Of a stretch of DNA of 64,000 nt, positions 1 through 64,000 are shown piece by piece; positions within the stretch are counted from its first letter, which is position 1; the number at the start of each line of letters is the position of its first letter. The DNA is from Marsupella aquatica (lineage: Eukaryota > Plantae > Marchantiophyta), in NCBI GenBank assembly GCA_973895155.1, contig OZ316892.1, forward strand, positions 18,590,357 through 18,654,356, written 5' to 3'. The translations under genes were made by a program, and so were the position numbers. The notes under the pieces are model-generated. The model was given only the letters and a program-made list of their open reading frames with translations, had not been told where the DNA came from and ran no database searches.

Positions 1-450
1 AGAATGCATACTTACTATGGCTCTAAGCACCTTCACTACCTTGTTGAACCCAGTCCTGAAGTCTTTTCAGCGTGTTTGTTGTGCTGTCTCCTTTGGCACC
101 CAACACCTTAGTCCTTGATGTAACAGAATGCGATTTTACAAGTTAGATGCTTTGGAACCTTCTATGGTCTTAGCTGAATTGATGTCATCGTAAGTGGTGA
201 AAGACAAGGAAGACGAAAGCTGGTTGAAGAGCTGTGGACAACACACTAGCATGAAGTGCTTCAACCAATCCACTGCCAAACGGAACTCTTACACAGTCAC
301 ATTCTTTCAGTAAACAGAAACTCAATCAAACTTCATAATCAAAGTACAGACTCTGAAGGACCAAAGGAGGATGTTGTGAGTTTCTCTGTTGTTTAATGTG
401 TTACCCTTCTAGTTTCGAAGTTAGCAAATGCTGAATAATGTGTCTACCAG

Positions 451-790
451 ATCTTCAAAAAGAAGCCCACCACAATTAAGAACTTTGGTATCTGGGTGAG
501 GTATCAGAGTTGTACAGGTTATCCCAACATGTACAAGAAATATTGTGATACCACATTAAACAACCACACAGCAGATGTATGATGAGATGGCTTCTTGTCA
601 TAGAGTTCGGTTCCCTTGCATCCAGATCATCAAGACTACGACAGTCCCTGTCTCTCTGTGCAAGCGAGAAAGTACCAAGCAGTTCCATGATTCAAAGATC
701 AAGTTCCCCTTGACGTACCGCAAGATTCAACCTCCATCGCGAAAGCTAAAGACGACTTACAAGGCCACCAAGCCCAACACATTTGTTTGA
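451..790 (+). pseudogene. RPL18A: 60S ribosomal protein L18a (eL20) last-exon fragment, frameshifted
   Basis: After acceptor ctaccag|451 it reads [37 protein letters not shown], then a frameshift near 560-572, then [26 protein letters not shown]...[29 protein letters not shown]. This matches the plant RPL18a C-terminal half. Confidence 0.9.
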
Positions 791-2629
791 GTAGTGCGGG
801 TGTAGGTTCCCAATTTTGAAACAATTTGGCTCATTTTATGTCCCGAGGGACTCCAGGAGTTTATGTATTGAGTTTCTAGGTCAAGATGCTTAATATAAGG
901 AAATTCAATTATCACCTCGTTCCCAACTTCTATTAATTGAATATACACAAGCTGGAAGCAAGAAGACAAGCCACAATCTAGCATCTTAGCCAAACACAAT
1001 CGTCCCGACAAAGCAAAACTCAGCTGGACAGAAGTCACTCGGATCCACAAAAAATTGAAGATTCACCTCCAAGCCGGAGGCCGATCACTTCAGTACAGCA
1101 GCTTCTGGACGGAACAAACTCTGCTCAGCCCCACAAAAACACAAATGTTAAGGCTCCAAGTCAGAGCTCACAAACAGAAACTCAGATAAATAACATTCAA
1201 AATCTGTCCAGGTTTGTGCAAAGTGTACATATTCATTCTTCTGGAATGAACACGCAATGCATACATCGCCTAGACACAGTCATTATAAATCATTGGGCAA
1301 TTGGGGACCACTAAGCAGGTGTGTTCCTATTTCGAGGCTACAAGAAAGGATAGAGTGACACCAAACTGAAGAGTACACCAAAAGAAAAACAGCAAGAACC
1401 AAAGTCAATCATGTGTGGATATTTTGCACATGGGAAGTTCCCCTGAAGAAGCACCAGTTGCTAACATTGTCACCCGAACCACACCCAGTTTATTACCTCA
1501 ATGTCTTCAGCCTCAATATCCAATCCTCAGCCCCCTGGTGCTTCCGTGTTTGTTCTGAAAATTTCTGTGATGAAATAATTATTCAATACATTCAATAGCA
1601 AAGAGAACTCAATCACAAAAGAAAAATAGTTAGTGTGAATGCTAATTTCTCAACACTTAACTAAATTCAAACCACCAATTCAAGTAGTAAGTTTCAAAAA
1701 CTTGCCTTTACATGAAGAGAAACCAATTGGCCATGCATGTTACTAAAGCAATAAACAAATAATTAGGCTCAACCCCGGGCTCAACACACAGGCAAACTAC
1801 TCGAAACATGCTGCTGAGAAGTAACATTTTTTGAATGTCAGACTATGTGTAAGTGCCATGATCGTGCTCCTACGTTTCACAAGGAGGGCTGGCCCGAAAG
1901 GGAGAAGCAACAATGTGGAGTCTATACACGTAGCACAAATCCCAGTTTAGAAGGGTGGATGAAGTTCAGACAAGAGTTCAGAACTTGCCATTTGAGATTG
2001 CCAATCTGAACTTCACATTCAGACAGGACTTCATCCAGTTCAGGAGTTCAGATAGGAGTTCAGACAATCTGAAGAGGACTTTGGACTTGAATGAGGGACA
2101 GCGTGGCCATATAGTTATCCTTGTGGCCTTCAGCTGCGTGTCTCAGGCTGAATTTCACTTTCCAGTTTCGAGAGTTCTGAAGGTCTAGTTTTAGTAACTT
2201 CCTCCTGACTCGACTTGGGAGCATTCTCCCTATTTGCTAGCTTGTAGTTAGCTTTGACTCCTGTGAGCTTAGTTGACGACCCTCTTGAGATATTAACAAT
2301 TAGAACAAACACAAGTTGTCAAGACAGATTCCACCGGAGCAAAAAGTCCAAAATCAGGTGAAAGAAAACCTAAGGAAAGTCCATAAGAACGAAAGTAGGA
2401 AGGCAGGTGCACGGGCCACCGAGAAAAGTAAAGGATGCATGTGATTAGTGGGGAGGGATCTTAGCAAAAATAGGGGAAAGCAAGGGAACTTGCTGCTAAA
2501 ATCAGCTGAACGATTGCACGGTTCCTATAAATTTAGTGGACCTTAAGGCCGTCTGTTCAGCCCCCCACCCCATTGCCAGAGCACGGGGCACAAGGCATGT
2601 TCTGATACAGGGAGGAGCAAAACAGTCAT

Positions 2630-3676
2630 GTCAAGCAAGAAATGTGGAGAGACCAATCAGTAAGCAAAAATAGGGGAGAACATACATACATGATCAGCAG
2701 CAGCAGGAAACAAGAAAGATGATTTTGGGTGGCATCTTAGGGTCGGGGACACCACTGCAACACCGGGACTTAGGATATGAGTTGTTCTTAATCTGCTAGT
2801 AGCATCCGGCAGGCCGGCGACCCATGGCAAAAGGGCAGAGCAACAATCCGCTAAAACTACCGAGTCTCACCTTTGCGCTACTGACTGTCACCTTTGTCCA
2901 AGGTAGCTAGTAATAGCAAGTTGAAGTCCCGCTCCAAGTTGTCGGCTTCCACTCCAAGCTCCCTAAAAGATTGTGGCCTCAGGTCCAAGTCGTTAGCTCG
3001 CACGCGCAACTCCCTAAACCTACACACAGCGGAAGCTTAGCTCACCAACAACTTGCAGAAACAATGACCTCCCCTCTGAAACTGATAAAAACACCTGAAT
3101 ACAAATAGTGAAGCACGAGGACAGAACAGGGAGAAGCGTTTTGCAGTTTGGGACGACAATGCTAGGAGTGTATACACTTCGGGCAACAGGGAGGTCCAAT
3201 AATAGTTTGAATCTGACGGATGAAGCTCTAGGCGAATGAGCTCCAGGAGATTGGGTGCATGATTGAGTAGGCAATTGTAACAGCAGGCACCTGGCGATTG
3301 AAGGAAGCAGCATTCGGCAATGGACCTAGGCAGCTCGCGAATTTTGCTCAGCAGCGATGTCACCTAGACCCTAAACACGCAATGCATACATCACCTAGAC
3401 AACTATACTTGCAGCCACGAGGTGAGTCCGCGATAGGGGATTGAAGGAAGCAGCAAGTCAAGCAAGAAGCGTGGAGAGACCAATCAGTAAGCAAAAATAG
3501 GGGAGAATAGACATACATCAGCAGCAGCAGGAAACAAGAAAGATGATACTCTGTTCCATCTTAGAGTCGGGGACACTACTGCAACACCGGGACTTAGGAT
3601 ATGACTTGTTTTTAAACTGGAGATAGCATCCAGCAGGCCGGCGACCCATGCCAAAAGGGCAGAGCAGCAATCCGCC
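2630..3676. repeat. Dispersed ~220-bp direct duplication (2630-2851 and 3457-3676)
   Basis: Both copies read tcaagcaagaa..gtggagagaccaatcagtaagcaaaaataggggagaa...cagcagcagcaggaaacaagaaagatg...caacaccgggacttaggatatga...caatccgc. Confidence 0.85.
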
Positions 3677-5430
3677 ATGTAGCGATAGGCGAGAGCAGCG
3701 ATTACGACGATGAAAGATGGTCAAAGCTGAAGCAAAACCCCTAAAGATGCAGCTTGGCCATACTCTCTTTCCTCACCTCATAGCGCTAGGCATTCAACCT
3801 CCCTCTTCAATGAACCTCACAACAGCTTGAAGGTCGATAGATTTTACCTCGTCTCCTGAGCAGAAACGTCTGCATTAGCTAAACAGAGCCCGGAACAGAG
3901 CTATCGCATTTAGCCTCCCGACTCCAAAATTGAACGCAACACAACCTCCAACTCCCAATGGCAGCTCAGTAGGTTGATCAGCTCGGTCAATGCAGGTCAG
4001 TCGACCTCAATAGCCACACTAGAAGCTCACCGCAAGTCACTCAAAGGTCAGACTAGAAGCTCCGCCGCCTTCACACCGTAGCAAAAAACAATGAGACCAA
4101 TATCGAGCAAGGCAACCCTGTTTGAATATTTGGCGACCATCAGGCTCCACCCCTCCTTTCTCGCTACCGTTCCCCCATGTGATGGTTAAGCTTCTGAGGA
4201 CACAATCAATCGCACAAATGTAGCTTAAAGCAGGACCTCACTAAGCAGACTATCGGTTAGGACCTTATAGACATAGAGATAGATAGGTCAATGCAACCTT
4301 ACTTGGGCCGATGCAGCATGTCTCTTCACAATGTGAAGCAGCGCAGCATTCCTCCACCTAGCTCGCAGTGATCCTCCGCCTTGCTTGCAGTAACCAGCCT
4401 CCGCCTAGCTAGTTTGCACTGTCACGGCTGCAACTTTTTGTGCAATGACTTGGCCCTCCTACCAACTACGAGCTCCCAAAAGTATGTCGAGCAGATGTAC
4501 ACTCAGGCACCACCTCGTAGAGCTCAACTCCAAGTCGGCAGCTCTCACTTGAAACTCAATAGCAGCTTAGCTCACCAGCAGGTTGAAAAGCGACAATGGA
4601 CTCCCCTCAAAACTGATTGGCAGACCTCCACACTGACGCTCGTAGCAGGCCCAATCCTAAACACATTTGCACCCTAAAGTCCAGTCGCGCTCAAACACTT
4701 TCAAACGACCCTGCAGGAAGTTCGCGAAGAGTGCAGCTGGAATGAAGGTCGTCGACTCCCAATTTCCCTCGCAAAACCAACCTCTGCGGCACACTGACCC
4801 TGAACACTTAGGGCAAGTAGTACCCCCAAAATCTCTCGCAAAACCAACCTCCAAGGTACACTGACCCTGAGGGAAAGTAGTACCCCTCACATGTGGGCAG
4901 CCATCGAGTGACTTAGCAAACAGGTTGGTTTGGACATAAAAGAACCAATGCAAATGACTTAGCAAAAAGTTCAATGTGGGGAGAGTGCACTTTGGTCAAG
5001 AACAAGGCCAAATATAGTCAGGTATGAATCCACATTATAAGTGAAAGTACCCACCATTCTGATGAAAACCCCCATATTTATACCCATTATATTTGGACTT
5101 ATTGAACCATGAGTGTGCAATATGTAGTTGCACCGGGAGTTGCATATTAGGGATTGGCATCCGAAATTGGCTAATGGGGTATGCATGCTGACGGAATTTT
5201 AAAAAATGATGTCCAATTCATATTGCACTATTGTGGAGTAACTAACATAACTTACCTATTTCTTACTTACTAGTGTTACAATAGCGACATTGGATAAAGT
5301 TGTAAGCATGACTTCCCACAACCTCACCAAAACTTAGTTGGTATGATGTAACTAACATGACACCCACAAACTTGGAGTCGCATATTTATGAAGGTCTCGC
5401 ACAAGTCACATAGGGGAGGGTCTCAGAATG

Positions 5431-5448
5431 GGTGGTTTTCTTCTAGTG
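5431..5448 (-). mobile_element. Orphan CACTA terminal inverted repeat (right end #1)
   Basis: ggtggttttcttctagtg = reverse complement CACTAGAAGAAAACCACC. It sits exactly where the downstream transposase reading frame is cut off; the putative 3-bp TSD is ccc. No partner end found. Confidence 0.7.
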
Positions 5449-8400
5449 CCCTAAACCCAACTCTGTTAAATTAATACGCAAAGTTGGGGATGACAAGGCT
5501 GATTTACCAATTTGTGTTTTGTCATTCAAAGAAGGACACACCCTACATGATTTTAGGGCTCGTATTGCCTCTACTCTAGACTTTGACTTTGATTTTTGGG
5601 ATGAGAGACTTCCTGGTCGAGTGAAACTTGTACATGAGAAATTAATTGATCTGTCTGAGCTGGATGGAAGAGTTATTGTTGTACAACAAGAACTTGGAGA
5701 TGGTGGGAGGATCCCACCAGTACCCTGTCATCCTTGCACTCCTGCATCATTGGGTCCAAATACTGGGACACCACAACTGGGGCCAACGGCACTAGCACCC
5801 TCCCCTGTAAGGGCTTCTTTTGAGTCACAATTGATGGGAGATGTCCCATCAAAGCTATGGAAAGATGAGTGGATGAGGTTAGAGAAATGGGTACATAAGA
5901 AGGGTTATGGTGATCACAATTGGAGAATTCATACCTGGGATGAGGGGACAGATGTTCGAGGGCATCTGGAGTGTCTTGAATGTAGGGAAACTTATGGCAA
6001 TGCAGACAACTCTCAGAACCCTAAATCCATCTCCAATTGCTTTAGTAATTTTAAGACCAAACACTTGGTCTTCAATAAGCACAAGGATAACTATTGTCGG
6101 AGAAGGGGCATTCCTTCTACTTTGGTTCAGGTAGCAGACATCTCTGAGAAGCCAGAATATGATCATGCAGACGCCATCAAAGTAGGTGTTGAGATAGTTC
6201 AGCGATTGAATGCTGAGCTTGGGGATGATGGCAAACTATTCTCTATTGTTCCTGATCCCAGTACTCCTGAGTATGTAAACAGGTCTTTCCTGTTTAAGGT
6301 TCGCTGTACTGTCTGTGGAATGCTTCACACTGACTTGTGCCCCAAGAAGCTTACCTTGGAGCCCAATTTGAGGACACACTTAGTGAGTCGAGATCACTTG
6401 GATGCATTGGAGACTAGGCATGACACAAAAATGCTTGCCTTGAGGTCTGGGAAGAGGGGCAGGCCAAAGAGGACTGATTCTAGGGACCTACATCCTGGTC
6501 AGAGCGGGATTTTGAAGTTCTTTAAAGATGATGGGTCCCGGACAGGCAGCAATTCAGGTTCAGGTTCAGGTGTGTGTGAATCTGTTGATCTTGGTCTGAG
6601 TTTGCTTTGCTGGGGATTATGGGTAGAGAGAGGTGTGCCTCGACTGTTATGGAAGGGTATATCTTATGATATTTCTGGCATTTTAGATGATCAGTCTGGG
6701 GGAATTACATGGCATTGTGAGCCAAGTTGTTGCTTGGATGTTTTCCATCCAAGTAGAGAGAGTGTTGTGAGTATAGCAGGCTGTTTTAGACACAAGGATT
6801 GCTTGAGGTTATCACAGAATGGAGGAGGATTTGAAAATCTAACTTGTAGTGAATGTGATTCTATAACACTAGAAGATGATTTTCGTGGACGGGTGCACAG
6901 GGAAGCGGAAGCAGTAGTCCACAGAGGGAGCCGAACCACTGCTGGTGGTATATGTTTGGATTATTTGACCAACACAGAGTTAAGAGATCAAGTGCACAAC
7001 CTGAACTCTGTGCGACGAAAAGAGCGTTGGTTGTTATCTTTGCAGGCTCAGAAAGTATGTGCCTTGAGCACCAGGAAACGAAAACTAGAGGAGTTGTTAG
7101 GAGTTGCAGCAGACAGGAAGGATTCGAGATTGTTTCTTAGGAGTATTTTGAATGGACACAGGAATGGTGCATTTGGTGGTAAGGAGGGTTTGTGGGATTT
7201 CTTGAAGGATGTAGCTCGCAATTTAGGCAGGAAGCCAAAAGGTAATCGTTACAGTAATAGGACTCGAGCTATTGCTCAGGCTATGTTCCAATTTGGGGGC
7301 CGTCAAGTTGCTCATTGTTTTGCACGAAACTTGACAGCCCCTAGCCTTGTGACCCTAAAACGTGATAGAGCAAAACTCACACCTTTTTGAACCGGGTTAC
7401 GGAAGGAAACCTTTCAGGAGATTGCTAGAGTGTTGTCTGCTGCAAAGCACTCATTGGGCATTGAGGGGGATGTGCCTGTTATCTTTGCTGAGGATGAAAC
7501 AAGGATCAAAGAACGCCCTAGGTAATTGGAACTGGACATTTTTCCAATTGTTTTTTTAATGACTTTACAAGTAGCACTTGGGTGGAATTGCTGTGATATT
7601 GAAAAATTGCATGTCTGTGTTTCAGGTGGGAGGCAAAGTATGATACTCTCATTGGTTTCTGTGGACCTTCAGAGCAGCATGTATGCTCCTATGGTTTGGA
7701 AATTCTAGTAGGTGAAGGTGATGAGGGGTATGATAAAATTGTAAGTACATTTGAACAATGCCCCAAGTGCATGTATGCCCGAGTTGTGATTGTGAATCCT
7801 CTGCATGAGTCCTTACCTAAATTGGCTGTGTGTGCACTTCCAACTTGTAATAAGTTCACAGCTTCTTGGGTACGAGAGCATTGGGTCCAGTTAAAGGCTT
7901 TTTGGGATGAATATTGTAGAGCTATGGTAGGCCCTTTGCTTGGACATGCTAGTGATGGTGATGCACGTCGCCGAAAGCTGATGCTGGAAGATTACAGAGG
8001 GCAGAATGGATCATACCCAAGGTACGGAGTTGGGTGGGAAGGGTGGACATACTCTGTGTCAATTCTACCAAATGGAGATTTGTATGGCTTTGGTGACCAA
8101 GACCAACCTCATAATGGGAAAAAGATGATAAACCCCTTAGACAGAGTGTCTTCTTTACTAGTGCTAGGAGATCAACATGCATCTTTATCTTATGTAGCTA
8201 ATGTCTACAATCATTATCCAATTCATGAACATGGCATGGCTTGGGATGATGTGAATAGGACTGACCGGCAGAATTGGGCAGGTCCACAACGAATAGCAGC
8301 AAGAAGAGTGCAGCAATGTCTGAAAGATATGTATGAGAGGAGAGATGTACAACATGAACGAAGTTTAGGAACTCAGTTGTACTTGGAGATTTGTGCAGAT

Positions 8401-10017
8401 TACTTAGATATTTTCTTTTCTCCAGTTCATGATTTGAGGTCCCATATTGTGTTAGCATCCAAGGTTTCATTCTTTCTACGTTTGTGGAGATTGTGGTTGA
8501 GGTTTGGTGACCATTCAGTGGGTGGGAACTTTGCAGCACACACTGAGAAAGACATGATGTCTATTCAGGCTTTTCATGATGTTAACATGTCATGTCATTT
8601 CATTGTGCTGTTAATTTGTGCCTTTCGAGATAAGTTCCCACATCTAGGTGTTCCCTTCCACTTGCTAGGTTCAGATTGTTGTGAGATTTTCTTCAGCAAG
8701 GTAGGAGGCATGAGTGGCCATGAGCGGAATTATGATTTTGGCTCTCTATTGGATAGTGCTGTTGGACTGAACTGGCTTGCTGCCCTAGAATATGGACCAG
8801 AAGGCTTGAAGATAGGTCGTTCACATAAGAAACAAGATCATGTATGGGGGAAGATTCATCCTATAGGGGAAGGGGAGGAAGCACCAAATCTACTTGACTA
8901 TTCTCTCATTGAGACTAATGAATTAGTGGTTGCAGCCCTTAAAGAAGGTTTTGTTGCTGCTAAGGATCTTATGCATCAATTGCAGATGTCTCCACGAAGT
9001 TCCTTACCAGCAGCTAGAAAGAGATGGTGGACATGTCCTTGGGTTGTGGAAAGTGAGACCTGGCCACTAGAGGTGGTTCTGAAGGAAGCAATTGTTTGCA
9101 ATGATTCTGAGGAGCAAGTAGAGCACCAACCACCAGACATAGGTCCTCGCCCAACTGGAGATTTTCATGAATTGGAAGATCCTGAGGATGATCTGAATAG
9201 AATAGATGCATGGTTAACAGAACCAGATCCCATTGTTGTTCCTGAGATGCATTCAGATGATGTACACAGAGATGATATACAGTTTGATGTAGACCCCTCA
9301 GATGAGCTTGAGACATTAGGTCATGAAGTTCGGCATGTGTTTGGATCAGTTGTCCATGCTGTAACTAATGTACAGAATCGTACCAAGGTAGTGCCTACTG
9401 TTACTTATGAAGGCAAGGTGATTTACAAATCCACTCTGGTAAGCCAGTTGGTAGGAAATCCGCATTTGTCAAAAGATAGGCTGACAAGGGTGAAACAAGT
9501 GCTATACTATAGTACTGGCAAGAGAAAAGTGCAAGAAGTCAATCCTAACTCATGTTTTGTTGATGTTGGCACTGATTGTGCAATTGCATTTGAGTCTGAT
9601 GATAGTCTTGCTCCAAGTACTAGATCTGGAAAAAGAAAGGGAGGAAAGAATAAGGTTGTGGTGGAGGCAATCTCAGCAGGTAAGAAATATTTTTGGTTGG
9701 GTCGGATTGTCCAAATGAGACAGAAGTATGGCAGTAGGTGGGGCAATTGTCGGTCACCAATTGATTTGATGGATAGGCCAACTCCACTTGCAGGGCAATC
9801 AGGTAACATTTGTGAACTGTTGTTAAATTGGTATAGTCCTATTGGTAAGAGCAAAAGTGAATTCAGATATGATACCACTGATTTGAAATGGATGGATATT
9901 GAAATGGTCATTGCTAGTGTTAGTTTAACCATGAAAGAAGGGGTTATGGATCGTATCTATGTGTTGGATCCAATAGATAGACGTGCTTTGGATCAATATC
10001 TTCAAACAATGGTATGA
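5449..10017 (+). pseudogene. P-element/THAP9-like DDE transposase, ~1,480 codons, one intron (7522-7625), one in-frame TGA (7388-7390), 5' end truncated
   Basis: The frame continues through the TGA to VIFAEDET, then splices (cctag|gt...tttcag|g) into the 7696-10017 ORF. Motif order is typical of P transposases: KGNRYS...APSLVTL, EDET (D1), HASDGD (D2), DQPHNGKKMIN (DxxH), DRQN, GSDCCEIFFS (E). Two N-terminal C2H2-like zinc fingers (CLEC..H..H, CTVC..H..H). Confidence 0.75.
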
Positions 10018-10143
10018 ATATCATGTTACTGTTTAGTTTTTGAGAGTCTGTATATATGTTTTATTTTGTTGTTTAGTTTTTGAGAGTTTGTATATATGTT
10101 TTATTTTGTTAATATTAGTGGGTGTAGTGGGATAGGATAGGGG

Positions 10144-10203
10144 GTGACGGATTGGCAACTTGAGATCCTTTCTCAATTAGGGGTTCAATTCCCCTCCGTC
10201 ACA
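10144..10203 (+). ncRNA. tRNA-like (mascRNA-like) structure downstream of the P-like transposase
   Basis: Acceptor stem GTGACGG/CCGTCAC (7/7) plus discriminator A. T-arm AGGGG-TTCAATT-CCCCT (5/5). Arm TTGAG-ATCCTTT-CTCAA (5/5). D region reduced to ATTGGCAAC. Confidence 0.7.
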
Positions 10204-10272
10204 TGTTACATCTCTCAACATAAGTTTTAAATGGAGTATGGATGGAGCATGGGATTGGTGATCAATGGGTGG

Positions 10273-10371
10273 AATGGATTATTTATGTTGTGACCTTAAA
10301 GGCCATCCCACTTATGCACGTAAGGTTTATATTGGGATGACCTTTTAGGTACACAATATAAATGATGCATT
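10273..10371. repeat. Imperfect ~38-bp inverted repeat (hairpin)
   Basis: Left arm aatggattatttatgttgtgaccttaaaggccatccca (10273-10310) pairs with tgggatgaccttttaggtacacaatataaatgatgcatt (10333-10371); ~22-nt loop. Confidence 0.8.
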
Positions 10372-10663
10372 GAAATGATCAAAGTTTAAGGTCGACAAAG
10401 GTGCAAGAACTGTTGCAGGGCGTGCCATGTCTGACATACGACTTCACAAGGTACTGACATAGACTTATCTTTTCTTTCTAGGCATTTTATATTGATATGT
10501 GACACTTTACTTCACAAATTATAGGGGCAATACAATTTGGATTTTAGACTCTTAGAAGAAAGAAAGAGGGAGGAAAAAAAAATTTCAACTTAATAAGTAT
10601 GGGGGTCTAGGCATGAAAACGTCGCAGGTGATGGGGGGGTCCTCCATATAGTGAGACCCCCGA

Positions 10664-11201
10664 GGGCTTAGCCATATGTGAGGGCCCTTGCATGAGGCAT
10701 TTCCACCTCAACCCGGAGTCTGACCTTGCTGCAGAAAACAACTGTCCAGGGGTGGGCCTCCCGTCAGCACACCAGGGAGGCTGGATGTGCACTGATTGTT
10801 TGGAGAAGCAGGCTAAGTGTGCACAGTGTGGGAAGTTGGGGTCTTATGAGGGCTCTGTTGATGCTCCACCACTTGTTAGGAAATGCCCTGACAGATATTG
10901 TGTGAGGTTCTTTTGTTTTTCATGTTTGCCCGATCTTGCCACAGCTTGCCCACTTCATAAGTGCAAGGCATGTGGTCAGCACGATGAAGATTTCTGGGTG
11001 GACATAGTCCACTGTGTTAGGTGTCCCACCATGTGGCACTTTCATTGTTTGAAGGAGCGTCAAGCAGAAGGCTATGCTTGTGACAGACACATCTATGATC
11101 ACTCTGCACATGGTGTTGATCGATGGATCTTCTATTGTCATCGCCATGCCATAGATCCTACTTTGCACACTCCCATGAGAGATCACATTTCTTGGCTTTG
11201 A
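10664..11201 (+). CDS. EDM2-like composite PHD-finger protein (copy 1; 5' part missing or interrupted)
   Basis: LAICEGPCMRHFH...CTDC..KQAKCAQCGKLGS...CPDRYCVRFF...CPLHKCKAC...CVRCPTMWHFHCL...IFYCHRHAIDPTLHTPMRDHISW follows the EDM2 PHD cassette (CPLHKC, CRRCPKSYHRKCL, IYC..HEID....TP.RDH). No introns visible. Confidence 0.75.
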
Positions 11202-11799
11202 ACCTGAATAATGTACATGCATAGTGCACCTGATGTGGATACCTTGGAGATTGCAGACATTCCAATTTTGAGAAGAAGGACCTCTGTAGGAGAGGATGCT
11301 TAGGCAACAAGTACCCTAAGTTCATTACTTGTTCCTGGGTACATGCCTTCAAAAACTCCCCTTAAGCCTTCTAGGAACCTTTTTTACTCTGCAATCATTT
11401 TGATCACGACTTACATGACACTACTTAAATTAAATCAGGACTTCTCATTATGAGCATATAAGTTACAAGGCTATTTAATTTGCGAGAATTCCCTTAAAGT
11501 GTACCAACATTTTGTATTGTCATTGAATGTCTGCCCATTTACAACATCTGTATGTGGCATCACAAAACAATTGCACTTGTCACCTTCAATATTGTGAAGG
11601 CACATATTCAAACTATGAGGTGCATGCTTGCAGGTGTCTAGTACGTTTGTCCCAATATTTCTCCCATTTGGAATCGGAGCAGAGACTCACCAGACGACTG
11701 GACTGGACCAAGTTATAAACGCAGCATTTTAAGGGCCCTTCGATTATCAGGTGAACGCATTATCTTCCGGTCTGCAGTGATTAGGTGGCCCGTGTGTAC

Positions 11800-12648
11800 A
11801 TGGCCTCTAGGAAACGTACAAAGGTTGACCACCCGCCTCTGTTGGCTGGAATCAAAGCCATTTTGATTCCTGGCCACTATGGGTTCACCCAAGTGAGTTG
11901 GCCAATCGTACAAAAACGATTCTCAGAGTTCCATGGGACTGAAGTCAAGGACATCACTCCACAGACTACACATGTTGTTGTAGGGACATGGCTGGATGTG
12001 ATGAACAAGTGGTCATGGTCCTTCATTGATTCTGCCATTACCAACCAAGGTCTAAAAGTAGTTGAAGTCTCTTGGCTGACCGATTCTGTTAAACATAGGT
12101 GTGTACAGAGTACTGAGCAATATGAGTTGTGGGAGAGTGAGGAGGCCACTGCAGAGGCTTTGGCTGAAAAGGAAGCCTATGAAGCAGCGGCAGAGAAACC
12201 CAACTTTGCTTCTATCCAATATGGACCTGTTGTCAACATAGGACACCATCCTATGCGTGCAGATGCTATATTGAATGAGCATGGCAAGGAGAGAAATACC
12301 ATTATGAAGGGGTTCAGTGTGGTATTTGCAGAAGAAGGAATTGGGGAGACTAAGTGCAGATTGTACAAGTCTATAGTTGTTGAGCTAGGTGGGACAGTGG
12401 AGGAGAGTCTAACAGAAACCTCCACTCATGTTGTAGGTCTGTCATACATGAAAATATGCAGAAAATTCTTTAAGACAACAGTGCGTGATTTTGTCATGAA
12501 CAACAATCTTTGGGTGCTTTCCCCTGATTGGCTTCTGGAATCAGCAGCTAGAGGGAAGCGACAGAATGCTTGGGACTTTGATATTTTTGAGGCCTGGCCC
12601 TCCAAGATTCAGCGGAGATGTATGCTTAGCAAAGGTGGGAGAGAGTGA
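11800..12648 (+). CDS. Tandem BRCT-domain protein, intronless
   Basis: Two BRCT signatures: ITPQTTHVVV...VVEVSWLTDSV..Y and ELGGTVEESLTETSTHVV...LSPDWLLESA..F. NLS-like RKRTK at the N-terminus. Confidence 0.8.
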   Translation: MASRKRTKVDHPPLLAGIKAILIPGHYGFTQVSWPIVQKRFSEFHGTEVKDITPQTTHVVVGTWLDVMNKWSWSFIDSAITNQGLKVVEVSWLTDSVKHRCVQSTEQYELWESEEATAEALAEKEAYEAAAEKPNFASIQYGPVVNIGHHPMRADAILNEHGKERNTIMKGFSVVFAEEGIGETKCRLYKSIVVELGGTVEESLTETSTHVVGLSYMKICRKFFKTTVRDFVMNNNLWVLSPDWLLESAARGKRQNAWDFDIFEAWPSKIQRRCMLSKGGRE

Positions 12649-12788
12649 GGAGTAGGAGTCCCTCATATTTTTGTATAAATCACAATTTTGTAATAAATGT
12701 GATCCTTGAACTAACTCATCTTGTCATGGTTGGTCGCAGTTGAAGTGATTGTTGTTTCCTGCTGCGTGGGGTGTGACTGTGAATCTAC

Positions 12789-13358
12789 TTGCTGGGCTCT
12801 GTTTGGCTGAAGACTTTGGTGGGTATGCTGCCTCTTCCAGACCGTCAGGCCCTATGTAGGGTCCTCCTACGGGTTGCATCGTGCATGGCTACTGCTTGGG
12901 CTTACTTGTGTGGATTGGTAACCAGACAGAGTGTAGCTCCATCCGAGATAATGCCTACAGACCTTGGATGTGTTGTGAATGCTGTGGTGAATGAGGATGC
13001 ACAGTCGGAAGAGGACATTTACTTTTCAGCAGATGAGTTAGACAAGCACGATGCTGTAGGTGGTTCCTTGTTGCCTGATTTGGCAGATGATATAGTTCTT
13101 ACACATGTCTGGCCGAGGGTTCTTGTGGTGTCTGGCGCACAAGATATCTGCAAATATAGACTAATTAGTACCCAGTGGAGGGACTTGGTAGCAACATGTG
13201 CACCATGGAGGGCACTGTTGCCACTGCTTGTAGGCACGGATCGAAGACCACCATGGCATGAGCAGGGTTTAGACCTTGATGACTTAATGTACATGCCTGA
13301 GTACCTCAGGGCTGAGTGGCATCGACAACAGGATTGGTATCCGTATTTGATGTGGTAG
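12789..13358 (+). CDS. F-box-like protein (start uncertain)
   Basis: LLPDLADDIVLTHVWPRV...ICKYRLISTQWRDLV matches the F-box pattern LP.L.DD....I..R....R.VS..W..L. Confidence 0.55.
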   Translation: MLGSVWLKTLVGMLPLPDRQALCRVLLRVASCMATAWAYLCGLVTRQSVAPSEIMPTDLGCVVNAVVNEDAQSEEDIYFSADELDKHDAVGGSLLPDLADDIVLTHVWPRVLVVSGAQDICKYRLISTQWRDLVATCAPWRALLPLLVGTDRRPPWHEQGLDLDDLMYMPEYLRAEWHRQQDWYPYLMW

Positions 13359-13684
13359 TAAGATGAGGACATCTCACACCGGTCTCGCACCTGGCACCTG
13401 TGTCTATGACTATACATGATTGGACTCTGATATGGTCATGGATGTACGTGCAGAGGCAGTACATGTGAGGACAGCGGAGGAGTTGACACCCTCAAACATT
13501 TAGGAATTTTGTCTCATTCACTTGAGAATAGGTACATGACTCAGGCACCTATATTTTTTGTTTTTTTGTTTTTTTGGAACGTTACGTATTTTGGCAAGTA
13601 CAGTCGGGGGTGAAATCCTTAACAGGAAGTGTATTTTTCACTTGCATAATAAAATGACAGGGTGCTGAGTGCGTGTGTATAGTG

Positions 13685-16600
13685 ATGGCTCCAAGGTTGC
13701 CTCTTCACAACCCATTTAGGATTAGGCATCATGATTCTAAATTGTGGATGCGTGAACAAGCCCGGGCCGCCCAAGGTAGGAGTAGGAGGATGAGATGCCC
13801 ATGCACACAGTGCCAAGGATTCAAGTCGTTGAGTTTGAACACTGTGCACCTTCACCTGCTGCGGCATGAAAGGCACCCTCGGTGGAGGGTTTGGAATGTA
13901 CCAGCAGAAGAAGACTCCTCTGATGAAGAGTGGAGAGCTGACTTTGTGGATTCTAATACAGCTAGGCGTAGAGACTACGTAGAGCAGGACATAGACTGTG
14001 CAGAGGATGGTCCTGGGGTCCAACATGAGAACGTGGATGACCAAGATGGAGATGTAGAGGCAGTCACTGAGGACGGTGGGATGGATGTCCCAAGAATGGT
14101 TCAAGAGATTTTTGAAGACCTTGATGCTTTTTACGACACAGTGGAATCAGAAGAGGACAATGAACCGCAGCCACACATTGGCGACGGCCAAGCTGAACCT
14201 GACTTTGACATTGGGGAAGGTGCAGCAGAGAGGGAGTGGGTGTTTGGGGGCCCAAAACACATCAAAGAAGCTTGCATTCCTATCTACGAGGGGTCGAACT
14301 GCTCCAAGCTGGGTTTTGTTGTGTTGTTGTTGAACATCTGTGGCAATCACAATGTTCCCAATATATTTGTGACAGAGTTGTTGACCTTCCTGCGCCGAAA
14401 TGTGTTACCAGATGGTAATTCAATTCCAAAAAATATGTACGAGGCTAGGAAATTGATGTGTAACCTTGGGCTGAACTATGTGTCTATTGACGCATGCCCT
14501 GATGGGTGTGTTCTCTTTCGCAAAGAGCATGCAGATAAATTGACATGCCCTCATTGTGGTAAGCACAGGTACAAGAATGTAGGGAAATGTACACACCCTG
14601 CCAAGGTTCTTCGTCATTTTCCTCTCATTCCTAGACTACAACGTCTGTTTAGATGCCCTGCCATTTCCAAGCTGATGACATGGACTCCTGATAACAAGAG
14701 CAGTGATGGCCTGCAGCGTCACATTGGAGATTCCAACCATTGGAAATTTGTTGATGAGAGGTGGCCACAGTTTGCTGCAGAGAAGCGGAACTTTCGATTT
14801 GGTCTATCACTGGATGGAGTAAACCCACTTGGAGACAAAAACAACCGTTATTCATGTTGGCCGGTTACGCTGCTAAATTACAACCTTCCCCCATGGATGA
14901 CTACAAAGAGGTTTTTTGTCATGATGGTGCTGTTAATCCCTGGACCAGCTTCTGTGACCGAGCAATTCATAGATATCATGTTGGCTCCAGCAGTGGAAGA
15001 GTGGAAGACTTTGTGGATAGAAGGGGTGTTAACCCATGATGTTCTGAAGGGGCTTCTTCGACCCAACCCCTTTAGACTGCATGCAATTTGTTTGCTGGAT
15101 ATAGCAGATTACCCAGGCCATGGCATCATATCTGGACGAGTGACAAAGGGCTATGTGGGGTGCACACCATGTGGGAAAAATGTGACAAGTGAGTGGTCGC
15201 ATGCCCTGCACAGTATGAAATTTCAGGGGCATAGAAGGTATCTGCCTGTTGATCATCCTTACAGGCACACACGGTCTCAAATTGCACACTTCAACAACAA
15301 AACAGAGCTTCGTGGCCCACCATAGAGGGTCACCAGAGAGCAAGTCCTGAGGTGGGCAGCCAGGAAGGCTGATTGGGACAAGAGAAGTGCCACTGATCGA
15401 GAACCTGAGGATCCAGTGGTGAAACACGGTGTGAAAAGACAGACCTTGATGGACTTGGAGTTGGAGTACTGGAGGGTAATGTACTTAGCCTCCAGCCCCT
15501 GTATGATTGCAATTTTAGATTGGAGCAATGGTGGATTGATGTTGGTTACAATCCTCCTATGTGGTTAATTAGTGTTTCTATTGTTGAATTCTTTGCTTTG
15601 TGGAGTGCAGGAATTCGAGCCCAGCAAACACAATGTGGACGTCATGCACATTGAGAAAAATATTTGTGAGAGCTTGCTGAAGTTCTTGTCGGGTGAGAAA
15701 GATACAGGAGCAGTTCGAGCTGATATGCAACAGAAGGGGATTCGCCCTCACCTTTGGTTGAAGCCCCATGCAAGCAATCCCAATGTACTTCTCAAGTTCC
15801 AAGCTCCCTATGTGTGCACACAGGATGAATGGAAGACATTCTTGTATAGATTGAGCTGTCTGAAAGTGCCCTCTGGCTATGCTGGTGCCTTCAAGAAGCA
15901 TATTACAAAGAATAAACTTGGCAGTATGAAAACACATGACTACCATGTGTTGATGCAGCACATTCTGCCCCTATGCCTCAGAGGTCTCATGCAGAAACCA
16001 GTCCGTAATGTCATTCTTCGACTGTGCAATGTATTTTGCCGTATATGTGTGAAAGTGTGGGATCCCCAAGGATTGGAGCAGTTGAAGCAGGATGCTGCTT
16101 ATGTCCTCTGTGACTTGGAGATATACTTCCCCCCTGCTTTCTTTGATGTTATGACTCATCTCCTAATCCATGTGGTAGAAGAGCTAGGGCAGTATGGGCC
16201 AGTCAGTACCAGATGGATGTACCCTATGGAGCGATACATGAAGTTGTTGAAAGGTCATGTGAGAACATACTACAGGCCAGAGGCTTCCATGGCATTGGGG
16301 TACATTAAGGATGAGACGTTGGGATTCCTAACAGAGTACATGGCTGGGTCTGGTGAAGCTATGACAAGAGTTTGGAAATCTGGTGAAGATGATGGAGTGA
16401 GTGGCGAGGTTGTTGAAGGTGTGGGACGTGTTGTTCAGCTGCCTGTTGCGATTTGAGACAAGGCTCATTCATATGTGCTGGCAAACACAGAGCCTATGCA
16501 ACCATGGTGGAGGTGAGTGATTGAATTGACTTGCCTTTGTTGTGATGCTTCTTGTCTGTTCCAAGGGTGATCTTAGGTTGTCATGTGTTGTTTAGACCTA

Positions 16601-17385
16601 ACTATGCCTGTACCTCATATTGCAGGGAATATGATATGCAAAAAGCTGCACACTCTGGGCAGCAGGATCCCTTCCCACAGTTCGAGCAGTGGATTCGGGT
16701 GACAATTCGAGAGCATAGTAGACATCACCCAGATATGGAGAAGGATTTGTATCTTCTATCTGTGCCACCACGATTGTCTATTCTGACCTACAAACGGATG
16801 AGAGCTTATGGAAATCATTATCGAGTGAGGGATGAGCAGGGTGACCATTGTGTATCATATGATTGTGGTTTGATTTCTGTGTTTGAGCAGAGAACCTCTG
16901 AAGAACAGAGGGGGTGGATGAAGATGGGTTACGTGGGGGAGTTGACCGACATTTGGGTGTTGAATTATGGTAACACAAGTGTCCCAGTGATATTGATGAA
17001 GGGATCATGGGTGAAATCAGAGTGGCAGAGACCAAGGGCCACCATGAAGCGTGATCATGATGGGTTCTTGTTGGCCAATTTTAGGTCCAGAGTACCAGAA
17101 TGGTTTGAGCCTTTTGTTTTCCCTAGCCAAGTTGAACAGGCTTTCTTTGCAGATGTGGAGGAGTCACATGGCTGGAGGGTGGTATGCCATAGCCAAGCAC
17201 GGAACAGGCGGATGGATGGAAGTAAAGTAGAGTTCAGTTTGGATGACCATGCTGCATTCGAGCATCCTAGTCATGAGACTGTACTTCCAACTTGGGCAGG
17301 GACTGCCTACATCCCCTTAACATTGAGAGAGACATATGATGAACCTGGGCAAATGGAATATGATGAGGTTGATGATTTGCAATAG
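13685..17385 (+). pseudogene. CACTA-1 TnpD transposase (Transposase_21/DUF4218/DUF4216 type); introns ~15476-15610 and ~16513-16625; in-frame stops at 15323 and 16454
   Basis: CPCTQC; IDACPDGCVLFR..CPHCG; LRHFPLIPRLQRLF; GLSLDGVNP; YNLPPW; DYPG; DVMHIEKNI; KTHDYHVLMQ; FPPAFFDVMTHLLIH; RWMYPMERYMK; EPFVFPSQVEQAFF. Confidence 0.95.
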
Positions 17386-17562
17386 GCAACAGCTGGCGAT
17401 TGGCAAGTATGAGGTTGAGGATGACTACCTGCACAGAGTCACAGAATGGGAATTGCTGCCTGGAATGATGTTTAGGATAGTTGGATATGCATGAAATTGA
17501 TTGATACTTTGAATTTAGTGTGCTGATTCTCCCTGTTTGGTTGTGGGTGCTGTGCAGAAGCT

Positions 17563-20500
17563 ATGGGGGAAGAGGGTGATGGCATGGAGACAGACATGGG
17601 GCTTGGAGAGTGGGGTGAAGAGGAAAGATTGGATATGGATGGAGACCCAGATGCAGGGGGCTCACAGAAAAATGCACCTGTGCAGGATGCACAGGGCCCT
17701 CATCAAGTCCCAGGTAGGTGGGCAGCTAGAGAGAAATCACATAATCCATACCCTAGAAGGAGCCAGAGTTATTGGCAAGGGACGCCTGATAATTATGATG
17801 ATGACTATGATGGAGCAGAAGATGGATGGGATGAATATGAACACCCAGAGCGTGGTAGAGACGGGTACAGAGGGCAATGGAAAGGTGAGGAGGATGATTG
17901 GACAAGTAAGTGCCTTGTGCTAGTGATTTTGTGATGGTAGTAGAGATTTAGCTCAATATGCACTTATCTGATGTGTAGCTAGGGCAAAGAGTTTATCTTA
18001 CAGGTCCATGAGTGTGGCATGTACCTGTTGGTATGCAGACTCTGATTGGGACAATCACGAAAACAACAAAGGCCATCCACGTTCAGATAGGAGGCAATCA
18101 TTCACAGGCGGGAGAAATGCCCCTAATTCATCAAGACAAAGCAATAGGACAGGTGGTCCAGAACCATCTATGCGCCAAGGGAGAGGTAACTTGGTCATTG
18201 CAGAATTGCTCTGAAGTCCACTGTATATTTGGCAGCGGGATTTATGATTCATACTTACCTAATGTAAGTGACTGTAAATGGATCCTGTAAATGTGCAGGG
18301 ACTCCAGGGAGGTTTGGACAATGCAATCCAGGCCGTGGGGGGAGATCAGGCCGTGGAGGGACCCCAGGCCGTGGGGGGACACCAGGCCGTGGAGGGACAC
18401 CTAGTAGCGCTTCAAGGAGTACCAAGGCAGGAGACAGTAACAAATTTGGTAAAGTAGAAGTGAATTCCGAAGGTTGGATAACTCCCACATGTGATGGTAA
18501 GAACCGTTGGCATTCTGACCTAAGAGGAGAAGTATTGCGTTGGTTGGATTTGAGCATTACAGAGTTTAGGAGTCAGAACAAAGCTGATTGGGCTGCTATC
18601 TGCAAGGACATTCTTGAACGGTGGGAGTATGTTGGTAATGATGGTAAGGGCCCAGTTGAAGATTGCATATCAGATTATGCAATGAGGATTTTGAAACAAG
18701 AGAGGCATAGGTTGAAAAGGATGTGGATAGACAATGGTTCTAACAGGAGAATGCCACCACCCCCATCATTGGAACTGGATCAATGGACACGGTTAATCAA
18801 AGGGTTCATGTCGGAGGCTGGACAGAGCAAGAGTGAACTGATGTCAAATGCTCGAGGCAAAGTGAAACACCTTTCACAGGCTGGGAGAGGAAGTTATGCT
18901 CCAGTGAAAGAACAATTGGTAAGGCAGTGACATGCCTGATAGTAAGCCTCAAACTTATCATCTTGCTACCATTATTACATTTTCATTGACAATCAACACT
19001 TGGTTTCATTCATATGTATGTTGATGTGGACTGCAGAAGAAATTGACAGGTGAAGAACCATCAGCACAAGAAGTGAGAGAGGAGTTCATGAAACAAAGGA
19101 GTGAGGTGACAAGTGTAACTTCCAAACAGGTGATTATGTTGTAATTCTGTATGTTCTGTGACTATTTGGCCTTGAGCATCAGAAAGAAATGTAGTAGAAA
19201 GTAAGCAACCAGTTCTTGGGGACAGTTATCTGAGATATGTAAGCTGTGTTATGACAAGGAACTGTTACAACTCTCACAGAGATGTGTGAACGATTGAAGT
19301 CATTAGAGTGTGGACTCCCTCGAGTGGAAAGTAAATTGGCTGATCGTTTGGATATTGTGGAGGCATCTGTAGCGAACCTTCTTGCATCAGTGGAATCTAA
19401 TTTCAAGCTTGTGATTGAAAAATTGGGTGGTTCCCAACCAAACAATGAGGGCAACATTGTACAAAGTGTGCCCTTGTTAACAAAAAAGGGAATTGGCAAA
19501 TCTGACACAGGTATGGAAATGACACCGGCCCATTGTTCATTGTGTCCTATGTTCAAATGTTAGAAGTAAGTTTTCATGAATTGAGTGAATGGTTTGAATG
19601 CAGGAAGAGTGGAGGCAGAGAAGGACCCTGTAATCAATAAGCAGAAGGGCAAGAAGGTTGCTGAGACAGGTAACCTGCTATGATCCAGTACATTACATTT
19701 GAAAAGTGCATGGAGTTTTGTGAAGCTTAAGCCGGTTGGAGGTAATCTTTTCTGTAAGAACTGGTTGGATGAACTGGGATCTGAAGTGACATCATGATTG
19801 ATGTATCAGGTGATTCAAAGAGCAATAATGAAGAAGATGTGCCCAGTGCCTCAGTGACCATAGCCAAGGAGGTATCAGGTAAGCTGATGCTTTAAATTCC
19901 TCTATATGAATGTTGAGAAACAATTCAGTGGTTAATAGATTCAACTTGAATATTGTGGTGTGTTTATTGATCAACAGAAGCAGACATGGAGCATATGGCA
20001 ATGGCAAAGAAGGGGAAGAAGGCTGTTCATAATGGTAAGGAGATAGTGACAACTTTGTGGTTGGTGACATGTACATTTAGCACATGTGATGAGTGATTGA
20101 CTTATGTTGGACATGACACTGAATTGTAGTTGATGCAGAGTTGACAGACTCTCAACCAAGTGGGAGCAGGGTGAAGCGACGTTGAAACTTGGGAGCAACA
20201 TTGGATGCAAGTAAGATTGTAGATGCTTCAATTGAAGCAAGTACAATGTTGGCAGATACTGAGATGATGTCGCAGGGAAATCCTGCTACACAATCAGAAG
20301 TGTCAAATATGGATGCAGATTCTTTGAAGAAGAGTGTAGCCAATTCTCGATCACCAGCACAAAACACTCGTGCCAAAGTCATGACTCGCAACCAAGGTAT
20401 GAATAATGTCATGTATAAGCCACCCAGGAAAGCCAAGAAAAACAGCCAGGGTAAGGTGGAGGTGATAGCCACAGCAGAGCCAGTCCATAATCTTCTATCA

Positions 20501-20734
20501 TGGGAGGATGACTCGCAGGTATGTGTGGGTACAGGCATTTTGCGACCGGACCATGCAAAATTCCATGGCAAAGTGGTCCCGGATGACCATGTAGTAGTGT
20601 TGTTGACTATAGTGATTGTATCTGATTGTAATTTGCCATTTCCGAATAGAGATGATGATCCACCTCAGGAAATAATTGCAGATGCAATAGGATCTCTTGT
20701 GCTTTGGCCATCAGAGTGTGTTAGTCTGCAGTGA
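17563..20734 (+). CDS. CACTA-1 TnpA-like multi-exon gene
   Basis: Series of GT-AG exons. Core ILKQERHRLKRMW...PPPPSLELDQWTRLI...KSELMSNAR (Transposase_24-like). C-terminal VGTG...FHGKVVPDDHVVV...LPFPN...IGSLVLWP domain typical of En/Spm TnpA. Confidence 0.75.
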
Positions 20735-21234
20735 CTGAATGCAAGTGTAGATAGAATCATGTGAATTGTGTCACATTTTGACATTGCCTTGGAAAGATCC
20801 AAGAAATATTTGTACCAATTTTTCCATTTGGTAAAGAGGATGAAGGAGCCGTTGTGTGTGACATTGATATTTCTGAATTCTGTATGTATGAAACAAGTGA
20901 TTGATGTCAAACTATGGCTCTATGGTGATTGTCTATGATACTTGAATCTGTTTTGTATCATTTGAGTATTAGTGTGTATGGTATAGAGGAATACTTTGTG
21001 ACCTTCTTTGTAGTCTATGAAGTTTGAATCTGTGAATTCATATTAGTGTACATGGTATAGAAGATGGCTTTCTGAAACTATGTATTCTAATGTTAACATG
21101 ATGAATGGTGAACTTATAGAGTGAGTTCATTCCAAGTACACAATAAAACATGAATGCAATATGTTATTTGTGCACAAGAGTGGGTTCATTCCAAGTAGTA
21201 TAGTGGGGTCTTCATCACTCATATCCAGTTGACA

Positions 21235-21562
21235 TGAAAGACTTATACATACCCCACAAAGTATATTTAAAGACTACCCTCCATAACCTTTTTAGTCGTT
21301 CCCAACAACTCACCATCACAGCCCATAAAAGACTGAAAACGACTCACCAAAGCTACCCACACAAAGACTAAAATAGACTGAAAATCCAGTCTATTAAACG
21401 ACTTATAAACCAGTTCTATAAAGGACTCAGTTGATTATAGTAACAAAACATACGACTCGCAGTCCTATAAAGGACTGGAGTCCTTCCCAGTCGTTTCCAA
21501 GTCCTATACGGTACTGAATAGTCGTTTAATGGGGTCTAAATACCCCCCGGTTTCTACTAGTG
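21235..21562 (-). mobile_element. CACTA-1 right end: subterminal GACT/AGTC repeats plus TIR
   Basis: Ends ccccggtttctactagtg = reverse complement CACTAGTAGAAACCGGGG at 21562, followed by tgg. Dense aagact/cgact/agtc motifs in both orientations. Confidence 0.9.
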
Positions 21563-22832
21563 TGGTGCCTCTGAAGAAGATTTTGGTAATGCTGCCTAAG
21601 CTCTGTGAGGATCGGGACCAGAATGTTAGGGCCGGTGGATTGGGAAGGACACGGATCAGTCCATCCTCTTCGAGAAAATGCAAGATGCCATGAGGAAATT
21701 AAGCAGGAAGGAAAGACTGAGGTCAAGGTTGAGGTGGAGAATGTGGCCGGAGTTTTGAGGCCAACGAGAGAGATTAGAGCAGAGCAAGCCAATGAGTTTG
21801 AGCTAGAAATTGTGGTGGACGTTCCATGTCGGCCAGTCGGTGAATGTGTTTGTCCTCCTATGAGCTGAAGAACCCCGTGGACATACTCGGGCCCCTGGGC
21901 AGCCAAGTCCATCTTTCAGGAGGGAGTGAAGGCGGGCAAGCAGTATGAACAGCGTGGAGGCGGTGAAAGCAGCTGGAACCAATAACCTTTGAGGTTGCCA
22001 AGTCTCGATCTGCTGGTTCTATTCTGAACAAAGCTGCTCCTGCTGCAGCTTCTGTCTCGATCAAGTCCTCCAAGAGATTCACAATTGGTGCAGTGGCTGC
22101 AATTGCGAAAGTCATGTCCAAATGAGATTGCTGGAGAAATCCCTGGAGAAGTTGGATGACATGAAGAGAAAGAGGCTAACGGATTTAATAGGTGTGAATG
22201 GTTCTGAGGGAGTAGCAGGCGTTGGTGGCGCTCCAACTTTGAGGGCTGCTCCTCGCACTTCATATGGGCTTCTCTCACTTCAAAACATTACTCGTTTTTT
22301 GGCATACATTTCAGTCTAATCAAAAGCATGCATGAGGAATGAGCTGTCCTGGCATTTCTTTCCCAATTGCAAGAATTGAACTTCGGTTGTCACTCACCTG
22401 GTTTACTTCTTCAAATGTTCATGTCCTGAGCCAGGTACAAGAGAGCTGAACGTACAAGGTGAAGTAGTTCCTGCAAAAGTAATTTGCGTTGCATTAGTTT
22501 CAATGTGCAATGCAGATATCCTGAGCATCACTATGTTCAATCAAGAGTTCAGTTCTTCACTCACCCCTCACGTTCCGGCTCTTTGGCCCCTGTCCTGTCT
22601 ATAGCCAAAGACTCTCGGGTTCAGAGATGTTGGCTTAAGGCACCTTGACGATTTTGTGATCCAACGAGATCGGTGGTATGTTTTGTCTCTTTAGAGAGAG
22701 TTTTGTCTCTTTTGGACCTGTTTCAATTTTTGCTATAAATCGATCACATTGTCAGTTCTGAACGTGGCGGGACTACGGGAGGCATTTGCTCTCATAGTTT
22801 GTTATTGACTTTTGTCATGCTTGCTGGTGGCG

Positions 22833-23486
22833 ATGGCAGGGCAGGCTGAGAATGCAAGTATTGATGTTGCAGCAGACTTTGAGGTTGCTAACGACATAGA
22901 GGCATTGGTTGCAAGCATTGAGATTCAGAGTCAGGCGAGCGTAAAGCTGGAGCCAAATGCTAAGATTTAGAGTCAAGCGAACATAAAGTTGGAGCCAAAT
23001 GCTGAGATGGACGCCGAAGCTGAGATGGATGCACTAGCTCGTGCATTTGAAAAGACAAGAGGCACATTCGAGGGCATGTATGCTCTATTGATTCCTAAAA
23101 AAATTAGCCCTGGGCGATTTGACATATTGAAGAAACGGTTTGTCCAATGCGGAGGTTCTATCTGTTACCGGATCAGTCCAATCACTACATATGTGATTGC
23201 CCAAAATTGGCAGACTATTTTATCAAAGTATGATTGGGGATGTGTGGACTTCTATCACTCAAGTGGGAGAATCAAGTTCGTGAGCTTTGATTGGATATCG
23301 TCAAGCCTTTGTGTGGGGAAAGCAATTTCGATCAAGGATTTTGATTTGTTACTGCTGGATAGCATGACTGAGTTCTCTCCGCCACCAAAGCCAGCCAAGA
23401 GAGCCAAGAGGATCTCTGTGCTATTGCCAAGAGGAAAGCTTGTTATAAATTTGATGAATAGATATGTAGGAGATCAGTCAGAGTAG
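22833..23486 (+). pseudogene. Single-BRCT protein, paralogue of 11800-12648, with in-frame TAG at 22968
   Basis: LLIP...KKRFVQCGGSICYRISPITTYVIA..W....KYDW...VSFDWISSSL..F aligns with the first BRCT of the 11.8 kb gene. A 42-bp internal duplication shows attCAGagt versus attTAGagt. Confidence 0.7.
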
Positions 23487-23829
23487 GAGTTTCTAGATTC
23501 ACTATCTGATTTGTAACTTCATGCTTGCACATTTAGAAGGAAATAAAGTTGTGAATGTGTTCTAAGTTCCATACATTGTTGTTACATGCTGCAAAAATTG
23601 TCGACTCCTTCATTTCCTTCATTTGTTCATTTGTTCATTTTTGAATGTACCCTACCAAAACACGATCTCACAGAGCGCCCACTTCGAAAGTATGCTAAAC
23701 TTCAAACACAACGCCCACCCCGAACACAACGCCCAGGCGTTATGTTAATCTTGTTGAGCATAGACGATACTCGTAACGGTAAGCACATGACATATCCAAC
23801 GCGCAAGTAGTTGACACAAGAGATCAAGA

Positions 23830-25470
23830 AAAGAATGAATGGACAAGACATCAGACTTATGCGTCATAAAATAAATCCATACAAATCTTGAGTAATCATC
23901 AATAAATGATACATAGTACAATTTTCCAGAGTGTGAGGGAGTTGGGGATGGACCCCACACATCACTATGTATGTACTCGAGAATCGCTTTGGAACAATGA
24001 GTTCCAACACTGAAAGCACGACGATGCTACTTTCCAAAAATGCAATGCTCACAAAAATCCAATTTACAAGACTGCAAATCATAAATGAGCCCATTCTTCC
24101 GCAAGATAGCCAATCCCTTCTCACTCATGTGGCCTAGCCGTGAATGCCATAGTTGAGTCATTTTCTCATGAGACTTGGTTATATTGGCCTCTCCACATAT
24201 TGTATTGCCCTGTAGCACATACAAATTCTTCTGTCTGCTCTCCTTCAAAATCACTATCTCTCCCGACATGACTTGATCGAAGTTCACCATCAATTACTTG
24301 CCATTGATGATCATTTGTATCCAACATATCGAGTGAAATCAAATTCTTATGCATGCTAGGTACAAACTTGACTCCGGACACTGTGCGCACAATGCCATCA
24401 AACATTTGAATCTTTACAGACCCAATACCCTCAACTCGACAGGAGTGATCATTTTTCATCAAAACTGAACCGTTTGACACAGAATAAGAATTAAAATACT
24501 TGCGAATGTAACAAATGTGAAAGGAGTAAGCACAATCAAGAATCCACATATCATTTGCTCTCCTAGATGATGTGCATGTAGGGCATACTCCTGACTTCAT
24601 AAAACATACTCATCATTGAGTAAATCAACTTCTCCATCAGCACTAGCCACATTGGCTGATGAAGATTCAGTTGCCTTACCCTTACAATCCCTCTTAACGT
24701 GACCAACCTTGTGACACTTCCAGCAAACTACTGGCTTTCTCTCCTAGGACTTCCCCTTGGAAGAAAATCTTGTCCTAGATTTACTTTTTCCCTTGCCATT
24801 CGTGCGTTGCTCGGGACGCCGCTATGACCTCCCACGATTCACATTCAAGGCAGCTCCAGATGACGATGATGTTTGGGCTTAACCCAACTTCTTCTGTGCA
24901 TCATCTGACAGTAAAGAGCTTACCACCTCATCGTATGAAATAGATTTCAGGTCTCTATACAAGAGAACCTACTTCAAACCCTGATAAGATGGGGGTAAGG
25001 AGCTGAGAAGAAGCAAGGCCTTATCTTCTTCTTCAACGCCCTTACCGAGGTTAGACAAATCAATAGCTAGGCTGTCAAATTCATCCAAGTGATCTTGCAG
25101 CTTGTTCCCCTCTTTGAGCCTAAGGCTCATCAAGAGAGACTTCTTGTACAATCGGTCTGATGCATCCTCCCAATAGTACTTCTCTTTTAAGGCTTTGAAC
25201 AGAGATGCACAATCTGCGTAGTCATCCAATTTCTTGATGATATGCGGCTTTAGATAAAGCACCACCGCATTCACTGCAATTACTTGTTCTTGCCTCCACC
25301 TCTTGAGTGGAATCTCCTCCTCATCATCGTACATCTCTCGTGTAGAGAGAAGATGATCTAGGCCCATAGCATGAAGAACTCCTTTCACTTGCTTCTCCCA
25401 GAGCAAGTAGTCCGTACGTCCATCATATTTTTTCACCTCAAACTTGACACCTCCGAACCTGGATGCCATC
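23830..25470 (-). mobile_element. Degenerate Ty1/Copia (Tnt1/Tork-like) gag-protease-integrase fragment
   Basis: gag KYDGRTDYLLW...LLLLSSLPPSY; zinc knuckle CWKCHKVGHVKRDC (~24683-24724); protease WILDCAYSFHIC; LWHSRLGHMSEKGL...CEHCIFGK; integrase DVWGPS...FIDDYSRFVWIY. Many stops and frameshifts; no RT or LTR seen. Confidence 0.93.
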
Positions 25471-26346
25471 TTTTTTTCCTTCACAACCCCCTCTACTCGC
25501 TACATCGGGGATCGTACCGGTGTCACGTGCGCTTCCTCTTGCTCCTCTTTTCTCCTCAAACCGTTGTGGTGATCCTCGTGCTTCAAGATCCACTTCTTCA
25601 AAAATCTCCTCCGAATCACTCATGTGAGAATGCAAGAAAAAATGACATTTTTTCAACTTCTTCAAAAAACTCAAAACTTATCACCGCCGCGTAGCCCACA
25701 AGCCTAGCTCTCCAATGCTGAAAATCATAATCGAAACTGAACTTCGACGTAAAAGTTATTCACTTTTTGGTTGGGGTGGGTAAAACTTGGAATTCTCCCC
25801 CGTTTTGACCACCTCGGGGAATAATCAAAAAGTGAACTAGTACCCAACGTTGGAAATGCAATTCAATTTATCACTATATTCATTAAAACTGTACTTTTAA
25901 AAGTCCATAAGATGAACCCTAAAGTTATTTTTTTTCAGGCCAAATTTCTATTAAAGCATTCCCAAAAGCTAATTTTTTCAGCCCAAATATACACTTTTGA
26001 ACGCCCAAAATTTTGTTTTTTTTCACCCAAATGTTTAATAATAACTTAAATCATATATTCTAATTAATTAGAGTTAGAATTTAAAAATTAGAGTAAATTT
26101 GATTTAGTCCAAAAATCAGAGGCTAATACCACTCAGACCATCTATAAATTAAAAAATATAGATGGTCATAAATCAAGGGTCAAAATGAGATTGACCCACT
26201 ATATAATTATTAAATTGTCCAGTCCAGTGAAAGAGCCTCACACTAAGCATATCTTAATTATTTACTTTATCCTACATGTTCAAAACATATCCTTTGACAT
26301 AATATGAATGTACAATTCAGTGGAGGCACTAGAGCAACCCTATCTC

Positions 26347-27396
26347 CTAATGATCAAGACAAAACTCATTTGAACAAGAAAGTCTGCTTCCTGATTTATC
26401 ATAGCGGATGTCACGGTTGCAAGTATCTCTCGCATGGTGGTTCTTAAACTTATTGGTGAGATCCCTAGTTCTGAGAACTTTCCAAATAAAATGCCTTCTA
26501 TTTTGTCTATGAGGACCAGAATAGTTATCTCCAAGTATTACGTTTGCAGTTTCTTCGATCTCATCCGTGGTCCACGTCTCCAGTGGTGGGTAATGCTGCA
26601 CCTCGTTCTTTCCATCCCAAGGAATCTCTTCAGGAGTCACATCCAAGATGGTTCCAAACTCCTTATGGATACAACAACAATCTCTCCACTTCTGTTCCAA
26701 AAGAGCATAGATGGCAGCATGATCCTCCTTGCTTGTTAATAAATTGAAAACAGACCACTTTGGATTGTTGACAGTGATATAATGTTGAACGCAGTAAGCC
26801 TTTCTCAATTTGCAAAGATACGGCCATAATATCTCGAGCAAAAAAGTATCATTTGAAGCTGTGTGAGTAAATGGATTTGGAAACAATCCATTCACGTCAT
26901 AATTCAAAAATGCCTTCAATGGAGAATCATCAATAAGAGCTGTATTAGAAGCATCATATTTTTCTGGAAAACGGTCCCAAATGGTTTGCAAATTCTTCAG
27001 AAGTAAATTGGCCTTCCCATCTGTTATATCTGGCCTTTGGATGCAACTATCAAAGGTATCTTCTTGAGTAAAGACAAACTTGAACTTCTGTCGCTCCTCC
27101 TCAGTGAAAATCAACTCCATTAAGTCCATTGTTTTTGGCCTCCTTGCACAGGTCCAAATTGCGACGTCAAAAACCATGAAAGCTGCATATAGAAATTTGT
27201 GGAGGTATGGGCGCTCCACATACATGAAATTAAACCCTCCACGTCTCCCCCAATGCACACCACGTAAACTTGTCTGATTTCGCCATGGTCCTGAGCTTCT
27301 GGTCTTAATGCAATCCCAACAAATCTTGTTAAGGTCAAGAACCAAGAGCTTTCGCCGGATCAGAGAGTGTAGTATTGGAGTGAATTCTGGAAACAT
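26347..27396 (-). CDS. FCP1/NIF-family HAD phosphatase-like protein
   Basis: KLLVLDLN, RPYLHKFL, FDVAIWT, KNLQTIW, NTALIDDSPLKA, DTFLLEILWPYL. Open for 349 aa; additional upstream exons are possible. Confidence 0.75.
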   Translation of the reverse strand: MFPEFTPILHSLIRRKLLVLDLNKICWDCIKTRSSGPWRNQTSLRGVHWGRRGGFNFMYVERPYLHKFLYAAFMVFDVAIWTCARRPKTMDLMELIFTEEERQKFKFVFTQEDTFDSCIQRPDITDGKANLLLKNLQTIWDRFPEKYDASNTALIDDSPLKAFLNYDVNGLFPNPFTHTASNDTFLLEILWPYLCKLRKAYCVQHYITVNNPKWSVFNLLTSKEDHAAIYALLEQKWRDCCCIHKEFGTILDVTPEEIPWDGKNEVQHYPPLETWTTDEIEETANVILGDNYSGPHRQNRRHFIWKVLRTRDLTNKFKNHHARDTCNRDIRYDKSGSRLSCSNEFCLDH

Positions 27397-28826
27397 TAAA
27401 ATAAACCCTTAGTCAATGCGACTCAAAGTTTAAACAATTACTACGGAGGAAAACTCTCAAAATTTGAAATCAAACAAACTTTGTTATAGCATTTGAAGTA
27501 GAGAGGAACGACCCTGGGGCGACCCTCCTAGAAAAACATTAATTACATTCACTTGTCATTTTTTAGATCCAAAGTATACCTGGGTCAAACCCTTCCTCCA
27601 CAGCAACGCTTTCCGAGGGAATGCCAACAAAATCCTTTGAGGAAGGAGATTCTACGACGGAACTTTGGTCTGTAAAAAAGTATATTATTACAAAGATAAA
27701 GCTTAGATTGTCATTAAAATACCAAGAACCAAAGAAAGGGCTAATAATTTCCAATGCTAAAATGCCCAAATTCATCTATTGTTTGATCACCTAGAACACT
27801 CTGTATCTCGGAATTGATACCACTGGGAAGTTGCTCTTCAAAGGATGGGGGTGCAAAAATTGGGCTCAATCTCAAGTTCAGTTTTTTGTAATCTGATTTT
27901 GCCATTATCTTTGGAGCATCGTCTAGTGATTCTATCATTCCAACCTTTGGTCCATTTCTCCATATAAAATGAGTTGCAGGACGGACTGTTTTCATATATC
28001 CAGTCCTGCCGATCTCGGATCCAAAATTTTGTGAAAATGATAATACTACGGGGCTTCCTATAGAAGCACTTGTAAAAACCAATTTAGTCTCTGATGAGCA
28101 ATATAGAGGAGACAGGGGAGGATTTGAAGCACCTGCCTTCTCTTCTTCATTTGCAGCGGTCTCAGGTACTTGACGATCATCCTCCTTTGCAAGCGCAATG
28201 TTTGACATTTCTCCCAATTCTACTGCGTCAATATTGCCTAGATCATCTGCAGTTGCCTTCCAATGTGCATCCGATGTGGACGATGTAAGATCTGGGTCCG
28301 ACTGGTGCATCCAATTCTCTACACCGGCAAAGGGATTTCTTGGTGGGTCGCCCTCAGGTTGACCCACAACATCGGCCAACCCCACACCAAAGTAGGGAAT
28401 ACCTACCACTTGTGTTCCACGTTCATCCAAATTTTGGGTGACCCTGTCGTCTGTGTCGTGACCCAATTCTCCTTCCTCAATCTCATCTTCGCCCTGGTCT
28501 ACGCCTTCTTTGGCGCCAACATGCTCGGAAACCCCATCGCAGGCTCTACCAAATTTGGAACCGCCCATCCGGTCACTCATTATGGAAGGAACTTTCTCGC
28601 AGAGAACCCTTCCATATGCCTGAGTGAAATCATATTCATCCTCAGTGTCTGAATACGCAAAGCATTCTCTGAAACACAACAATGACTGGTTCTCCCCTGC
28701 ATTGGCAAATGGCAATGCCACATCTACAAACACTTCAATCACACGCACTCGCAAGAAAGGGCTTTCAAAATCTGCACAATGAAACTTATCTTCTCCTGGC
28801 AGCCCTGTCACCTCACTTTCTGCCAC

Positions 28827-31800
28827 TGTGGTGCGTCCCATGGCTCCCTAAACCCAAGAAACCCCCCAGCACAAGCCGATTCCTGTAGATTTCGCGCTTG
28901 GCGAGGCCGTTTCCGCGGCTTAGCGGCATGGGACGCTGCTAATCTCCTTCTACTATTACTATTAGCCTTTTACACACATATACTGGACAGATCCTTCATC
29001 GGGTCATGAGATACGTAGTCAGCCTAATCTAGGCCTTCCCTTGTCTTCCTCTCCTTTTGGTTAGGTATGTTTGGATTCCGCCGCCGGAATGATCCCCAAT
29101 AGGCTTGGTTAAGCCGCTAAGACCTCTCTCAGCTCGACACATCCAACTCTCACTCCCTTGCTTACTTTCCTTCCTTCTGGTTGATGTGGGCACTCTTCAC
29201 ACAAGTTAATGTGACACACAAATAGCAAAATGACTCCTTCTGACTGAGTCATACCATGCACTTGCCATACAAACAGTACATCTCATACACAAGCTCTGCG
29301 AACTAAGCCGTGAGGCCAACTCTATTCAGCTTAGGCATGAGGAAACATGAATATACACAAGGTCACGGTATGACTAACCGAGAGCTTCTCTTACTACTTG
29401 ATCCCAGCCCGACTGGTGCAAACTAAAAACTTGCTAAAGAAGAGGCCCTGAGCTCCCCGCTGCCCAAGTATTTATCTTGGTAGTGGATCCGCCTAATTCT
29501 TTGCAGCATAAGCCTAACCTACCTAACAGTAATCTACCTGCCCGAATCTACCTATGTACAGCAAGGCAAGAGCACAAGTGTTGCTCCTACCAGTGGAACC
29601 GCAATCCCACTAAGCTAAGTGTCAGGGCCGCTCCTGGTCCTGATCCTAATCCTAAACTTGGAGATCAGCGCCCGCCCTGCCCACTCACGCCTCCTACCTC
29701 CACGTCCGCCCTTCCTAAAAGGAACGGCGCCCTTGCACCGTCACGACACCGGTGGTGGATCCTCAATGGACGCCCCCAATGCGGAATCTATTGCCGTGTT
29801 CATGCCGAAGGTTGGTGCCGGTTTGAGTACGGCTTGAGGGGTCGAATAACCTCCGGACCCCGAAGGTTTCCGCTTCTTCTTCTTCACTATCTCCACAGCC
29901 TGTTCCTTCCCCTTGCCGCCAACGTCCGGCACCGGGCCGTGTGTCACGGCTGGTCCTTCGGTAATTACCACCCCTGGTAACTGGTTTGCCCCAATGGGAG
30001 ATGGACCTGATGTAGCTAAGCATTTAAATACTGCGGCTTGTTTCTTCAGCCGCTCAGTTTGGTTGTCAGCCCACCGCTGTAGGTTCTCCATCTTCCTTGT
30101 GATTTCCTCCAACTCCTCCTGGGTCTCATCCAGGTCCTTACGTGCCTTCTCCAGCTCGTTTTTGGCTTCCTCCAATTCCCTGTGGGCTTCCTCCAATTCC
30201 TTCTTGGTGGTAGCCCTCTCCTCCCGGGTTGCTCTTAGCTCCTTGTCGAGCTCCGCTACGACCTCAGACTCCATGTTATTCATCTTGGCATAAGTCTGGT
30301 CGAGCTGGGCGTCCTTCTCCCACAAGTCGGCCTTGAAGCTGGCCGACAGGGACGCAAGCTCCTGCTGTAGCGCAATAATCCCTTGATAGGATTTTCCTAA
30401 CTCGGCCTCCTTCTGTTCAAGGGCTCCGCGGATTTTCTCGAGCTCTCCCTTCAGCGCCCTCTCCCTTCTCTGAGTCTCCGCCGTGACCCGGTTGTTGACT
30501 GCTATATGGGCCTCCTGTGCTGTGTCCAACTGCCCCTGCATGATGTTCAGCTCATGCCGCTTAATCCGCAGTTTATCTTGGGCTTTCTTGGCCGCCCTTA
30601 GATCTTCAATCTCGGCTTCCATCCTCCTAAGCCGCCGGATGACCTCGTCCTTCTTGCTTCTCTCTAAAGCCACCGCTTCTTCTAATTGGTGCTTCTCCAA
30701 CTGCTCCCTATGGAAAAAGGGTCCTACCTCCAACTCCTCCCCAAAGATGTCGAGCGCAAGTTCCCCACACATCTCACCATACTCCATGGCTCTATTCTTA
30801 GCGTAGGTGGAATAAGTAGAAGTGATCGGCATCACCCATCGCGGCCTCTGCTCCCAAGCCGTCTTGCGGATCTCTTCAATCGTGGCTAGAGGTTTGCTTC
30901 CTTTTTCGACTAGCCGCCTGATGTCCTTCGGCCAATCTCCTCCTGGCAAATCCTTTTCCCTAGCCAGGGCTGCCTCCTCTTCCTGCCTGATTCGCTCCTG
31001 AAATTCCTGCGCCGTCTGTTTTATGCCGTCAAAGCTCGGGGGAGCAACATCTGGTGGGGGAGACTCAGGGCTACTCTCCTGGTTGGGGTCCCCTCGTACT
31101 ACCCTTGGAAGTGTGGGGATAAACCGGCCACAGGTCCTTACTCTTGGAACGTGATGGTCCGACCCATAGCCGGAGTTATCATGGCTGCAGTCCTCCACTG
31201 CCTCCTCTACTTCTTGGACTTTCGGCTTCTCCCTCTCTTCGTCGGTAGGAGCTTCAGGCAATTCTGCCTCAAATTCAGAGCTTGAGACTCCCACGTACAT
31301 TCGAACACCCGGCTTGGATTCTGGCCTGATTCTGCTTAGGTTGACCTCTGGGGCAGTGTCCTGTATTGGTGCTGCTACCGAAGCCGGGTCCAGTGCCGTC
31401 TTTTCCTTCTCCAGCATTTTCAGCAGATTCTGTATGCTTGGTTGCTGCATCGGCAAGTCTTCCTTCCTTGGTCTGAACACCTGCTCGATTGTAGGACTGT
31501 CAGGTGGTTGAGGCTTCTCTGCTACCGGCCTCGGTGCTGGAGCTTCCTCGGGTGCCCTTACCTGCAGGGGAAGTACTGGGGCAAAGGTCTTACCTCTGGC
31601 ATACCGGCACAACAGCGGCATGTGATAGCCAAGCCGCGACACGCTCCCCATGCCGATTACCTGCTGCTCCTCCTTTAAGATCTTCTTCAATTGGTTGAGG
31701 AGGTACCCATTGTAGTCCTGGCTTGGGTCTGGCCTCTCTGCCAGATAGACCTGTGCCTTGCCGATCTCTGCCCTCGGCAAGTTACAATGCATGGTCACCC

Positions 31801-33008
31801 GCAAGAAGTCGATCATCTCTCCTATGTGCGGGTTGGTGCAGGTGTTCCGGAAGAAGCCATTCTTCGTTGATGGCCCGGGGAACGACCGGAACTCCTTGTC
31901 AGGCAAGGTCTTTCTGGTATCAACTTTGGTCTTATTGCCTATTGGCAAGCCAAACACTTCGGCAATCACCTTGGGAGTAAGATAGAAATCCTTCCCATAT
32001 ATCCTCGTGCAATTGGTCTCGGGTTCCCATGGCCCCACGAATTCTAATAGGTCTGAATCCGGTACCTCCGGCTTCAGCCATGGTAATCTTACAAAGGCCT
32101 CTAAGCCGGATCCGGCCATGAAGCCTTGGTACTTCTTGGTCTGCATGGATGTAAAGCATGCATCCTCCTCCCGTGCAAAATGTAGTTGCACCTCCGCTGG
32201 TAGGGTTGCCGCCCAGCCTTTCCAGGTGTCATCCCTGGTTGGAATGGCATTGATGGGATCGACCTCTTTGGCTTCTCCCTGCCTCCTGCTTTGCTGCTCA
32301 GCTGGCTTCTTTGGTGCCGCCAACCTCGTTCTTTTTGCCGGGGTGGCTTCATCGTTAACGGCTCCCTTCCTCTTCATCTCGGCTGCCGTGGGGGTTTCTC
32401 CTAGCACCGTTGCCTGGGTCCACCTTTCCGTGCTACCCTTCAATTCCCAGTGTATGTCGTTGCAGTTCTTGATGGCCTCTCGAATGCCGATGATTCTGTC
32501 TTCGCAAAACATAAGATCGTCGAGCTGATTGGAAGTAGGAGTCCATAAGAACTCGGCCTTGATGAGTTCGCCTCCTAAGAAAGCCGTCTTCTACAGCTCC
32601 CACAATCGAGTGAGCTCCTGTCGTTCTCGAGCTGCCCTTTCTGATTCTTCGTCCTCGTAAGTCTTGATGTACTCAGTTGCCTGTTCGAACAGGCATCCCC
32701 AGAAATGTGCCGCTTGATTGACGTTGCTCATACCCTCCTTAGGTCGATCGTCGGTATCTACTCTCTCCCCGAGTGCTTGCCTAAGCAGTTGACAGTAGTT
32801 GGCCTCCCGTAGTCGTCTGCCTAGTTTGCGCTCGCAAATGAGCCACCATCTCCTGCAAGCGCTCCTTACCTCCGGCCTCGGCCCGGGTTCCATAGTCGCC
32901 CCTAATTGTTTATATTTTCCTTGTTTTGTCCCTATACTAAGGTGTTTCTAGGGTGCACTCCTGCTTTACCCACTTAACTGGCCGAGTGATTCCTGGCTAG
33001 GCATCACA
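28827..33008. mobile_element. Insertion A: 4,182-bp TG...CA unit with 5-bp TSD GCCAC (probable solo LTR carrying an ORF)
   Basis: gccac|TGTGGTGC ... GCATCACA|gccac; 7/8-bp terminal inverted repeat; no internal direct repeat and no gag/pol. Confidence 0.85.
29741..32893 (-). CDS. ~1,050-aa retrotransposon accessory-type protein (globular domain, Pro-rich linker, coiled coil); single in-frame TAG at 32591
   Basis: The 32591-32893 and 29741-32512 ORFs are in the same frame (WEL*KTAFLGGELIKAEFLWTPTSNQLDDLMFCED). Domain GLEAFVRLPW..LLEF..W...T.IYGK...LT...IAEVFGLP, then a long heptad region. Confidence 0.75.
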
Positions 33009-36000
33009 GCCACTATCATGGAATTGTCCACAACGCTCTTCATCTTCACCAAATCTCCTCTTGCAAACTGTGAACAACACATTTTGTTAAAAATGCAATA
33101 AACATAAATTGAAAGATAGAAGAACACTCAAATCAAACACACATTTACCTTTGCAATGGGGTTAGGAGACTGCATTGGTTTCTACTGTGCAGGTGATGCA
33201 TTTGCTGAGGATGCTTTCTTCCTTTTCTTCTTTCCCTTTCTAGTTGATGGAGTGTCATCCTGCTCACTTGGAACAAGAGTTTCTTTTGGCAACTCAGATG
33301 ATTCTGGGGTTACATCTGGTGTCAACTGAGTCGACTTATCCTCTGGCAACTGAAAGGCATCTGAAATGGCTTCTTTGGGCAACTTAGATGGCAAAAGGTT
33401 CACTTCCAATAATTCAGTTTGCTTCAGAGTACTATTAGTTGTGTCAGTTGGTCTTCCCTGTGACACAGGAGGCTCCCCTAAAGATGCTGTCATAAAACAC
33501 ACACAAAAGAAATGCATAAACAAACATGTATACACCAGCAACATATAATCACACTAAAAACATGCAAGAACATTATAAACATGCAATGACATATACATAT
33601 CACAATAATTACATTGAATGGACAGTGTATACATGATAGAGAATTTTACCTTCATTATCGCCTGAAAAAGTAAGAGATCGCTTTCTACTACCTTGTTTGG
33701 TAGCTGTAGTCAACTTACTGTGACTAGGCACAACTGTTGGAACTTGTGCATTACTGGTTTGATGTGCCATCCATGTAGTCATCATGTTTGTCAACTCCCT
33801 CACAGTGCCTTTCAACTCAGCGACATCCCATTTCACAGCCCCAATGGCAGTGATCTCTTCTTTTGAATGTGGGGTCTGTAAATGAACCACAAACCAACAC
33901 AACATTCTCACTGTCAAACTTACAAACGACACAACACTCTGTCAAATGGAGAATGATGTACAAATCAAATTGGTATGACAATACTCACAGCTGATCCATG
34001 TTTGTATCCTTGCCCCAGTAAGCTAGCACTTTTACCCTCCCCACTTGCCAATGATGGGCTCACCTTTGCTCCCACAAAACTACCAGTCTGACCTTTTGCA
34101 CTTGCCAATGATGGGCTCATTGTCACCTTTGGCAATGAACCCTGACTACCATGGTTTTCTTTCAGGTCAAATATACCTGGGCTTGATCCTCTCTTCTGAT
34201 CCTGTTCAAACACACAATGAATGAGAATCACAGAGTCTATTTTCATGAAGATTCACAAACAAGACAGAATTGATAGTGAAAATGATAGACAATTTACCAT
34301 TCTCTTTGCTGCTGCAGCATGCCCTCCTCTTCCAAAGTGAGAGGTATCTTGCACTCGTGCTCTTTTATCAGTCATCTATTTACTCAAAGATATCAATGCT
34401 GGACTGGTAAAATGAGATACCAAAGCTGCCCATTTCTTTGGATCAACACCAGATGGCCCAGGTTTGGTTGGATCCTCATTGCAAACTTTCTTCCAGTAAA
34501 CATGCATTTTATGGCGCTCTCTCTTCAATATGCCACGACAATGTCTCTGGAATTTGGTCTTAATAAATTCCCCACCCACATACTTCCACTCAGCTGCCAT
34601 GTTATTCCACACTGTGGTTGTATGAACTTGTGGATGATCAGTCCATTTTGGCTTTGATACATCAAAGACTCTGAGTACGTTGCCACGAAGTTCCTCCAGC
34701 CAGTATTGTTTGTTGCCATCAGAATCATCAATATCATTGTCATAAATCTGCATTTCACAGACAATGTCAATTCATAACTCTGGAATTTATGCAGAGTCCA
34801 GGTTTTATACACACAACAACAGAGAGGATCAGATTTGTCTAAATCTACATTCAAAAAAAGTACAATACTCACTTTAATGTGTTTGGGCAAATCTCCATGA
34901 TCCCTTCGTTGTTTGGCAGTATTATCAAACTGCTTCTTAGCATGCCTTCATTCCCTGCGCATCTCAGAGGCCCCGCCTGCAATGCACACACATGCATTCA
35001 ATCAAAAAATATGTACATGATTGAAAAGTTGAGCAAATGCCCTTGCATATGCATGACGAGCAGATTGTGTATTACCTGAAGATCCTCTGGAATGTAGTAC
35101 ATCAGATTGACCTGATCTGCCTTCAGATGCTGATGGAACCACTAAACAAACACACAACACCAAAGCACTTCAATTAATTTCATTTCCAAGTAGAATATCA
35201 ACTTCCAAACACACCTGAAAAGTAGAACAGTACAATCCACTCACTTTCATATAAGAGTCCAGTGTCTGGGTCTTTCCAACATCTCACCAGCCCACCTCCA
35301 CCAGGCCCAGTCTTCTTAGGACCACGATTTTGTTTCTGTACCTACATCATGGACAAACGTAAGCATATCAACATATAATTTGAAAAAGGGACAAGGATCC
35401 CTTCCTATTAGGATGATGAAGTTCAAGCATTACCTGTTGTTCACTCTCTGGTTCTGACCCTCCAATGTCAGAGTCCTCAATGTCATACTCAGAAGGAGAA
35501 CCATAGCCATCATCACCACACTCTGCCATGTTCACCTTGGTAACTTCTGATAGTCTAGAGCTCCTCCTCTTTGGCAATGTTTCAGTTGAAGTACCTTTCA
35601 CCAAAGTAGGCTTTCCTCTCTCTCGTTGTACATGTGTGGTTGGGCCTCTAAGGAACAAAGCAATCATCAACATACACCAATGCAGATCAAACATACATGC
35701 AAAATGAATCTACAACACCGTAACACTAGTACTTATGTACAGGATCCATACTAGTATGAGACCAATCTGGAATATGAAAACAGAACATGAACCTGACAAC
35801 TTCATCTACTGAATGAAATTTGCAATAGACATATTAACACACACATCAGCATGCAGCCTGGCCCCAGTCCTAGATCATGCATAATTTTGACATTATGCTC
35901 TATGTTCCGCTTTCGGGCCTCCTCATAAGGATTCATAGAATATGACAACCCCTGCAATCTTCCTTTCCCAGGCTGCATTCACCAACTGCACAAATGGGTA

Positions 36001-36072
36001 AACCATTAGTCTGATTTCATATATAGTCCATACATGTAGTCCATCTATGGACTTCACACACCTAAAACCTAT

Positions 36073-39000
36073 TCACTGCTTAGGCCTGCCCTTTCTTGCA
36101 GATCCCTCTGCATCTCTACCTCGTTTGGGACCAGTACTTGGTCCTGGATTTGCTCTGGACCTACAGGCCTTAGCCAATTCAATGTGTAATTTGGCATTGT
36201 TTTCCATTGTAGCATGGAAATCAACGTCTGTGTAATCACCTAACACCCTTGTGGACCTGGATTCTTTGTGGAGGATTGTTCTCCATGCTATCCCCTTCTC
36301 ATTGGGGTGGAAGAAAACCTGCTCCACTTGCTTTGGGAAAACGTAATCCATTTTCTTGGACACACCCAGTTCTCTATGGAAATTCACTTGCCAAAGACCA
36401 GACTCAGAATACCTCATACTGGCAGAGGATTTAGGAGTCCATGATGGATCTGCCCATTTCCCTTTGAAAAGAATCACCCCTTTCCTCAAGCTGCCGTAAT
36501 TCAGTACTAAGATATCTGTCAAGGCCCCTACATACTGTACAGATTCTTCTCTAGTTGCGCTTGACCTGTCCACTCGCTTCTCAGTGAATGTCGAAGCCAT
36601 CCCAGAATCAAAAGTGCTGAATGCACCAGAATCACAATCACTCAAACACCCCAAGGATGGAATAGTCCTCTAGTGATGCCCATAGGCTCTGCATGCCCTA
36701 TACAGTCGTGCCTTCAAACTAGGTGGTGTGGAGTATGCAGATAGTAATGACCGCTCAGACTCTGTCTCAAAATTATGGGTATTGACTAATGTTTGAAACC
36801 ATTCCCTGAAAGGTGGCAGTTCTTGGCAATCAAGGGGAAATTCCACTGGTTTTCTTCGATTGGCAGGCTTCCTCATCCATTCCTTCCGGAAATCCACTCT
36901 TTGTTTGGTAACAGTCTCATTGGTAGCATCATATATCCTACATGGCAACAACAACACTCAAGACATTAGTGCACGATCCACCATGAATATACAAACACAA
37001 TGGGGCAGCATAATTATGATGCATATGGTACAGGGTTTACATACCTATACCATGGAGCCACTGTCTCTTCATTCTCCAATATATAATGATGCATGGCCAT
37101 CATTTCATCTGACCAATTCAAAGTTATCTCCTTTGCAGCCCCTTCCAAGACAATGCCTGCAACGCCAGCATCCTCCTCCAACTCCCAGGTTCGTTTTCCC
37201 TCTCCCTTAGCATCAATCATGTATTCAGAAAGGAATCCCAAAGACTCATCTAATACATAGCCTTCAGCCATAGAAGCCTCTGGACGTGCCTTGTTTTGTA
37301 CATAACCCTTCAAAACCTTCAGGTTCCTCTCTATTGGGTACATCCATCTGCCTGTAACTGGGCCACACAAGTCTAATTCCTCCACTAGGTGAATCATTAA
37401 ATGGGTCATGACATCAAAGAAGCTTGGTGGAAAATGGATTTCCACAATGCAGAGAGTGAATGCAACATCCATCATCAAATTCTCATACATTGAAGGGTCC
37501 CACACCTTCGTACAGATCTGGCGATAGATATTGCTCATCCCAGCTATGGCCAAGCGAACCCCTTCATCAAGTAATCCCATTGTTGCCAGAGGGAGAATCT
37601 GTTGCATGAGTTGGTGGAAATCATGTGATTTCAACCCAGAGAGTTTCTTGGATTTTGTAACACACTTTGCCAAAGAACTTGAAAAACCAGTGGGCCCTTT
37701 CAAGGTCAATAACACCTCCAAGAACCTTGTTGTTTCCTTCTTGCTCAGGCAATATGGGGCTGGGGGCATCAACAATTTGTCATCCTTACGCTTGGGAGCT
37801 GGATTGGGTACAAGCCATAGGTGTTGGCGTACCTGTAAGAGCTTCAGGTCTTCTCGCACAGAAGGAGTGTCCTTGGTCCCAATGATAGTGTGCACAATGT
37901 TGTGTGCAAGATTCTTCTCACAGTGCATGGGATCTAGACAATGGTTAATGAGTAGTTCCTGCAGTGGACACACAATTCAGAAATTAGGGCACTGAATACA
38001 ACAATTACAAAATCTGGGCTACAGGAAGTAAACACATTTCAAAGTCATATGAAGAGATTGCAGAAATTCATTGTAGTAGTATGGAGTCTTACGTTCCAAT
38101 AGGGTAACTTGTACAGACTAGTAGCCCTCTTCACTCCATGCACCTTTATGGGGCAGCTCTCATCCTCAACCTTGGTTCCTCCCTTCTTCAAATATTCTGT
38201 TGTCTCGTCTCCCCACTTCTTTCTATCAGAGCTTGACATTCTACACGGTGCAGGTCGGCTCTCAATTGCACCATCAAAGTATTGTGCACTGTCTGGTCTA
38301 CGAAAAAGATGCCTTGCTGCTAACCATCGACGGTGGCCACTGTACTCTAATTTCTGCAAGTGCTTAGAACCACGTGCCACACATTTTGGCCCACAGATGA
38401 CACATCCTTTGTATCCAGCGTGTTGTTGTCCAGATATTAAACCATATGCAGGGTAATCATTGATTGTCCACAATAGCACAGCCCTTAGGTTGAAGTGTTG
38501 AGACAATCCTGGGCGTGGCAATTTGTCAAAGCAGGGCACTCCTTTCGTCCACAACAGCTCCAGCTCCTCATAGAATGGGCCCAATCTTATGTCCAGTTGT
38601 TCCTCTGTTACTGAATCAGGTCCTGGAATCAGCATAGCTAGCATGACAAAGAACTTCTTGGTGGTAAGCCAAGGAGGTAAATTGTAATTCAACAACAAGA
38701 TTGGCCAGGTAGACCAAGCTGTGGAATTATTCCCAAAGGGATTCACCCCATCAAGTGCCAACCCAAATCGCACATTCCTTGGTTCAGCTGCAAATTTTTT
38801 ATCAATATTTGTATCCACATGCTTCCAAGCCTTGGAATCTGCTGCGTGCCAAACCATGTTGTCTGTGCTTCTATTCTCATGATGCCAAGTCATGAGTTTA
38901 GATGTACCAGCAGTGGCATACAATCTCTTCAACCTGGGAATTATAGGGAAATACCGCACCACCTTCCTTGCCTGTAATGAATTCCCCACTCTCTTCATCT

Positions 39001-39939
39001 TGGGCTGCTAACACACTGAACAGTTTTCTAACTTGGCATTTTCACCCCTAAAGAGCATGCAACCTTTCTCACAGACAGGGATTCTCTCATAATCCAAGCC
39101 AAGCTTTCTCAATAGCTGCTTTGCAGCATATAAGTTCTTGGGCAGATTATGCTCTGCAGGCATACCATGCTCCCCCATCAAAGACAACATGCATTCACTC
39201 CTTTGTTTGAGAATCCATGGCCATGACAGATGTTCAGCAGAAGCAACATGAATGACACAACATATATTTTGCTGCCTGGGAACAAAGGTTGCATTGCTGC
39301 ATCTAAAGATAACTGTGCAGGATCAGTCTCCACAGGAGTTTTGGAGGTTTGAAGGGGGTTTACAGGATGGGCACCTCCTTCACTCTCATCATCCCCAAGT
39401 ACAAAATCCAAGTCAAAACGGTCCTGATCATCTAGCTCATGCTCAGGGGATTCTTCACTGGTTCTCAGCAACGTTTCTTCCAGTAGAGCCCTGATATGTT
39501 CTTTGACATCTATAGTTGGATGTTCTTGAACATCCACAGTTGGATACTCTGGAACATCCACAGTTGGATACTCTGGAACATCTACAAATAAATGTTCTTC
39601 AACATCTATAGTTGGCTGTTGTGCACAGGTTGCCTGCTGAAGGTTTGCTACCCTCAATGCCTCAGGGCCATGTTGTAACATGTAGTCAGCACCCCACTCT
39701 TCATCAGAAGAGTCCTGTCCCTGTTTAATAAGGTGCAGTCTAGCAGTATTCCGATTAGTCCTATAATTCCCTTTGCAGTTCACACAAGGGCAGTACATCT
39801 TATGGTCCCCACTCTTGTGGCAGGCCTTCTGTTCTCGAACCCACAAAGCATCATCACGATGTTGTACTCTAGCTGGATGGAAGAGCGGCAACTTTGGAGT
39901 TCTACCCACACCTAACGTATTCTGTGGCAATTGTGCCAT
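36073..39939 (-). pseudogene. CACTA-2 TnpD transposase, two introns, several lesions (~39180, 39008, 36670)
   Basis: CPCVNC; YFPIIPRLKRLY; GLALDGVNPF; YNLPPWLTTKKFF; NDYPAYG; DPMHCEKN; KSHDFHQLMQ; FPPSFFDVMTHL; RWMYPIER; YVFPKQVEQVFF. Confidence 0.95.
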
Positions 39940-40512
39940 GCTAGCTTGATTGAAATTGTATTCAAACTATGATTTTCAAACTGAATCAGAGTGACATGCA
40001 TACAAAATTGGGCCTACCGTCACAGTTGTACAACCGATGCCAACCACAGTCCAATTGCTCAAACCCACAGAGCCCAGTTTCTCAAATCCACTGTAGTAGG
40101 ACACCTTCTCCTTCTTGCATACAAATAGAGCATCACATACAATGTCATCAGAATGATACTATGAACGTAAATCTCTGTGCCTTCATCATTTCCAGTATTT
40201 GTTTGCCTATTAGGAATGTGAGCAGACAGGTCTGGAATAAGTAACGTTTGTGACACCAGTGACAAATTTACAAGTGAAGTTTAGACATCAATATGGAGGA
40301 AAGTCACACTCAAAGCACTTGCTTGAAAATCAGAATCCTACCCTGGAAAAGATAATAAAGTTGATTTCTCAAAATTAATTGCCTCAATCCGCAATGCACT
40401 GTCGTAGAGTGTGTATACATGAGGAGTTCATCAAACTGCATATAAATAGTCCACATGTTTTAGCACTCTGAAAATTGTTTAAGTGCACGTGAAACCATCA
40501 AAAAGCTCTATC

Positions 40513-41199
40513 TCAAGTTTGTGTTCCATCCAGCCTCAATGAAATCCAAGATATGTGGCTCCTAGCAGGAGTGCCTAGTGTAGGGTCAATGTCATGGTCA
40601 GGACAGTAAAACATCCCCTTCTTGGGCTGCCCATGCGCTGAGTGATCCCAAATTGTTCGATCATGGGCAAATCCCCTCTACTGGATAAACAGCAGGCAGT
40701 CCTTGTGCCATGCCTTAGGACACCTCATGCACTGAACCAAAAAGCCATTAGCCCCATCATTGGGCCCCTGTCCACAAGTAAGACAAATATGGAGTCCACA
40801 TGATGCTGTGCCAGGAACCAAACACTACCGATAGTAAAACCGGGCACAGAGAGAGTCTGGACATTTTCTTACCTCTTCACCAATTTTTCCAGACACATGG
40901 CACTTAAAGCAAGAATGTTCCTCATTCTTGCAATCAACACAAAGCCATTCTCCAACATGGCCATCAGCGAGGGATATAGTTGGGCATAGCCATTGCTGAC
41001 CCAAAGGACAGGAAACATTCTTATGGAAATGTCGGTGGCAAGGCCCATCACAAACAATGAGATCCCCTCCCTCATCACAAATTGCACATACATGTGGACT
41101 ATTCTGGTTAATCTCAATGTCTGAATATAAGGACAATTGAGGTGCTTGAGAGGATTCACCTCTGCAACGATTCATGGCCTTCTGCTTATTGCGAGCCAT
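40513..41199 (-). pseudogene. EDM2-like PHD-finger gene (copy 2), two in-frame TAGs (40825, 40678)
   Basis: VCAICDEGGDLIVCDGPCHRHFH...CVDC...HSCFKC...CPDSLCARFY...CGLHIC...CMRCPKAWHKDCL...DHSAHG..FYCPDHDIDPTLGTPARSHISW; 229 codons, collinear with copy 1. Confidence 0.8.
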
Positions 41200-41215
41200 G
41201 GTCCTGCACACTCAG

Positions 41216-44200
41216 TGTCGCGCCGCTAACCTGGGCCTTAAATCCAGTTTAGTGCCATGGTGCGACCTCGACCACCAGTAAGGGTGAGGGTTCGGGCAAG
41301 GAGGTGTGTAGTGACCTCAATTAGCCCTAAGTCGGGCTAAGTTGATATACTTACCGGTATAACACCTGAATAATTCGTACTAGTCATAGGTATATTTGTT
41401 TTCCACCGCTGGAATATTCCCTCAGTTAGTGACTCGGACTAACTCCCGGCTTGGGGCCTTTCAAGCCATCGACACGACAGGACCTTGTGACATACAATGA
41501 GTGGCAATCCCTACCATTAGTCCGCACCCGGTACGTCCCTTAAAATGGCGCCTTTACCCAGACAAAGCATACACACAACACCAGTTACTTGCAGAAACAT
41601 TAGGGGGAAAAGACTACATTTACTCAGTGAAGCATCAGTTTACATGGTTGACTCGACTTCAAAGGGGGTCAGCAGGCCCAACGGCAGTCGATGCCCAGTC
41701 TCTACGAGGCCCTGCCTCGCACTTGCCCAGCAAGCTCGACTCTGGCTCTCACTCCTTGGTGCACTCTGACTCTGCTTAGGCCGGGACTCCCCGTGCCTCA
41801 CCTTCCCTCTGCTGAGATAACTAAGCCTTCTCCCCTTCCTTAGCGGAAGGGGAAGCCTAAATACTACAATCGCGGAGGAGAGCCGGAGGATACTGCCTTC
41901 CGGGATACTACCTACTGACTAACTACCTACTGACTACTGGCCGTGCCGCACTGACTGGTTGACCGTCGACGACAAGGTGCCGACCGGAATGGCAACGGCC
42001 AAGCCTACTGACTAATTCTAGTCCGTTGATGGACTCCATCCTACGTTGGCTGATCCTAACTGATCCGGCCCTAATTCTTCTTACTGCTGCTAATCGGCGC
42101 CTAATGACAGTCATTCTGTCGTTACGCCTAACCAAAAGATGCCGCTGACTTAACTGCCTCGCACGGCGCCTGCTTCCACTCTTCGCTAACCACCCCTTAC
42201 GTGTGTGCAGTGGTTGGACCAAGGCTGGTCCCCTTGTCGGGACGAGACCTCGAGCCGCCTTGATCAGAGGTGGGCCCAGGTTTTCCCCGCTGGAGGATGA
42301 GCAGGGTAATGCGGTCCTGCAAGGCCTTGTTGTCCCGTACCGCCTCCTCCGCCTCATTTGCAGCTTCATCGACCTCGGTCTGGAGCCGCGCTACCTCCAG
42401 ATTGAGCTGGTCGATGGAGTTGCGATGGATCTGGTCCTGTGCTAGCAATTTATCTCGTTCGGCGGAGAGACTAGCCACCTGCTGTGCTGCCTACAGGAAT
42501 TGTTTGTTGAGGTCGGTCAGGCTGGTAACCCGAGCCGAAGATTCTGAGCGTAATTGAAGCACGGTGTCATCCAGCTTCTTGAGTTCGACCTGCGCTCTGC
42601 TTAACTCCTGGTTTAGTCCATCCCTCTGTTCGACGGTGTGGACTAACTCCTCACGTCGGGTTGTTGCCTCCTCCTCAAGGTGCTCTACCAACATCTGGAG
42701 GCGCCCGATCTCATTCCCCTTCGCCATGAGTTCTTCTTCCAGGCGGCTTACGATCCGTGGTTGGTGCTCTAACATGAAGAAGGCTGGTTGAAAGTACGCC
42801 GAGACTTGTTGTCCGATGTACGTCGCCAGCTCCCCAGACATAGTCTGGCTAAACTTCTGGACCAGGTCGTAGGCCATGGTCCCCGGGGCTACTTGGTAGT
42901 CCTCCATCCTCTCGGGTACCGGTGGTTCCTCGGCAGGGGCAATGAGCTCCTCCGTAGTCAGCGCTGGGGAGGGGAAGGTCTCTTCAGGTGGTGGAGGGAT
43001 TGGGGGTGGTTGTACTGCGGGTAGCGGAGGCTCGATGGAAGGGGGCGGCGGAATTTCCACAGGGGGCGATGGCGGAGTATTAGTCGGGGCTTCCGGCTCG
43101 GGGTTTGCCCGAGGGACGGTAGTCCGCGTAGTCGGGGTTGCCTCCTCTGGGGCGGGGGTGACATTACCCGGGGCTGAGGTGGCCATATTCTTTCCTCTGG
43201 CCTCCCGCCGTGCCTTGTACCAGGTGAGGATAATGGCGATATGACTTCCAAGTAAGTCTTCCCCCCAATAGCCATACCACCTTGAGCCCGCTTCAGCTCC
43301 CCCGAGAATCTTCGGTAGAAGAATTGGGCCCAGTTTCGTTGTTTGTACTGTTCCACCTGCAAAATCGTGTAGAGGGAATCTCGGATCGTGGCTCAATCAT
43401 GTGTAGGGTAGTCCGTATGAAGTTAAGCCGCTCCATACAGGTTAAGTTGGTGCACGCCCCCTGCTTGTATCCGTTGTCCGTCTTACCCTCGGGTTTGAAG
43501 TGCCACGGCGTATACTCCTTATCCCGAATTCGGATTTCCACCGGCACCGGCCCGGTTGGTAGGCAGAAGATTTGCGTTAACTGATGCTCCATGAGTGATA
43601 AGGCCTGCCCCAAAACCTTGGTGGTCAATGCGTTAGTGTCAAAATTGGAGATGAACTCACAAATCTCCTTCGGCCCAGCGGCGCACGGCCTCCATAGCAA
43701 GTGGGCGAACCGCTCCAACTGATGCTCCTTGAGATAGTCCGCATGTTCGAGTTTCTTGATCGCGATCCAGACTACTTCGGGGACGCGGATTACCTGTAAT
43801 AAGTTGGACTTCGGGTTATCCGGGGGCCATCGGGTCTGGTTGGTCGGGGGGTTTGCCGGGCAGGTGCAGGCGCGGCGTCGGTCCGTGTTGATTCGGGGGC
43901 CGTCGTAGTCCTTGGCCGCTTACAAGGACGCTGTTCGAGTTGCAGACTAGCTCGCTCGGAACCCGAAGAACACTTCGTGTTGATTACTGGACGGAATTGG
44001 GACTGTTTCGGCGGTACTCCGGTGGTCATCGGTTGAGGCACTGGTGGTATCGGGGTAGCCATATCCCAGTTGAAGGCATTGGAGCTTTCCCCGAGGAACG
44101 TAAGATTACGCGCCGCTTCCCGTTGTCTGTTGATGTCTTCCTGGCGCTTTTCGGCTGCGATCTGCTGGTCTAGGTACTCCGGAATCTTGTCGAACTCTGC

Positions 44201-45060
44201 TTGAGTAAGCCGCTGGTTGCCCTTCAGCTTAAAGAACTTCGCTGGAACCTCAAGAATCGCCTCAGCTACCGATCTAAGCCCTTCCTCGCTGAGATATAGT
44301 TCGGTGATGTAGTCTCGCAGCTCGTTGTAGCTGGAATCCCTGGTGATGGCTGTCCTTTCGCAATTAACTAGTGCTACCTTGGTCACCAGCCTCGCGTATC
44401 TTTGTTCGTAAGCGGCTTTCTCAGGGCAAGAGTACCAGTAAGTCTCGGAGAACTTAGCACCTACCTCGCCAAACAAGGTCCAAAATCCCAAGGCTGTGAG
44501 GGTCATACTAACCTCGTAGTCCGGTTCGTTGAGTCCGTGTTCCCACCCGGCTGGTCCTCTGTCTCGTGGAGGCCTCGCTCGTCCTGACTAAATCTCGCCA
44601 CATTCCGCTCTTCTCCCTCGATAATCTCCTTGTGAAGGTCGACTCGATTCAATCAGCAGGGCGAGTGGGTGGCAACGTCCATGAATTCAAAGAAAGGTAG
44701 ACATGAGCAAATGGCCCACAGCACCATCGGCTCCTCTCTTATGGAGGTGCTAGGATGAGCCCAAGCGTGAGAAGGCCACGCCGTTTTGGTCATTGATAGC
44801 GAGCTGAAGTCAGCGCCTCGGTCCAAGCGTGATTCTTCTAACTGATTTTTACTCCGCTGCCGCCACCGTACCTCGGTCGCGCGTAATAATCCCCTTCCTT
44901 AACTTGTAATGATTCGATCATCTTAACCTACTCCTAATCTAATCATAATGGCAACAGACGGCTATACGTGCTATTCTACACTATGGCTACGGTCCTAATG
45001 ACCGTATAAGTCCTAATCTACGACCTGGGTTCGGTCAAGTGATACGTTACCCGTGTCACA
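41216..45060. mobile_element. Insertion B: 3,845-bp TG...CA unit with 5-bp TSD CTCAG (probable solo LTR carrying a degraded ORF)
   Basis: ctcag|TGTCGCGCC ... CCGTGTCACA|ctcag. Minus-strand ORF pieces 43790-44506, 43293-43718, 42491-43396 and 42197-42478 are homologous to the insertion A protein. Confidence 0.85.
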
Positions 45061-48000
45061 CTCAGACCCTACATCAGATTGTGAAACAAGAAGGAATAAC
45101 AGGGTGCAGCATGACACAAAAGAATGAGGGTGCAGCATAAAATATGACATGTAACCACAAGGGTGCAGCATAAACCAATGCTTTATAGATGGCAAAGCAT
45201 TTAGGACTGAGCAGCGCAAATAACCTTGGCCTATGATTGGAAGCAATCACAAATATTGCAACCTGTATGCCTTCGCTTGCTGTACAGCAGTGCTCACTCA
45301 CCTTGCCTTTTTAAAATCTGTAAGGGCAACACAGAACAAATAGCAATTGAGTTTCAACAAAGCATTCATTTGGCTCTCAAGTTTTAAAATGGACAGAGCA
45401 AACACAACAATGTGCACAACAAAGCACAGAGAGCAACAAAACTCCAGCAAACTGGGACTCAGGCAAGAGATACGAATTTTAGCAGCGAAATCAAATCAAG
45501 ATTCAGACCTGTGAGTTCAACATGCAGTGCTCACTCACCCTGCCCTTTTTTAAATCTGTAAAAATCAAGTTTTATTGTGTGCCTTCTACATCTTAAGCTA
45601 CTGCACACATCTGTTACAGAACCATAAGTTGCTATACTCTCAACAAGCTGCTGGTCCACCCAATTTTTCAAAAGCTGCACCGTACTCTATCTTCGTGCAC
45701 AAATGACTATACCGGGCTGCTGTCAGAGACCCTTACAAAGAATTTAAAATTGACCAAGCTGATTTTAGTTTAGTTTCGTCCAGTTTGCAGACCAAAGGAA
45801 ATCATGTGGCTGTATTCATTGCTGTGTATGGATGTTGTGTGAACATCAGACAGTTAGCTGTAAATTACCATAGTTGAAGAGCAAGGCTTGTACAAAAGCC
45901 ACTAAGGAATTCTCTGAGGTGGCACAGCAGTTGGCAAACCACACACGAAACTCTGAAACTTTTTGGCGACAAAATTCTACAGAGTCGCTGCTGGAATCAA
46001 GTGAGGATTCACCATACATGCCTGCACTGCTCTTCAGTAAAAAAAAGAGAAAAGAAAAGGGCTATGATACAGAGGGATGTCAAAAGAAGAGTAAGGAAAC
46101 CAATTCATTGAGGAACATAGATAGACTAAGGAAAACATCATACAATGGAAAACTAAGGACTACATTGTAATAATAAGAGATCAAGCTCACCTTGCACCAC
46201 AAAGATTGTCACGAGTCACCTCGCAGTTCCTCGCAGCTTAGGTCCAGGATGACATTTCAATATGGAGGAGAGGAGTTTACTCATTTAAAACAGAGAAGGA
46301 GTGGCATCTACAGGGACTTTGGCAACACACTGAAAAGGTTGGCGATACATCAGGTTATCTTTCTAGGTTGACACTGCCAATAGAATTTTGAACACAACAA
46401 ACACAACAAACACTGCCAGATATAGAATTTTGAACACAAGGGTATGGCATCCTGATTTGCCTAACTCAATCAACTTAATAGCATATTTTTATGTTCAATT
46501 AGGCAGCACTAAATAGAACAGCCTTTCACGCAGTCAGAATAATTGGCAATAATTGCCAGACGACAACAAGACAACAAACTGAACTGAACATAGCAGACAA
46601 ATCCAACAAGTAGCAATCAGAAATCAACAGCAGACAGACAGAGGACAACTCGGTCAGAACTCGGGCACTTGATTTAGTTGTGGTAAATAGCCTTTCAAGT
46701 TCTGGACAAGCAAGAGCAATACATGAGCAGACTCCAGAAAAATCATCTCTTGAGATTGAGGAGAAAGGCATTCCCCAGCCAGCTTACCTATGTCTTGAAA
46801 AATGTATCGGACATCGTGGACGTTGGGCCTCAGCTGCTGGCCGCAAGGGAAGATTTTTCCAAAACAAACAATAAAGCTCGAAGATAGTTAAATTTCTTAG
46901 GTCATTCTAAATGGGGACTGAATTAGCAATTAGAACTAGTAAACCCTGATCTTGGGCAAGCAGAGAGAGAAGACTCTGCGCCTAATACTTATGTCTACCC
47001 GAATTTTACTGGGACATATGAGCATTGGGATGGCATTGCAAAGCAGAATTTTGTAGCAGTGGAAGGAATCAACATAGATAGCAGTGGAAGGTCGCAGTGG
47101 AGCTAGCATGGGACAGGGAAGGAAATGCAGGCACTTGTGATGCAAAAGGCTATAGAGGGTGAGAAGGTGGACAACCAAACTCAGCAAACTCAAAGAACAT
47201 GTAGCAAATGGCAATAGAATTGAAGATCAGAGAACCTGAGTGGGCAAAAAATTGATATAGATTGTAATGGGCAATAAAGAAGCTCAACCGGGAGACTAGC
47301 AGTAGTGGAGACAGTTCCGTCTTAAATGGAAAAGGAGAGATATATACAATAAAGAGAGACGTCCTTTAAAGTAGAAATTGTCTGAAAAGTAAGTGCAGAT
47401 AAGTGCATGCAACAGGAGCGGTCACATACAAATTGAGCAGATCCTCTCAAGGCTACAGAGGGCGAGAAGGTGGACAACCAAACTCAGCAAACTCAAAGAA
47501 CAAGTAGTAAATGGCAATAGAATAGAAGATCAGAGAACATGTAGCGAATGGAGAGGGATAGATAGAGAAAAAACATAAGCAGAGAGCTCTGGCACACAGC
47601 AACACAGGTTCCAACACAGCACATTGCAGGTCCCAGGCTGGGGTGGAGCCGGAAGTGGAGAGCACAGAGCAACCAGGCAAATCACAGCATGGGCGCCAAT
47701 GGGAATAAGGTCAATACCTTTGAGGCGGAAGCTAGCAGGCCTCAACTTGCAGGTAGCAGCTTGTGCTCTGTTGCCTTCCGCAAGTAGCTTGCACTCTCAG
47801 CTTCCGCAATGAGTCGCCCTCTCCCCTTTTGCAAGCAGCTGCTCGACCTCTCCCCTTCCGCAAGCAGCTTGCCTTCTCCCCGTCCGCAATCAGGTCACCT
47901 CTCCCCTTCCGCAAGCAGCTCGCACCCACTTAAACCACAACTCGGGGTACATAAGGACCCCAAGCCCTGCCCACGAGCGTGCCACTCTGCCCGCTGGGTC

Positions 48001-48539
48001 AGAGACCAGTTCGAACCCGAGGGACTAACCCGGGGTCAGCAGGGCCGCCCTCCCCTCTCCCACCAGCCCTAGACTGCGACGAGCTGCCCCTACGAGCTGC
48101 TCGCCTCCTCCCCGCTCCTCCCTTCGACCCCTGCGAGCTGCTGGCCTCCTGCAAGCTGCTCGCCTCCTCTCACACTCCTCCCTTCAAGGTTTTGGCTACC
48201 ATAGCCAGCCACAGTGTGCCCATGCTCGTTGCACCATCTGCTGCCCCTGGTTGCTGTTGCCACTCAATCGATTGTCGAAGCTTGATGCATCCTTGGCTGT
48301 TGGTGCTTCATTCAACTTGCTGCTTCATTCGACTTGCTGCTGACTTCAACTCGCTGCTGCTGGGGCTGTTGCTGCCGAGGCTCGCTGCTGCCTCCCAGCT
48401 GAATGTGTATGGCCTCCTCCCTTTGAGCTTACGGCTGCCATAGCCATCCACGGACTGCCCTACTCACTGCGCCCTTGGCTGCCCCTGTTTGCGAAGCTCT
48501 TGGCTGCCCCTACTCGCTGTTGCTGCTCGATTTCCTGCT

Positions 48540-49140
48540 TGATCTCGCTGCTGAAACAATTTTGTGCTTCAACTCAACTTGCTGCTAAATAGATTTGCTG
48601 TTTCAACTCATTGCTTGAACTCGCTGTTGAAGCTCACTGCTGAAGCTCGCTGCTGAATCTTGCTGCTGCCTCGGCTCTTGCTGCTGAAGCTCGCAGCTTC
48701 AACTCGCTGCTGCCCTCGCTCGCTGCTGCCTTGGTCCAAGCTCGCTTGCTGCTGAAATCTTGCTGCTGCCTCGGCTATTGCTGCTGAAGCTCACTGCTTC
48801 AACTCGCTGCTGCCCGAGCTTGCTACTGCCTTGGTTCAAGCTCGCTTGCTGCTGCCTCGGCTGTTGCTGCTGAAGCTCACCGCTTCAACTCGCTCTTGCC
48901 CTCACTCATTGCTGCCTTGGTCCAAGCTTGCTGCTGAATCTTGCTGCTGCCTCGGCTGTTGCTGCTGAAGCTCGCCGCTTCAACTCGCTGCTGCCCTCAC
49001 TTGCTGCTGCCTCGGTCCAAGCTCGCTGCTTCAACTTGTTGCTGCCTCTGTCCAAGCTCTCTTGCTGCTTCAACTCGCTTCTGCCTTGGGTCCCTCACCA
49101 ACCTCGATTGCTGCTCAAGCTTGCTCATTGCTGCAGGTCA
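48540..49140. repeat. Degenerate GCTGCT-rich minisatellite inside the Kolobok element
   Basis: Repeated tgctgctgcctcggct..tgctgctgaagctc.c.gcttcaactcgctgctgccc units. Confidence 0.8.
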
Positions 49141-49430
49141 AGGTTGCTCGCTCCATAGCTCAAGCTCCTTGCTCATGCCGTTGTGCCCACATTCCAGCTT
49201 CAGCTTCACTAGGGATAGTGTCAACTCTCTGGTCCCCTCTCCTCCTTCGTTACATTGCAATGTCAATTTTTGAGCAATGTAGTATTCATGTCTTGTTGCA
49301 ATGAGTCAGACTTGGTTTTGGGTGATTTGAGTCGGTCTCTGCTGGATCTCTATTGTTGAATTCATATTTTATGTGAGTGTTGGGCAGCAACAGCATATGT
49401 GATATTTGAGTGTTTGATTTTTTCAGGAAC

Positions 49431-49829
49431 ATGGCACCAATTCGAAAGTTGAGAGCCACATTGACTGAACATGACAATGGGACCTACACCTTGAGTTGGC
49501 AGGATCCTGCTGATGTTGGCGATGCTCCACCTATTGTCCGGACTGTCACATTGGAACAAGTCCAAGCTGATTTTCCTGAATTCTCTACTACAATTTCAGA
49601 GTGTCACATGGATCTCAATCCTGTAGTCCCGATTGAACAATTTATCATGTGCGCAGCATACAGTTATGCTGAAACTGTCATGAGAAGGAAAAGATTTCAG
49701 GTCTACACTCACTTGGCTTACATAGCAGGGTTTTCTGATAGAACCAAGTTTCCCGAAGCTGTTGAAGCTTGTGTGAAGGCGACTTGGCATGATGAAGGGG
49801 AGGAATTTGTAGGATTTATTCCAAATTAG
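49431..49829 (+). CDS. KolX-like protein (P2X7 ballast/nanor-type C-terminal motif)
   Basis: RRKRFQVYTHLAYIAGFSDRTKFPEAVEACVKATWHDEGEEFVGF resembles R..AY......G...R...P.CV...IR..FP...Y.GF. Tail-to-tail with the transposase; splice acceptor at 49426. Confidence 0.6.
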   Translation: MAPIRKLRATLTEHDNGTYTLSWQDPADVGDAPPIVRTVTLEQVQADFPEFSTTISECHMDLNPVVPIEQFIMCAAYSYAETVMRRKRFQVYTHLAYIAGFSDRTKFPEAVEACVKATWHDEGEEFVGFIPN

Positions 49830-49913
49830 GAGTACACAGGCTTCTGCTATATATGTTTCACATTTGTTTGAAATTTCTGCCAAGATCTACTAATAAACTG
49901 TTTGCAGAGTATA

Positions 49914-49960
49914 ACTCCTGCTGGTTGGCAGCAAAAGGGGTTCAATTCCCCTTGGGAGTA
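49914..49960 (+). ncRNA. tRNA-like (mascRNA-like) structure downstream of the KolX-like ORF
   Basis: Acceptor ACTCCT/GGGAGT (6 bp) stacked on AAGGGG-TTCAATT-CCCCTT (6 bp). D-like arm GCTG-GTTGG-CAGC; discriminator A. Confidence 0.6.
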
Positions 49961-50149
49961 CATGGCTATGGGTTAGACATGGGTTAGAGTACCACAATTG
50001 CAATTTTTCTAGGAGGAGAACTCTTGTTTGAAATATTGTGCATCACAATTGCACCTGTTACAGGGAGACAACTCTTGCTTTTGTTTGGCAGCATGAAAAG
50101 ATCAATTCCCTTCAGATGTTGACATATTCAATGAAACCAAAATGAGACA

Positions 50150-50530
50150 AGGTTGTCAAAGGGACCCAAATGATACTACCTCTCAAAGCGGCCCAGAAAT
50201 GCCATATGTCAACCACAAACTTTACTCATTCCCTCACTTTGGTGCTCCACTTCTAAACTTTTCTCATTCCATCACTAGGTTGGCAAAGGGACCCAGATGA
50301 TTACTACCTCTCAAAGCTGCCCAAAAATGCCATATGTCATTCAATAACCACAAACTTTACTCATTCCCTCGCTTGGTGCTCCACTTCTAAACTTTTCTCA
50401 TTCCCTCACTTGTTGCCCAGGTTATAAGACTGTCATTCAATAACCACAAACTTTACTCATTCCCTTGCTTGGTGCTCCACTTCTAAACTTTTCTCATTCC
50501 CTCACTTGGTGCCCAGGTTATAAGACTGTT
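50150..50530. repeat. Short direct repeats between the convergent Kolobok genes
   Basis: Three copies of aaccacaaactttactcattccct..cttggtgctccacttctaaacttttctcattcc. Confidence 0.85.
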
Positions 50531-51024
50531 TGGGCGTGGTATGAAAAAAATTGACGAAAAACATAATTTATAAAAGTTTGAAATTTTGGCATAGCATTCC
50601 AAGTTGATTGTAATAGGGTACCCCCAAGTCCGGATTGCTAACACTATCCATGCAAAAAGGATGAAATACAAGTGGTGCCAGGTCTCAGCCCTCCTCAAGG
50701 AAATCACCCCTGCAATGGTAAACAATAAAATTAGCATTGAGGTACACAAAATGACAAATTTTCACACTACAATGAATTGTTTCCAGAAAGAATAAGTCAC
50801 AATTTTCACTCACATGAGGTATGTTAGCCGAGATCATATATGGAGGTGTTACTCCATATGTACGCTGATCTTATAGAGAGAAAGTACTTGGGTGGTAATG
50901 TCTGAGCATCTAGGATGACATGAAATCATCCTGCAAAAAAACAATTTGTAATTAGAATTACCTCAAACATACCCTATCCTTACATTTTATGCTTGCAATC
51001 ATATTTATGGAGGAGTGTCTTACC

Positions 51025-54000
51025 TCATGGACTTGTCACACCATAAATGCGTTCACTTGTTGTGTCCTTCCAACTAGTGGTGCGGTCCACCAATACTCGT
51101 GTTCGAGGAGGACGCTCTCTGACACTTGTATTCACAGGTTTGCGATCATATACCTTCCAAACATGTCTTCTTATATTCTCGTTCCAATCCATGGCAGCAC
51201 AACACAAACGGGCCTCATGGCTTGCCAAAAAATGAATACGCTTGGTGGCATACTTGCCCATGACGGAATGGTAGGTCTCTGACATGAAATTCTCCCGGGC
51301 CATGGTATAAAACCTCATCTTCGCAAGAGTAATGTATTTTTTCATGAACTTTTGCATAGCCTTGTGAGTCTCCCCACCTACATGCACAAAGTACAAAAAT
51401 TCAATAAAAAAGTCATGCATGGAAGTTCAATCATGCTAACATGTGACATAAGTCACAAAAGGAGGTCACAAATTAAATTACTTACCTCTTGCATAGTAAT
51501 GGTCAAGCTGGATAGCTTCTGCTTCCTCAAGATGCTGACAAGGTCTGTCAGATAATCTCGCACATAAACTATGATCCCCGGCCCAATGATCACCACAATT
51601 GCTCAACGCGAAGGCCAGAGATGCAGCGTCCCCCCCACTGCATATTGAACATTCTATAGTCAATTAGGGTAAAATAAACCCAAACCAAACCAACATTAGT
51701 ATTTACACATTATATCAAATTGAAAAGTCACCAAACATGAACATTGTAAATACCTGCTCTTACATCGTCGACAACATACATAAAACCAGGTCTTGAACTT
51801 TGTGGCAATGTTGTGCTGAGACAACTCTGGGTACTTGAGACCATGTGTCGGAATATGTACTAGTTCACCTAGAGGCAATCCACGCATGTCGCCAACTTTG
51901 TGAACAAGTGCTTCCTTCCTAAGGGTTGAATACCCTCTCACTCCCCGTGCCTTGAGCCAATCCTGTAATCTCTTAGCGGTTACTGCTTGCAACTCAGAAC
52001 GGGATGCGGCAGTATCAATGTCAATAGTCACAGTATATGTGGCGCTCACCATCTTCTCCACAAACTTCTTGACAAGGTTTTTGGCCTTGTGCCACAAGTC
52101 CTTCTGGTTCCTAATCTCCATGTCCTCCACAATATTATCAATAGTGGCTTTGTCATCATGGATAACCTCTATGATAGAAATGCCAGCCTCTCTCAGATTA
52201 TCCAATGCCCTCTGAGTACCCTTGTCCTCCATGTGCCAAGCATTTCTCTCCTCTCTTCTAGTAATTGTGACCATCTCAATTACCCTATTATCTTCCATGC
52301 TCAAAATAGAGGTGGTACCATGATAATCGCTCCGAGAAGAATCCCATCGAGTATCCAAATACACTACTAACCCAGGGTCTGTCATAACCAATGCATATAG
52401 TAACTATTAGAATCAAAACTCATCATGACCCAATAAGACTTTGATCCTTGAGTAACTAGAGAAAGTGAAAGAGGGTAAAATAAATTACTTACTAGTCTCA
52501 GTTGCTCGCCTCTGCTGAATAGTATCCCTCAATTGCTGCCACATATGCCTTTTGTTTTCTTCCCATTGCTGTCTCACAACAGCTATCCATCCACCCCAAG
52601 GACGACCACGACCACTCTGAAAGTCATGCCAATGAGCTGCAGTGGGGACATGTAATCCAAGATGCGCGGCAACAGCAGCCAAGGAGGTATAGGTGAGGCC
52701 AGCACAAAGGGTGGAATGATACAACTGAGGGGTAATCATAGGCGAACTCCTCCCAGGCTCATTGTCACCCGTAACAAAAGTCCAGCCATGTCCATCCTCT
52801 CCACAACCAATATGAATAGACCACAACTGATGCAACTCGGACACTCGCTCAACTCTTGGGATCCGAGGACATGCATGTATATGACACCGGGGTAGTAGCC
52901 TGTCAACAAAAGTACCCAACAAGTTGCGATCAAAAAATGCTACCCTGGCTGGTACACGAGGGCTCGTTCTACGAGTCGGGAGTGCGTCGGGAGGTCATAA
53001 CGGCTGAGAGTCAGGTGCGTGAGATGCCTGAGAGTCTGCAACCCGGGATGGCTGATCATTGGCCTCTGGAGATGGCTGAGGGTCTACATCTGGAGAAGGT
53101 CGAGACGTCTGGGAATCGGGGACGATGAACAACTCCTGTAAAAAATGTCACGGATATGAATTAAAGATTGTGTCTCAACAATTGCAAAATTGTAATGGGA
53201 AGCCTTGGATAATGTGAAAGAGCTCAAACCTGGAAGGTATCCCCATCCCCAATGTGGTAAGCTCCTAAAGCTGCAACAACATCTGGATCATCATCCCGAT
53301 ACATGGATTCATCTTCTGCATCTGATCCATATTGCTCTGCAATATTCTCGTCTAAGACAACATCGTCTTCGAGTAGTGCATCCTGGAAGACAATGTTGGG
53401 ATTATACAAAAATAAATACTCCACAAATATGGTTACAATAAATCCTAAGGTAGAGTTTGACCAATAATTATTGACCATATTGGTGGAGGGTTATTGAAGC
53501 CAATTTTCTTCAATAAACACAAACCTGACAATTACAATACAGCACGAGCTTCAATGAAGGGTTTATATATTCAAATATAAATATATGTGCTTGTTTATTA
53601 TGACCCTTGAGTACCCTAATACCTGACCTAATCAGGTTTACTAAATTTTTGTTTCAAATAGAAATTACAATACAGTACGAGCTTCAATGAACCTGGGTTT
53701 ATATATTCAAATATAAATACATGTGCTTGTTTATTATGACCCTTGAGTACCCTAATACCTGACCTAATCAGGTTTACTAAATTTTTGTTTCAAATAGAAA
53801 TTACAATACAGCACGAGCTTCAATGAAGGGTTTATATATTCAAATATAAATACATGTGCTTGTTTATTATGACCCTTGAGTACCCTAATACCTGACCTAA
53901 TCAGGTTTACTAAATTTTTGCTTCAAATAGAAATTACAATACAGCACGAGCTTCAATGAACCTGGGTTTATATATTCAAATATAAATACATGTGCTTGTT

Positions 54001-54763
54001 TATTATGACCCTTGAGTACCCTAATACCTGACCTAATCAGGTTTACTAAATTTTTGTTTCAAATAGAAATTACAATACAGCACGAGCTTCAATGAAGGGT
54101 TTATATATTCAAATATAAATACATGTGCTTGTTTATTATGACCCTTGAGTACCCTAATACCTGACCTAATCAGGTTTACTAAATTTTTGCTTCAAATAGA
54201 AATTACAATACAGCACGAGCTTCAATGAAGGGTTTATATATTCAAATATAAATAATTATGCTTCTTGGTACAATGGGAGACTTTCATTTTCCTTCAGATG
54301 TGATTTATTATTTATGTTTCAAATAAGAAGCATAGTACATGATAAGCCTAAATCAATGGGTTTATACAAAGGGCCAAAATGAATTGCTAAAATGGGCAAA
54401 TATTGAGTAAATGAAAGGAGGTTCCCACCTGAAGTGATGACTGTGAAGCCTGACCCATGTGCTGACCACTTGTGGGCGAAGGCATAGCCTCGGGTGGAAT
54501 TGGAGCGGCCTCAGCTGCTCGCCATACCCGAAGCTCCTGAACTATAGGCCGTGCACGATCAAGTAACCATGTGACCACAGTAGAGTGGGTCGTATCCTGT
54601 CCAAGTAGAGCTCTAAGGTCCTCCCACTCATCCCACCGGTCAAGTGGGACCCGGATTTCGGGCTTGGCATCCGGTCTCCGCCTCTTCTTGTAATCGATGT
54701 CATCACTCGGATATCGCTGCCTTGGTGGACCACCACCCTGTGGGGGTCGTTTCCGCCTCCCAT
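51025..54763 (-). CDS. Kolobok-type DDE transposase, multi-exon, with a SAP/HeH-like insertion (5' exons tentative)
   Basis: Exons ~53136-52493, 52378-51754, ~51653-51486 and 51377-51025 have GT-AG borders. Motifs: LDTRWDS (D), MEDKG, IHDD (D), DLWHKAKNL, DHWAGDH..C, MSETYHS..GKYATKR.HF...AR....DWNEN (E). Confidence 0.8.
53531..54254. repeat. Near-perfect tandem array, ~5.4 units alternating 133/136 bp
   Basis: Unit starts (attacaatacag) at 53531, 53664, 53800, 53933, 54069 and 54202; units alternate gaaggg and gaacctggg. Confidence 0.95.
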
Positions 54764-56069
54764 CCGGAAGAGGGGGGGGGGTGACCCGGCATACTCATAC
54801 TAGCCTATCCTAAAACCTACACTAAAAAAAAACCTATAAGCTCTAAACGGAGAACGGAGACCGGATGCCAAGTCCAACCCGGCAAGCAACTACAAAGTTG
54901 CACCAAAAAACCTCAAGTTGAACACAAGTAGAAAGGTAGTAAGAGGTGAGAATAAAAATTTGGGGAGGACAATGAGGCCTGAATGCAAGCACACAGGCTC
55001 TTTGCCCCCTGCCAGCCCTCTACCCCTCTTCCCCATTGGCTACATCCCCTTAGATCCTGGTCGTCCAAAGCATTTTTTTTAGTAACCCTAACACGTTCCC
55101 TAACCAGCCGCCGCGCTAACTCACGTTGCAGAATTTTTTCCGCCACCCACATAGGGCAGCGCACACTGCAGCTGCCAAAAAGGTACGTACAAGTCACACA
55201 GAGGACACTTGCGAGTTTTGAACCTGAGACCTCAAGTACACAGGCAGGAGTTTGAACCGAAATGCTAGGGGGAAATCTTCGAAAATAGCAAAGCAAAAAC
55301 TATAACTAAACTAATGAAGGCCGCTCAGGCCCACAAGGGCAGGGCCGGGGCCCTCTTTGGCCGGATGTCCCACACAACAAAGGCCTGTGCTGCCCGACCA
55401 TATGAGAGCCTGGCCGCACCCGCGAAGGAGCCCTGCCACAGGCATTTTCCGCAGGCCAGATGTCCCCTGCCCGACCTGCCCGAAACTTTTCAAATTTGAA
55501 TTTGTGGCTCTGCCAATCAGAACACTGAATTTGTTTTTCACAATTTTCTTTCTTATTTTTTATCATTTTTAATCCTGGTTTTTTTGTATACGTAGATCTT
55601 GAAGAGATCTTGAATTTGAACCGTGGATCGGGTCATTTGGTGGACGGATAAGATTTTTGCAAGCTTCGATCGAAGGGCTGGCGACGGGCGCCCGTCCGCA
55701 AATGCGAATGTCGTGTTTTTGTTATGTCTACTCCGGGTCACCCGGAGTACTTGTAGTACGATTTGTGGTTTAAAGAAACAAATGTTGAGACCAAACAAAC
55801 AACCGGCTCCCTTACGCAAACTCCACAACCTCTTCAAGAAGCTATCATCGACCTTCCGCAACAAGAATCATTTCCTCCCTGCTTTCACTGCCTCCACAAG
55901 CTTCCATAGCAATCGCCTTCCATGATGATCGGGGCCCCAGTGCGCAAATGCCTTCCGCATCCACCTTGCGCAGCTTGTTGCCGATCGTAGCTCCTCACCC
56001 ACAGCTCGTGACCCGCAGCTTGTCGCTCGACTGTTTCTGATTGTGTCCGGCTCTTCCTTCTGCAGCTCT

Positions 56070-56275
56070 TCCCTTCCGCACCTCCAACCTCACGCAACTC
56101 CTCCCCTCCCGCAACTCCAACCTGTGCTCCTGGGGCAACTCCAACCTGTGCGCGGAAGAGTGTTGCAGCTCCTCCCCTCCCGCAACTCCACCCTGTGCTA
56201 GTCTAGCAAATGTGCTCGGAAGAGTGTCGCAGCTCCTCCCCTCCCGCAACTCCAACCTATGCTCCCGGGGCAAAT
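56070..56275. repeat. Short C-rich repeats ctcccctcccgcaactccaacctgtgc
   Basis: Three to four copies; related ctctccccttccgcaagc repeats lie at 47770-47920, on the other side of the Kolobok insertion. Confidence 0.75.
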
Positions 56276-57176
56276 GTGTTCGGAAGAGTGTCGAAGCTTG
56301 GTGGAGGCAATGCACAACGCTGCGCAACCCTAAGCCCTTGCAATGTGCACACAAGGTGCCAAGAAAAGAGCATATCGAGCATTGCCCTCTCCGTTGATGT
56401 TTTTTCAGGAAAAAGGGCTCCTGTTGGTACGCGAGAACACTTGAGGAGGAAAAACCTAATGCTGGACGCCTAAACCCCGTAAAAGTAAGGTATTTCTCCA
56501 GATGGGGATGGTGGATATTATACGTGGGTCATGAATTAGGTTCTATTCTGACAATCTCTCATATGTCTGGACCCCCCATAAGGCCCTAGGGAAGTTGAGA
56601 CTAGGTTAATAACAATAATGTCGCAACCCCCCCATAAGGTCATGGCTGTTTGTGTAGGTGCCAACAAGAATGTTAAGGACCAATGTTATATGTAAAAAAT
56701 CATGCCCGCGACATAAAAGGTCCTTTTGGACCAAGGGAAGACTACATATGAGGCTATGTTGTCTAAGAGTTTTTGAGAGCATTACACCAAAGCATTAACA
56801 AGTGAGCCTTCCCATGACTATATGACGTCCAATATGCCAACATTAATGGCTTCCAATATGACAGCGTGAGTGACCCCACGTTTAGTCCTCAGATTGAAGC
56901 ACCATTTAATTCACAAATGACCCAATGAACTCCCTTGTACCTCCAAAGAGAACCCCCCAATAGCCTCAAAAGTAAAGACCACATTTCCAGTCATTTGGTA
57001 CTTCTGACCTCTAGTATGACAACCAAGATTACCCTAATTTGAGGTGTTTTCATTAATGACACACCATGAGGGACCTCTCTAATGACCACATATGCAGTCA
57101 ATTGCTCCAAATGACCTCCAACTGACTACCAAAATGAACCTTATTGTAGTCATTGACATTAATGACACACATTATG

Positions 57177-57814
57177 GGCCTCATTCACAATTGGGTGTAC
57201 CTCGCAGGAACCACTTTTAGGACTCAAAAATATGCTTTTTTAGTGAAAAATGACTTTCATAACATGAAAAAAGGTTCATCATGATTTTATCTCAAGACAT
57301 TTAAGTCTAATTTTTTCACAATACTATTTTACATGGTGTAACCTACCTCACCATGTAGATACATCAAGTTTTCAACTGTTTTAAGGGATCCTGTTATTGA
57401 TGGCCCTAAATAAGCCAAAATTACTGATTATTTTTGTCCTGTACATAAAGGTTTAGTGTGTGTCACTATTTAAGTCTTGAAATATAAGATTATGCTATTA
57501 GTATGCATGCTTTGGTAAAATATTATTGTCTAAAATGCATTTTTTAGAGTCCTTTTGAGTCCTGAAATGATGTGACCCGTTGCGTGACAAGTCCTTTTAT
57601 CAATCTTTGAAGGACATATAAGGAGAGCTTCAAAGTCTCAAATGCTAGATAGTTTAATGAATGTTACCAACATATAGGATGTTTATTAAGTATAGTACAT
57701 CAATTTTTCTATATCATCTCATTACACCCTAAAAATGATATCCTAAAGCATAATAAACTATGGTCACTTTTGAGTGTGACGTTCCTTTTGGGTCCTCCAA
57801 TTGTGAATGAGGCC
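57177..57814. mobile_element. MITE copy 1, 638 bp, 18-bp perfect TIR, TSD TATG
   Basis: tatg|GGCCTCATTCACAATTGG ... CCAATTGTGAATGAGGCC|tatg. Confidence 0.9.
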
Positions 57815-59642
57815 TATGTGAAAATGACCCAATGAAGAGTATACTACCTCTCGGAGTGCCCCTTTAAAATTCCTTTGGGAATTAATAGAATATATCCAAA
57901 ATCCAAATATCGGCACAAACATGACATAGTTATATAGAAGGACATAGTCTTCCACTAGTATTGCACTATATACCTCTTGGAGAGACAAAAACAATTTTTG
58001 TATGCATGCCTTAGGATGGTATGCATGCATGGTGACACTTTTGGCAAATCACTCCAAAGTTGTATGACTTGGGAGTGATTTCCCCAAGGTTGCATCATCC
58101 CTTAAGTAATTGCAAAAACATGGCTCCAAAGTGCTCATGGTGCAACTAGTGGTTGGAGAATAGTGGGTATAGTACCCCGCACCTTGTGGAGAGGTTGCCA
58201 CCTTCATGTAGAGCCCCATGGCACACTAGGGCCACCTTAAGCTCCTAGACCCAAAAGGGTCATTTCTGATGGTCCGTAATGACACCATGAGGGACCTCTA
58301 TAATGACCCCATATGGAGTCATTTGGCACAAATGACTTCCAAAAGGACTGCCAAAATGACCCTTACTGCAGTCTTTGGCATTAATGACACACTATTCCTC
58401 CAAAATGACCCAATGAAGATTACAACACCTACTCACAATGCCCCGACACTATTCATATGCAAAATGGAGTATTCCCCATCCAAACACCGGCACAAACATG
58501 ACACAATTACATCACAAGATGACAACCTTCCATTGGTGTTGCGCTACTTCTTGGAGAGACAAAAAATGGCTCCATTTGCGCTTGGATACAGTGGTATGCA
58601 TCCATGGTGACACTTTTGGCAAATCACTCCAAAGTTGTATGACTTGGGAGTGATTTCCCCAAGGTGCATCATGCCTTAAGTAAATGCAAAACCATGTGTC
58701 CAAAGTGTTCATGGCACAACTAGTGGTTGGATGATGATGAGTAGTGTCCCGCACCTAGTGGAGGGGGTTCTCACCTCTATGTGGGGCCCCATGGCACTCT
58801 AGGGCCCACCTCCAGCCCCTAGCCCCAAACTGGTCATTTGTGCTTCTGCTTAATGATTGCACAAGGGACCCCTCAAATGACCACAAATCCAGTCATTTGA
58901 CTTATGTGACAGCCCATATGACAGATTTAATGACCCTACTTGTAGTCATTGGTATTTATGACACCAATTTTTTCAGAAATGACTCAATGAAGATTACACT
59001 ACCTTCTTGAGTGCCCCATCACTATTCATTTGCAAAATAGAATATTCCCCATCCAAACACCGGCACAAACATGACACAATTACATGGAAGGACAACAGCC
59101 TTGCACTACTTCTTGCAGAGACAAAAAAAATGGCTTCATTTCCTTTAGATAAGATGGTATGCATCAGTGGTGACACTTTTGGCAAATCACTCCAAAGTCG
59201 TACGACTTGGGAGTGATTTCCCCAAGATTATATCATCCCTTAAGTAAACACAAAAACATGGCTCCAAACTGCTAATGGTGCAACTAGTGGTTGGAGAATA
59301 GTAATTATAGTATTTGACACCTAGTGGAGGGGTTGCGAGCTCTATGTGGTGCCACATGGCACTCTAGGGCCCACCTCCAGCCCTTAGCTCCAAATTGGTC
59401 ATTCATGCTTGTCTTCAATGACTGCACTAGAGACCCCTCAAATGACAACAAGTCCAGTCATTTGAATTATATGACATCCCATATGACCAATTCAATGACC
59501 CTACTTGTGGTCATTGGCACTTATGACATGACTTTTTTGAAAAATGACCCAAAGAAGGTCCTAGTACCGCCAGAGAGAGCCCGCTCTACATTCCTTGCAA
59601 AAATGGAATAATCGTATACCTTTAAACATCAGATACATCATA

Positions 59643-60280
59643 GGCCTCATTCACAATTGGGTGTACCTCTCAGGAACCACTTTCAGGACTCAAAAACATG
59701 TTTTTTTAGTGAAAAATGACTTTCGTAACATGGAAAAAGTTTCATCATGATTTTATCTCAAGACATTTAAGTCTAATTTTTTCACAAGACTATTTTACAT
59801 GGTGTAACCTACCTCATCATGTAGATAAATCAAGTTTTTAACTTTTTTAAGGGATCCTATTATTGATGGCCCTAAATAAGGCAAAATTACTTATTATTTT
59901 TGTCCTGTACATAAAGGTTTAGTGTGTGTCAATATTTGAGTTTTAAAATATAAGATTATTCTATTAGTATGCATGCCTTGGTAAAATTTTATTGTCTAAA
60001 ATGCATTTTTTAGAGTCCTTTTGAGTCCTGAAATGATGTGACTCGTTGCGTGACAAGTCCTTTTATCGATCTTTGAAGGACATATAAGGAAAGCTTCAAA
60101 GTCTCAAATGCTAGATAGTTTAATTAATGTTACCAACCTACAGGATGTTTATTAAGTATAGTACATCAAATCTTGCATATCATCTCATTACACCTTACAA
60201 ATGATGTCCTAAAGCATAATAAACTATGGTCACTTGTGAGTGTGTCGTTCCTTTTGGGTCCTCCAATTGTGAATGAGGCC
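59643..60280. mobile_element. MITE copy 2, 638 bp, same TIR, TSD CATA
   Basis: cata|GGCCTCATTCACAATTGG ... CCAATTGTGAATGAGGCC|cata; internal sequence highly similar to copy 1. Confidence 0.9.
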
Positions 60281-62979
60281 CATAGAGGGAAGCACCACTG
60301 CCACACCCATTCCATTGGTGTTGCGCTACCTCTTGGAGAGACAAAAAAGGGCTTCATTTGCGTTTGGAACAGTGGTATGCATCCATGGTGACACTTTTGG
60401 CAAATCACTCCAAAGTCATACGACTTGGGAGTGATTTCCCCAAAGGTGCATCATGCTTTAAGTAAACGCAAAAACATGTGTCCAAGGTGTTTATGTCGCA
60501 ACTAGTGGTTAGACAATGATGAGTATAGTGTCCCGCACACAGTGGAGGGGTTCTCACCTCTATGTGGGGCCACATGGCACTCTAGGGCCCACCTCCAGCC
60601 CCTAGCCCCAAACTGGTCATTTGTGCTTTTCCTTAATGACTACATAAGGGACCCCTCAAATGACCACAAATCCAGTCATTAGACTTATATGACTCTCCAT
60701 ATGACAGTTTTAATGACCCTGCTTTTAGTCATTGATATTTATGACGGGCCATTGCTCACATATGACCCAATAAAGGCCCTAGTACCTCCAACTAAAGCCA
60801 GCTTTAGATTCCTTGCAAGGTTGGAATATTCCTCTTCCCTAAACCCGCACCCACACCATACAGGGAAGCACGACTCCCCTGCCCATTCCATTGGTGCAAC
60901 ACCACCTCTTGGAGAACCAAAAAACAACTTTTATTTGCCTTTGGATGTGATGGTGTGCATGCATGGCAACACTTTTGGCAAATCACTCCAAAGTCATACG
61001 ACTTGGGAGTGATTTCCCCAAAGGTGCATCATGCCTTAAGTAAACGCAAAAACATGTGTCCAAAGTGTTTATGTCGCAACTAGTGGTTGGACAATGATGA
61101 GTATAGTGTCCCGCACCTCGTGGAGGGGTTCTCACCTCTATGTGGGACCACATGGCACTCTAGGGCTCACCTCCAGCCCCTAGCCCCAAACTGGTCATTT
61201 GTGCTTTTCCTTAATGACTACATAAGGGACCCCTCAAATGACCACAAATCCAGTCATTAGACTTATATGACTCTCCATATGACAGTTTTAATGACCCTGC
61301 TTTTAGTCATTGATATTTATGACGGGCCATTGCTCACATATGACCCAATAAAGGCCCTAGTACCTCCAACTAAAGCCAGCTTTAGATTCCTTGCAAGGTT
61401 GGAATATTCCTCTTCCCTATATCCGCACCCACACCATACTGAGAAGCACGACTCCCCTGCCCATTCCATTGGTGCAGCACCACCTCTTGGAGAACCCAAA
61501 AACAACTTTTATTTGCCTTTGTATGTGATGGTGTGCATGCATGGCAACACTTTTGGCAAATCACTCCAAAGTCATACGACTTGGGAGTGATTTCCCCAAA
61601 GGTGCATCGTGCCTTAAGGAAACACAAAAACATGTGTCCAAAGTGTTTATGTCGCAACTAGTGGTTAGACAATGATGAGTATAGTGTCCCGCACCTCGTG
61701 GAGGGGTTCTCACCTCTATGTGGGGCCCCATGGCACTCTAGGGCGCACCTCCAGCCCCTAGCCCCAAAATGGTCATTTGTGCTTTTCCTTAATGACTGCA
61801 TGAGGGACCCCTCAAATGACAATAATTCAGGTCATTCCGCTTATATGACATCCAATGTGACCATTTTAATGACCTTTCTTGTAGTAATTGGCATTTATGA
61901 CGGGCCATTGCTCACATATGACCCAATAAAGGCCCTAGTACCTCCAAAGAGAGCCAGCTTTAGAGTCCTTGCAAGGTTGGAATATTCCCAAACCCTAATC
62001 CCGCAGCCACACCATGCAAAGAAGCATGACTCCCCTGCCCATTCCATTCGTGCAGCACTACCTCTTGGAGAACCAAAAAACAGGTTTTATTTGCCTTTGG
62101 ATGTGATGGTATACATCCATGGTTGCACTTTTGGCAAATCACTCCAAAAGTCATACGACTTGGGAGTGATTTCCCCAAAGGTGCATCATGCCTTAAGGAA
62201 ACACAAAAACATGTGTCCAAAGTGTTTATGTTGCAACTAGTGGTTGGACAATGATGAGTATAGTGTCCCGCACCTAGTGGAGGGGTTCTCACCTCGATGT
62301 GGGGCCCATGGCACTCTAGGGCCCACCTCAAGCCCCTAGCCCCAAAATGGTCATTTGTGCTTTTCCTTAATGACTGCATGAGGGACCCCTCAAATGACAA
62401 TAATTCAGGTCATTCCGCTTATATGACATCCAATGTGACCATTTTAATGACCTTTCTTGTAGTAATTGGCATTTATGACGGGCCATTGCTCACATATGAC
62501 CCAATAAAGGCCCTAGTACCTCCAAAGAGAGCCAACTTTAGATTCCTTGCAAGGTTGGAATATTCCTCTTCCCTAAACCTGCACCCACACCATACTGAGA
62601 AGCATGACTCCCCTGCCCATTCCATTGGGGCAGCACTACCTCTTGGAGAACCAAAAAACAACTTTTATTTGCCTTTGGATGTGATGGTATGCATGCATTT
62701 ATTTGCAAATTAAAATATTCCCCGTCCAAACACCGGCACAAACATGACACAATTACAACAAAGCATGACAACCTTCCATTGGTATTGCCCTACTTCTTGG
62801 AGAGACAAAAAGGTTTCATTTGCCCCATGGATACGATAGTATGCGCGCATCTATATATGATGACACTTCTGGAAAATCACTCCAAAGGTGTATGACTCTA
62901 CAATTATGATAGGTGTCTGGAATGACTATTGAGTATTTTAATCTTCATATCTCTTGGGTTCTTTAATGACTCTATAAGT

Positions 62980-63790
62980 AATCATTTATGTAATAAGTCC
63001 ATAATGACTGTATGTTATTGTAAACATTGATATATCCTGATTTTTAGATTGACCCTATATTTAGTCATTTATGTGACAAGTCCATAATGACAATATGTTG
63101 TTGAAAACACCGATATATCCTAATTTCAAGATTGACTGTGGAGTTAGTCATTTATGAGAGAAGTCCATAATGACGGTATGTTCTTGTAAACACTTATATG
63201 TCCTAATTTCAAGATTGACCCTAGAGTTAGTCATTTATGAGAGAAGTCCATAATGACGGTATGTTCTTGTAAACACTGATATGTCCTAATTTCAAGATTG
63301 ACCCTAGAGTTAGTCATTTATGGCAGAAGTCCATAATGACAATATGTTGTTGTAAACACTGATATATTCTCATTTTCAGATTGACCCTAAATTTTGTCAT
63401 TTAACACCGTTGGTTAAAATGATGATAATACATTTTTTGTCATTTATCACCGTTGTCCAAAATGATCCAAATAGATTTTTGGTCATTTCAGTCATTGTCT
63501 AGAGTGACTATAATGTTGCTAAACACTGATTTATCATTGTTGTTATTAATTGTGTCATTTAAGACATGTGTCTAAATTGACCATTTAGGGAAATTGGGTC
63601 ATTTTGGTCGCATCAGTCATTATAGACATTATACAAAATGACAAAAAAATTAACATTTTGTCATTTCAGTCTATTGGTCATTGTGGACAGTCATTCCCCT
63701 GTCATTCTTTTTGTGTCATTAAAACTTTTGGTCATTTATTCATCTCTGTCATTGGGTGATTGGTCATAAAGGGCCCTGTTTCTTCTAGTG
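62980..63790 (-). mobile_element. CACTA right end #3: 83-bp tandem units, GTCATT/AATGAC subterminal motifs and TIR
   Basis: Units at 63064, 63147, 63230 and 63313. Ends gggccctgtttcttctagtg = reverse complement CACTAGAAGAAACAGGGCCC at 63790, followed by gtt. Confidence 0.9.
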
Positions 63791-63982
63791 GTTGAGGTGG
63801 AAATGCCTCATGCAAGGGCCCTCACAAATGACCAGGCCCCCACCATCGTCACAAATGGCACAACAATGAGCTGCCTTCTGGAAAATCTGACTTGTAGAGA
63901 AGTTAGTAGCATCTGCCCCAAGTACACTTATGTTTCTCACCTCTGTCACACACTTTTTGGCTTGAATTTTAGGCCGTACCAT
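63791..63982 (-). pseudogene. EDM2-like PHD gene (copy 3, N-terminal part) interrupted by the CACTA end at 63790
   Basis: CAICDDGGGLVICEGPCMRHFHLN|CACTAG. The stretch tgtgagggcccttgcatgaggcatttccacctcaac is identical to copy 1 at ~10677-10712. Confidence 0.8.
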
Positions 63983-64000
63983 GCCTGCGCATGAGATAGA

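What the first reader, a model, noticed from the sequence alone, without database searches (positions are those of the whole stretch)
10144..10203. mascRNA-like tRNA mimic in the 3' region of a DNA-transposase gene
Seen: a 60-nt cloverleaf ~125 nt after the stop codon, on the sense strand. It has a perfect 7-bp acceptor stem, a perfect 5-bp T-arm with a canonical TTCAATT loop, a perfect 5-bp third arm, and a D region reduced to ATTGGCAAC that keeps the GG needed for the D/T elbow. It is not a normal tRNA: no D stem, a 2-nt variable region, and a pyrimidine at position 37. Known: vertebrate MALAT1/NEAT1 use such ~60-nt tRNA mimics as RNase P/RNase Z cleavage sites for non-canonical 3'-end formation. 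Inference: this transposon may use a tRNA mimic to define its mRNA 3' end, to punctuate a longer transcript running into the PHD/BRCT/F-box cargo genes, or to release a small RNA. I know of no description of this for plant DNA transposons.
Basis: partly seen in the sequence, partly recalled or inferred. Interest (0 to 1): 0.85.

Follow-up and report, generated by a model that had tools for sequence, protein, structure and literature searches.

The report
tRNA mimic behind plant transposon genes
A 60-base tRNA look-alike, whose stems stay paired while its loops and flanks change between related organisms, sits just behind a plant DNA-transposon gene, a second smaller one sits behind another likely transposon gene nearby, and both likely let the host's tRNA-trimming enzymes cut the transposon's RNA, a trick so far known mainly from vertebrate MALAT1/NEAT1 RNAs.

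Summary
The cloverleaf at 10144-10203 is real (z -4.66) and lies 126 nt behind the stop of a P-element-like transposase (homologue fold). In public contigs of two more distant organisms only this 60-mer aligns. The third-arm stem stays while its loop changes, and a second high-copy family shows two compensatory acceptor-stem changes, read from separate contigs. The window holds a second, 47-nt mimic (49914-49960) 84 nt behind a gene of a likely Kolobok element. It has the same T arm, a different acceptor stem and a mascRNA-type D arm (Rfam mascRNA 32.2 bits, E 1.2e-4). Neither reaches Rfam's cut-offs. No ENE or A-rich tract lies upstream, so this is not the MALAT1 module. The mimic is absent from 17 of 17 distant transposase loci (30-47% identity) that reach the gene's end. 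Best reading: a lineage-specific, selected tRNA-elbow mimic that PRORP and RNase Z likely cut out of transposon transcripts (about 0.5). Main rival: a Pol III mini-gene (about 0.25). No RNA data were available, so cutting is untested.

The parts
5447..10017 (+). P-element-like DDE transposase gene: two coding blocks and an inferred GT-AG intron at 7522-7625. This copy has an in-frame stop at 7388-7390 where most laid copies differ.
   Evidence: ORFs; 133 homologues incl. Riccia, Adiantum and animals; homologue P0006 (41% identical) folds like Drosophila P transposase, E 8.4e-11, TMt 0.71; no Pfam hit; intron inferred from sequence and alignment; variant at 7388
10099..10142 (+). G-U-rich hairpin ending next to the predicted RNase P site; weak, possible 3'-end protection
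   Evidence: -7.2 kcal/mol; z -3.11 for 10096-10143 but only -1.63 for 10085-10143
10144..10203 (+). Element 1: 60-nt tRNA mimic (7-bp acceptor, stemless D region with TTGG, 5-6-bp third arm, 5-bp T arm, discriminator A). It overlaps an A-box-like 11-mer (10145-10155) and a B-box (10182-10192).
10225..10228 (+). T4 run 22 nt behind element 1 (possible Pol III terminator); not seen in the first 24-30 letters behind three divergent copies
10273..10372 (+). Long near-perfect hairpin (41 pairs, 38 Watson-Crick). In two divergent copies it follows the mimic after a different spacer of 13 or 18 nt. It may be a DNA palindrome or an RNA hairpin.
   Evidence: z -8.5; pair types; joints 10207>10273 and 10211>10272; no cover in run X7 for 10206-10522
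49431..49829 (+). 132-aa ORF, likely a KolX-type accessory gene, convergent with a Kolobok-like transposase
   Evidence: 3 homologues, one from Calypogeia fissa; no informative Pfam hit; the KolX label rests on a recalled C-terminal motif and on the gene arrangement
49914..49960 (+). Element 2: 47-nt tRNA mimic, 84 nt after the stop. 7-bp acceptor of different sequence, 3-bp D arm with GUUGG loop, no third arm, T arm identical to element 1 over 17 nt; AATAAA at 49892-49897.
50071..50120 (+). Decayed duplicate of element 2 and its upstream flank; no longer folds (z +1.10)
51028..52994 (-). Exons of a likely Kolobok-type transposase (DxxH, Cys/His cluster, then E), pointing towards element 2
   Evidence: translations; signature as described in passages of PMC9587614; no Pfam support; superfamily label inferred

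Best explanation
It is a conserved tRNA-elbow mimic behind a P-like transposase gene, which the host's nuclear protein-only RNase P likely cuts at 10143/10144 and RNase Z likely cuts after 10203, and which would thereby sever the transposon's Pol II transcript behind the stop codon. Shown: the fold, the position, the conservation pattern and a second mimic behind another gene. Inferred: the sense transcript runs through the element. It keeps exactly what PRORP is reported to read (acceptor, T loop, D-loop GG) and lets the anticodon-like loop drift or vanish. The cut would fix where the RNA ends and detach it from what follows: a 41-pair hairpin behind element 1, a convergent transposase gene behind element 2. 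Both would otherwise give double-stranded RNA that invites silencing. The released 47-60-mer would probably receive CCA as a by-product. Whether the cut raises transposase output (clean end, less dsRNA) or limits it (loss of a downstream poly(A) site) is open; I favour the first.
For: (1) Island conservation: in runs X7 and X9 (organisms D and E) all 4 contigs laid on 10128-10222 fall within 10142-10206, and X7 record 11 spans 10142-10204 with 207 unlike letters upstream. (2) Third-arm stem kept with three unrelated loops (window, X7 record 13, X9 record 14), and the sixth pair flips from A-U to U-A in X9. (3) A second family (X2 record 4, depth 2337; also in X5 and X7) has acceptor pair 4 changed from A-U to G-C and pair 6 from G-C to A-U (loose ends). 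(4) The 3 of 3 listed substitution sites (10167, 10168, 10178) are unpaired, the one deletion (10171) is at the loop edge, and none is listed in the T arm among 28 laid contigs. (5) Element 2 has an unrelated but fully paired acceptor, a mascRNA-type D arm (E 1.2e-4) and no A-box. Both elements are sense and 84 or 126 nt behind a stop; some copies lack about 44 nt of the element-1 spacer. (6) X4 contigs join the region after the stop to 10136-10207 across a diverged spacer (depth 93.5, side 35) and 9592 to 10172 (depth 95.2, side 25). (7) PRORP needs the D/T elbow (G18, G19, C56) and not the anticodon arm, and cuts t-elements (passages of PMC3858429; PMC4836652).
Against: No RNA evidence at all. 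No ENE or A-rich tract protects the cut end, and an mRNA without poly(A) would normally be unstable. Element 1 has no D stem, and PRORP1 cut a substrate without a D arm more than 1000-fold slower (PMC4836652 passage), so a stemless D loop may not suffice. The two halves of the compensatory acceptor were printed from different contigs and runs (X2 5' side, X7 3' side). The tool lists only differences away from contig ends, so the variant list is incomplete. Two of the four joints used have a side under 30, which the tool flags as often spurious. For the second family and for X7 record 13 and X9 record 14 the neighbouring gene is unknown. Element 1 and its two readable variants (3 of 3) carry an A-box-like motif. 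The element is absent from 17 of 17 distant transposase loci and from 7 of 7 tested with Rfam, so it is not needed by the family at large.
Confidence: 0.5

Rival explanations
1. A self-standing Pol III mini-gene carried by the transposon. An A-box folded into the acceptor strand and the T-loop B-box would drive a short transcript that is trimmed like a pre-tRNA, possibly releasing the downstream hairpin as a small-RNA precursor (TMER-like), or TFIIIC binding would serve as a chromatin barrier.
For: A relaxed A-box match at 10145-10155 (such matches occur at about 1 per 1000 bases), a perfect B-box at 10182-10192 and T4 at 10225. The acceptor changes seen in two variants fall at positions that the A-box leaves degenerate, and the T at position 2 and the A at position 8 are kept (consensus recalled). 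The hairpin follows after a 13- or 18-nt spacer in divergent copies. Herpesvirus TMERs are a precedent (PMC4337559 passages). Many human tRNA genes lack T4 within 50 bp (start of the abstract of PMC3141230).
Against: Element 2 has no A-box and only about 11 nt between its GG and the B-box. The A-to-B gap in element 1 is 26 nt, shorter than in tRNA genes (recalled: about 32). No T4 in the first 24-30 letters behind three divergent copies. Both elements are sense to a gene and at a similar distance from its stop. The hairpin has no cover in X7 while the mimic has. A pure DNA role would not explain the compensatory pairs.
Confidence: 0.25
2. An intronic tRNA-like element as in Arabidopsis GUT15: the stop codon overlaps a 5' splice site at 10012, and the mimic lies in a 3' intron where it modulates splicing and is excised as a small RNA.
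For: The sequence at 10009-10017 is donor-like and is followed by U-rich sequence; an alignable stretch continues to 10046 in a divergent copy; some distant loci (L006, L009) show intron-like sequence at the gene's end (by eye); GUT15 precedent (PMC6152437 section 5 and passages).
Against: Close homologues end at the same place; no donor match in 49860-50010 around element 2 (49830-49859 was not scanned); no open spliced frame into the PHD exon was found by eye.
Confidence: 0.12
3. A neutral relic: a decayed tRNA gene or a tRNA-derived SINE head that was captured and amplified passively with the transposon.
For: The T arm is an ordinary tRNA arm: 20 of 56 matches in viral contigs lie in ARAGORN tRNAs, so the 17-nt identity between the two elements can reflect constraint or a common donor. 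High copy number can come from hitch-hiking.
Against: Stems are kept while loops and flanks diverge, with compensatory changes. No target-site duplication, tail or shared body: 3' flanks differ at or just after the acceptor end between X5 record 10 and X7 record 12. The duplicate at 50071-50120 has lost the fold while element 2 has kept it.
Confidence: 0.1

Closest known systems
mascRNA / menRNA (Rfam RF01684) of vertebrate MALAT1 and NEAT1
   Same: About 60 nt, 7-bp acceptor, reduced D region with UUGG, 5-bp T arm, sense at a 3' end. Element 2 matches the model's D arm and T arm position for position (32.2 bits).
   Different: Below the family cut-off. No upstream ENE or A-rich tract. Behind protein-coding transposon genes of a plant and not a lncRNA. 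Element 1 lacks the D stem; element 2 lacks the third arm.
Plant mitochondrial t-elements cut by PRORP1 and RNase Z
   Same: tRNA-like elements that separate mRNAs and may lack the anticodon arm (PMC3858429 and PMC4836652 passages).
   Different: Those are organellar; these are nuclear and on mobile DNA.
Arabidopsis GUT15 tRNA-like sequence
   Same: Plant nuclear tRNA-like element made from a Pol II transcript and CCA-tagged, with a conserved T loop (PMC6152437).
   Different: GUT15 keeps canonical D and T stems and lies in an intron of one lncRNA; the passages read mention no transposon (0 occurrences of 'transpos').
Gammaherpesvirus 68 TMERs; plant tRNA-Gly-snoR43.1 dicistron
   Same: A tRNA-like unit followed by a structured RNA that RNase Z releases.
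   Different: Those are Pol III units with a full tRNA fold; here the promoter type is unknown and the hairpin is less widely conserved than the mimic.
ENE/dENE elements of plant transposons (e.g. rice hAT TWIFB1)
   Same: Structured RNA behind a transposase gene that protects or shapes the transcript's 3' end (PMC13541005 passages).
   Different: ENEs bind poly(A) in a triple helix and involve no tRNA mimicry or cleavage.

Membership tests
mascRNA-menRNA (RF01684) | Score at or above the gathering threshold of 42.5 bits | tested here: not met
   23.0 bits (element 1); 32.2 bits (element 2)
mascRNA-menRNA (RF01684) | 7-bp acceptor stacked on a 5-bp T arm with a canonical T loop | tested here: met
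   both elements
mascRNA-menRNA (RF01684) | 3-bp D arm directly after the acceptor strand, with UUGG in its loop | tested here: inconclusive
   met in element 2; element 1 keeps TTGG but has no D stem
MALAT1-type 3' module | [quoted passage not shown] | tested here: not met
   no A-run of 3 or more in 10018-10143; no significant fold in 10017-10126; feature as described in PMC8457004 passages
MALAT1-type 3' module | Cleavage by RNase P and RNase Z, then CCA addition | not testable with these tools
   only contigs, no RNA holder listed
canonical tRNA (RF00005) | Full cloverleaf with D stem; detected by ARAGORN or Rfam | tested here: not met
   ARAGORN 0 genes; 20.8 bits against 29
canonical tRNA (RF00005) | Conserved 7-nt anticodon loop | tested here: not met
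   three unrelated loop sequences of 6-7 nt; arm absent in element 2
tRNA-derived SINE | Target-site duplication, shared body and A-rich or simple-repeat tail | tested here: not met
   none (by eye); 3' flanks differ at or just after the acceptor end
Pol III type-2 gene / TMER | Internal A and B boxes at a workable spacing, with a T-run terminator | tested here: inconclusive
   element 1: relaxed A-box, B-box, T4; element 2: B-box only
Pol III type-2 gene / TMER | Pol III transcription | not testable with these tools
   needs TSS mapping or ChIP
P superfamily DNA transposon (host element) | DDE transposase with P-type fold and DxxH signature | tested here: met
   invariant D120, D167 and H170; best fold matches of homologue P0006 are 6P5A and 6PE2
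P superfamily DNA transposon (host element) | Terminal inverted repeats and an 8-bp target-site duplication | tested here: inconclusive
   one candidate, 5066-5082 against 10592-10608 (15 nt, 2 mismatches), among about 20 chance-level hits; no clean TSD
Kolobok (host of element 2) | DDE transposase with C/DxxH and a zinc finger before E, plus a KolX accessory gene | tested here: inconclusive
   motifs seen in translation and compared with passages of PMC9587614; no profile hit; TTAA target site not tested

The most novel reading that the evidence does not exclude
In this land-plant lineage, unrelated DNA-transposon superfamilies (P-like and Kolobok-like) share a portable family of minimal tRNA mimics. 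They use the host PRORP and RNase Z to end their own transcripts and avoid RNA silencing. This would be the first nuclear mascRNA-like 3'-processing of protein-coding RNAs outside vertebrates, with a convergent 43-nt counterpart between genes of some phages.
Probability: 0.35. Interest if true: 0.85.

Novelty: new variant of a known kind. Interest (0 to 1): 0.64.

Why it matters
Nuclear RNAs that borrow the tRNA-trimming enzymes are few: a 2025 abstract calls MALAT1 and NEAT1 the only lncRNAs matured this way (PMC12941219, search listing), and the plant case read here is GUT15. A high-copy, naturally varied set of 47-60-nt mimics on transposons would give a natural mutational scan of the smallest substrate that nuclear PRORP accepts, a new way for transposons to manage their transcripts, and compact cleavage linkers for multiplexed RNA expression in plants. 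It is directly testable with one in vitro cleavage assay and one 3' RACE.

Tried and rejected
No whole genome is held for the window. The look-up of sequencing runs: no RNA holder listed; this says nothing on expression. Distant transposase loci: 80 fetched. A strict descriptor gave 3 hits and a relaxed one 3 hits in those loci, none a sense element behind the gene. ARAGORN found 0 genes in 53 of the 80 loci. Rfam found no tRNA or mascRNA match up to E 10 in 7 of the 80 (element 1 itself scores only E 3.3 in a search of that size). The element-1 3' half has 0 matches in viral contigs. A primer role for LTR elements: no PBS-like complement of either 3' end in the window. The 15-nt T-arm pattern with up to 3 mismatches gave 2 matches against 2.14 expected, so that statistic alone is not significant, although both matches are exact. 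A sequence search of PDB with the transposase profile gave 0 hits. The protein atlas gave no answer. Ends of the host element were not resolved. The hairpin has no homologue in the window or the 80 loci. Earlier findings: none. An alignment of the two elements with four phage elements was made but not used to build a model. Literature searches for a prior description listed none by title or abstract start; the library lacks most subscription papers, and no supplements were read.

Full report
Observation. It folds at -24.6 kcal/mol, z -4.66, with 0 of 200 shuffles as good. ARAGORN calls no tRNA in the window. Rfam's best matches are mascRNA-menRNA (23.0 bits, cut-off 42.5) and tRNA (20.8 bits, cut-off 29). 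A structural descriptor hits twice in the window and in 0 of 400 shuffles; it was written after seeing this element.

Host gene. The element lies 126 nt behind the stop of a two-exon gene (5447-10017) with no Pfam match. It has 133 homologues, the nearest named ones from Riccia (up to 46-50% over most of the length), with further ones in Adiantum and animals. I therefore infer a non-seed land plant. Homologue P0006 (41% identical) was modelled at mean pLDDT 81.9, and its best structural matches are the Drosophila P-element transposase complexes (E 8.4e-11, TMt 0.71). Summed contig depth in the thousands over 5000-10500 in runs X2 and X4 marks a high-copy repeat, and it rises about tenfold beyond about 10520, over the PHD, BRCT and F-box-like genes that precede a CACTA transposase. 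The element's termini were not resolved.

Conservation. Contigs of four runs (X2, X5, X7, X9; four organism codes) were laid on 10128-10222; 28 contigs were laid and 14 pieces printed. In X7 and X9 all 4 laid contigs fall within 10142-10206. X7 record 11 covers 10142-10204 with 9 other letters and one gap and has 207 unlike letters upstream. X7 record 13 (depth 414) and X9 record 14 (depth 250) align from 10172; their loose 5' letters show the same third-arm 5' strand with different loops, in X9 with the sixth pair flipped from A-U to U-A. Record 13 also shows the acceptor 5' strand with one C-to-T change and the D-region TTGG kept. A second family (X2 record 4, depth 2337; X2 record 5; X5 record 10; X7 record 12) aligns at 10158-10196. 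Its 5' strand (X2 loose end) and 3' strand (X7 loose end) pair perfectly, with pair 4 changed from A-U to G-C and pair 6 from G-C to A-U. These two halves were printed from different contigs, so the double change is inferred and not read on one molecule. The three listed substitution sites are unpaired and none is in the T arm; the tool omits differences near contig ends. In the wider lay one X4 contig aligns to 10046, again at 10136-10207, and again from 10273 after an 18-letter replacement; X2 shows a similar 13-letter spacer; another X4 contig joins 9592 to 10172. Two of these joints have sides under 30 and may be spurious. Against generality: of 80 metagenomic transposase loci, 17 reach the gene's end (30-47% identity, several near-duplicates) and none carries the element. 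The mimic is lineage-specific.

A second mimic. The descriptor found 49914-49960: a fully paired 7-bp acceptor of different sequence, a 3-bp D arm with a GUUGG loop, four unpaired bases in place of the third arm, and the same 17-nt T arm. It scores 32.2 bits against mascRNA-menRNA (E 1.2e-4 in 601 bases; E 0.013 and top hit in the whole window), with D and T arms in register with the model. It lies 84 nt behind the stop of a 132-aa ORF whose three homologues include one from Calypogeia. That ORF faces a spliced transposase with DxxH, a Cys/His cluster and E. I read this as a Kolobok element with KolX from the description in PMC9587614 (passages) and recalled motifs; no profile confirms it. A duplicate at 50071-50120 has lost the fold.

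Mechanism. What is kept in both elements and all readable variants is the acceptor/T stack, the T loop and the D-region GG. What drifts or disappears is the anticodon-like arm. This is the pattern reported for PRORP recognition: contacts at G18, G19 and C56, anticodon arm dispensable, D domain needed (PMC3858429 passages; PMC4836652 passages). The latter also states that Arabidopsis and Physcomitrella have PRORPs and, for the moss, no apparent RNase P RNA. I therefore infer that both are substrates for PRORP and RNase Z (about 0.75). I put 0.5 on action in cis on the Pol II transcript, because both sit sense and at similar distances behind stops and element 2 lacks a usable A-box. The proposed benefit, cutting the RNA off from a 41-pair hairpin (10273-10372, z -8.5) or from a convergent gene, is inference from the layout only. 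The MALAT1 protective module is missing (PMC8457004 passages). A weak G-U-rich hairpin ends next to the predicted cut, and element 2 has AATAAA 16 nt upstream, so how the cut end is stabilised is unknown. The stemless D region of element 1 is a real risk for PRORP cleavage.

Rivals. A Pol III mini-gene (0.25) fits the A-box-like acceptor strand of element 1 and two variants, the B-box and the T4 at 10225, and would resemble herpesvirus TMERs if the hairpin is the product (PMC4337559 passages). It fails for element 2. An intronic, GUT15-like setting (0.12) rests on a donor-like sequence over the stop codon (PMC6152437 section 5 and passages). A neutral tRNA or SINE relic (0.1) is disfavoured by the conservation pattern, although the T arm itself is a common tRNA arm (20 of 56 viral matches lie in ARAGORN tRNAs).

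Novelty. It likely works like mascRNA or a t-element but is not a member of RF01684. Six literature searches listed no description of tRNA mimics in DNA transposons; I saw listings and abstract starts for most papers and passages for eight. The library omits most subscription papers. Verdict: real, selected, a new variant of a known kind, function untested; interest 0.64.

Noticed in passing
L083, L087, L096, L112, L115, L123, L128, L135 (about 294-337 in each): Eight of 55 viral loci (6 distinct) carry an unannotated 43-44-nt armless mini-tRNA (7-bp acceptor, TTTGG, short linker, the same T arm). It is intergenic, starts at or just after a stop codon and lies about 20-30 nt before the next ATG, with a C-G/U-A change in the extended T stem. 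No Rfam family reaches its cut-off. Possibly an RNase P punctuation site in phage operons.
   Followed up: partly
window 10632-23486 (+): A run of same-strand genes, NSD-type PHD fingers, twin BRCT, an F-box-like ORF, CACTA tnp2 and tnpA, and a second BRCT ORF, under one positive GC-skew block: likely a large CACTA element with chromatin-related cargo.
   Followed up: no
window 36073-39966 (-): A second CACTA transposase gene in the opposite orientation.
   Followed up: no
window 10664-10713 and 63790-63839: A 50-nt inverted repeat (92%): another copy of the PHD gene begins at the window's right end on the minus strand.
   Followed up: no
window 57999-62700: Array of about 578-bp repeats (7 copies) with short ATGAC/GTCAT palindromes; similar short motifs occur in the hairpin at 10273-10372.
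   Followed up: no
window 5061-5082 and 10592-10620: An imperfect inverted repeat with the same 8-mer next to both arms, though not flush with the right arm; it may mark the ends of the P-like element.
   Followed up: partly
window 10018-10110: A 40-nt U-rich tandem duplication between the stop and element 1; some copies lack about 44 nt here, which would bring the spacing close to the 84 nt seen for element 2.
   Followed up: partly
window 24969-32590 (-): Copia-type gag fragment, a NIF-phosphatase-like ORF and a 949-aa coiled-coil ORF.
   Followed up: no

Follow-up and report, generated by a model that had tools for sequence, protein, structure and literature searches.

Two clearly diverged CACTA families, whose transposases (TnpD) are 47% identical, carry a short, EDM2-type PHD open reading frame (ORF) as an element gene of their own in the liverwort Marsupella aquatica. 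The window analyzed, 64,000 nucleotides of contig OZ316892.1, contains three copies of this ORF, all of them dead or broken. The ORF is an old, selected element gene rather than Pack-type debris, since it has diverged like TnpD, shows a matching codon-position pattern and follows TnpD in contig depth. Tentatively, we favor the view that this CACTA-carried, EDM2-derived gene of about 220 residues encodes a putative decoy or adaptor at chromatin, which would dampen silencing by the host.

The window was searched with a cassette profile built solely from 16 long host EDM2-type cassettes. Copies 2, 1 and 3 were recovered with E-values of 4e-36, 4e-29 and 3e-11, respectively, and the next-best six-frame piece had an E-value of 0.08; the coordinates, strands and motifs given for the three copies in an earlier note on this DNA are correct (Table 1). 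Copy 1, which is 84% identical to the intact relative P0004, starts at about codon 49 of the intact protein and is preceded by an unrelated repeat ending at 10663. The TAG codons of copy 2 are at codons 125 and 174; the 81%-identical intact relative P0006 has Gln at both positions, and one outside contig spans the copy entirely. Copy 3 is truncated after codon 64 by a CACTAG end at 63790. Copies 1 and 3 are 92% identical over 50 nt, and outside-contig loose ends at 10664–10673 continue as copy 3 sequence; because these two copies are one family, the window holds two families, not three. The gene had been described as intronless. This holds for the coding part; however, copies 2 and 3 each have a 3′ splice-acceptor-like site 2–4 nt 5′ of the ATG, and a 5′ UTR intron ahead of the ORF is therefore likely.

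Table 1. Positions of the PHD copies, element genes, element ends and insertions in the window
Feature	Position	Strand	Evidence or remark
Inserted repeat in copy 1	5447..10663	+	Contig depth changes abruptly at 10664, where loose ends also occur
PHD copy 1 (family 1)	10664..11201	+	EDM2-type cassette ORF; about 48 N-terminal codons missing, open until its stop
Two-BRCT ORF, element 1	11785..12648	+	Pfam BRCT E 6e-14, two stretches
Weak F-box-like ORF, element 1	12783..13358	+	F-box E 0.08, under the cut-off
TnpD, element 1	13658..17385	+	Several exons; Transposase_21, Transpos_assoc, DUF4218, DUF4216
TnpA-like exons, element 1	18268..20734	+	Weak Transposase_24 E 0.014; contig depth equals that of TnpD
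Right end, element 1	21001..21562	.	Subterminal GACT/AGTC repeats; CACTAGTAG terminus at 21562; depth drops beyond
Retroelement interrupting TnpA-side exons of element 2	about 28800-33009		Breaks in at 33009
TnpA-side exons, element 2	33009..36072	-	Presumed TnpA, from position
TnpD, element 2	36073..39966	-	Transposase_21 E 5e-65, DUF4218 E 6e-35; stops and frameshift
PHD copy 2 (family 2)	40513..41199	-	228 codons, full length; two internal TAG
Retroelement-derived insertion	41216..45060	.	TG...CA ends; 5-bp duplication 41211-41215 / 45061-45065
CACTA terminus	62967..63790	-	CACTAGAAG at 63790, subterminal ATGAC repeats; interrupts copy 3
PHD copy 3 (family 1)	63791..63982	-	64 N-terminal codons, then cut off

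As the earlier note had proposed, copies 1 and 2 are each located upstream of a TnpD ORF on the same strand. Transposase_21 and DUF4218 were found in both elements; the DUF4216 matches are weak. In element 1, the PHD ORF and TnpD are separated by 2.5 kb, which contains the two-BRCT and the weak F-box-like ORFs, and TnpD is interrupted by premature stops near 15323 and 16454. The TnpA-side exons of element 2 gave no Pfam match, Transposase_24 included. The insertion at 41216 is immediately upstream of the copy 2 ATG, within the presumed 5′ intron; an outside contig with a loose end at 41215 continues there as the sequence found past 45065.

The repeat inside copy 1 contains two long ORFs, 5447–7390 and 7603–10017; neither has a Pfam match, and the latter has no PDB match. 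Its left end was not found, and it reaches at least 4800. We do not regard a CACTAG-like string at 5448 as a terminus, since it reads like an intron acceptor for the long ORF and no step in depth occurs there. A CACTA-like string at 10653 was rejected as a junction; it lies within the inserted repeat, the true junction being 10663/10664. CACTA termini with subterminal repeats are present at 21562 and 63790, and the latter may represent the 5′ terminus of element 2. No convincing terminus pair with a 3-bp target duplication surrounds PHD and TnpD in the window, where the elements are nested or run off. The whole window consists of nested mobile DNA.

The PHD ORFs of the two elements share 48% amino-acid identity, and the TnpDs share 47–48%. 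Identity at the three codon positions is 0.55/0.63/0.35 for PHD, and 0.56/0.64/0.35 and 0.57/0.68/0.42 for TnpD; third positions are the most changed between the two PHD ORFs. Between copies 1 and 2 (168 codons), pS is 0.80 and pN is 0.39, in agreement with the old capture and purifying selection that had been suggested; no dN/dS ratio is given, because between-family dS is saturated. Alignment of 16 sequences revealed 29 invariant columns, chiefly Cys/His, and the mutual identity of 14 full-length short PHD proteins is only 35–79%. In both families, the short PHD ORF is an extra gene under selection in transposase-coding elements.

Linkage to TnpD was also followed through the contig depth of an outside run, which is not copy number and is the sole measure of linkage beyond the window. 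In element 2, the depth is 701 for copy 2 and 714–888 for TnpD/TnpA. In element 1, it is 1880 directly behind copy 1, 1766–2073 for TnpD/TnpA and 454–526 on the inserted repeat left of copy 1. To the extent that depth can show, the PHD gene is linked to TnpD in both families. No single outside contig reaches from the PHD to the TnpD coding sequence, and no transposase domain is present in any of the 34 top relatives scanned. Scans to locate DNA flanking the relatives yielded one chance match each in metagenome and viral contigs and none in prokaryote genomes.

The intact relatives form a family of stand-alone proteins of about 215–245 residues, each with its own start and stop. Tandem atypical PHDs and the C-terminal EDM2 motif are both present in the short ORFs. 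As expected for a PHD-only gene, they contain PHD matches only; the RFD and ELP methyltransferase-like domains are absent, and so are the SET and PWWP domains. The EDM2-type origin also stood. Among the long relatives, EDM2-like proteins score best (E 1e-25 to 1e-26, versus 3e-9 to 9e-9 for NSD2), and the C-terminal YC..H..TP.RDHI motif occurs in 16/21 short rows, 15/31 long rows and 0/4 NSD-like rows. An NSD origin was rejected on profile score and the missing motif. The short proteins form one clade (SH-aLRT 99 with 21 rows; 100/100 with 14 rows), which groups with streptophyte EDM2-type rows (97/90) versus four algal-type rows; a tree constrained to the EDM2 grouping was not rejected (p-AU 0.64). 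The stem of the clade is long (1.37), a first quick tree placed it outside the EDM2 rows, and the tree singles out no EDM2 lineage as donor. Three outcomes had been named as contradicting an element-encoded gene: dN/dS near 1, lack of genome-wide linkage to TnpD, and best homologues among unrelated PHD proteins. None was found; linkage was judged indirectly, via contig depth, and EDM2-like proteins rank first in the profile comparison with EDM2 and NSD.

The cassette is only partly conserved. Most of the Cys/His pattern and motifs are kept, as stated before, and the CAICD(D/E)GG start of PHD1 is well conserved; however, no window copy is intact, and the short proteins carry fixed changes relative to EDM2. 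The residue three positions before the first Cys is D/E in 104/119 long relatives and P, A or T in 22/22 short proteins. Within the 12 residues before PHD1, the mean number of D/E is 1.55 in the short and 4.89 in the long proteins. One ligand is changed from His to Cys (23/23 short versus 1/119 long), the linker is 7 residues in length (median of 27 in the long proteins), and a new conserved helix precedes PHD1. Judged by its sequence, the cassette is not a faithful EDM2 reader, because the acidic stretch before PHD1 is lost; the suggestion that the H3K9me2-reading surface of EDM2 is kept was not supported.

The H3 tail carries A1, R2, K4, A7 and K9. Copy 2 begins with M-A-R-N-K-Q-K-A and copy 3 with M-V-R-P-K-I-Q-A-K-K. 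An H3-tail-like A-R-x-K-x-x-A-x-K pattern is present in 12/27 distinct short-protein N-termini and 0/110 long hosts, and the highest count in 2000 shuffles was 2; the pattern was chosen with the data already in view, and the 27 N-termini are relatives, not independent. The strict pattern is missing in 15/27, and position 6 is mostly Lys. Nuclear-localization signals also look like basic N-termini. Several seed-free-plant EDM2-type proteins likewise begin with M-A-R, so the H3 likeness may be partly inherited. Sequence search of the 25-residue tail against the PDB gave no match. The predicted structure is confident from residue 31 onward (mean pLDDT 84), and its nearest folds are the NSD PHD-C5HCH and PZP domains; the top Foldseek PZP matches have an rmsd of 13 and are read merely as several zinc fingers. 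Weaker structural matches, with Z no higher than 3.4, include RING domains. The tail is of low confidence and undocked in both predicted models.

If the product is a decoy or adaptor, it would be translated from a spliced element transcript, and the cassette would anchor it on chromatin or on partners of the EDM2 pathway. Removal of Met would expose the A1-R2-K4-A7-K9-like tail, which K4/K9 writers or readers might mistake for H3; alternatively, the tail may dock into its own PHD and act as a switch. The net outcome would be fewer repressive marks on the element or improved transcription. A narrower proposal, namely that a plant DNA transposon practices histone mimicry through an element-encoded H3-tail mimic (A1, R2, K4, A7, K9) joined to the EDM2-derived cassette, is possible but doubtful; such a compact counter-silencing protein would both sit on chromatin and pose as histone for K4/K9 enzymes. 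A decoy that lacks sequence specificity would also benefit rival elements. VANC21, by contrast, binds the DNA motif of its own family (PMC5735166). In the accessible parts of the reports, VANC is an element-encoded anti-silencing protein (PMC10398659) and apparently arose by capture of the host factor MAIN (PMC13547354).

The cassette may instead serve the transposition machinery, reading heterochromatin as a target-site or transpososome tether and steering TnpD/TnpA into harmless repeat-rich sites, with the basic tail as nuclear signal. The nested state of the window and the CACTA end within a family-1 PHD gene fit such a tether, from which the element's own machinery would gain, and so does divergence in step with TnpD. 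However, selection against insertions in genes likewise produces nesting, the acidic pre-PHD residues are lost, and the PHD ORF is fused to TnpD in neither element, with 0/34 scanned relatives carrying a transposase domain; we consider a tether unlikely. Retention of the RNA-processing role of EDM2, in which the protein would bind marked element chromatin and aid read-through past upstream ORFs and poly(A) sites, so that TnpD/TnpA are transcribed in full, seems quite unlikely. EDM2, ASI1 and AIPP1 promote distal polyadenylation over heterochromatin, according to the accessible text of PMC7472560, and each element has several tandem ORFs with an acceptor-like site before each ATG; but RFD and everything beyond the cassette are missing, including the methyltransferase-like ELP domain described for EDM2 in the accessible text of PMC7529245.

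Still less probable is a selected gene in which the cassette has given up histone reading for a different protein or DNA partner; it might, for instance, be a RING-like ubiquitin-ligase adaptor that acts together with the BRCT and F-box-like ORFs. The ligand change, linker and new helix, the weak RING matches and these neighbors are in line with it; on the other hand, the RING matches do not rise above background and rank under NSD2, the PHD1 start is well kept, and family 2 has no BRCT ORF between PHD and TnpD. We disfavor, as very improbable, both a passive fragment of the Pack type and a host gene that was domesticated and lies among elements by chance. All three window copies are broken, and a CACTA context is established for only a minority of the short relatives; but the adjoining TnpD genes are broken as well, long selection is evident from the codon-position pattern and the invariant ligands, and the copies lie within elements, their depth following that of TnpD. 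The rejection of a passive fragment in the earlier note was thus upheld.

In the literature listings and abstracts searched, no publication described an EDM2 or PHD gene carried by CACTA elements, although subscription journals, Repbase entries or supplements could hold one. What appears to be new here is the H3-tail-like N-terminal pattern in part of the CACTA PHD family. To our knowledge, plants have few known counter-silencing proteins that are encoded by transposons, and the most familiar of these bind DNA. If our favored reading is true, a captured, cut-down host reader across deeply diverged CACTA families would represent a different, histone-directed counter-silencing strategy; EDM2, the reader captured, stands where H3K9me2 and RNA processing meet. 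The short protein is a natural minimal EDM2 cassette, and PDB searches showed no solved plant structure of this cassette. As intact 220-residue versions exist, peptide-binding, methylation and transgene tests are straightforward.

EDM2 binds H3K9me2-marked tails and works with ASI1 and AIPP1. Its cassette and those of its seed-free-plant relatives are alignable over 82–85% of the query at about 30% identity, and EDM2 and the short proteins share the C-terminal YC..H.I....TP.RDHI motif. Liverwort EDM2 paralogues (e.g. Marchantia MARPO_0005s0286) carry a C-terminal PHD cassette and have the VQC.RCP..WH form in common with the short proteins; its W is found in 22/22 short, 4/4 liverwort and 9/126 other long proteins. 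Different from EDM2, the short protein is CACTA-carried, PHD-only and about 220 residues in length, and terminates directly after the motif with no RFD or ELP domain; its acidic pre-PHD tract is lost, a His ligand is replaced by Cys, the linker is short, and part of the family has the H3-like N-terminus with K4. The NSD1/2/3 cassettes are the best PDB sequence matches (NSD3 E 1e-11, NSD2 E 1e-8); PHD-1st_NSD, PHD_NSD and PHDvar_NSD of Pfam match in order, and the fold matches PHD-C5HCH. However, NSD has a profile score of 55 bits versus 107–112 for EDM2, NSD lacks the C-terminal motif, and the short proteins lack the SET and PWWP of NSD.

Among mobile elements, VANC of VANDAL (MuDR) is likewise an extra element gene, apparently from a host chromatin regulator in the accessible text of PMC13547354. 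It belongs to another superfamily and fold and binds family-specific DNA motifs with proven activity (accessible text of PMC5735166), whereas the CACTA PHD protein is known from sequence alone. Like Pack-CACTA elements, which hold host sequence within CACTA ends in the part available of PMC13317346, the elements here carry host-derived DNA; in this case, it is a complete, long-selected ORF in TnpD-encoding elements, common to families that are as diverged as their transposases. Rehavkus also has a PHD finger in a DNA transposon, but, as far as the accessible text describes (PMC6446971), that finger is part of an animal MULE-like transposase, whereas the PHD ORF here is a separate, EDM2-derived gene.

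A profile built exclusively from 16 long host EDM2-type cassettes recovered three PHD places in the window, at E 4e-36, 4e-29 and 3e-11; the best other six-frame piece gave E 0.08. The coordinates proposed in the earlier note for the three PHD ORF pieces were confirmed, as was the location of copies 1 and 2, which both precede a TnpD and share its strand. The TnpDs of the two elements share 47% identity, and are clearly diverged as had been claimed; the PHD gene observation is real. All three PHD ORFs are broken. Copy 1 is without its first ~48 codons, copy 2 is interrupted by TAG at positions 125 and 174, both Gln in a relative with 81% identity, and copy 3 is cut after 64 codons by a CACTAG terminus that is followed by ATGAC repeats. 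Since the TnpD genes of elements 1 and 2 are likewise broken, the PHD copies are ordinary dead copies.

Features of the two CACTA elements and of the surrounding DNA
Feature	Coordinates	Strand	Remarks
Short spliced pieces	1–800		window left edge; resemble host gene fragment
Two long ORFs of repeat with right end 10663	within 5447–10017	+	647 and 804 aa; repeat inserted in copy 1
PHD copy 1	10664–11201	+	element 1
BRCT ORF	11785–12648	+	within element 1
TnpD, element 1	13658–17385	+	
Element 1	right terminus at 21562	+	order: PHD, two-BRCT ORF, weak F-box-like ORF, TnpD, TnpA-like exons
BRCT ORF	22971–23486	+	past element 1 right end
Copia-type gag fragment	23640–25870	-	
NIF/FCP1-like phosphatase ORF	26347–27408	-	downstream of element 2, co-oriented
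Retroelement-derived insertion	about 28800–33009		in element 2
TnpD, element 2	36073–39966	-	
PHD copy 2	40513–41199	-	element 2; order: PHD, TnpD, TnpA-side exons
Retroelement-derived insertion	41216–45060		in element 2; 5-bp duplication
Spliced ORFs	about 49300–55400	-	133-bp tandem array inside an intron
Array of about 578-bp repeats	56900–62900		adjoins CACTA end at 63790; ATGAC-rich like that end
PHD copy 3	63791–63982	-	

A CAG resembling a splice acceptor lies 4 nt (copy 2) and 2 nt (copy 3) upstream of the ATG; the unlike acceptor phases suggest a putative upstream exon that would be non-coding. Upstream of copy 2, the outside contigs run into a pyrimidine-rich stretch, which the window carries beyond 45065. 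The two BRCT ORFs are mutually 26% identical; the one past the right end of element 1 may be part of another element, and the pair could possibly represent a second chromatin-mark reader borne by these elements. The NIF/FCP1-like ORF (E 1e-15, catalytic motif degenerate) is a putative member of element 2. Neither long ORF of the repeat ending at 10663 had a Pfam match and the second had no PDB match; their motifs are reminiscent of P-element-type DDE transposases. Judged by the outside contigs, this repeat is a young family. The spliced ORFs also had no Pfam match, and their motifs resemble those of Kolobok/Mutator-like DDE transposases. The 578-bp array may represent a subterminal region that has grown by repetition.

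Contigs of 10 outside runs from 8 studies carry element 1, whole or in part. Four runs were aligned per element, from 3 studies for element 1 and 2 studies for element 2, one run being possibly the window's own source. In X1, the run with the longest pieces among those compared, depth was 454–526 over 6004–9229, 1880 for the contig at 11379 and 1766–2073 for the TnpD/TnpA contigs of element 1; the depth sum for the bin containing copy 1 was 4640. Loose X1 contig ends at 10664–10673 read as the intact N-terminal part present in copy 3. Together, the depth step and these ends indicate that the sequence to the left of 10664 belongs to a different repeat, which inserted into the PHD gene; the ends also place copies 1 and 3 in one family. 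Copy 2 is wholly covered by one X1 contig at depth 701, with TnpD and TnpA of element 2 at 714–888. Contig depth, which is not equal to copy number, is supporting rather than conclusive evidence for PHD–TnpD linkage, and none of the outside contigs examined joined PHD and TnpD coding sequence. They differ from element 1 by 1–5 letters per 650–1640 bases, which suggests that it spread recently.

With copy 1 as query, 2 relatives were found among 26 candidates, and a five-row profile yielded 15 among 874. They are mostly ORFs of 213–245 aa called on short contigs, and most terminate in HISW(L/I); none of ten short relatives looked up bore an informative name. Fourteen full-length short proteins are 35–79% identical in pairs (median 46%), and 29 columns, chiefly Cys/His, are invariant in an alignment of 16 rows. 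Only five stand-alone relatives (P0004, P0005, P0006, P0007 and P0019), with 70–84% identity to a window copy, can be tied to elements 1/2. Copies 1 and 2 gave pS 0.80 and pN 0.39 over 168 codons, and copies 1 and 3 gave 0.30 and 0.03 over 16 codons only. Between elements 1 and 2, identity at the three codon positions is 0.55/0.63/0.35 in the PHD ORF (protein 48%); two TnpD exons give 0.56/0.64/0.35 and 0.57/0.68/0.42 (protein 47% and 48%). Constraint on the PHD ORF has thus been of roughly the same strength and duration as that on the transposase, in agreement with the earlier claim of selection.

Among longer relatives, three of five matches are EDM2-like (107–112 bits), and NSD2 scores lower (53–55 bits); the C-terminal motif singled out earlier is also EDM2's, so the EDM2-type assignment stands. 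A whole-library search gave 812 matches to E 0.001, with long proteins dominating among the 150 listed; 20 relatives looked up by name were EDM2-type (green algae, liverworts, mosses, lycophytes, fern, angiosperms) or unnamed. A quick tree combined 21 short rows with 31 long cassettes selected from 132 (mutually below 52% identity, with four named ones added); in it the short rows form a single group with support 99, outside the EDM2 rows. Constraining them to join land-plant-type rows improved the tree by 5.4 log units, and this topology was not rejected. A careful tree used 38 rows chosen by hand, with NSD left out; there, 14 short rows group at 100/100 on a stem of 1.37 within a streptophyte group (97/90), the order among short rows, EDM2 proper and a liverwort paralogue being left unsettled. 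Diagnostic residues are common to the short rows and this paralogue. Liverworts have a shorter EDM2-type paralogue, which ends soon past the cassette. We infer that the donor was a seed-free-plant EDM2-type gene, shortened through internal deletion.

The H3 tail is often gripped by acidic residues directly before a PHD. Three positions ahead of the first Cys, 104 of 119 long EDM2-type rows have D/E, whereas all 22 short rows have P, A or T there; the 12 positions ahead of it hold on average 4.89 acidic residues in long rows and 1.55 in short ones. With these residues lost, EDM2's specificity cannot be assumed. Different from EDM2, a second-finger ligand His is Cys in 23/23 short rows, and the third finger follows a linker of 7 residues, against a median of 27 in long rows. 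Two predicted structures (mean pLDDT 74 and 84) fold confidently from about residue 30, and show weak similarity to NSD PHD-C5HCH and PZP domains.

Many family members start M-A-R-x-K-x-x-A-x-K, the spacing of A1, R2, K4, A7 and K9 of the H3 tail. Over the first 9 residues, the best member matches H3 at 7, copy 2 at 5 and copy 3 at 4. The pattern [AVTS]R.K..[AS].[KR], picked after data inspection and counted among kin, occurs in 12 of 27 distinct short-protein N-termini (no more than 2 of 27 in any of 2000 shuffles) and in none of 110 long relatives, checked before PHD1 and at the protein start. Likewise, M[AVT]R.K occurs in 11/27 short N-termini vs 0/138 long. Against a true likeness to H3, the strict form is absent from more than half of the short N-termini, Lys is the usual residue at position 6, and this N-terminus is also what one would expect of a nuclear-localisation signal. 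Several seed-free-plant EDM2-type proteins share the M-A-R start (15 of 138 long proteins overall), and host EDM2 of these plants may itself begin like H3. M-A-R-(T/V) begins EDM2-type P0031, P0033, P0034, P0036, P0039, P0045 and P0067 (liverworts, Selaginella, Mesotaenium); the angiosperm EDM2-type proteins examined are without it.

The PHD gene is not EDM2 itself, an identity that we rejected. That the gene was captured, has been under selection and has its place upstream of TnpD is established; expression, binding and effect belong to the proposed part of the reading. If expressed, its protein would tentatively serve on chromatin as a decoy or adaptor that counters silencing, the role that we rank first. 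That it targets insertion is unlikely. EDM2 binds H3K9me2 through two and a half PHDs and cooperates with ASI1 and AIPP1 in distal polyadenylation (PMC7472560, PMC7529245, PMC3632883); EDM2-like read-through by the element protein is rather more doubtful than targeting, and an adaptor for non-histone partners a little more doubtful again. Least probable is a passive or domesticated gene. Nor is the gene a Pack-CACTA fragment of the kind described in PMC13317346, in line with the earlier statement that it is no passive Pack-type fragment.

In the part of the literature that was searched, Repbase and supplements excluded, no CACTA-borne EDM2-type gene was reported. Rehavkus transposases are a known case of PHDs in DNA transposons (PMC6446971). 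VANC is comparable in nature: it too is an additional gene of an element, apparently taken from a host regulator of chromatin (PMC13547354, PMC10398659, PMC5735166). Different from VANC, the PHD gene belongs to another superfamily, has another fold and likely has another target.

Follow-up and report, generated by a model that had tools for sequence, protein, structure and literature searches.

Among long non-coding RNAs, MALAT1 and NEAT1 have been called the sole ones known to mature through the tRNA machinery (PMC12941219), and the use of RNase P has been described as setting MALAT1 and MEN-beta apart from all others (PMC7583470). In their tRNA-like product mascRNA, the acceptor stem comprises positions 1–7 and the D-arm positions 8–18; the elbow joins G14 and G15 to a C and two As of the T-loop, and the C16-G10 pair forms a triple with A44, which is a U in medaka (PMC11693755). 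In plants, RNase P of the protein-only type (PRORP) reportedly requires an acceptor stem, a D loop, and a T loop, the anticodon arm being dispensable; the enzyme contacts G18, G19, and C56 and cuts mitochondrial t-elements (PMC3858429; PMC4975455). Nuclear PRORP processes tRNA-snoRNA precursors (PMC3858429), viral structures are named among its non-tRNA precursors (PMC7881203), and in Arabidopsis the Pol II transcript GUT15 releases a CCA-tailed tRNA-like RNA (PMC6152437). Triple-helix elements termed ENE are known in plant and fungal transposon mRNAs (PMC7583470).

Kolobok transposons of the Kol0 group combine a TTAA duplication, a DDE transposase with a DxxH motif, and a KolX partner gene; in the main text of the report on Kol0, land plants are absent from the host list and the word "tRNA" does not occur (PMC9587614). 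A literature search, judged on top-ranked titles, term counts, and the beginnings of abstracts, returned no report of a transposon-borne mascRNA-like element and none of Kolobok in land plants. Here we describe a 47-nt tRNA mimic that lies behind the KolX-like gene of a Kolobok-like transposon, within a 64-kb window (the whole stretch of DNA that was analysed).

A Predicted tRNA Mimic of 47 nt

The mimic occupies positions 49914–49960 of the plus strand, where the sequence is exactly that given in the preliminary description of this DNA. It was delimited from the sequence, the Rfam alignment, and RNAfold, and its conserved extent was taken from public assemblies. In the predicted fold it consists of an acceptor stem (49914–49919/20 paired with 49953/54–49959), a D-arm (49920/21–49931/32) with GG at 49927–28 in the loop, a short linker (49933–34), a T-arm (49935/36–49952/53, T-loop 49941–49947), and the discriminator A49960, and it resembles the top half of a tRNA. 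The base at position –1 (A, 49913), immediately 5′ of the predicted RNase P cut, was added from the loose ends of assembled contigs.

The minimum free energy of the 47 nt was –20.7 kcal/mol (RNAfold, z = –2.61), and 2 of 200 shuffled sequences folded equally well. In this fold the acceptor stem measures 6 bp and the linker 2 nt; the D-stem of 4 bp closes a loop of 5 nt whose last letters are GG, and the T-stem of 6 bp closes a loop of 7 nt. Folding of the 101 nt around the mimic was not exceptional (z = –0.84), and in contexts of 171 and 361 nt 13 of the 14 tested pairs formed with probabilities of 0.77–0.98, one U-G pair reaching about 0.5. The stack of acceptor stem and T-stem is 12 bp long in either of two registers, as had been claimed; the contrast of "6+6 versus 7+5" drawn in the same claim is not firm, since 6+6 is indeed the fold of minimum energy but Rfam aligns the mimic as 7+5, like mascRNA (–15.2 for 7+5 vs. 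–20.7 for 6+6 by nearest-neighbour energy).

Among 4227 Rfam families scanned, RF01684 (mascRNA-menRNA) gave the best of seven matches in the window, covering 49914–49960 with 32.2 bits (E = 0.013), below the gathering score of 42.5 bits. A minus-strand match to Plastid-ycf2 (E = 0.6) was discarded as the mirror image of the mimic's own hairpin. ARAGORN detected no tRNA gene in the 64-kb window. In a canonical tRNA gene or tRNA-derived SINE head the A and B boxes lie about 30 nt or more apart, whereas the D-loop GG of the mimic and its B-box-like word are separated by 10 nt, and this candidate was rejected. The earlier argument for an RNA structure rather than a SINE head was borne out by this spacing and by the extent of the conserved unit, whose limits are the base preceding the acceptor stem and the discriminator. 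A Helitron end was dismissed as well: no CTRR follows the unit, which is internal to an element flanked by TTAA. We consider it very probable that the 47-nt mimic is a selected RNA structure.

The Mimic Lies in a Kolobok-Like Transposon

The surrounding element of 7.8 kb (47934–55769) has TTAA on both sides (47930–33 and 55770–73, one of two such pairs found in the window) and terminal inverted repeats identical at 10 of 11 positions. Its KolX-like ORF (49431–49829, plus strand) encodes 132 aa counted from the ATG. The protein appears similar to the C-terminal half of the P2X7 ballast fold; the Cys-rich part is missing, as is the conserved Cys cluster. The ORF itself had no Pfam match, while 42 representatives matched the profile of its family. 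Among 31 scanned relatives one (P0036) hit P2RX7_C at 8e-12, and P0036, which had itself been retrieved with a profile of the KolX-like family, matched the wider family profile with a probability of 96.9. The assignment as KolX-like in the preliminary description agrees with the P2RX7_C match of P0036 and with the family profile. Among ten relatives looked up, Calypogeia fissa accounts for one of the named ones and Riccia sorocarpa for four. KolX-based locus searches in viral contigs and prokaryote genomes found nothing.

On the minus strand a spliced DDE transposase gene (51026–54728), which is Kolobok-like and includes a SAP domain, converges on the KolX-like gene. Six of its seven longer homologues are Riccia proteins (37–42% identity), the motif DLWH in its frame fits the C/DxxH of Kolobok DDE enzymes, and one homologue (P0004) weakly matches PF20700 (E = 6e-4). 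In Riccia, a member of the KolX cluster and a transposase homologue carry the adjacent locus tags R1sor_012019 and R1sor_012020. The transposase has a putative spliced 3′ UTR (50600–51023, minus strand), drawn from a motif scan with donor-like sites at 51023 and 50813 and acceptor-like sites near 50932 and 50711. The element shares with Kol0 the TTAA duplication, the DDE transposase with DxxH, and the KolX-like partner; it differs in its termini, which read AC...GT instead of the 5′-RR...YY-3′ of the Kol0 definition, in a KolX without the Cys-rich part, and in its host, probably a bryophyte to judge from the named homologues (Riccia sorocarpa, R. fluitans, and Calypogeia fissa). Given the termini and the missing Cys cluster, we call it Kolobok-like and not plain Kol0.

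The mimic begins 84 nt past the stop codon of the KolX-like ORF, close to the 85 nt estimated before. The spacer (49830–49913, plus strand), which is a likely 3′ UTR, is little conserved between copies; it holds the AATAAA expected near 49892 (49892–49897) and a branch-point-like word followed by a CAG that ends at 49907, a possible splice acceptor. Directly behind the intact mimic we found two decayed units that had been overlooked: a strongly decayed 5′ part (49987–50048, plus strand, local alignment score 41) and a third unit with broken stems (50040–50133, plus strand, alignment score 73; 17 bits and E = 0.03 for 50077–50120 with a covariance model).

The Kolobok-like element contains further repeats. 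Two B-box-like words about 35 nt apart at 55205–55275 (minus strand) are possibly a decayed tRNA-derived SINE head. Tandem arrays occupy 53530–54336, with units of 133/136 nt in an intron of the transposase, and 48600–49100, with short GCT-rich units upstream of the KolX-like ORF. Beyond the element, 57999–62800 is a tandem array of a 578-nt satellite.

A Sister Element Behind a P-Like Transposase

The claim of a sister element with the same T-arm and another acceptor stem proved correct. The sister mimic (10144–10203, plus strand) carries an identical T-arm, a different 7-bp acceptor stem, no D-stem, and an extra 6-bp hairpin, and it begins 126 nt past the stop codon of a P-element-like transposase gene (5447–10017, plus strand). 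The 17-mer of the T-arm has two exact matches in the window, the mimic and 10179–10195. In the 7+5 register, acceptor pairing between the two elements is kept at 7/7 positions, and at four of the seven both partners are changed. Both elements (2/2) stand in sense orientation behind a stop codon. Judged from the letters, the identical 17-mer would fit a shared origin of the two mimics as well as an independent one. Against RF01684 the sister scored 23 bits (E = 3.3).

The two transposases, P-like and Kolobok-like, show no profile similarity (probability 0.2), in line with the unrelated superfamilies stated before. The P-like family counts 133 homologues, many in Riccia and some in a fern and in marine animals; no Pfam model matched it above cut-off, PF21787 was weakly matched in 3 of 41 homologues, no solved structure matched its profile better than E = 0.13, and terminal repeats or ends of the P-like transposon were not found in the window. 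Upstream of the sister mimic, at 10035–10115, a U-rich unit of about 40 nt occurs twice and is followed by a G-rich stretch; an A-rich tract is absent there. The window also holds two CACTA-type elements (11785–23486 and 26347–39966; Transposase_21, DUF4218, DUF4216), next to which stand ORFs that contain BRCT and NIF-phosphatase domains and may be cargo genes.

A descriptor of T-loop hairpin plus 7-bp acceptor stem, composed after both elements had been seen, hit two sites in the window and none in 100/100 block-wise shuffles, while T-arm hairpins alone occurred three times against a shuffle mean of 1.06. The covariance model suggested in the preliminary description, built from both elements and run on the window, recovered the two elements and the decayed unit and nothing else, the next matches having E-values of 0.68 and 0.89. 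Because only 3 of the 17 sites from a relaxed T-arm scan of the window pair completely, none of the CACTA, BRCT, or NIF genes was seen to be followed by a comparable mimic. The mimic pattern was found 0 times in viral contigs and 0 times in prokaryote genomes. A scan of metagenomes gave at least 118 loci, by eye mostly ends of bacterial or archaeal tRNA-Ala or tmRNA, and no member of the mimic family was established among them (ARAGORN was run on 29). In five of these loci (L017:4001–4029 on the minus strand, L096, L107, L069, and L093) both scanned motifs occur 4–10 nt apart; ARAGORN called no tRNA in L017 and L069, and the ORFs of L017 show no clear gene.

Copies of the Mimic in Public Assemblies

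Seven runs were considered, five of which hold words sampled from 49400–52500 (organisms A and B); the other two are their study-mates (organisms C and D), which hold next to no such words. Four of the seven (X1, X2, X3, and X5) were aligned to 49350–50700 and four (X1, X3, X6, and X7) to 49903–49972, all of them as assembled contigs. No RNA data set carrying the sampled transposon words was among the listed runs. The window may itself stem from X1 or X3, so A and B do not count as independent support; C (X6) and D (X7) come from one study. The mimic was recovered in dozens of contigs from four organisms, with differing flanks.

Many copies are present in the two further organisms, C and D. 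In C 32 contigs and in D 26 contigs align to 49903–49972, with almost nothing beside the mimic; depth is zero at 49903–49908 and at 49966–49972 in both. Loose ends begin precisely at 49913 in at least 14 of the 32 and at least 15 of the 26 contigs, and at 49913–15 in at least 21 of 32 (C) and at least 22 of 26 (D), counted among 24 of 45 rows listed. All the aligned pieces that were listed (8 per run, 32 of 122) span 49910–15 to 49959–65 with 2–9 other letters. The pieces in C and D are not T-arm fragments of real tRNAs, because 8/8 of those listed per run cover the whole unit. Three contigs of D (records 24, 26, and 27 of X7; 14.2, 12.1, and 7.8 kb, of similar depth) have the mimic 1.1–1.4 kb from one end, and they look as though it adjoins a repeat at which the assembly breaks.

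In A and B, 6 of the 15 joints listed (18 in all) jump from 49717–49846, the end of KolX coding sequence or the first UTR bases, to 49899–49928, and the coding pieces listed for these copies are about 80–89% identical to the window. Diverged copies thus retain the KolX-like gene and the mimic, while the spacers stop aligning. One further joint leads from 49961 to 50674. A copy with two units in tandem is shown in X1 and X2 by a joint that runs backwards, from 49964 to 49908, and a loose end in X3 agrees with it. Three substitutions were listed inside the mimic, all at the unpaired linker 49933/49934, in a listing that covers the middle of the unit (at least 21 letters from the contig end in the rows shown). 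In a GCAA variant, found in one contig each of X1 and X3, a longer stem with a GCAA tetraloop replaces the D-loop and the GG is lost. Taken together, the public assemblies point to selection on the 47-nt unit.

Flanks were read by eye from consensus letters of loose ends, with 12–30 nt visible per copy. The commonest upstream flank in C and D has an A-rich run and then a 6-bp hairpin with a 4-nt loop, ending 2 nt before the mimic; between two consensus lines one stem pair of this hairpin is changed on both sides. In C, some of the flanks on the downstream side look like the upstream flank, a likeness that suggests tandem arrays in this organism as well. Directly behind the window copy there is neither a T-run terminator nor an A-tail with target-site duplication, the view elsewhere being the 12–30 nt of flank. 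No U-rich/A-rich triple-helix module was found by motif scan upstream of either window mimic: the 250 nt before the 47-nt mimic contain one T4 and one A4 run, and the 30 nt visible in C and D contain A-rich runs.

Comparison With mascRNA, t-Elements, and GUT15

The mimic shares several features with mascRNA and menRNA (MALAT1, NEAT1; RF01684). A D-arm of 11 nt follows directly on the acceptor strand without a linker, the stack has 12 bp and the T-loop 7 nt, position –1 is an A, and the unit lies near the presumed 3′ end of a Pol II transcript. The likeness of the D-arm to mascRNA noted before can be extended: G10-C16, U12, G14, and G15 share their numbers with the crystal structure of mascRNA, while C, A, A in the T-loop, followed by a U at the triple position, are those of medaka mascRNA, a comparison of letters and not of structures (PMC11693755). 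On the other hand, the mimic has no anticodon-like arm, as had been observed: 2–4 nt, and 4 nt against RF01684, stand in place of 15 model positions. It also differs in falling below the Rfam cut-off, in having no upstream triple helix, in following a protein-coding transposon gene, in being multi-copy and sometimes tandem, and in belonging to a plant lineage, given which convergence is likelier than homology.

Plant mitochondrial t-elements are likewise truncated tRNA-like folds at mRNA ends, handled by RNase P/PRORP and RNase Z (PMC1920247; PMC3858429). They are described as organellar and single-copy with no shared motif, whereas the mimic is a sequence family in nuclear transposon DNA; its host is an intron-containing transposon among CACTA and copia pieces, not mitochondrial DNA. 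In GUT15 (PMC6152437) and in tRNA-snoRNA dicistrons (PMC3858429) a tRNA-like fold is released from a longer nuclear plant transcript, and GUT15 is the nearest nuclear plant case; unlike the mimic, its near full-size cloverleaf sits inside an intron of a non-coding RNA, and the dicistrons contain real tRNAs. ENE elements are comparable as structured RNA modules in the 3′ region of transposon mRNAs, but they grip the poly(A) tail and are not tRNA-like (PMC7583470). By analogy, the mimic would work like mascRNA/menRNA (PMC8457004; PMC12941219) and t-elements (PMC1920247). It is a member of neither: its score, the lacking anticodon arm, and the lacking triple helix exclude it from the former, and its compartment from the latter.

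A Possible RNase P/Z Signal and Alternative Explanations

With slightly better than even confidence, we propose that at the 3′ end of transposon RNA the 47-nt mimic would serve RNase P and RNase Z as a cutting signal. Pol II transcribing the KolX-like gene would read through the mimic in the likely 3′ UTR, and the D-loop GG would dock on the T-loop. Plant protein-only RNase P would then measure the 12 bp and cut between 49913 and 49914, and RNase Z would cut after discriminator 49960, freeing a mini-RNA of about 47 nt; both cuts are predicted from the elbow residues and the known requirements of PRORP. As the AATAAA lies 16 nt upstream, the RNase P cut could mark a poly(A) site, and the upstream mRNA might be tailed via an A-rich word 16–25 nt upstream where one is present, or alternatively be capped by a short hairpin as in organisms C and D. 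The downstream piece would be degraded and Pol II released, so that the 3′ end of the transposon transcript is set or forced. The next plus-strand AATAAA past the mimic (50724) lies inside the putative 3′ UTR exons of the convergent transposase; an early end would therefore limit read-through into the transposase transcript, with less double-stranded RNA and less silencing.

Several observations count against cutting. With the AATAAA 16 nt upstream the RNA could end even if RNase P never cut it, the GCAA variant loses the GG, and the element at 10144 has no D-stem. The RF01684 score is under the cut-off, and the hairpin seen in C and D is reduced to 3 bp at best in the window copy. As no triple-helix module lies upstream, the cut mRNA would have no evident protection there.

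The mimic may also be bound and not cut. It would then recruit tRNA-binding proteins that serve the stability, export, or translation of the mRNA or its movement from cell to cell, and the mRNA would be polyadenylated in the ordinary way further downstream. tRNA-like motifs are mobility signals of plant mRNAs, the structural and conservation evidence fits equally well, the AATAAA at 50724 would be available, and the GNRA variant retains a fold without the elbow. Nevertheless, a cutting enzyme reads just such features as the conserved base at –1 and the strict stack of 12 bp (PMC4975455; PMC8457004), and PRORP normally accepts substrates in which a free 5′ leader joins an intact elbow (PMC3858429). 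We regard binding in place of cutting as unlikely. Quite improbable, in our opinion, is a role as DNA, in which a B-box bound by TFIIIC would form a chromatin boundary between the convergent genes and the stems would be incidental. The most invariant part is the 17-mer, and it contains a B-box-like word; a B-box needs no acceptor stem or D-arm, yet conservation extends to the acceptor ends, both window elements keep their pairing through four double changes, and 2/2 are in sense orientation behind a stop codon.

If the mimic were a very small Pol III gene, or a SINE-like unit, that has a TATA-like promoter upstream and was inserted into several transposons, this would account for the many dispersed copies with different flanks, for the tandem copies, and for A/T-rich words 20–30 nt upstream in C and D. 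Such a unit is difficult to reconcile with the absence of A-box spacing (10 nt from GG to the B-box word), with downstream flanks that are mostly A-rich and show a T4 run in 1 of the 13 "behind" rows given, and with the same place being kept in Kolobok-like copies whose coding DNA is 11–20% diverged; we think it a shade less probable than action as DNA. The lowest probability falls to control of splicing, with an intron in the 3′ UTR whose acceptor lies 6–7 nt upstream of the mimic, for which the GUT15 tRNA-like sequence, which inhibits splicing of its intron, provides a precedent (PMC6152437). A pyrimidine-rich YAG indeed stands 6–7 nt before all three window units and in several flanks in A, B, and D, and one diverged flank (X3) keeps the branch-point-like word and not the AATAAA. 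On the other side, GG and not AG stands at the end of the flanks in organism C and of one flank in B, no good donor lies between the KolX stop codon and the mimic, and the A-rich DNA found upstream in C and D does not resemble plant introns. Cutting by RNase P and RNase Z is the reading we prefer.

Significance

To judge from sequence, the mimic is a real, conserved module of mascRNA shape. Its place at the 3′ end of a gene in a plant transposon of Kolobok-like type, and that of its sister after the P-like transposase, would be a new setting for such elements. More generally, though this is doubtful and offered tentatively, early-diverging land plants may harbour mascRNA-like modules shared by unrelated DNA transposons, which would enlist nuclear RNase P and RNase Z of the host as an alternative pathway of 3′-end formation and termination that avoids antisense overlap and silencing. 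If true, the MALAT1-type 3′ end would be a strategy that transposons reinvented far outside vertebrates, with a short hairpin replacing the triple helix, and maturation by the tRNA machinery would be extended to protein-coding nuclear mRNAs and to mobile DNA. The mimic would then be a natural, very small substrate of PRORP and RNase Z, plant constructs might employ it as a compact signal for processing, and for the transposons it would be a new way of ending transcripts and perhaps of escaping silencing.
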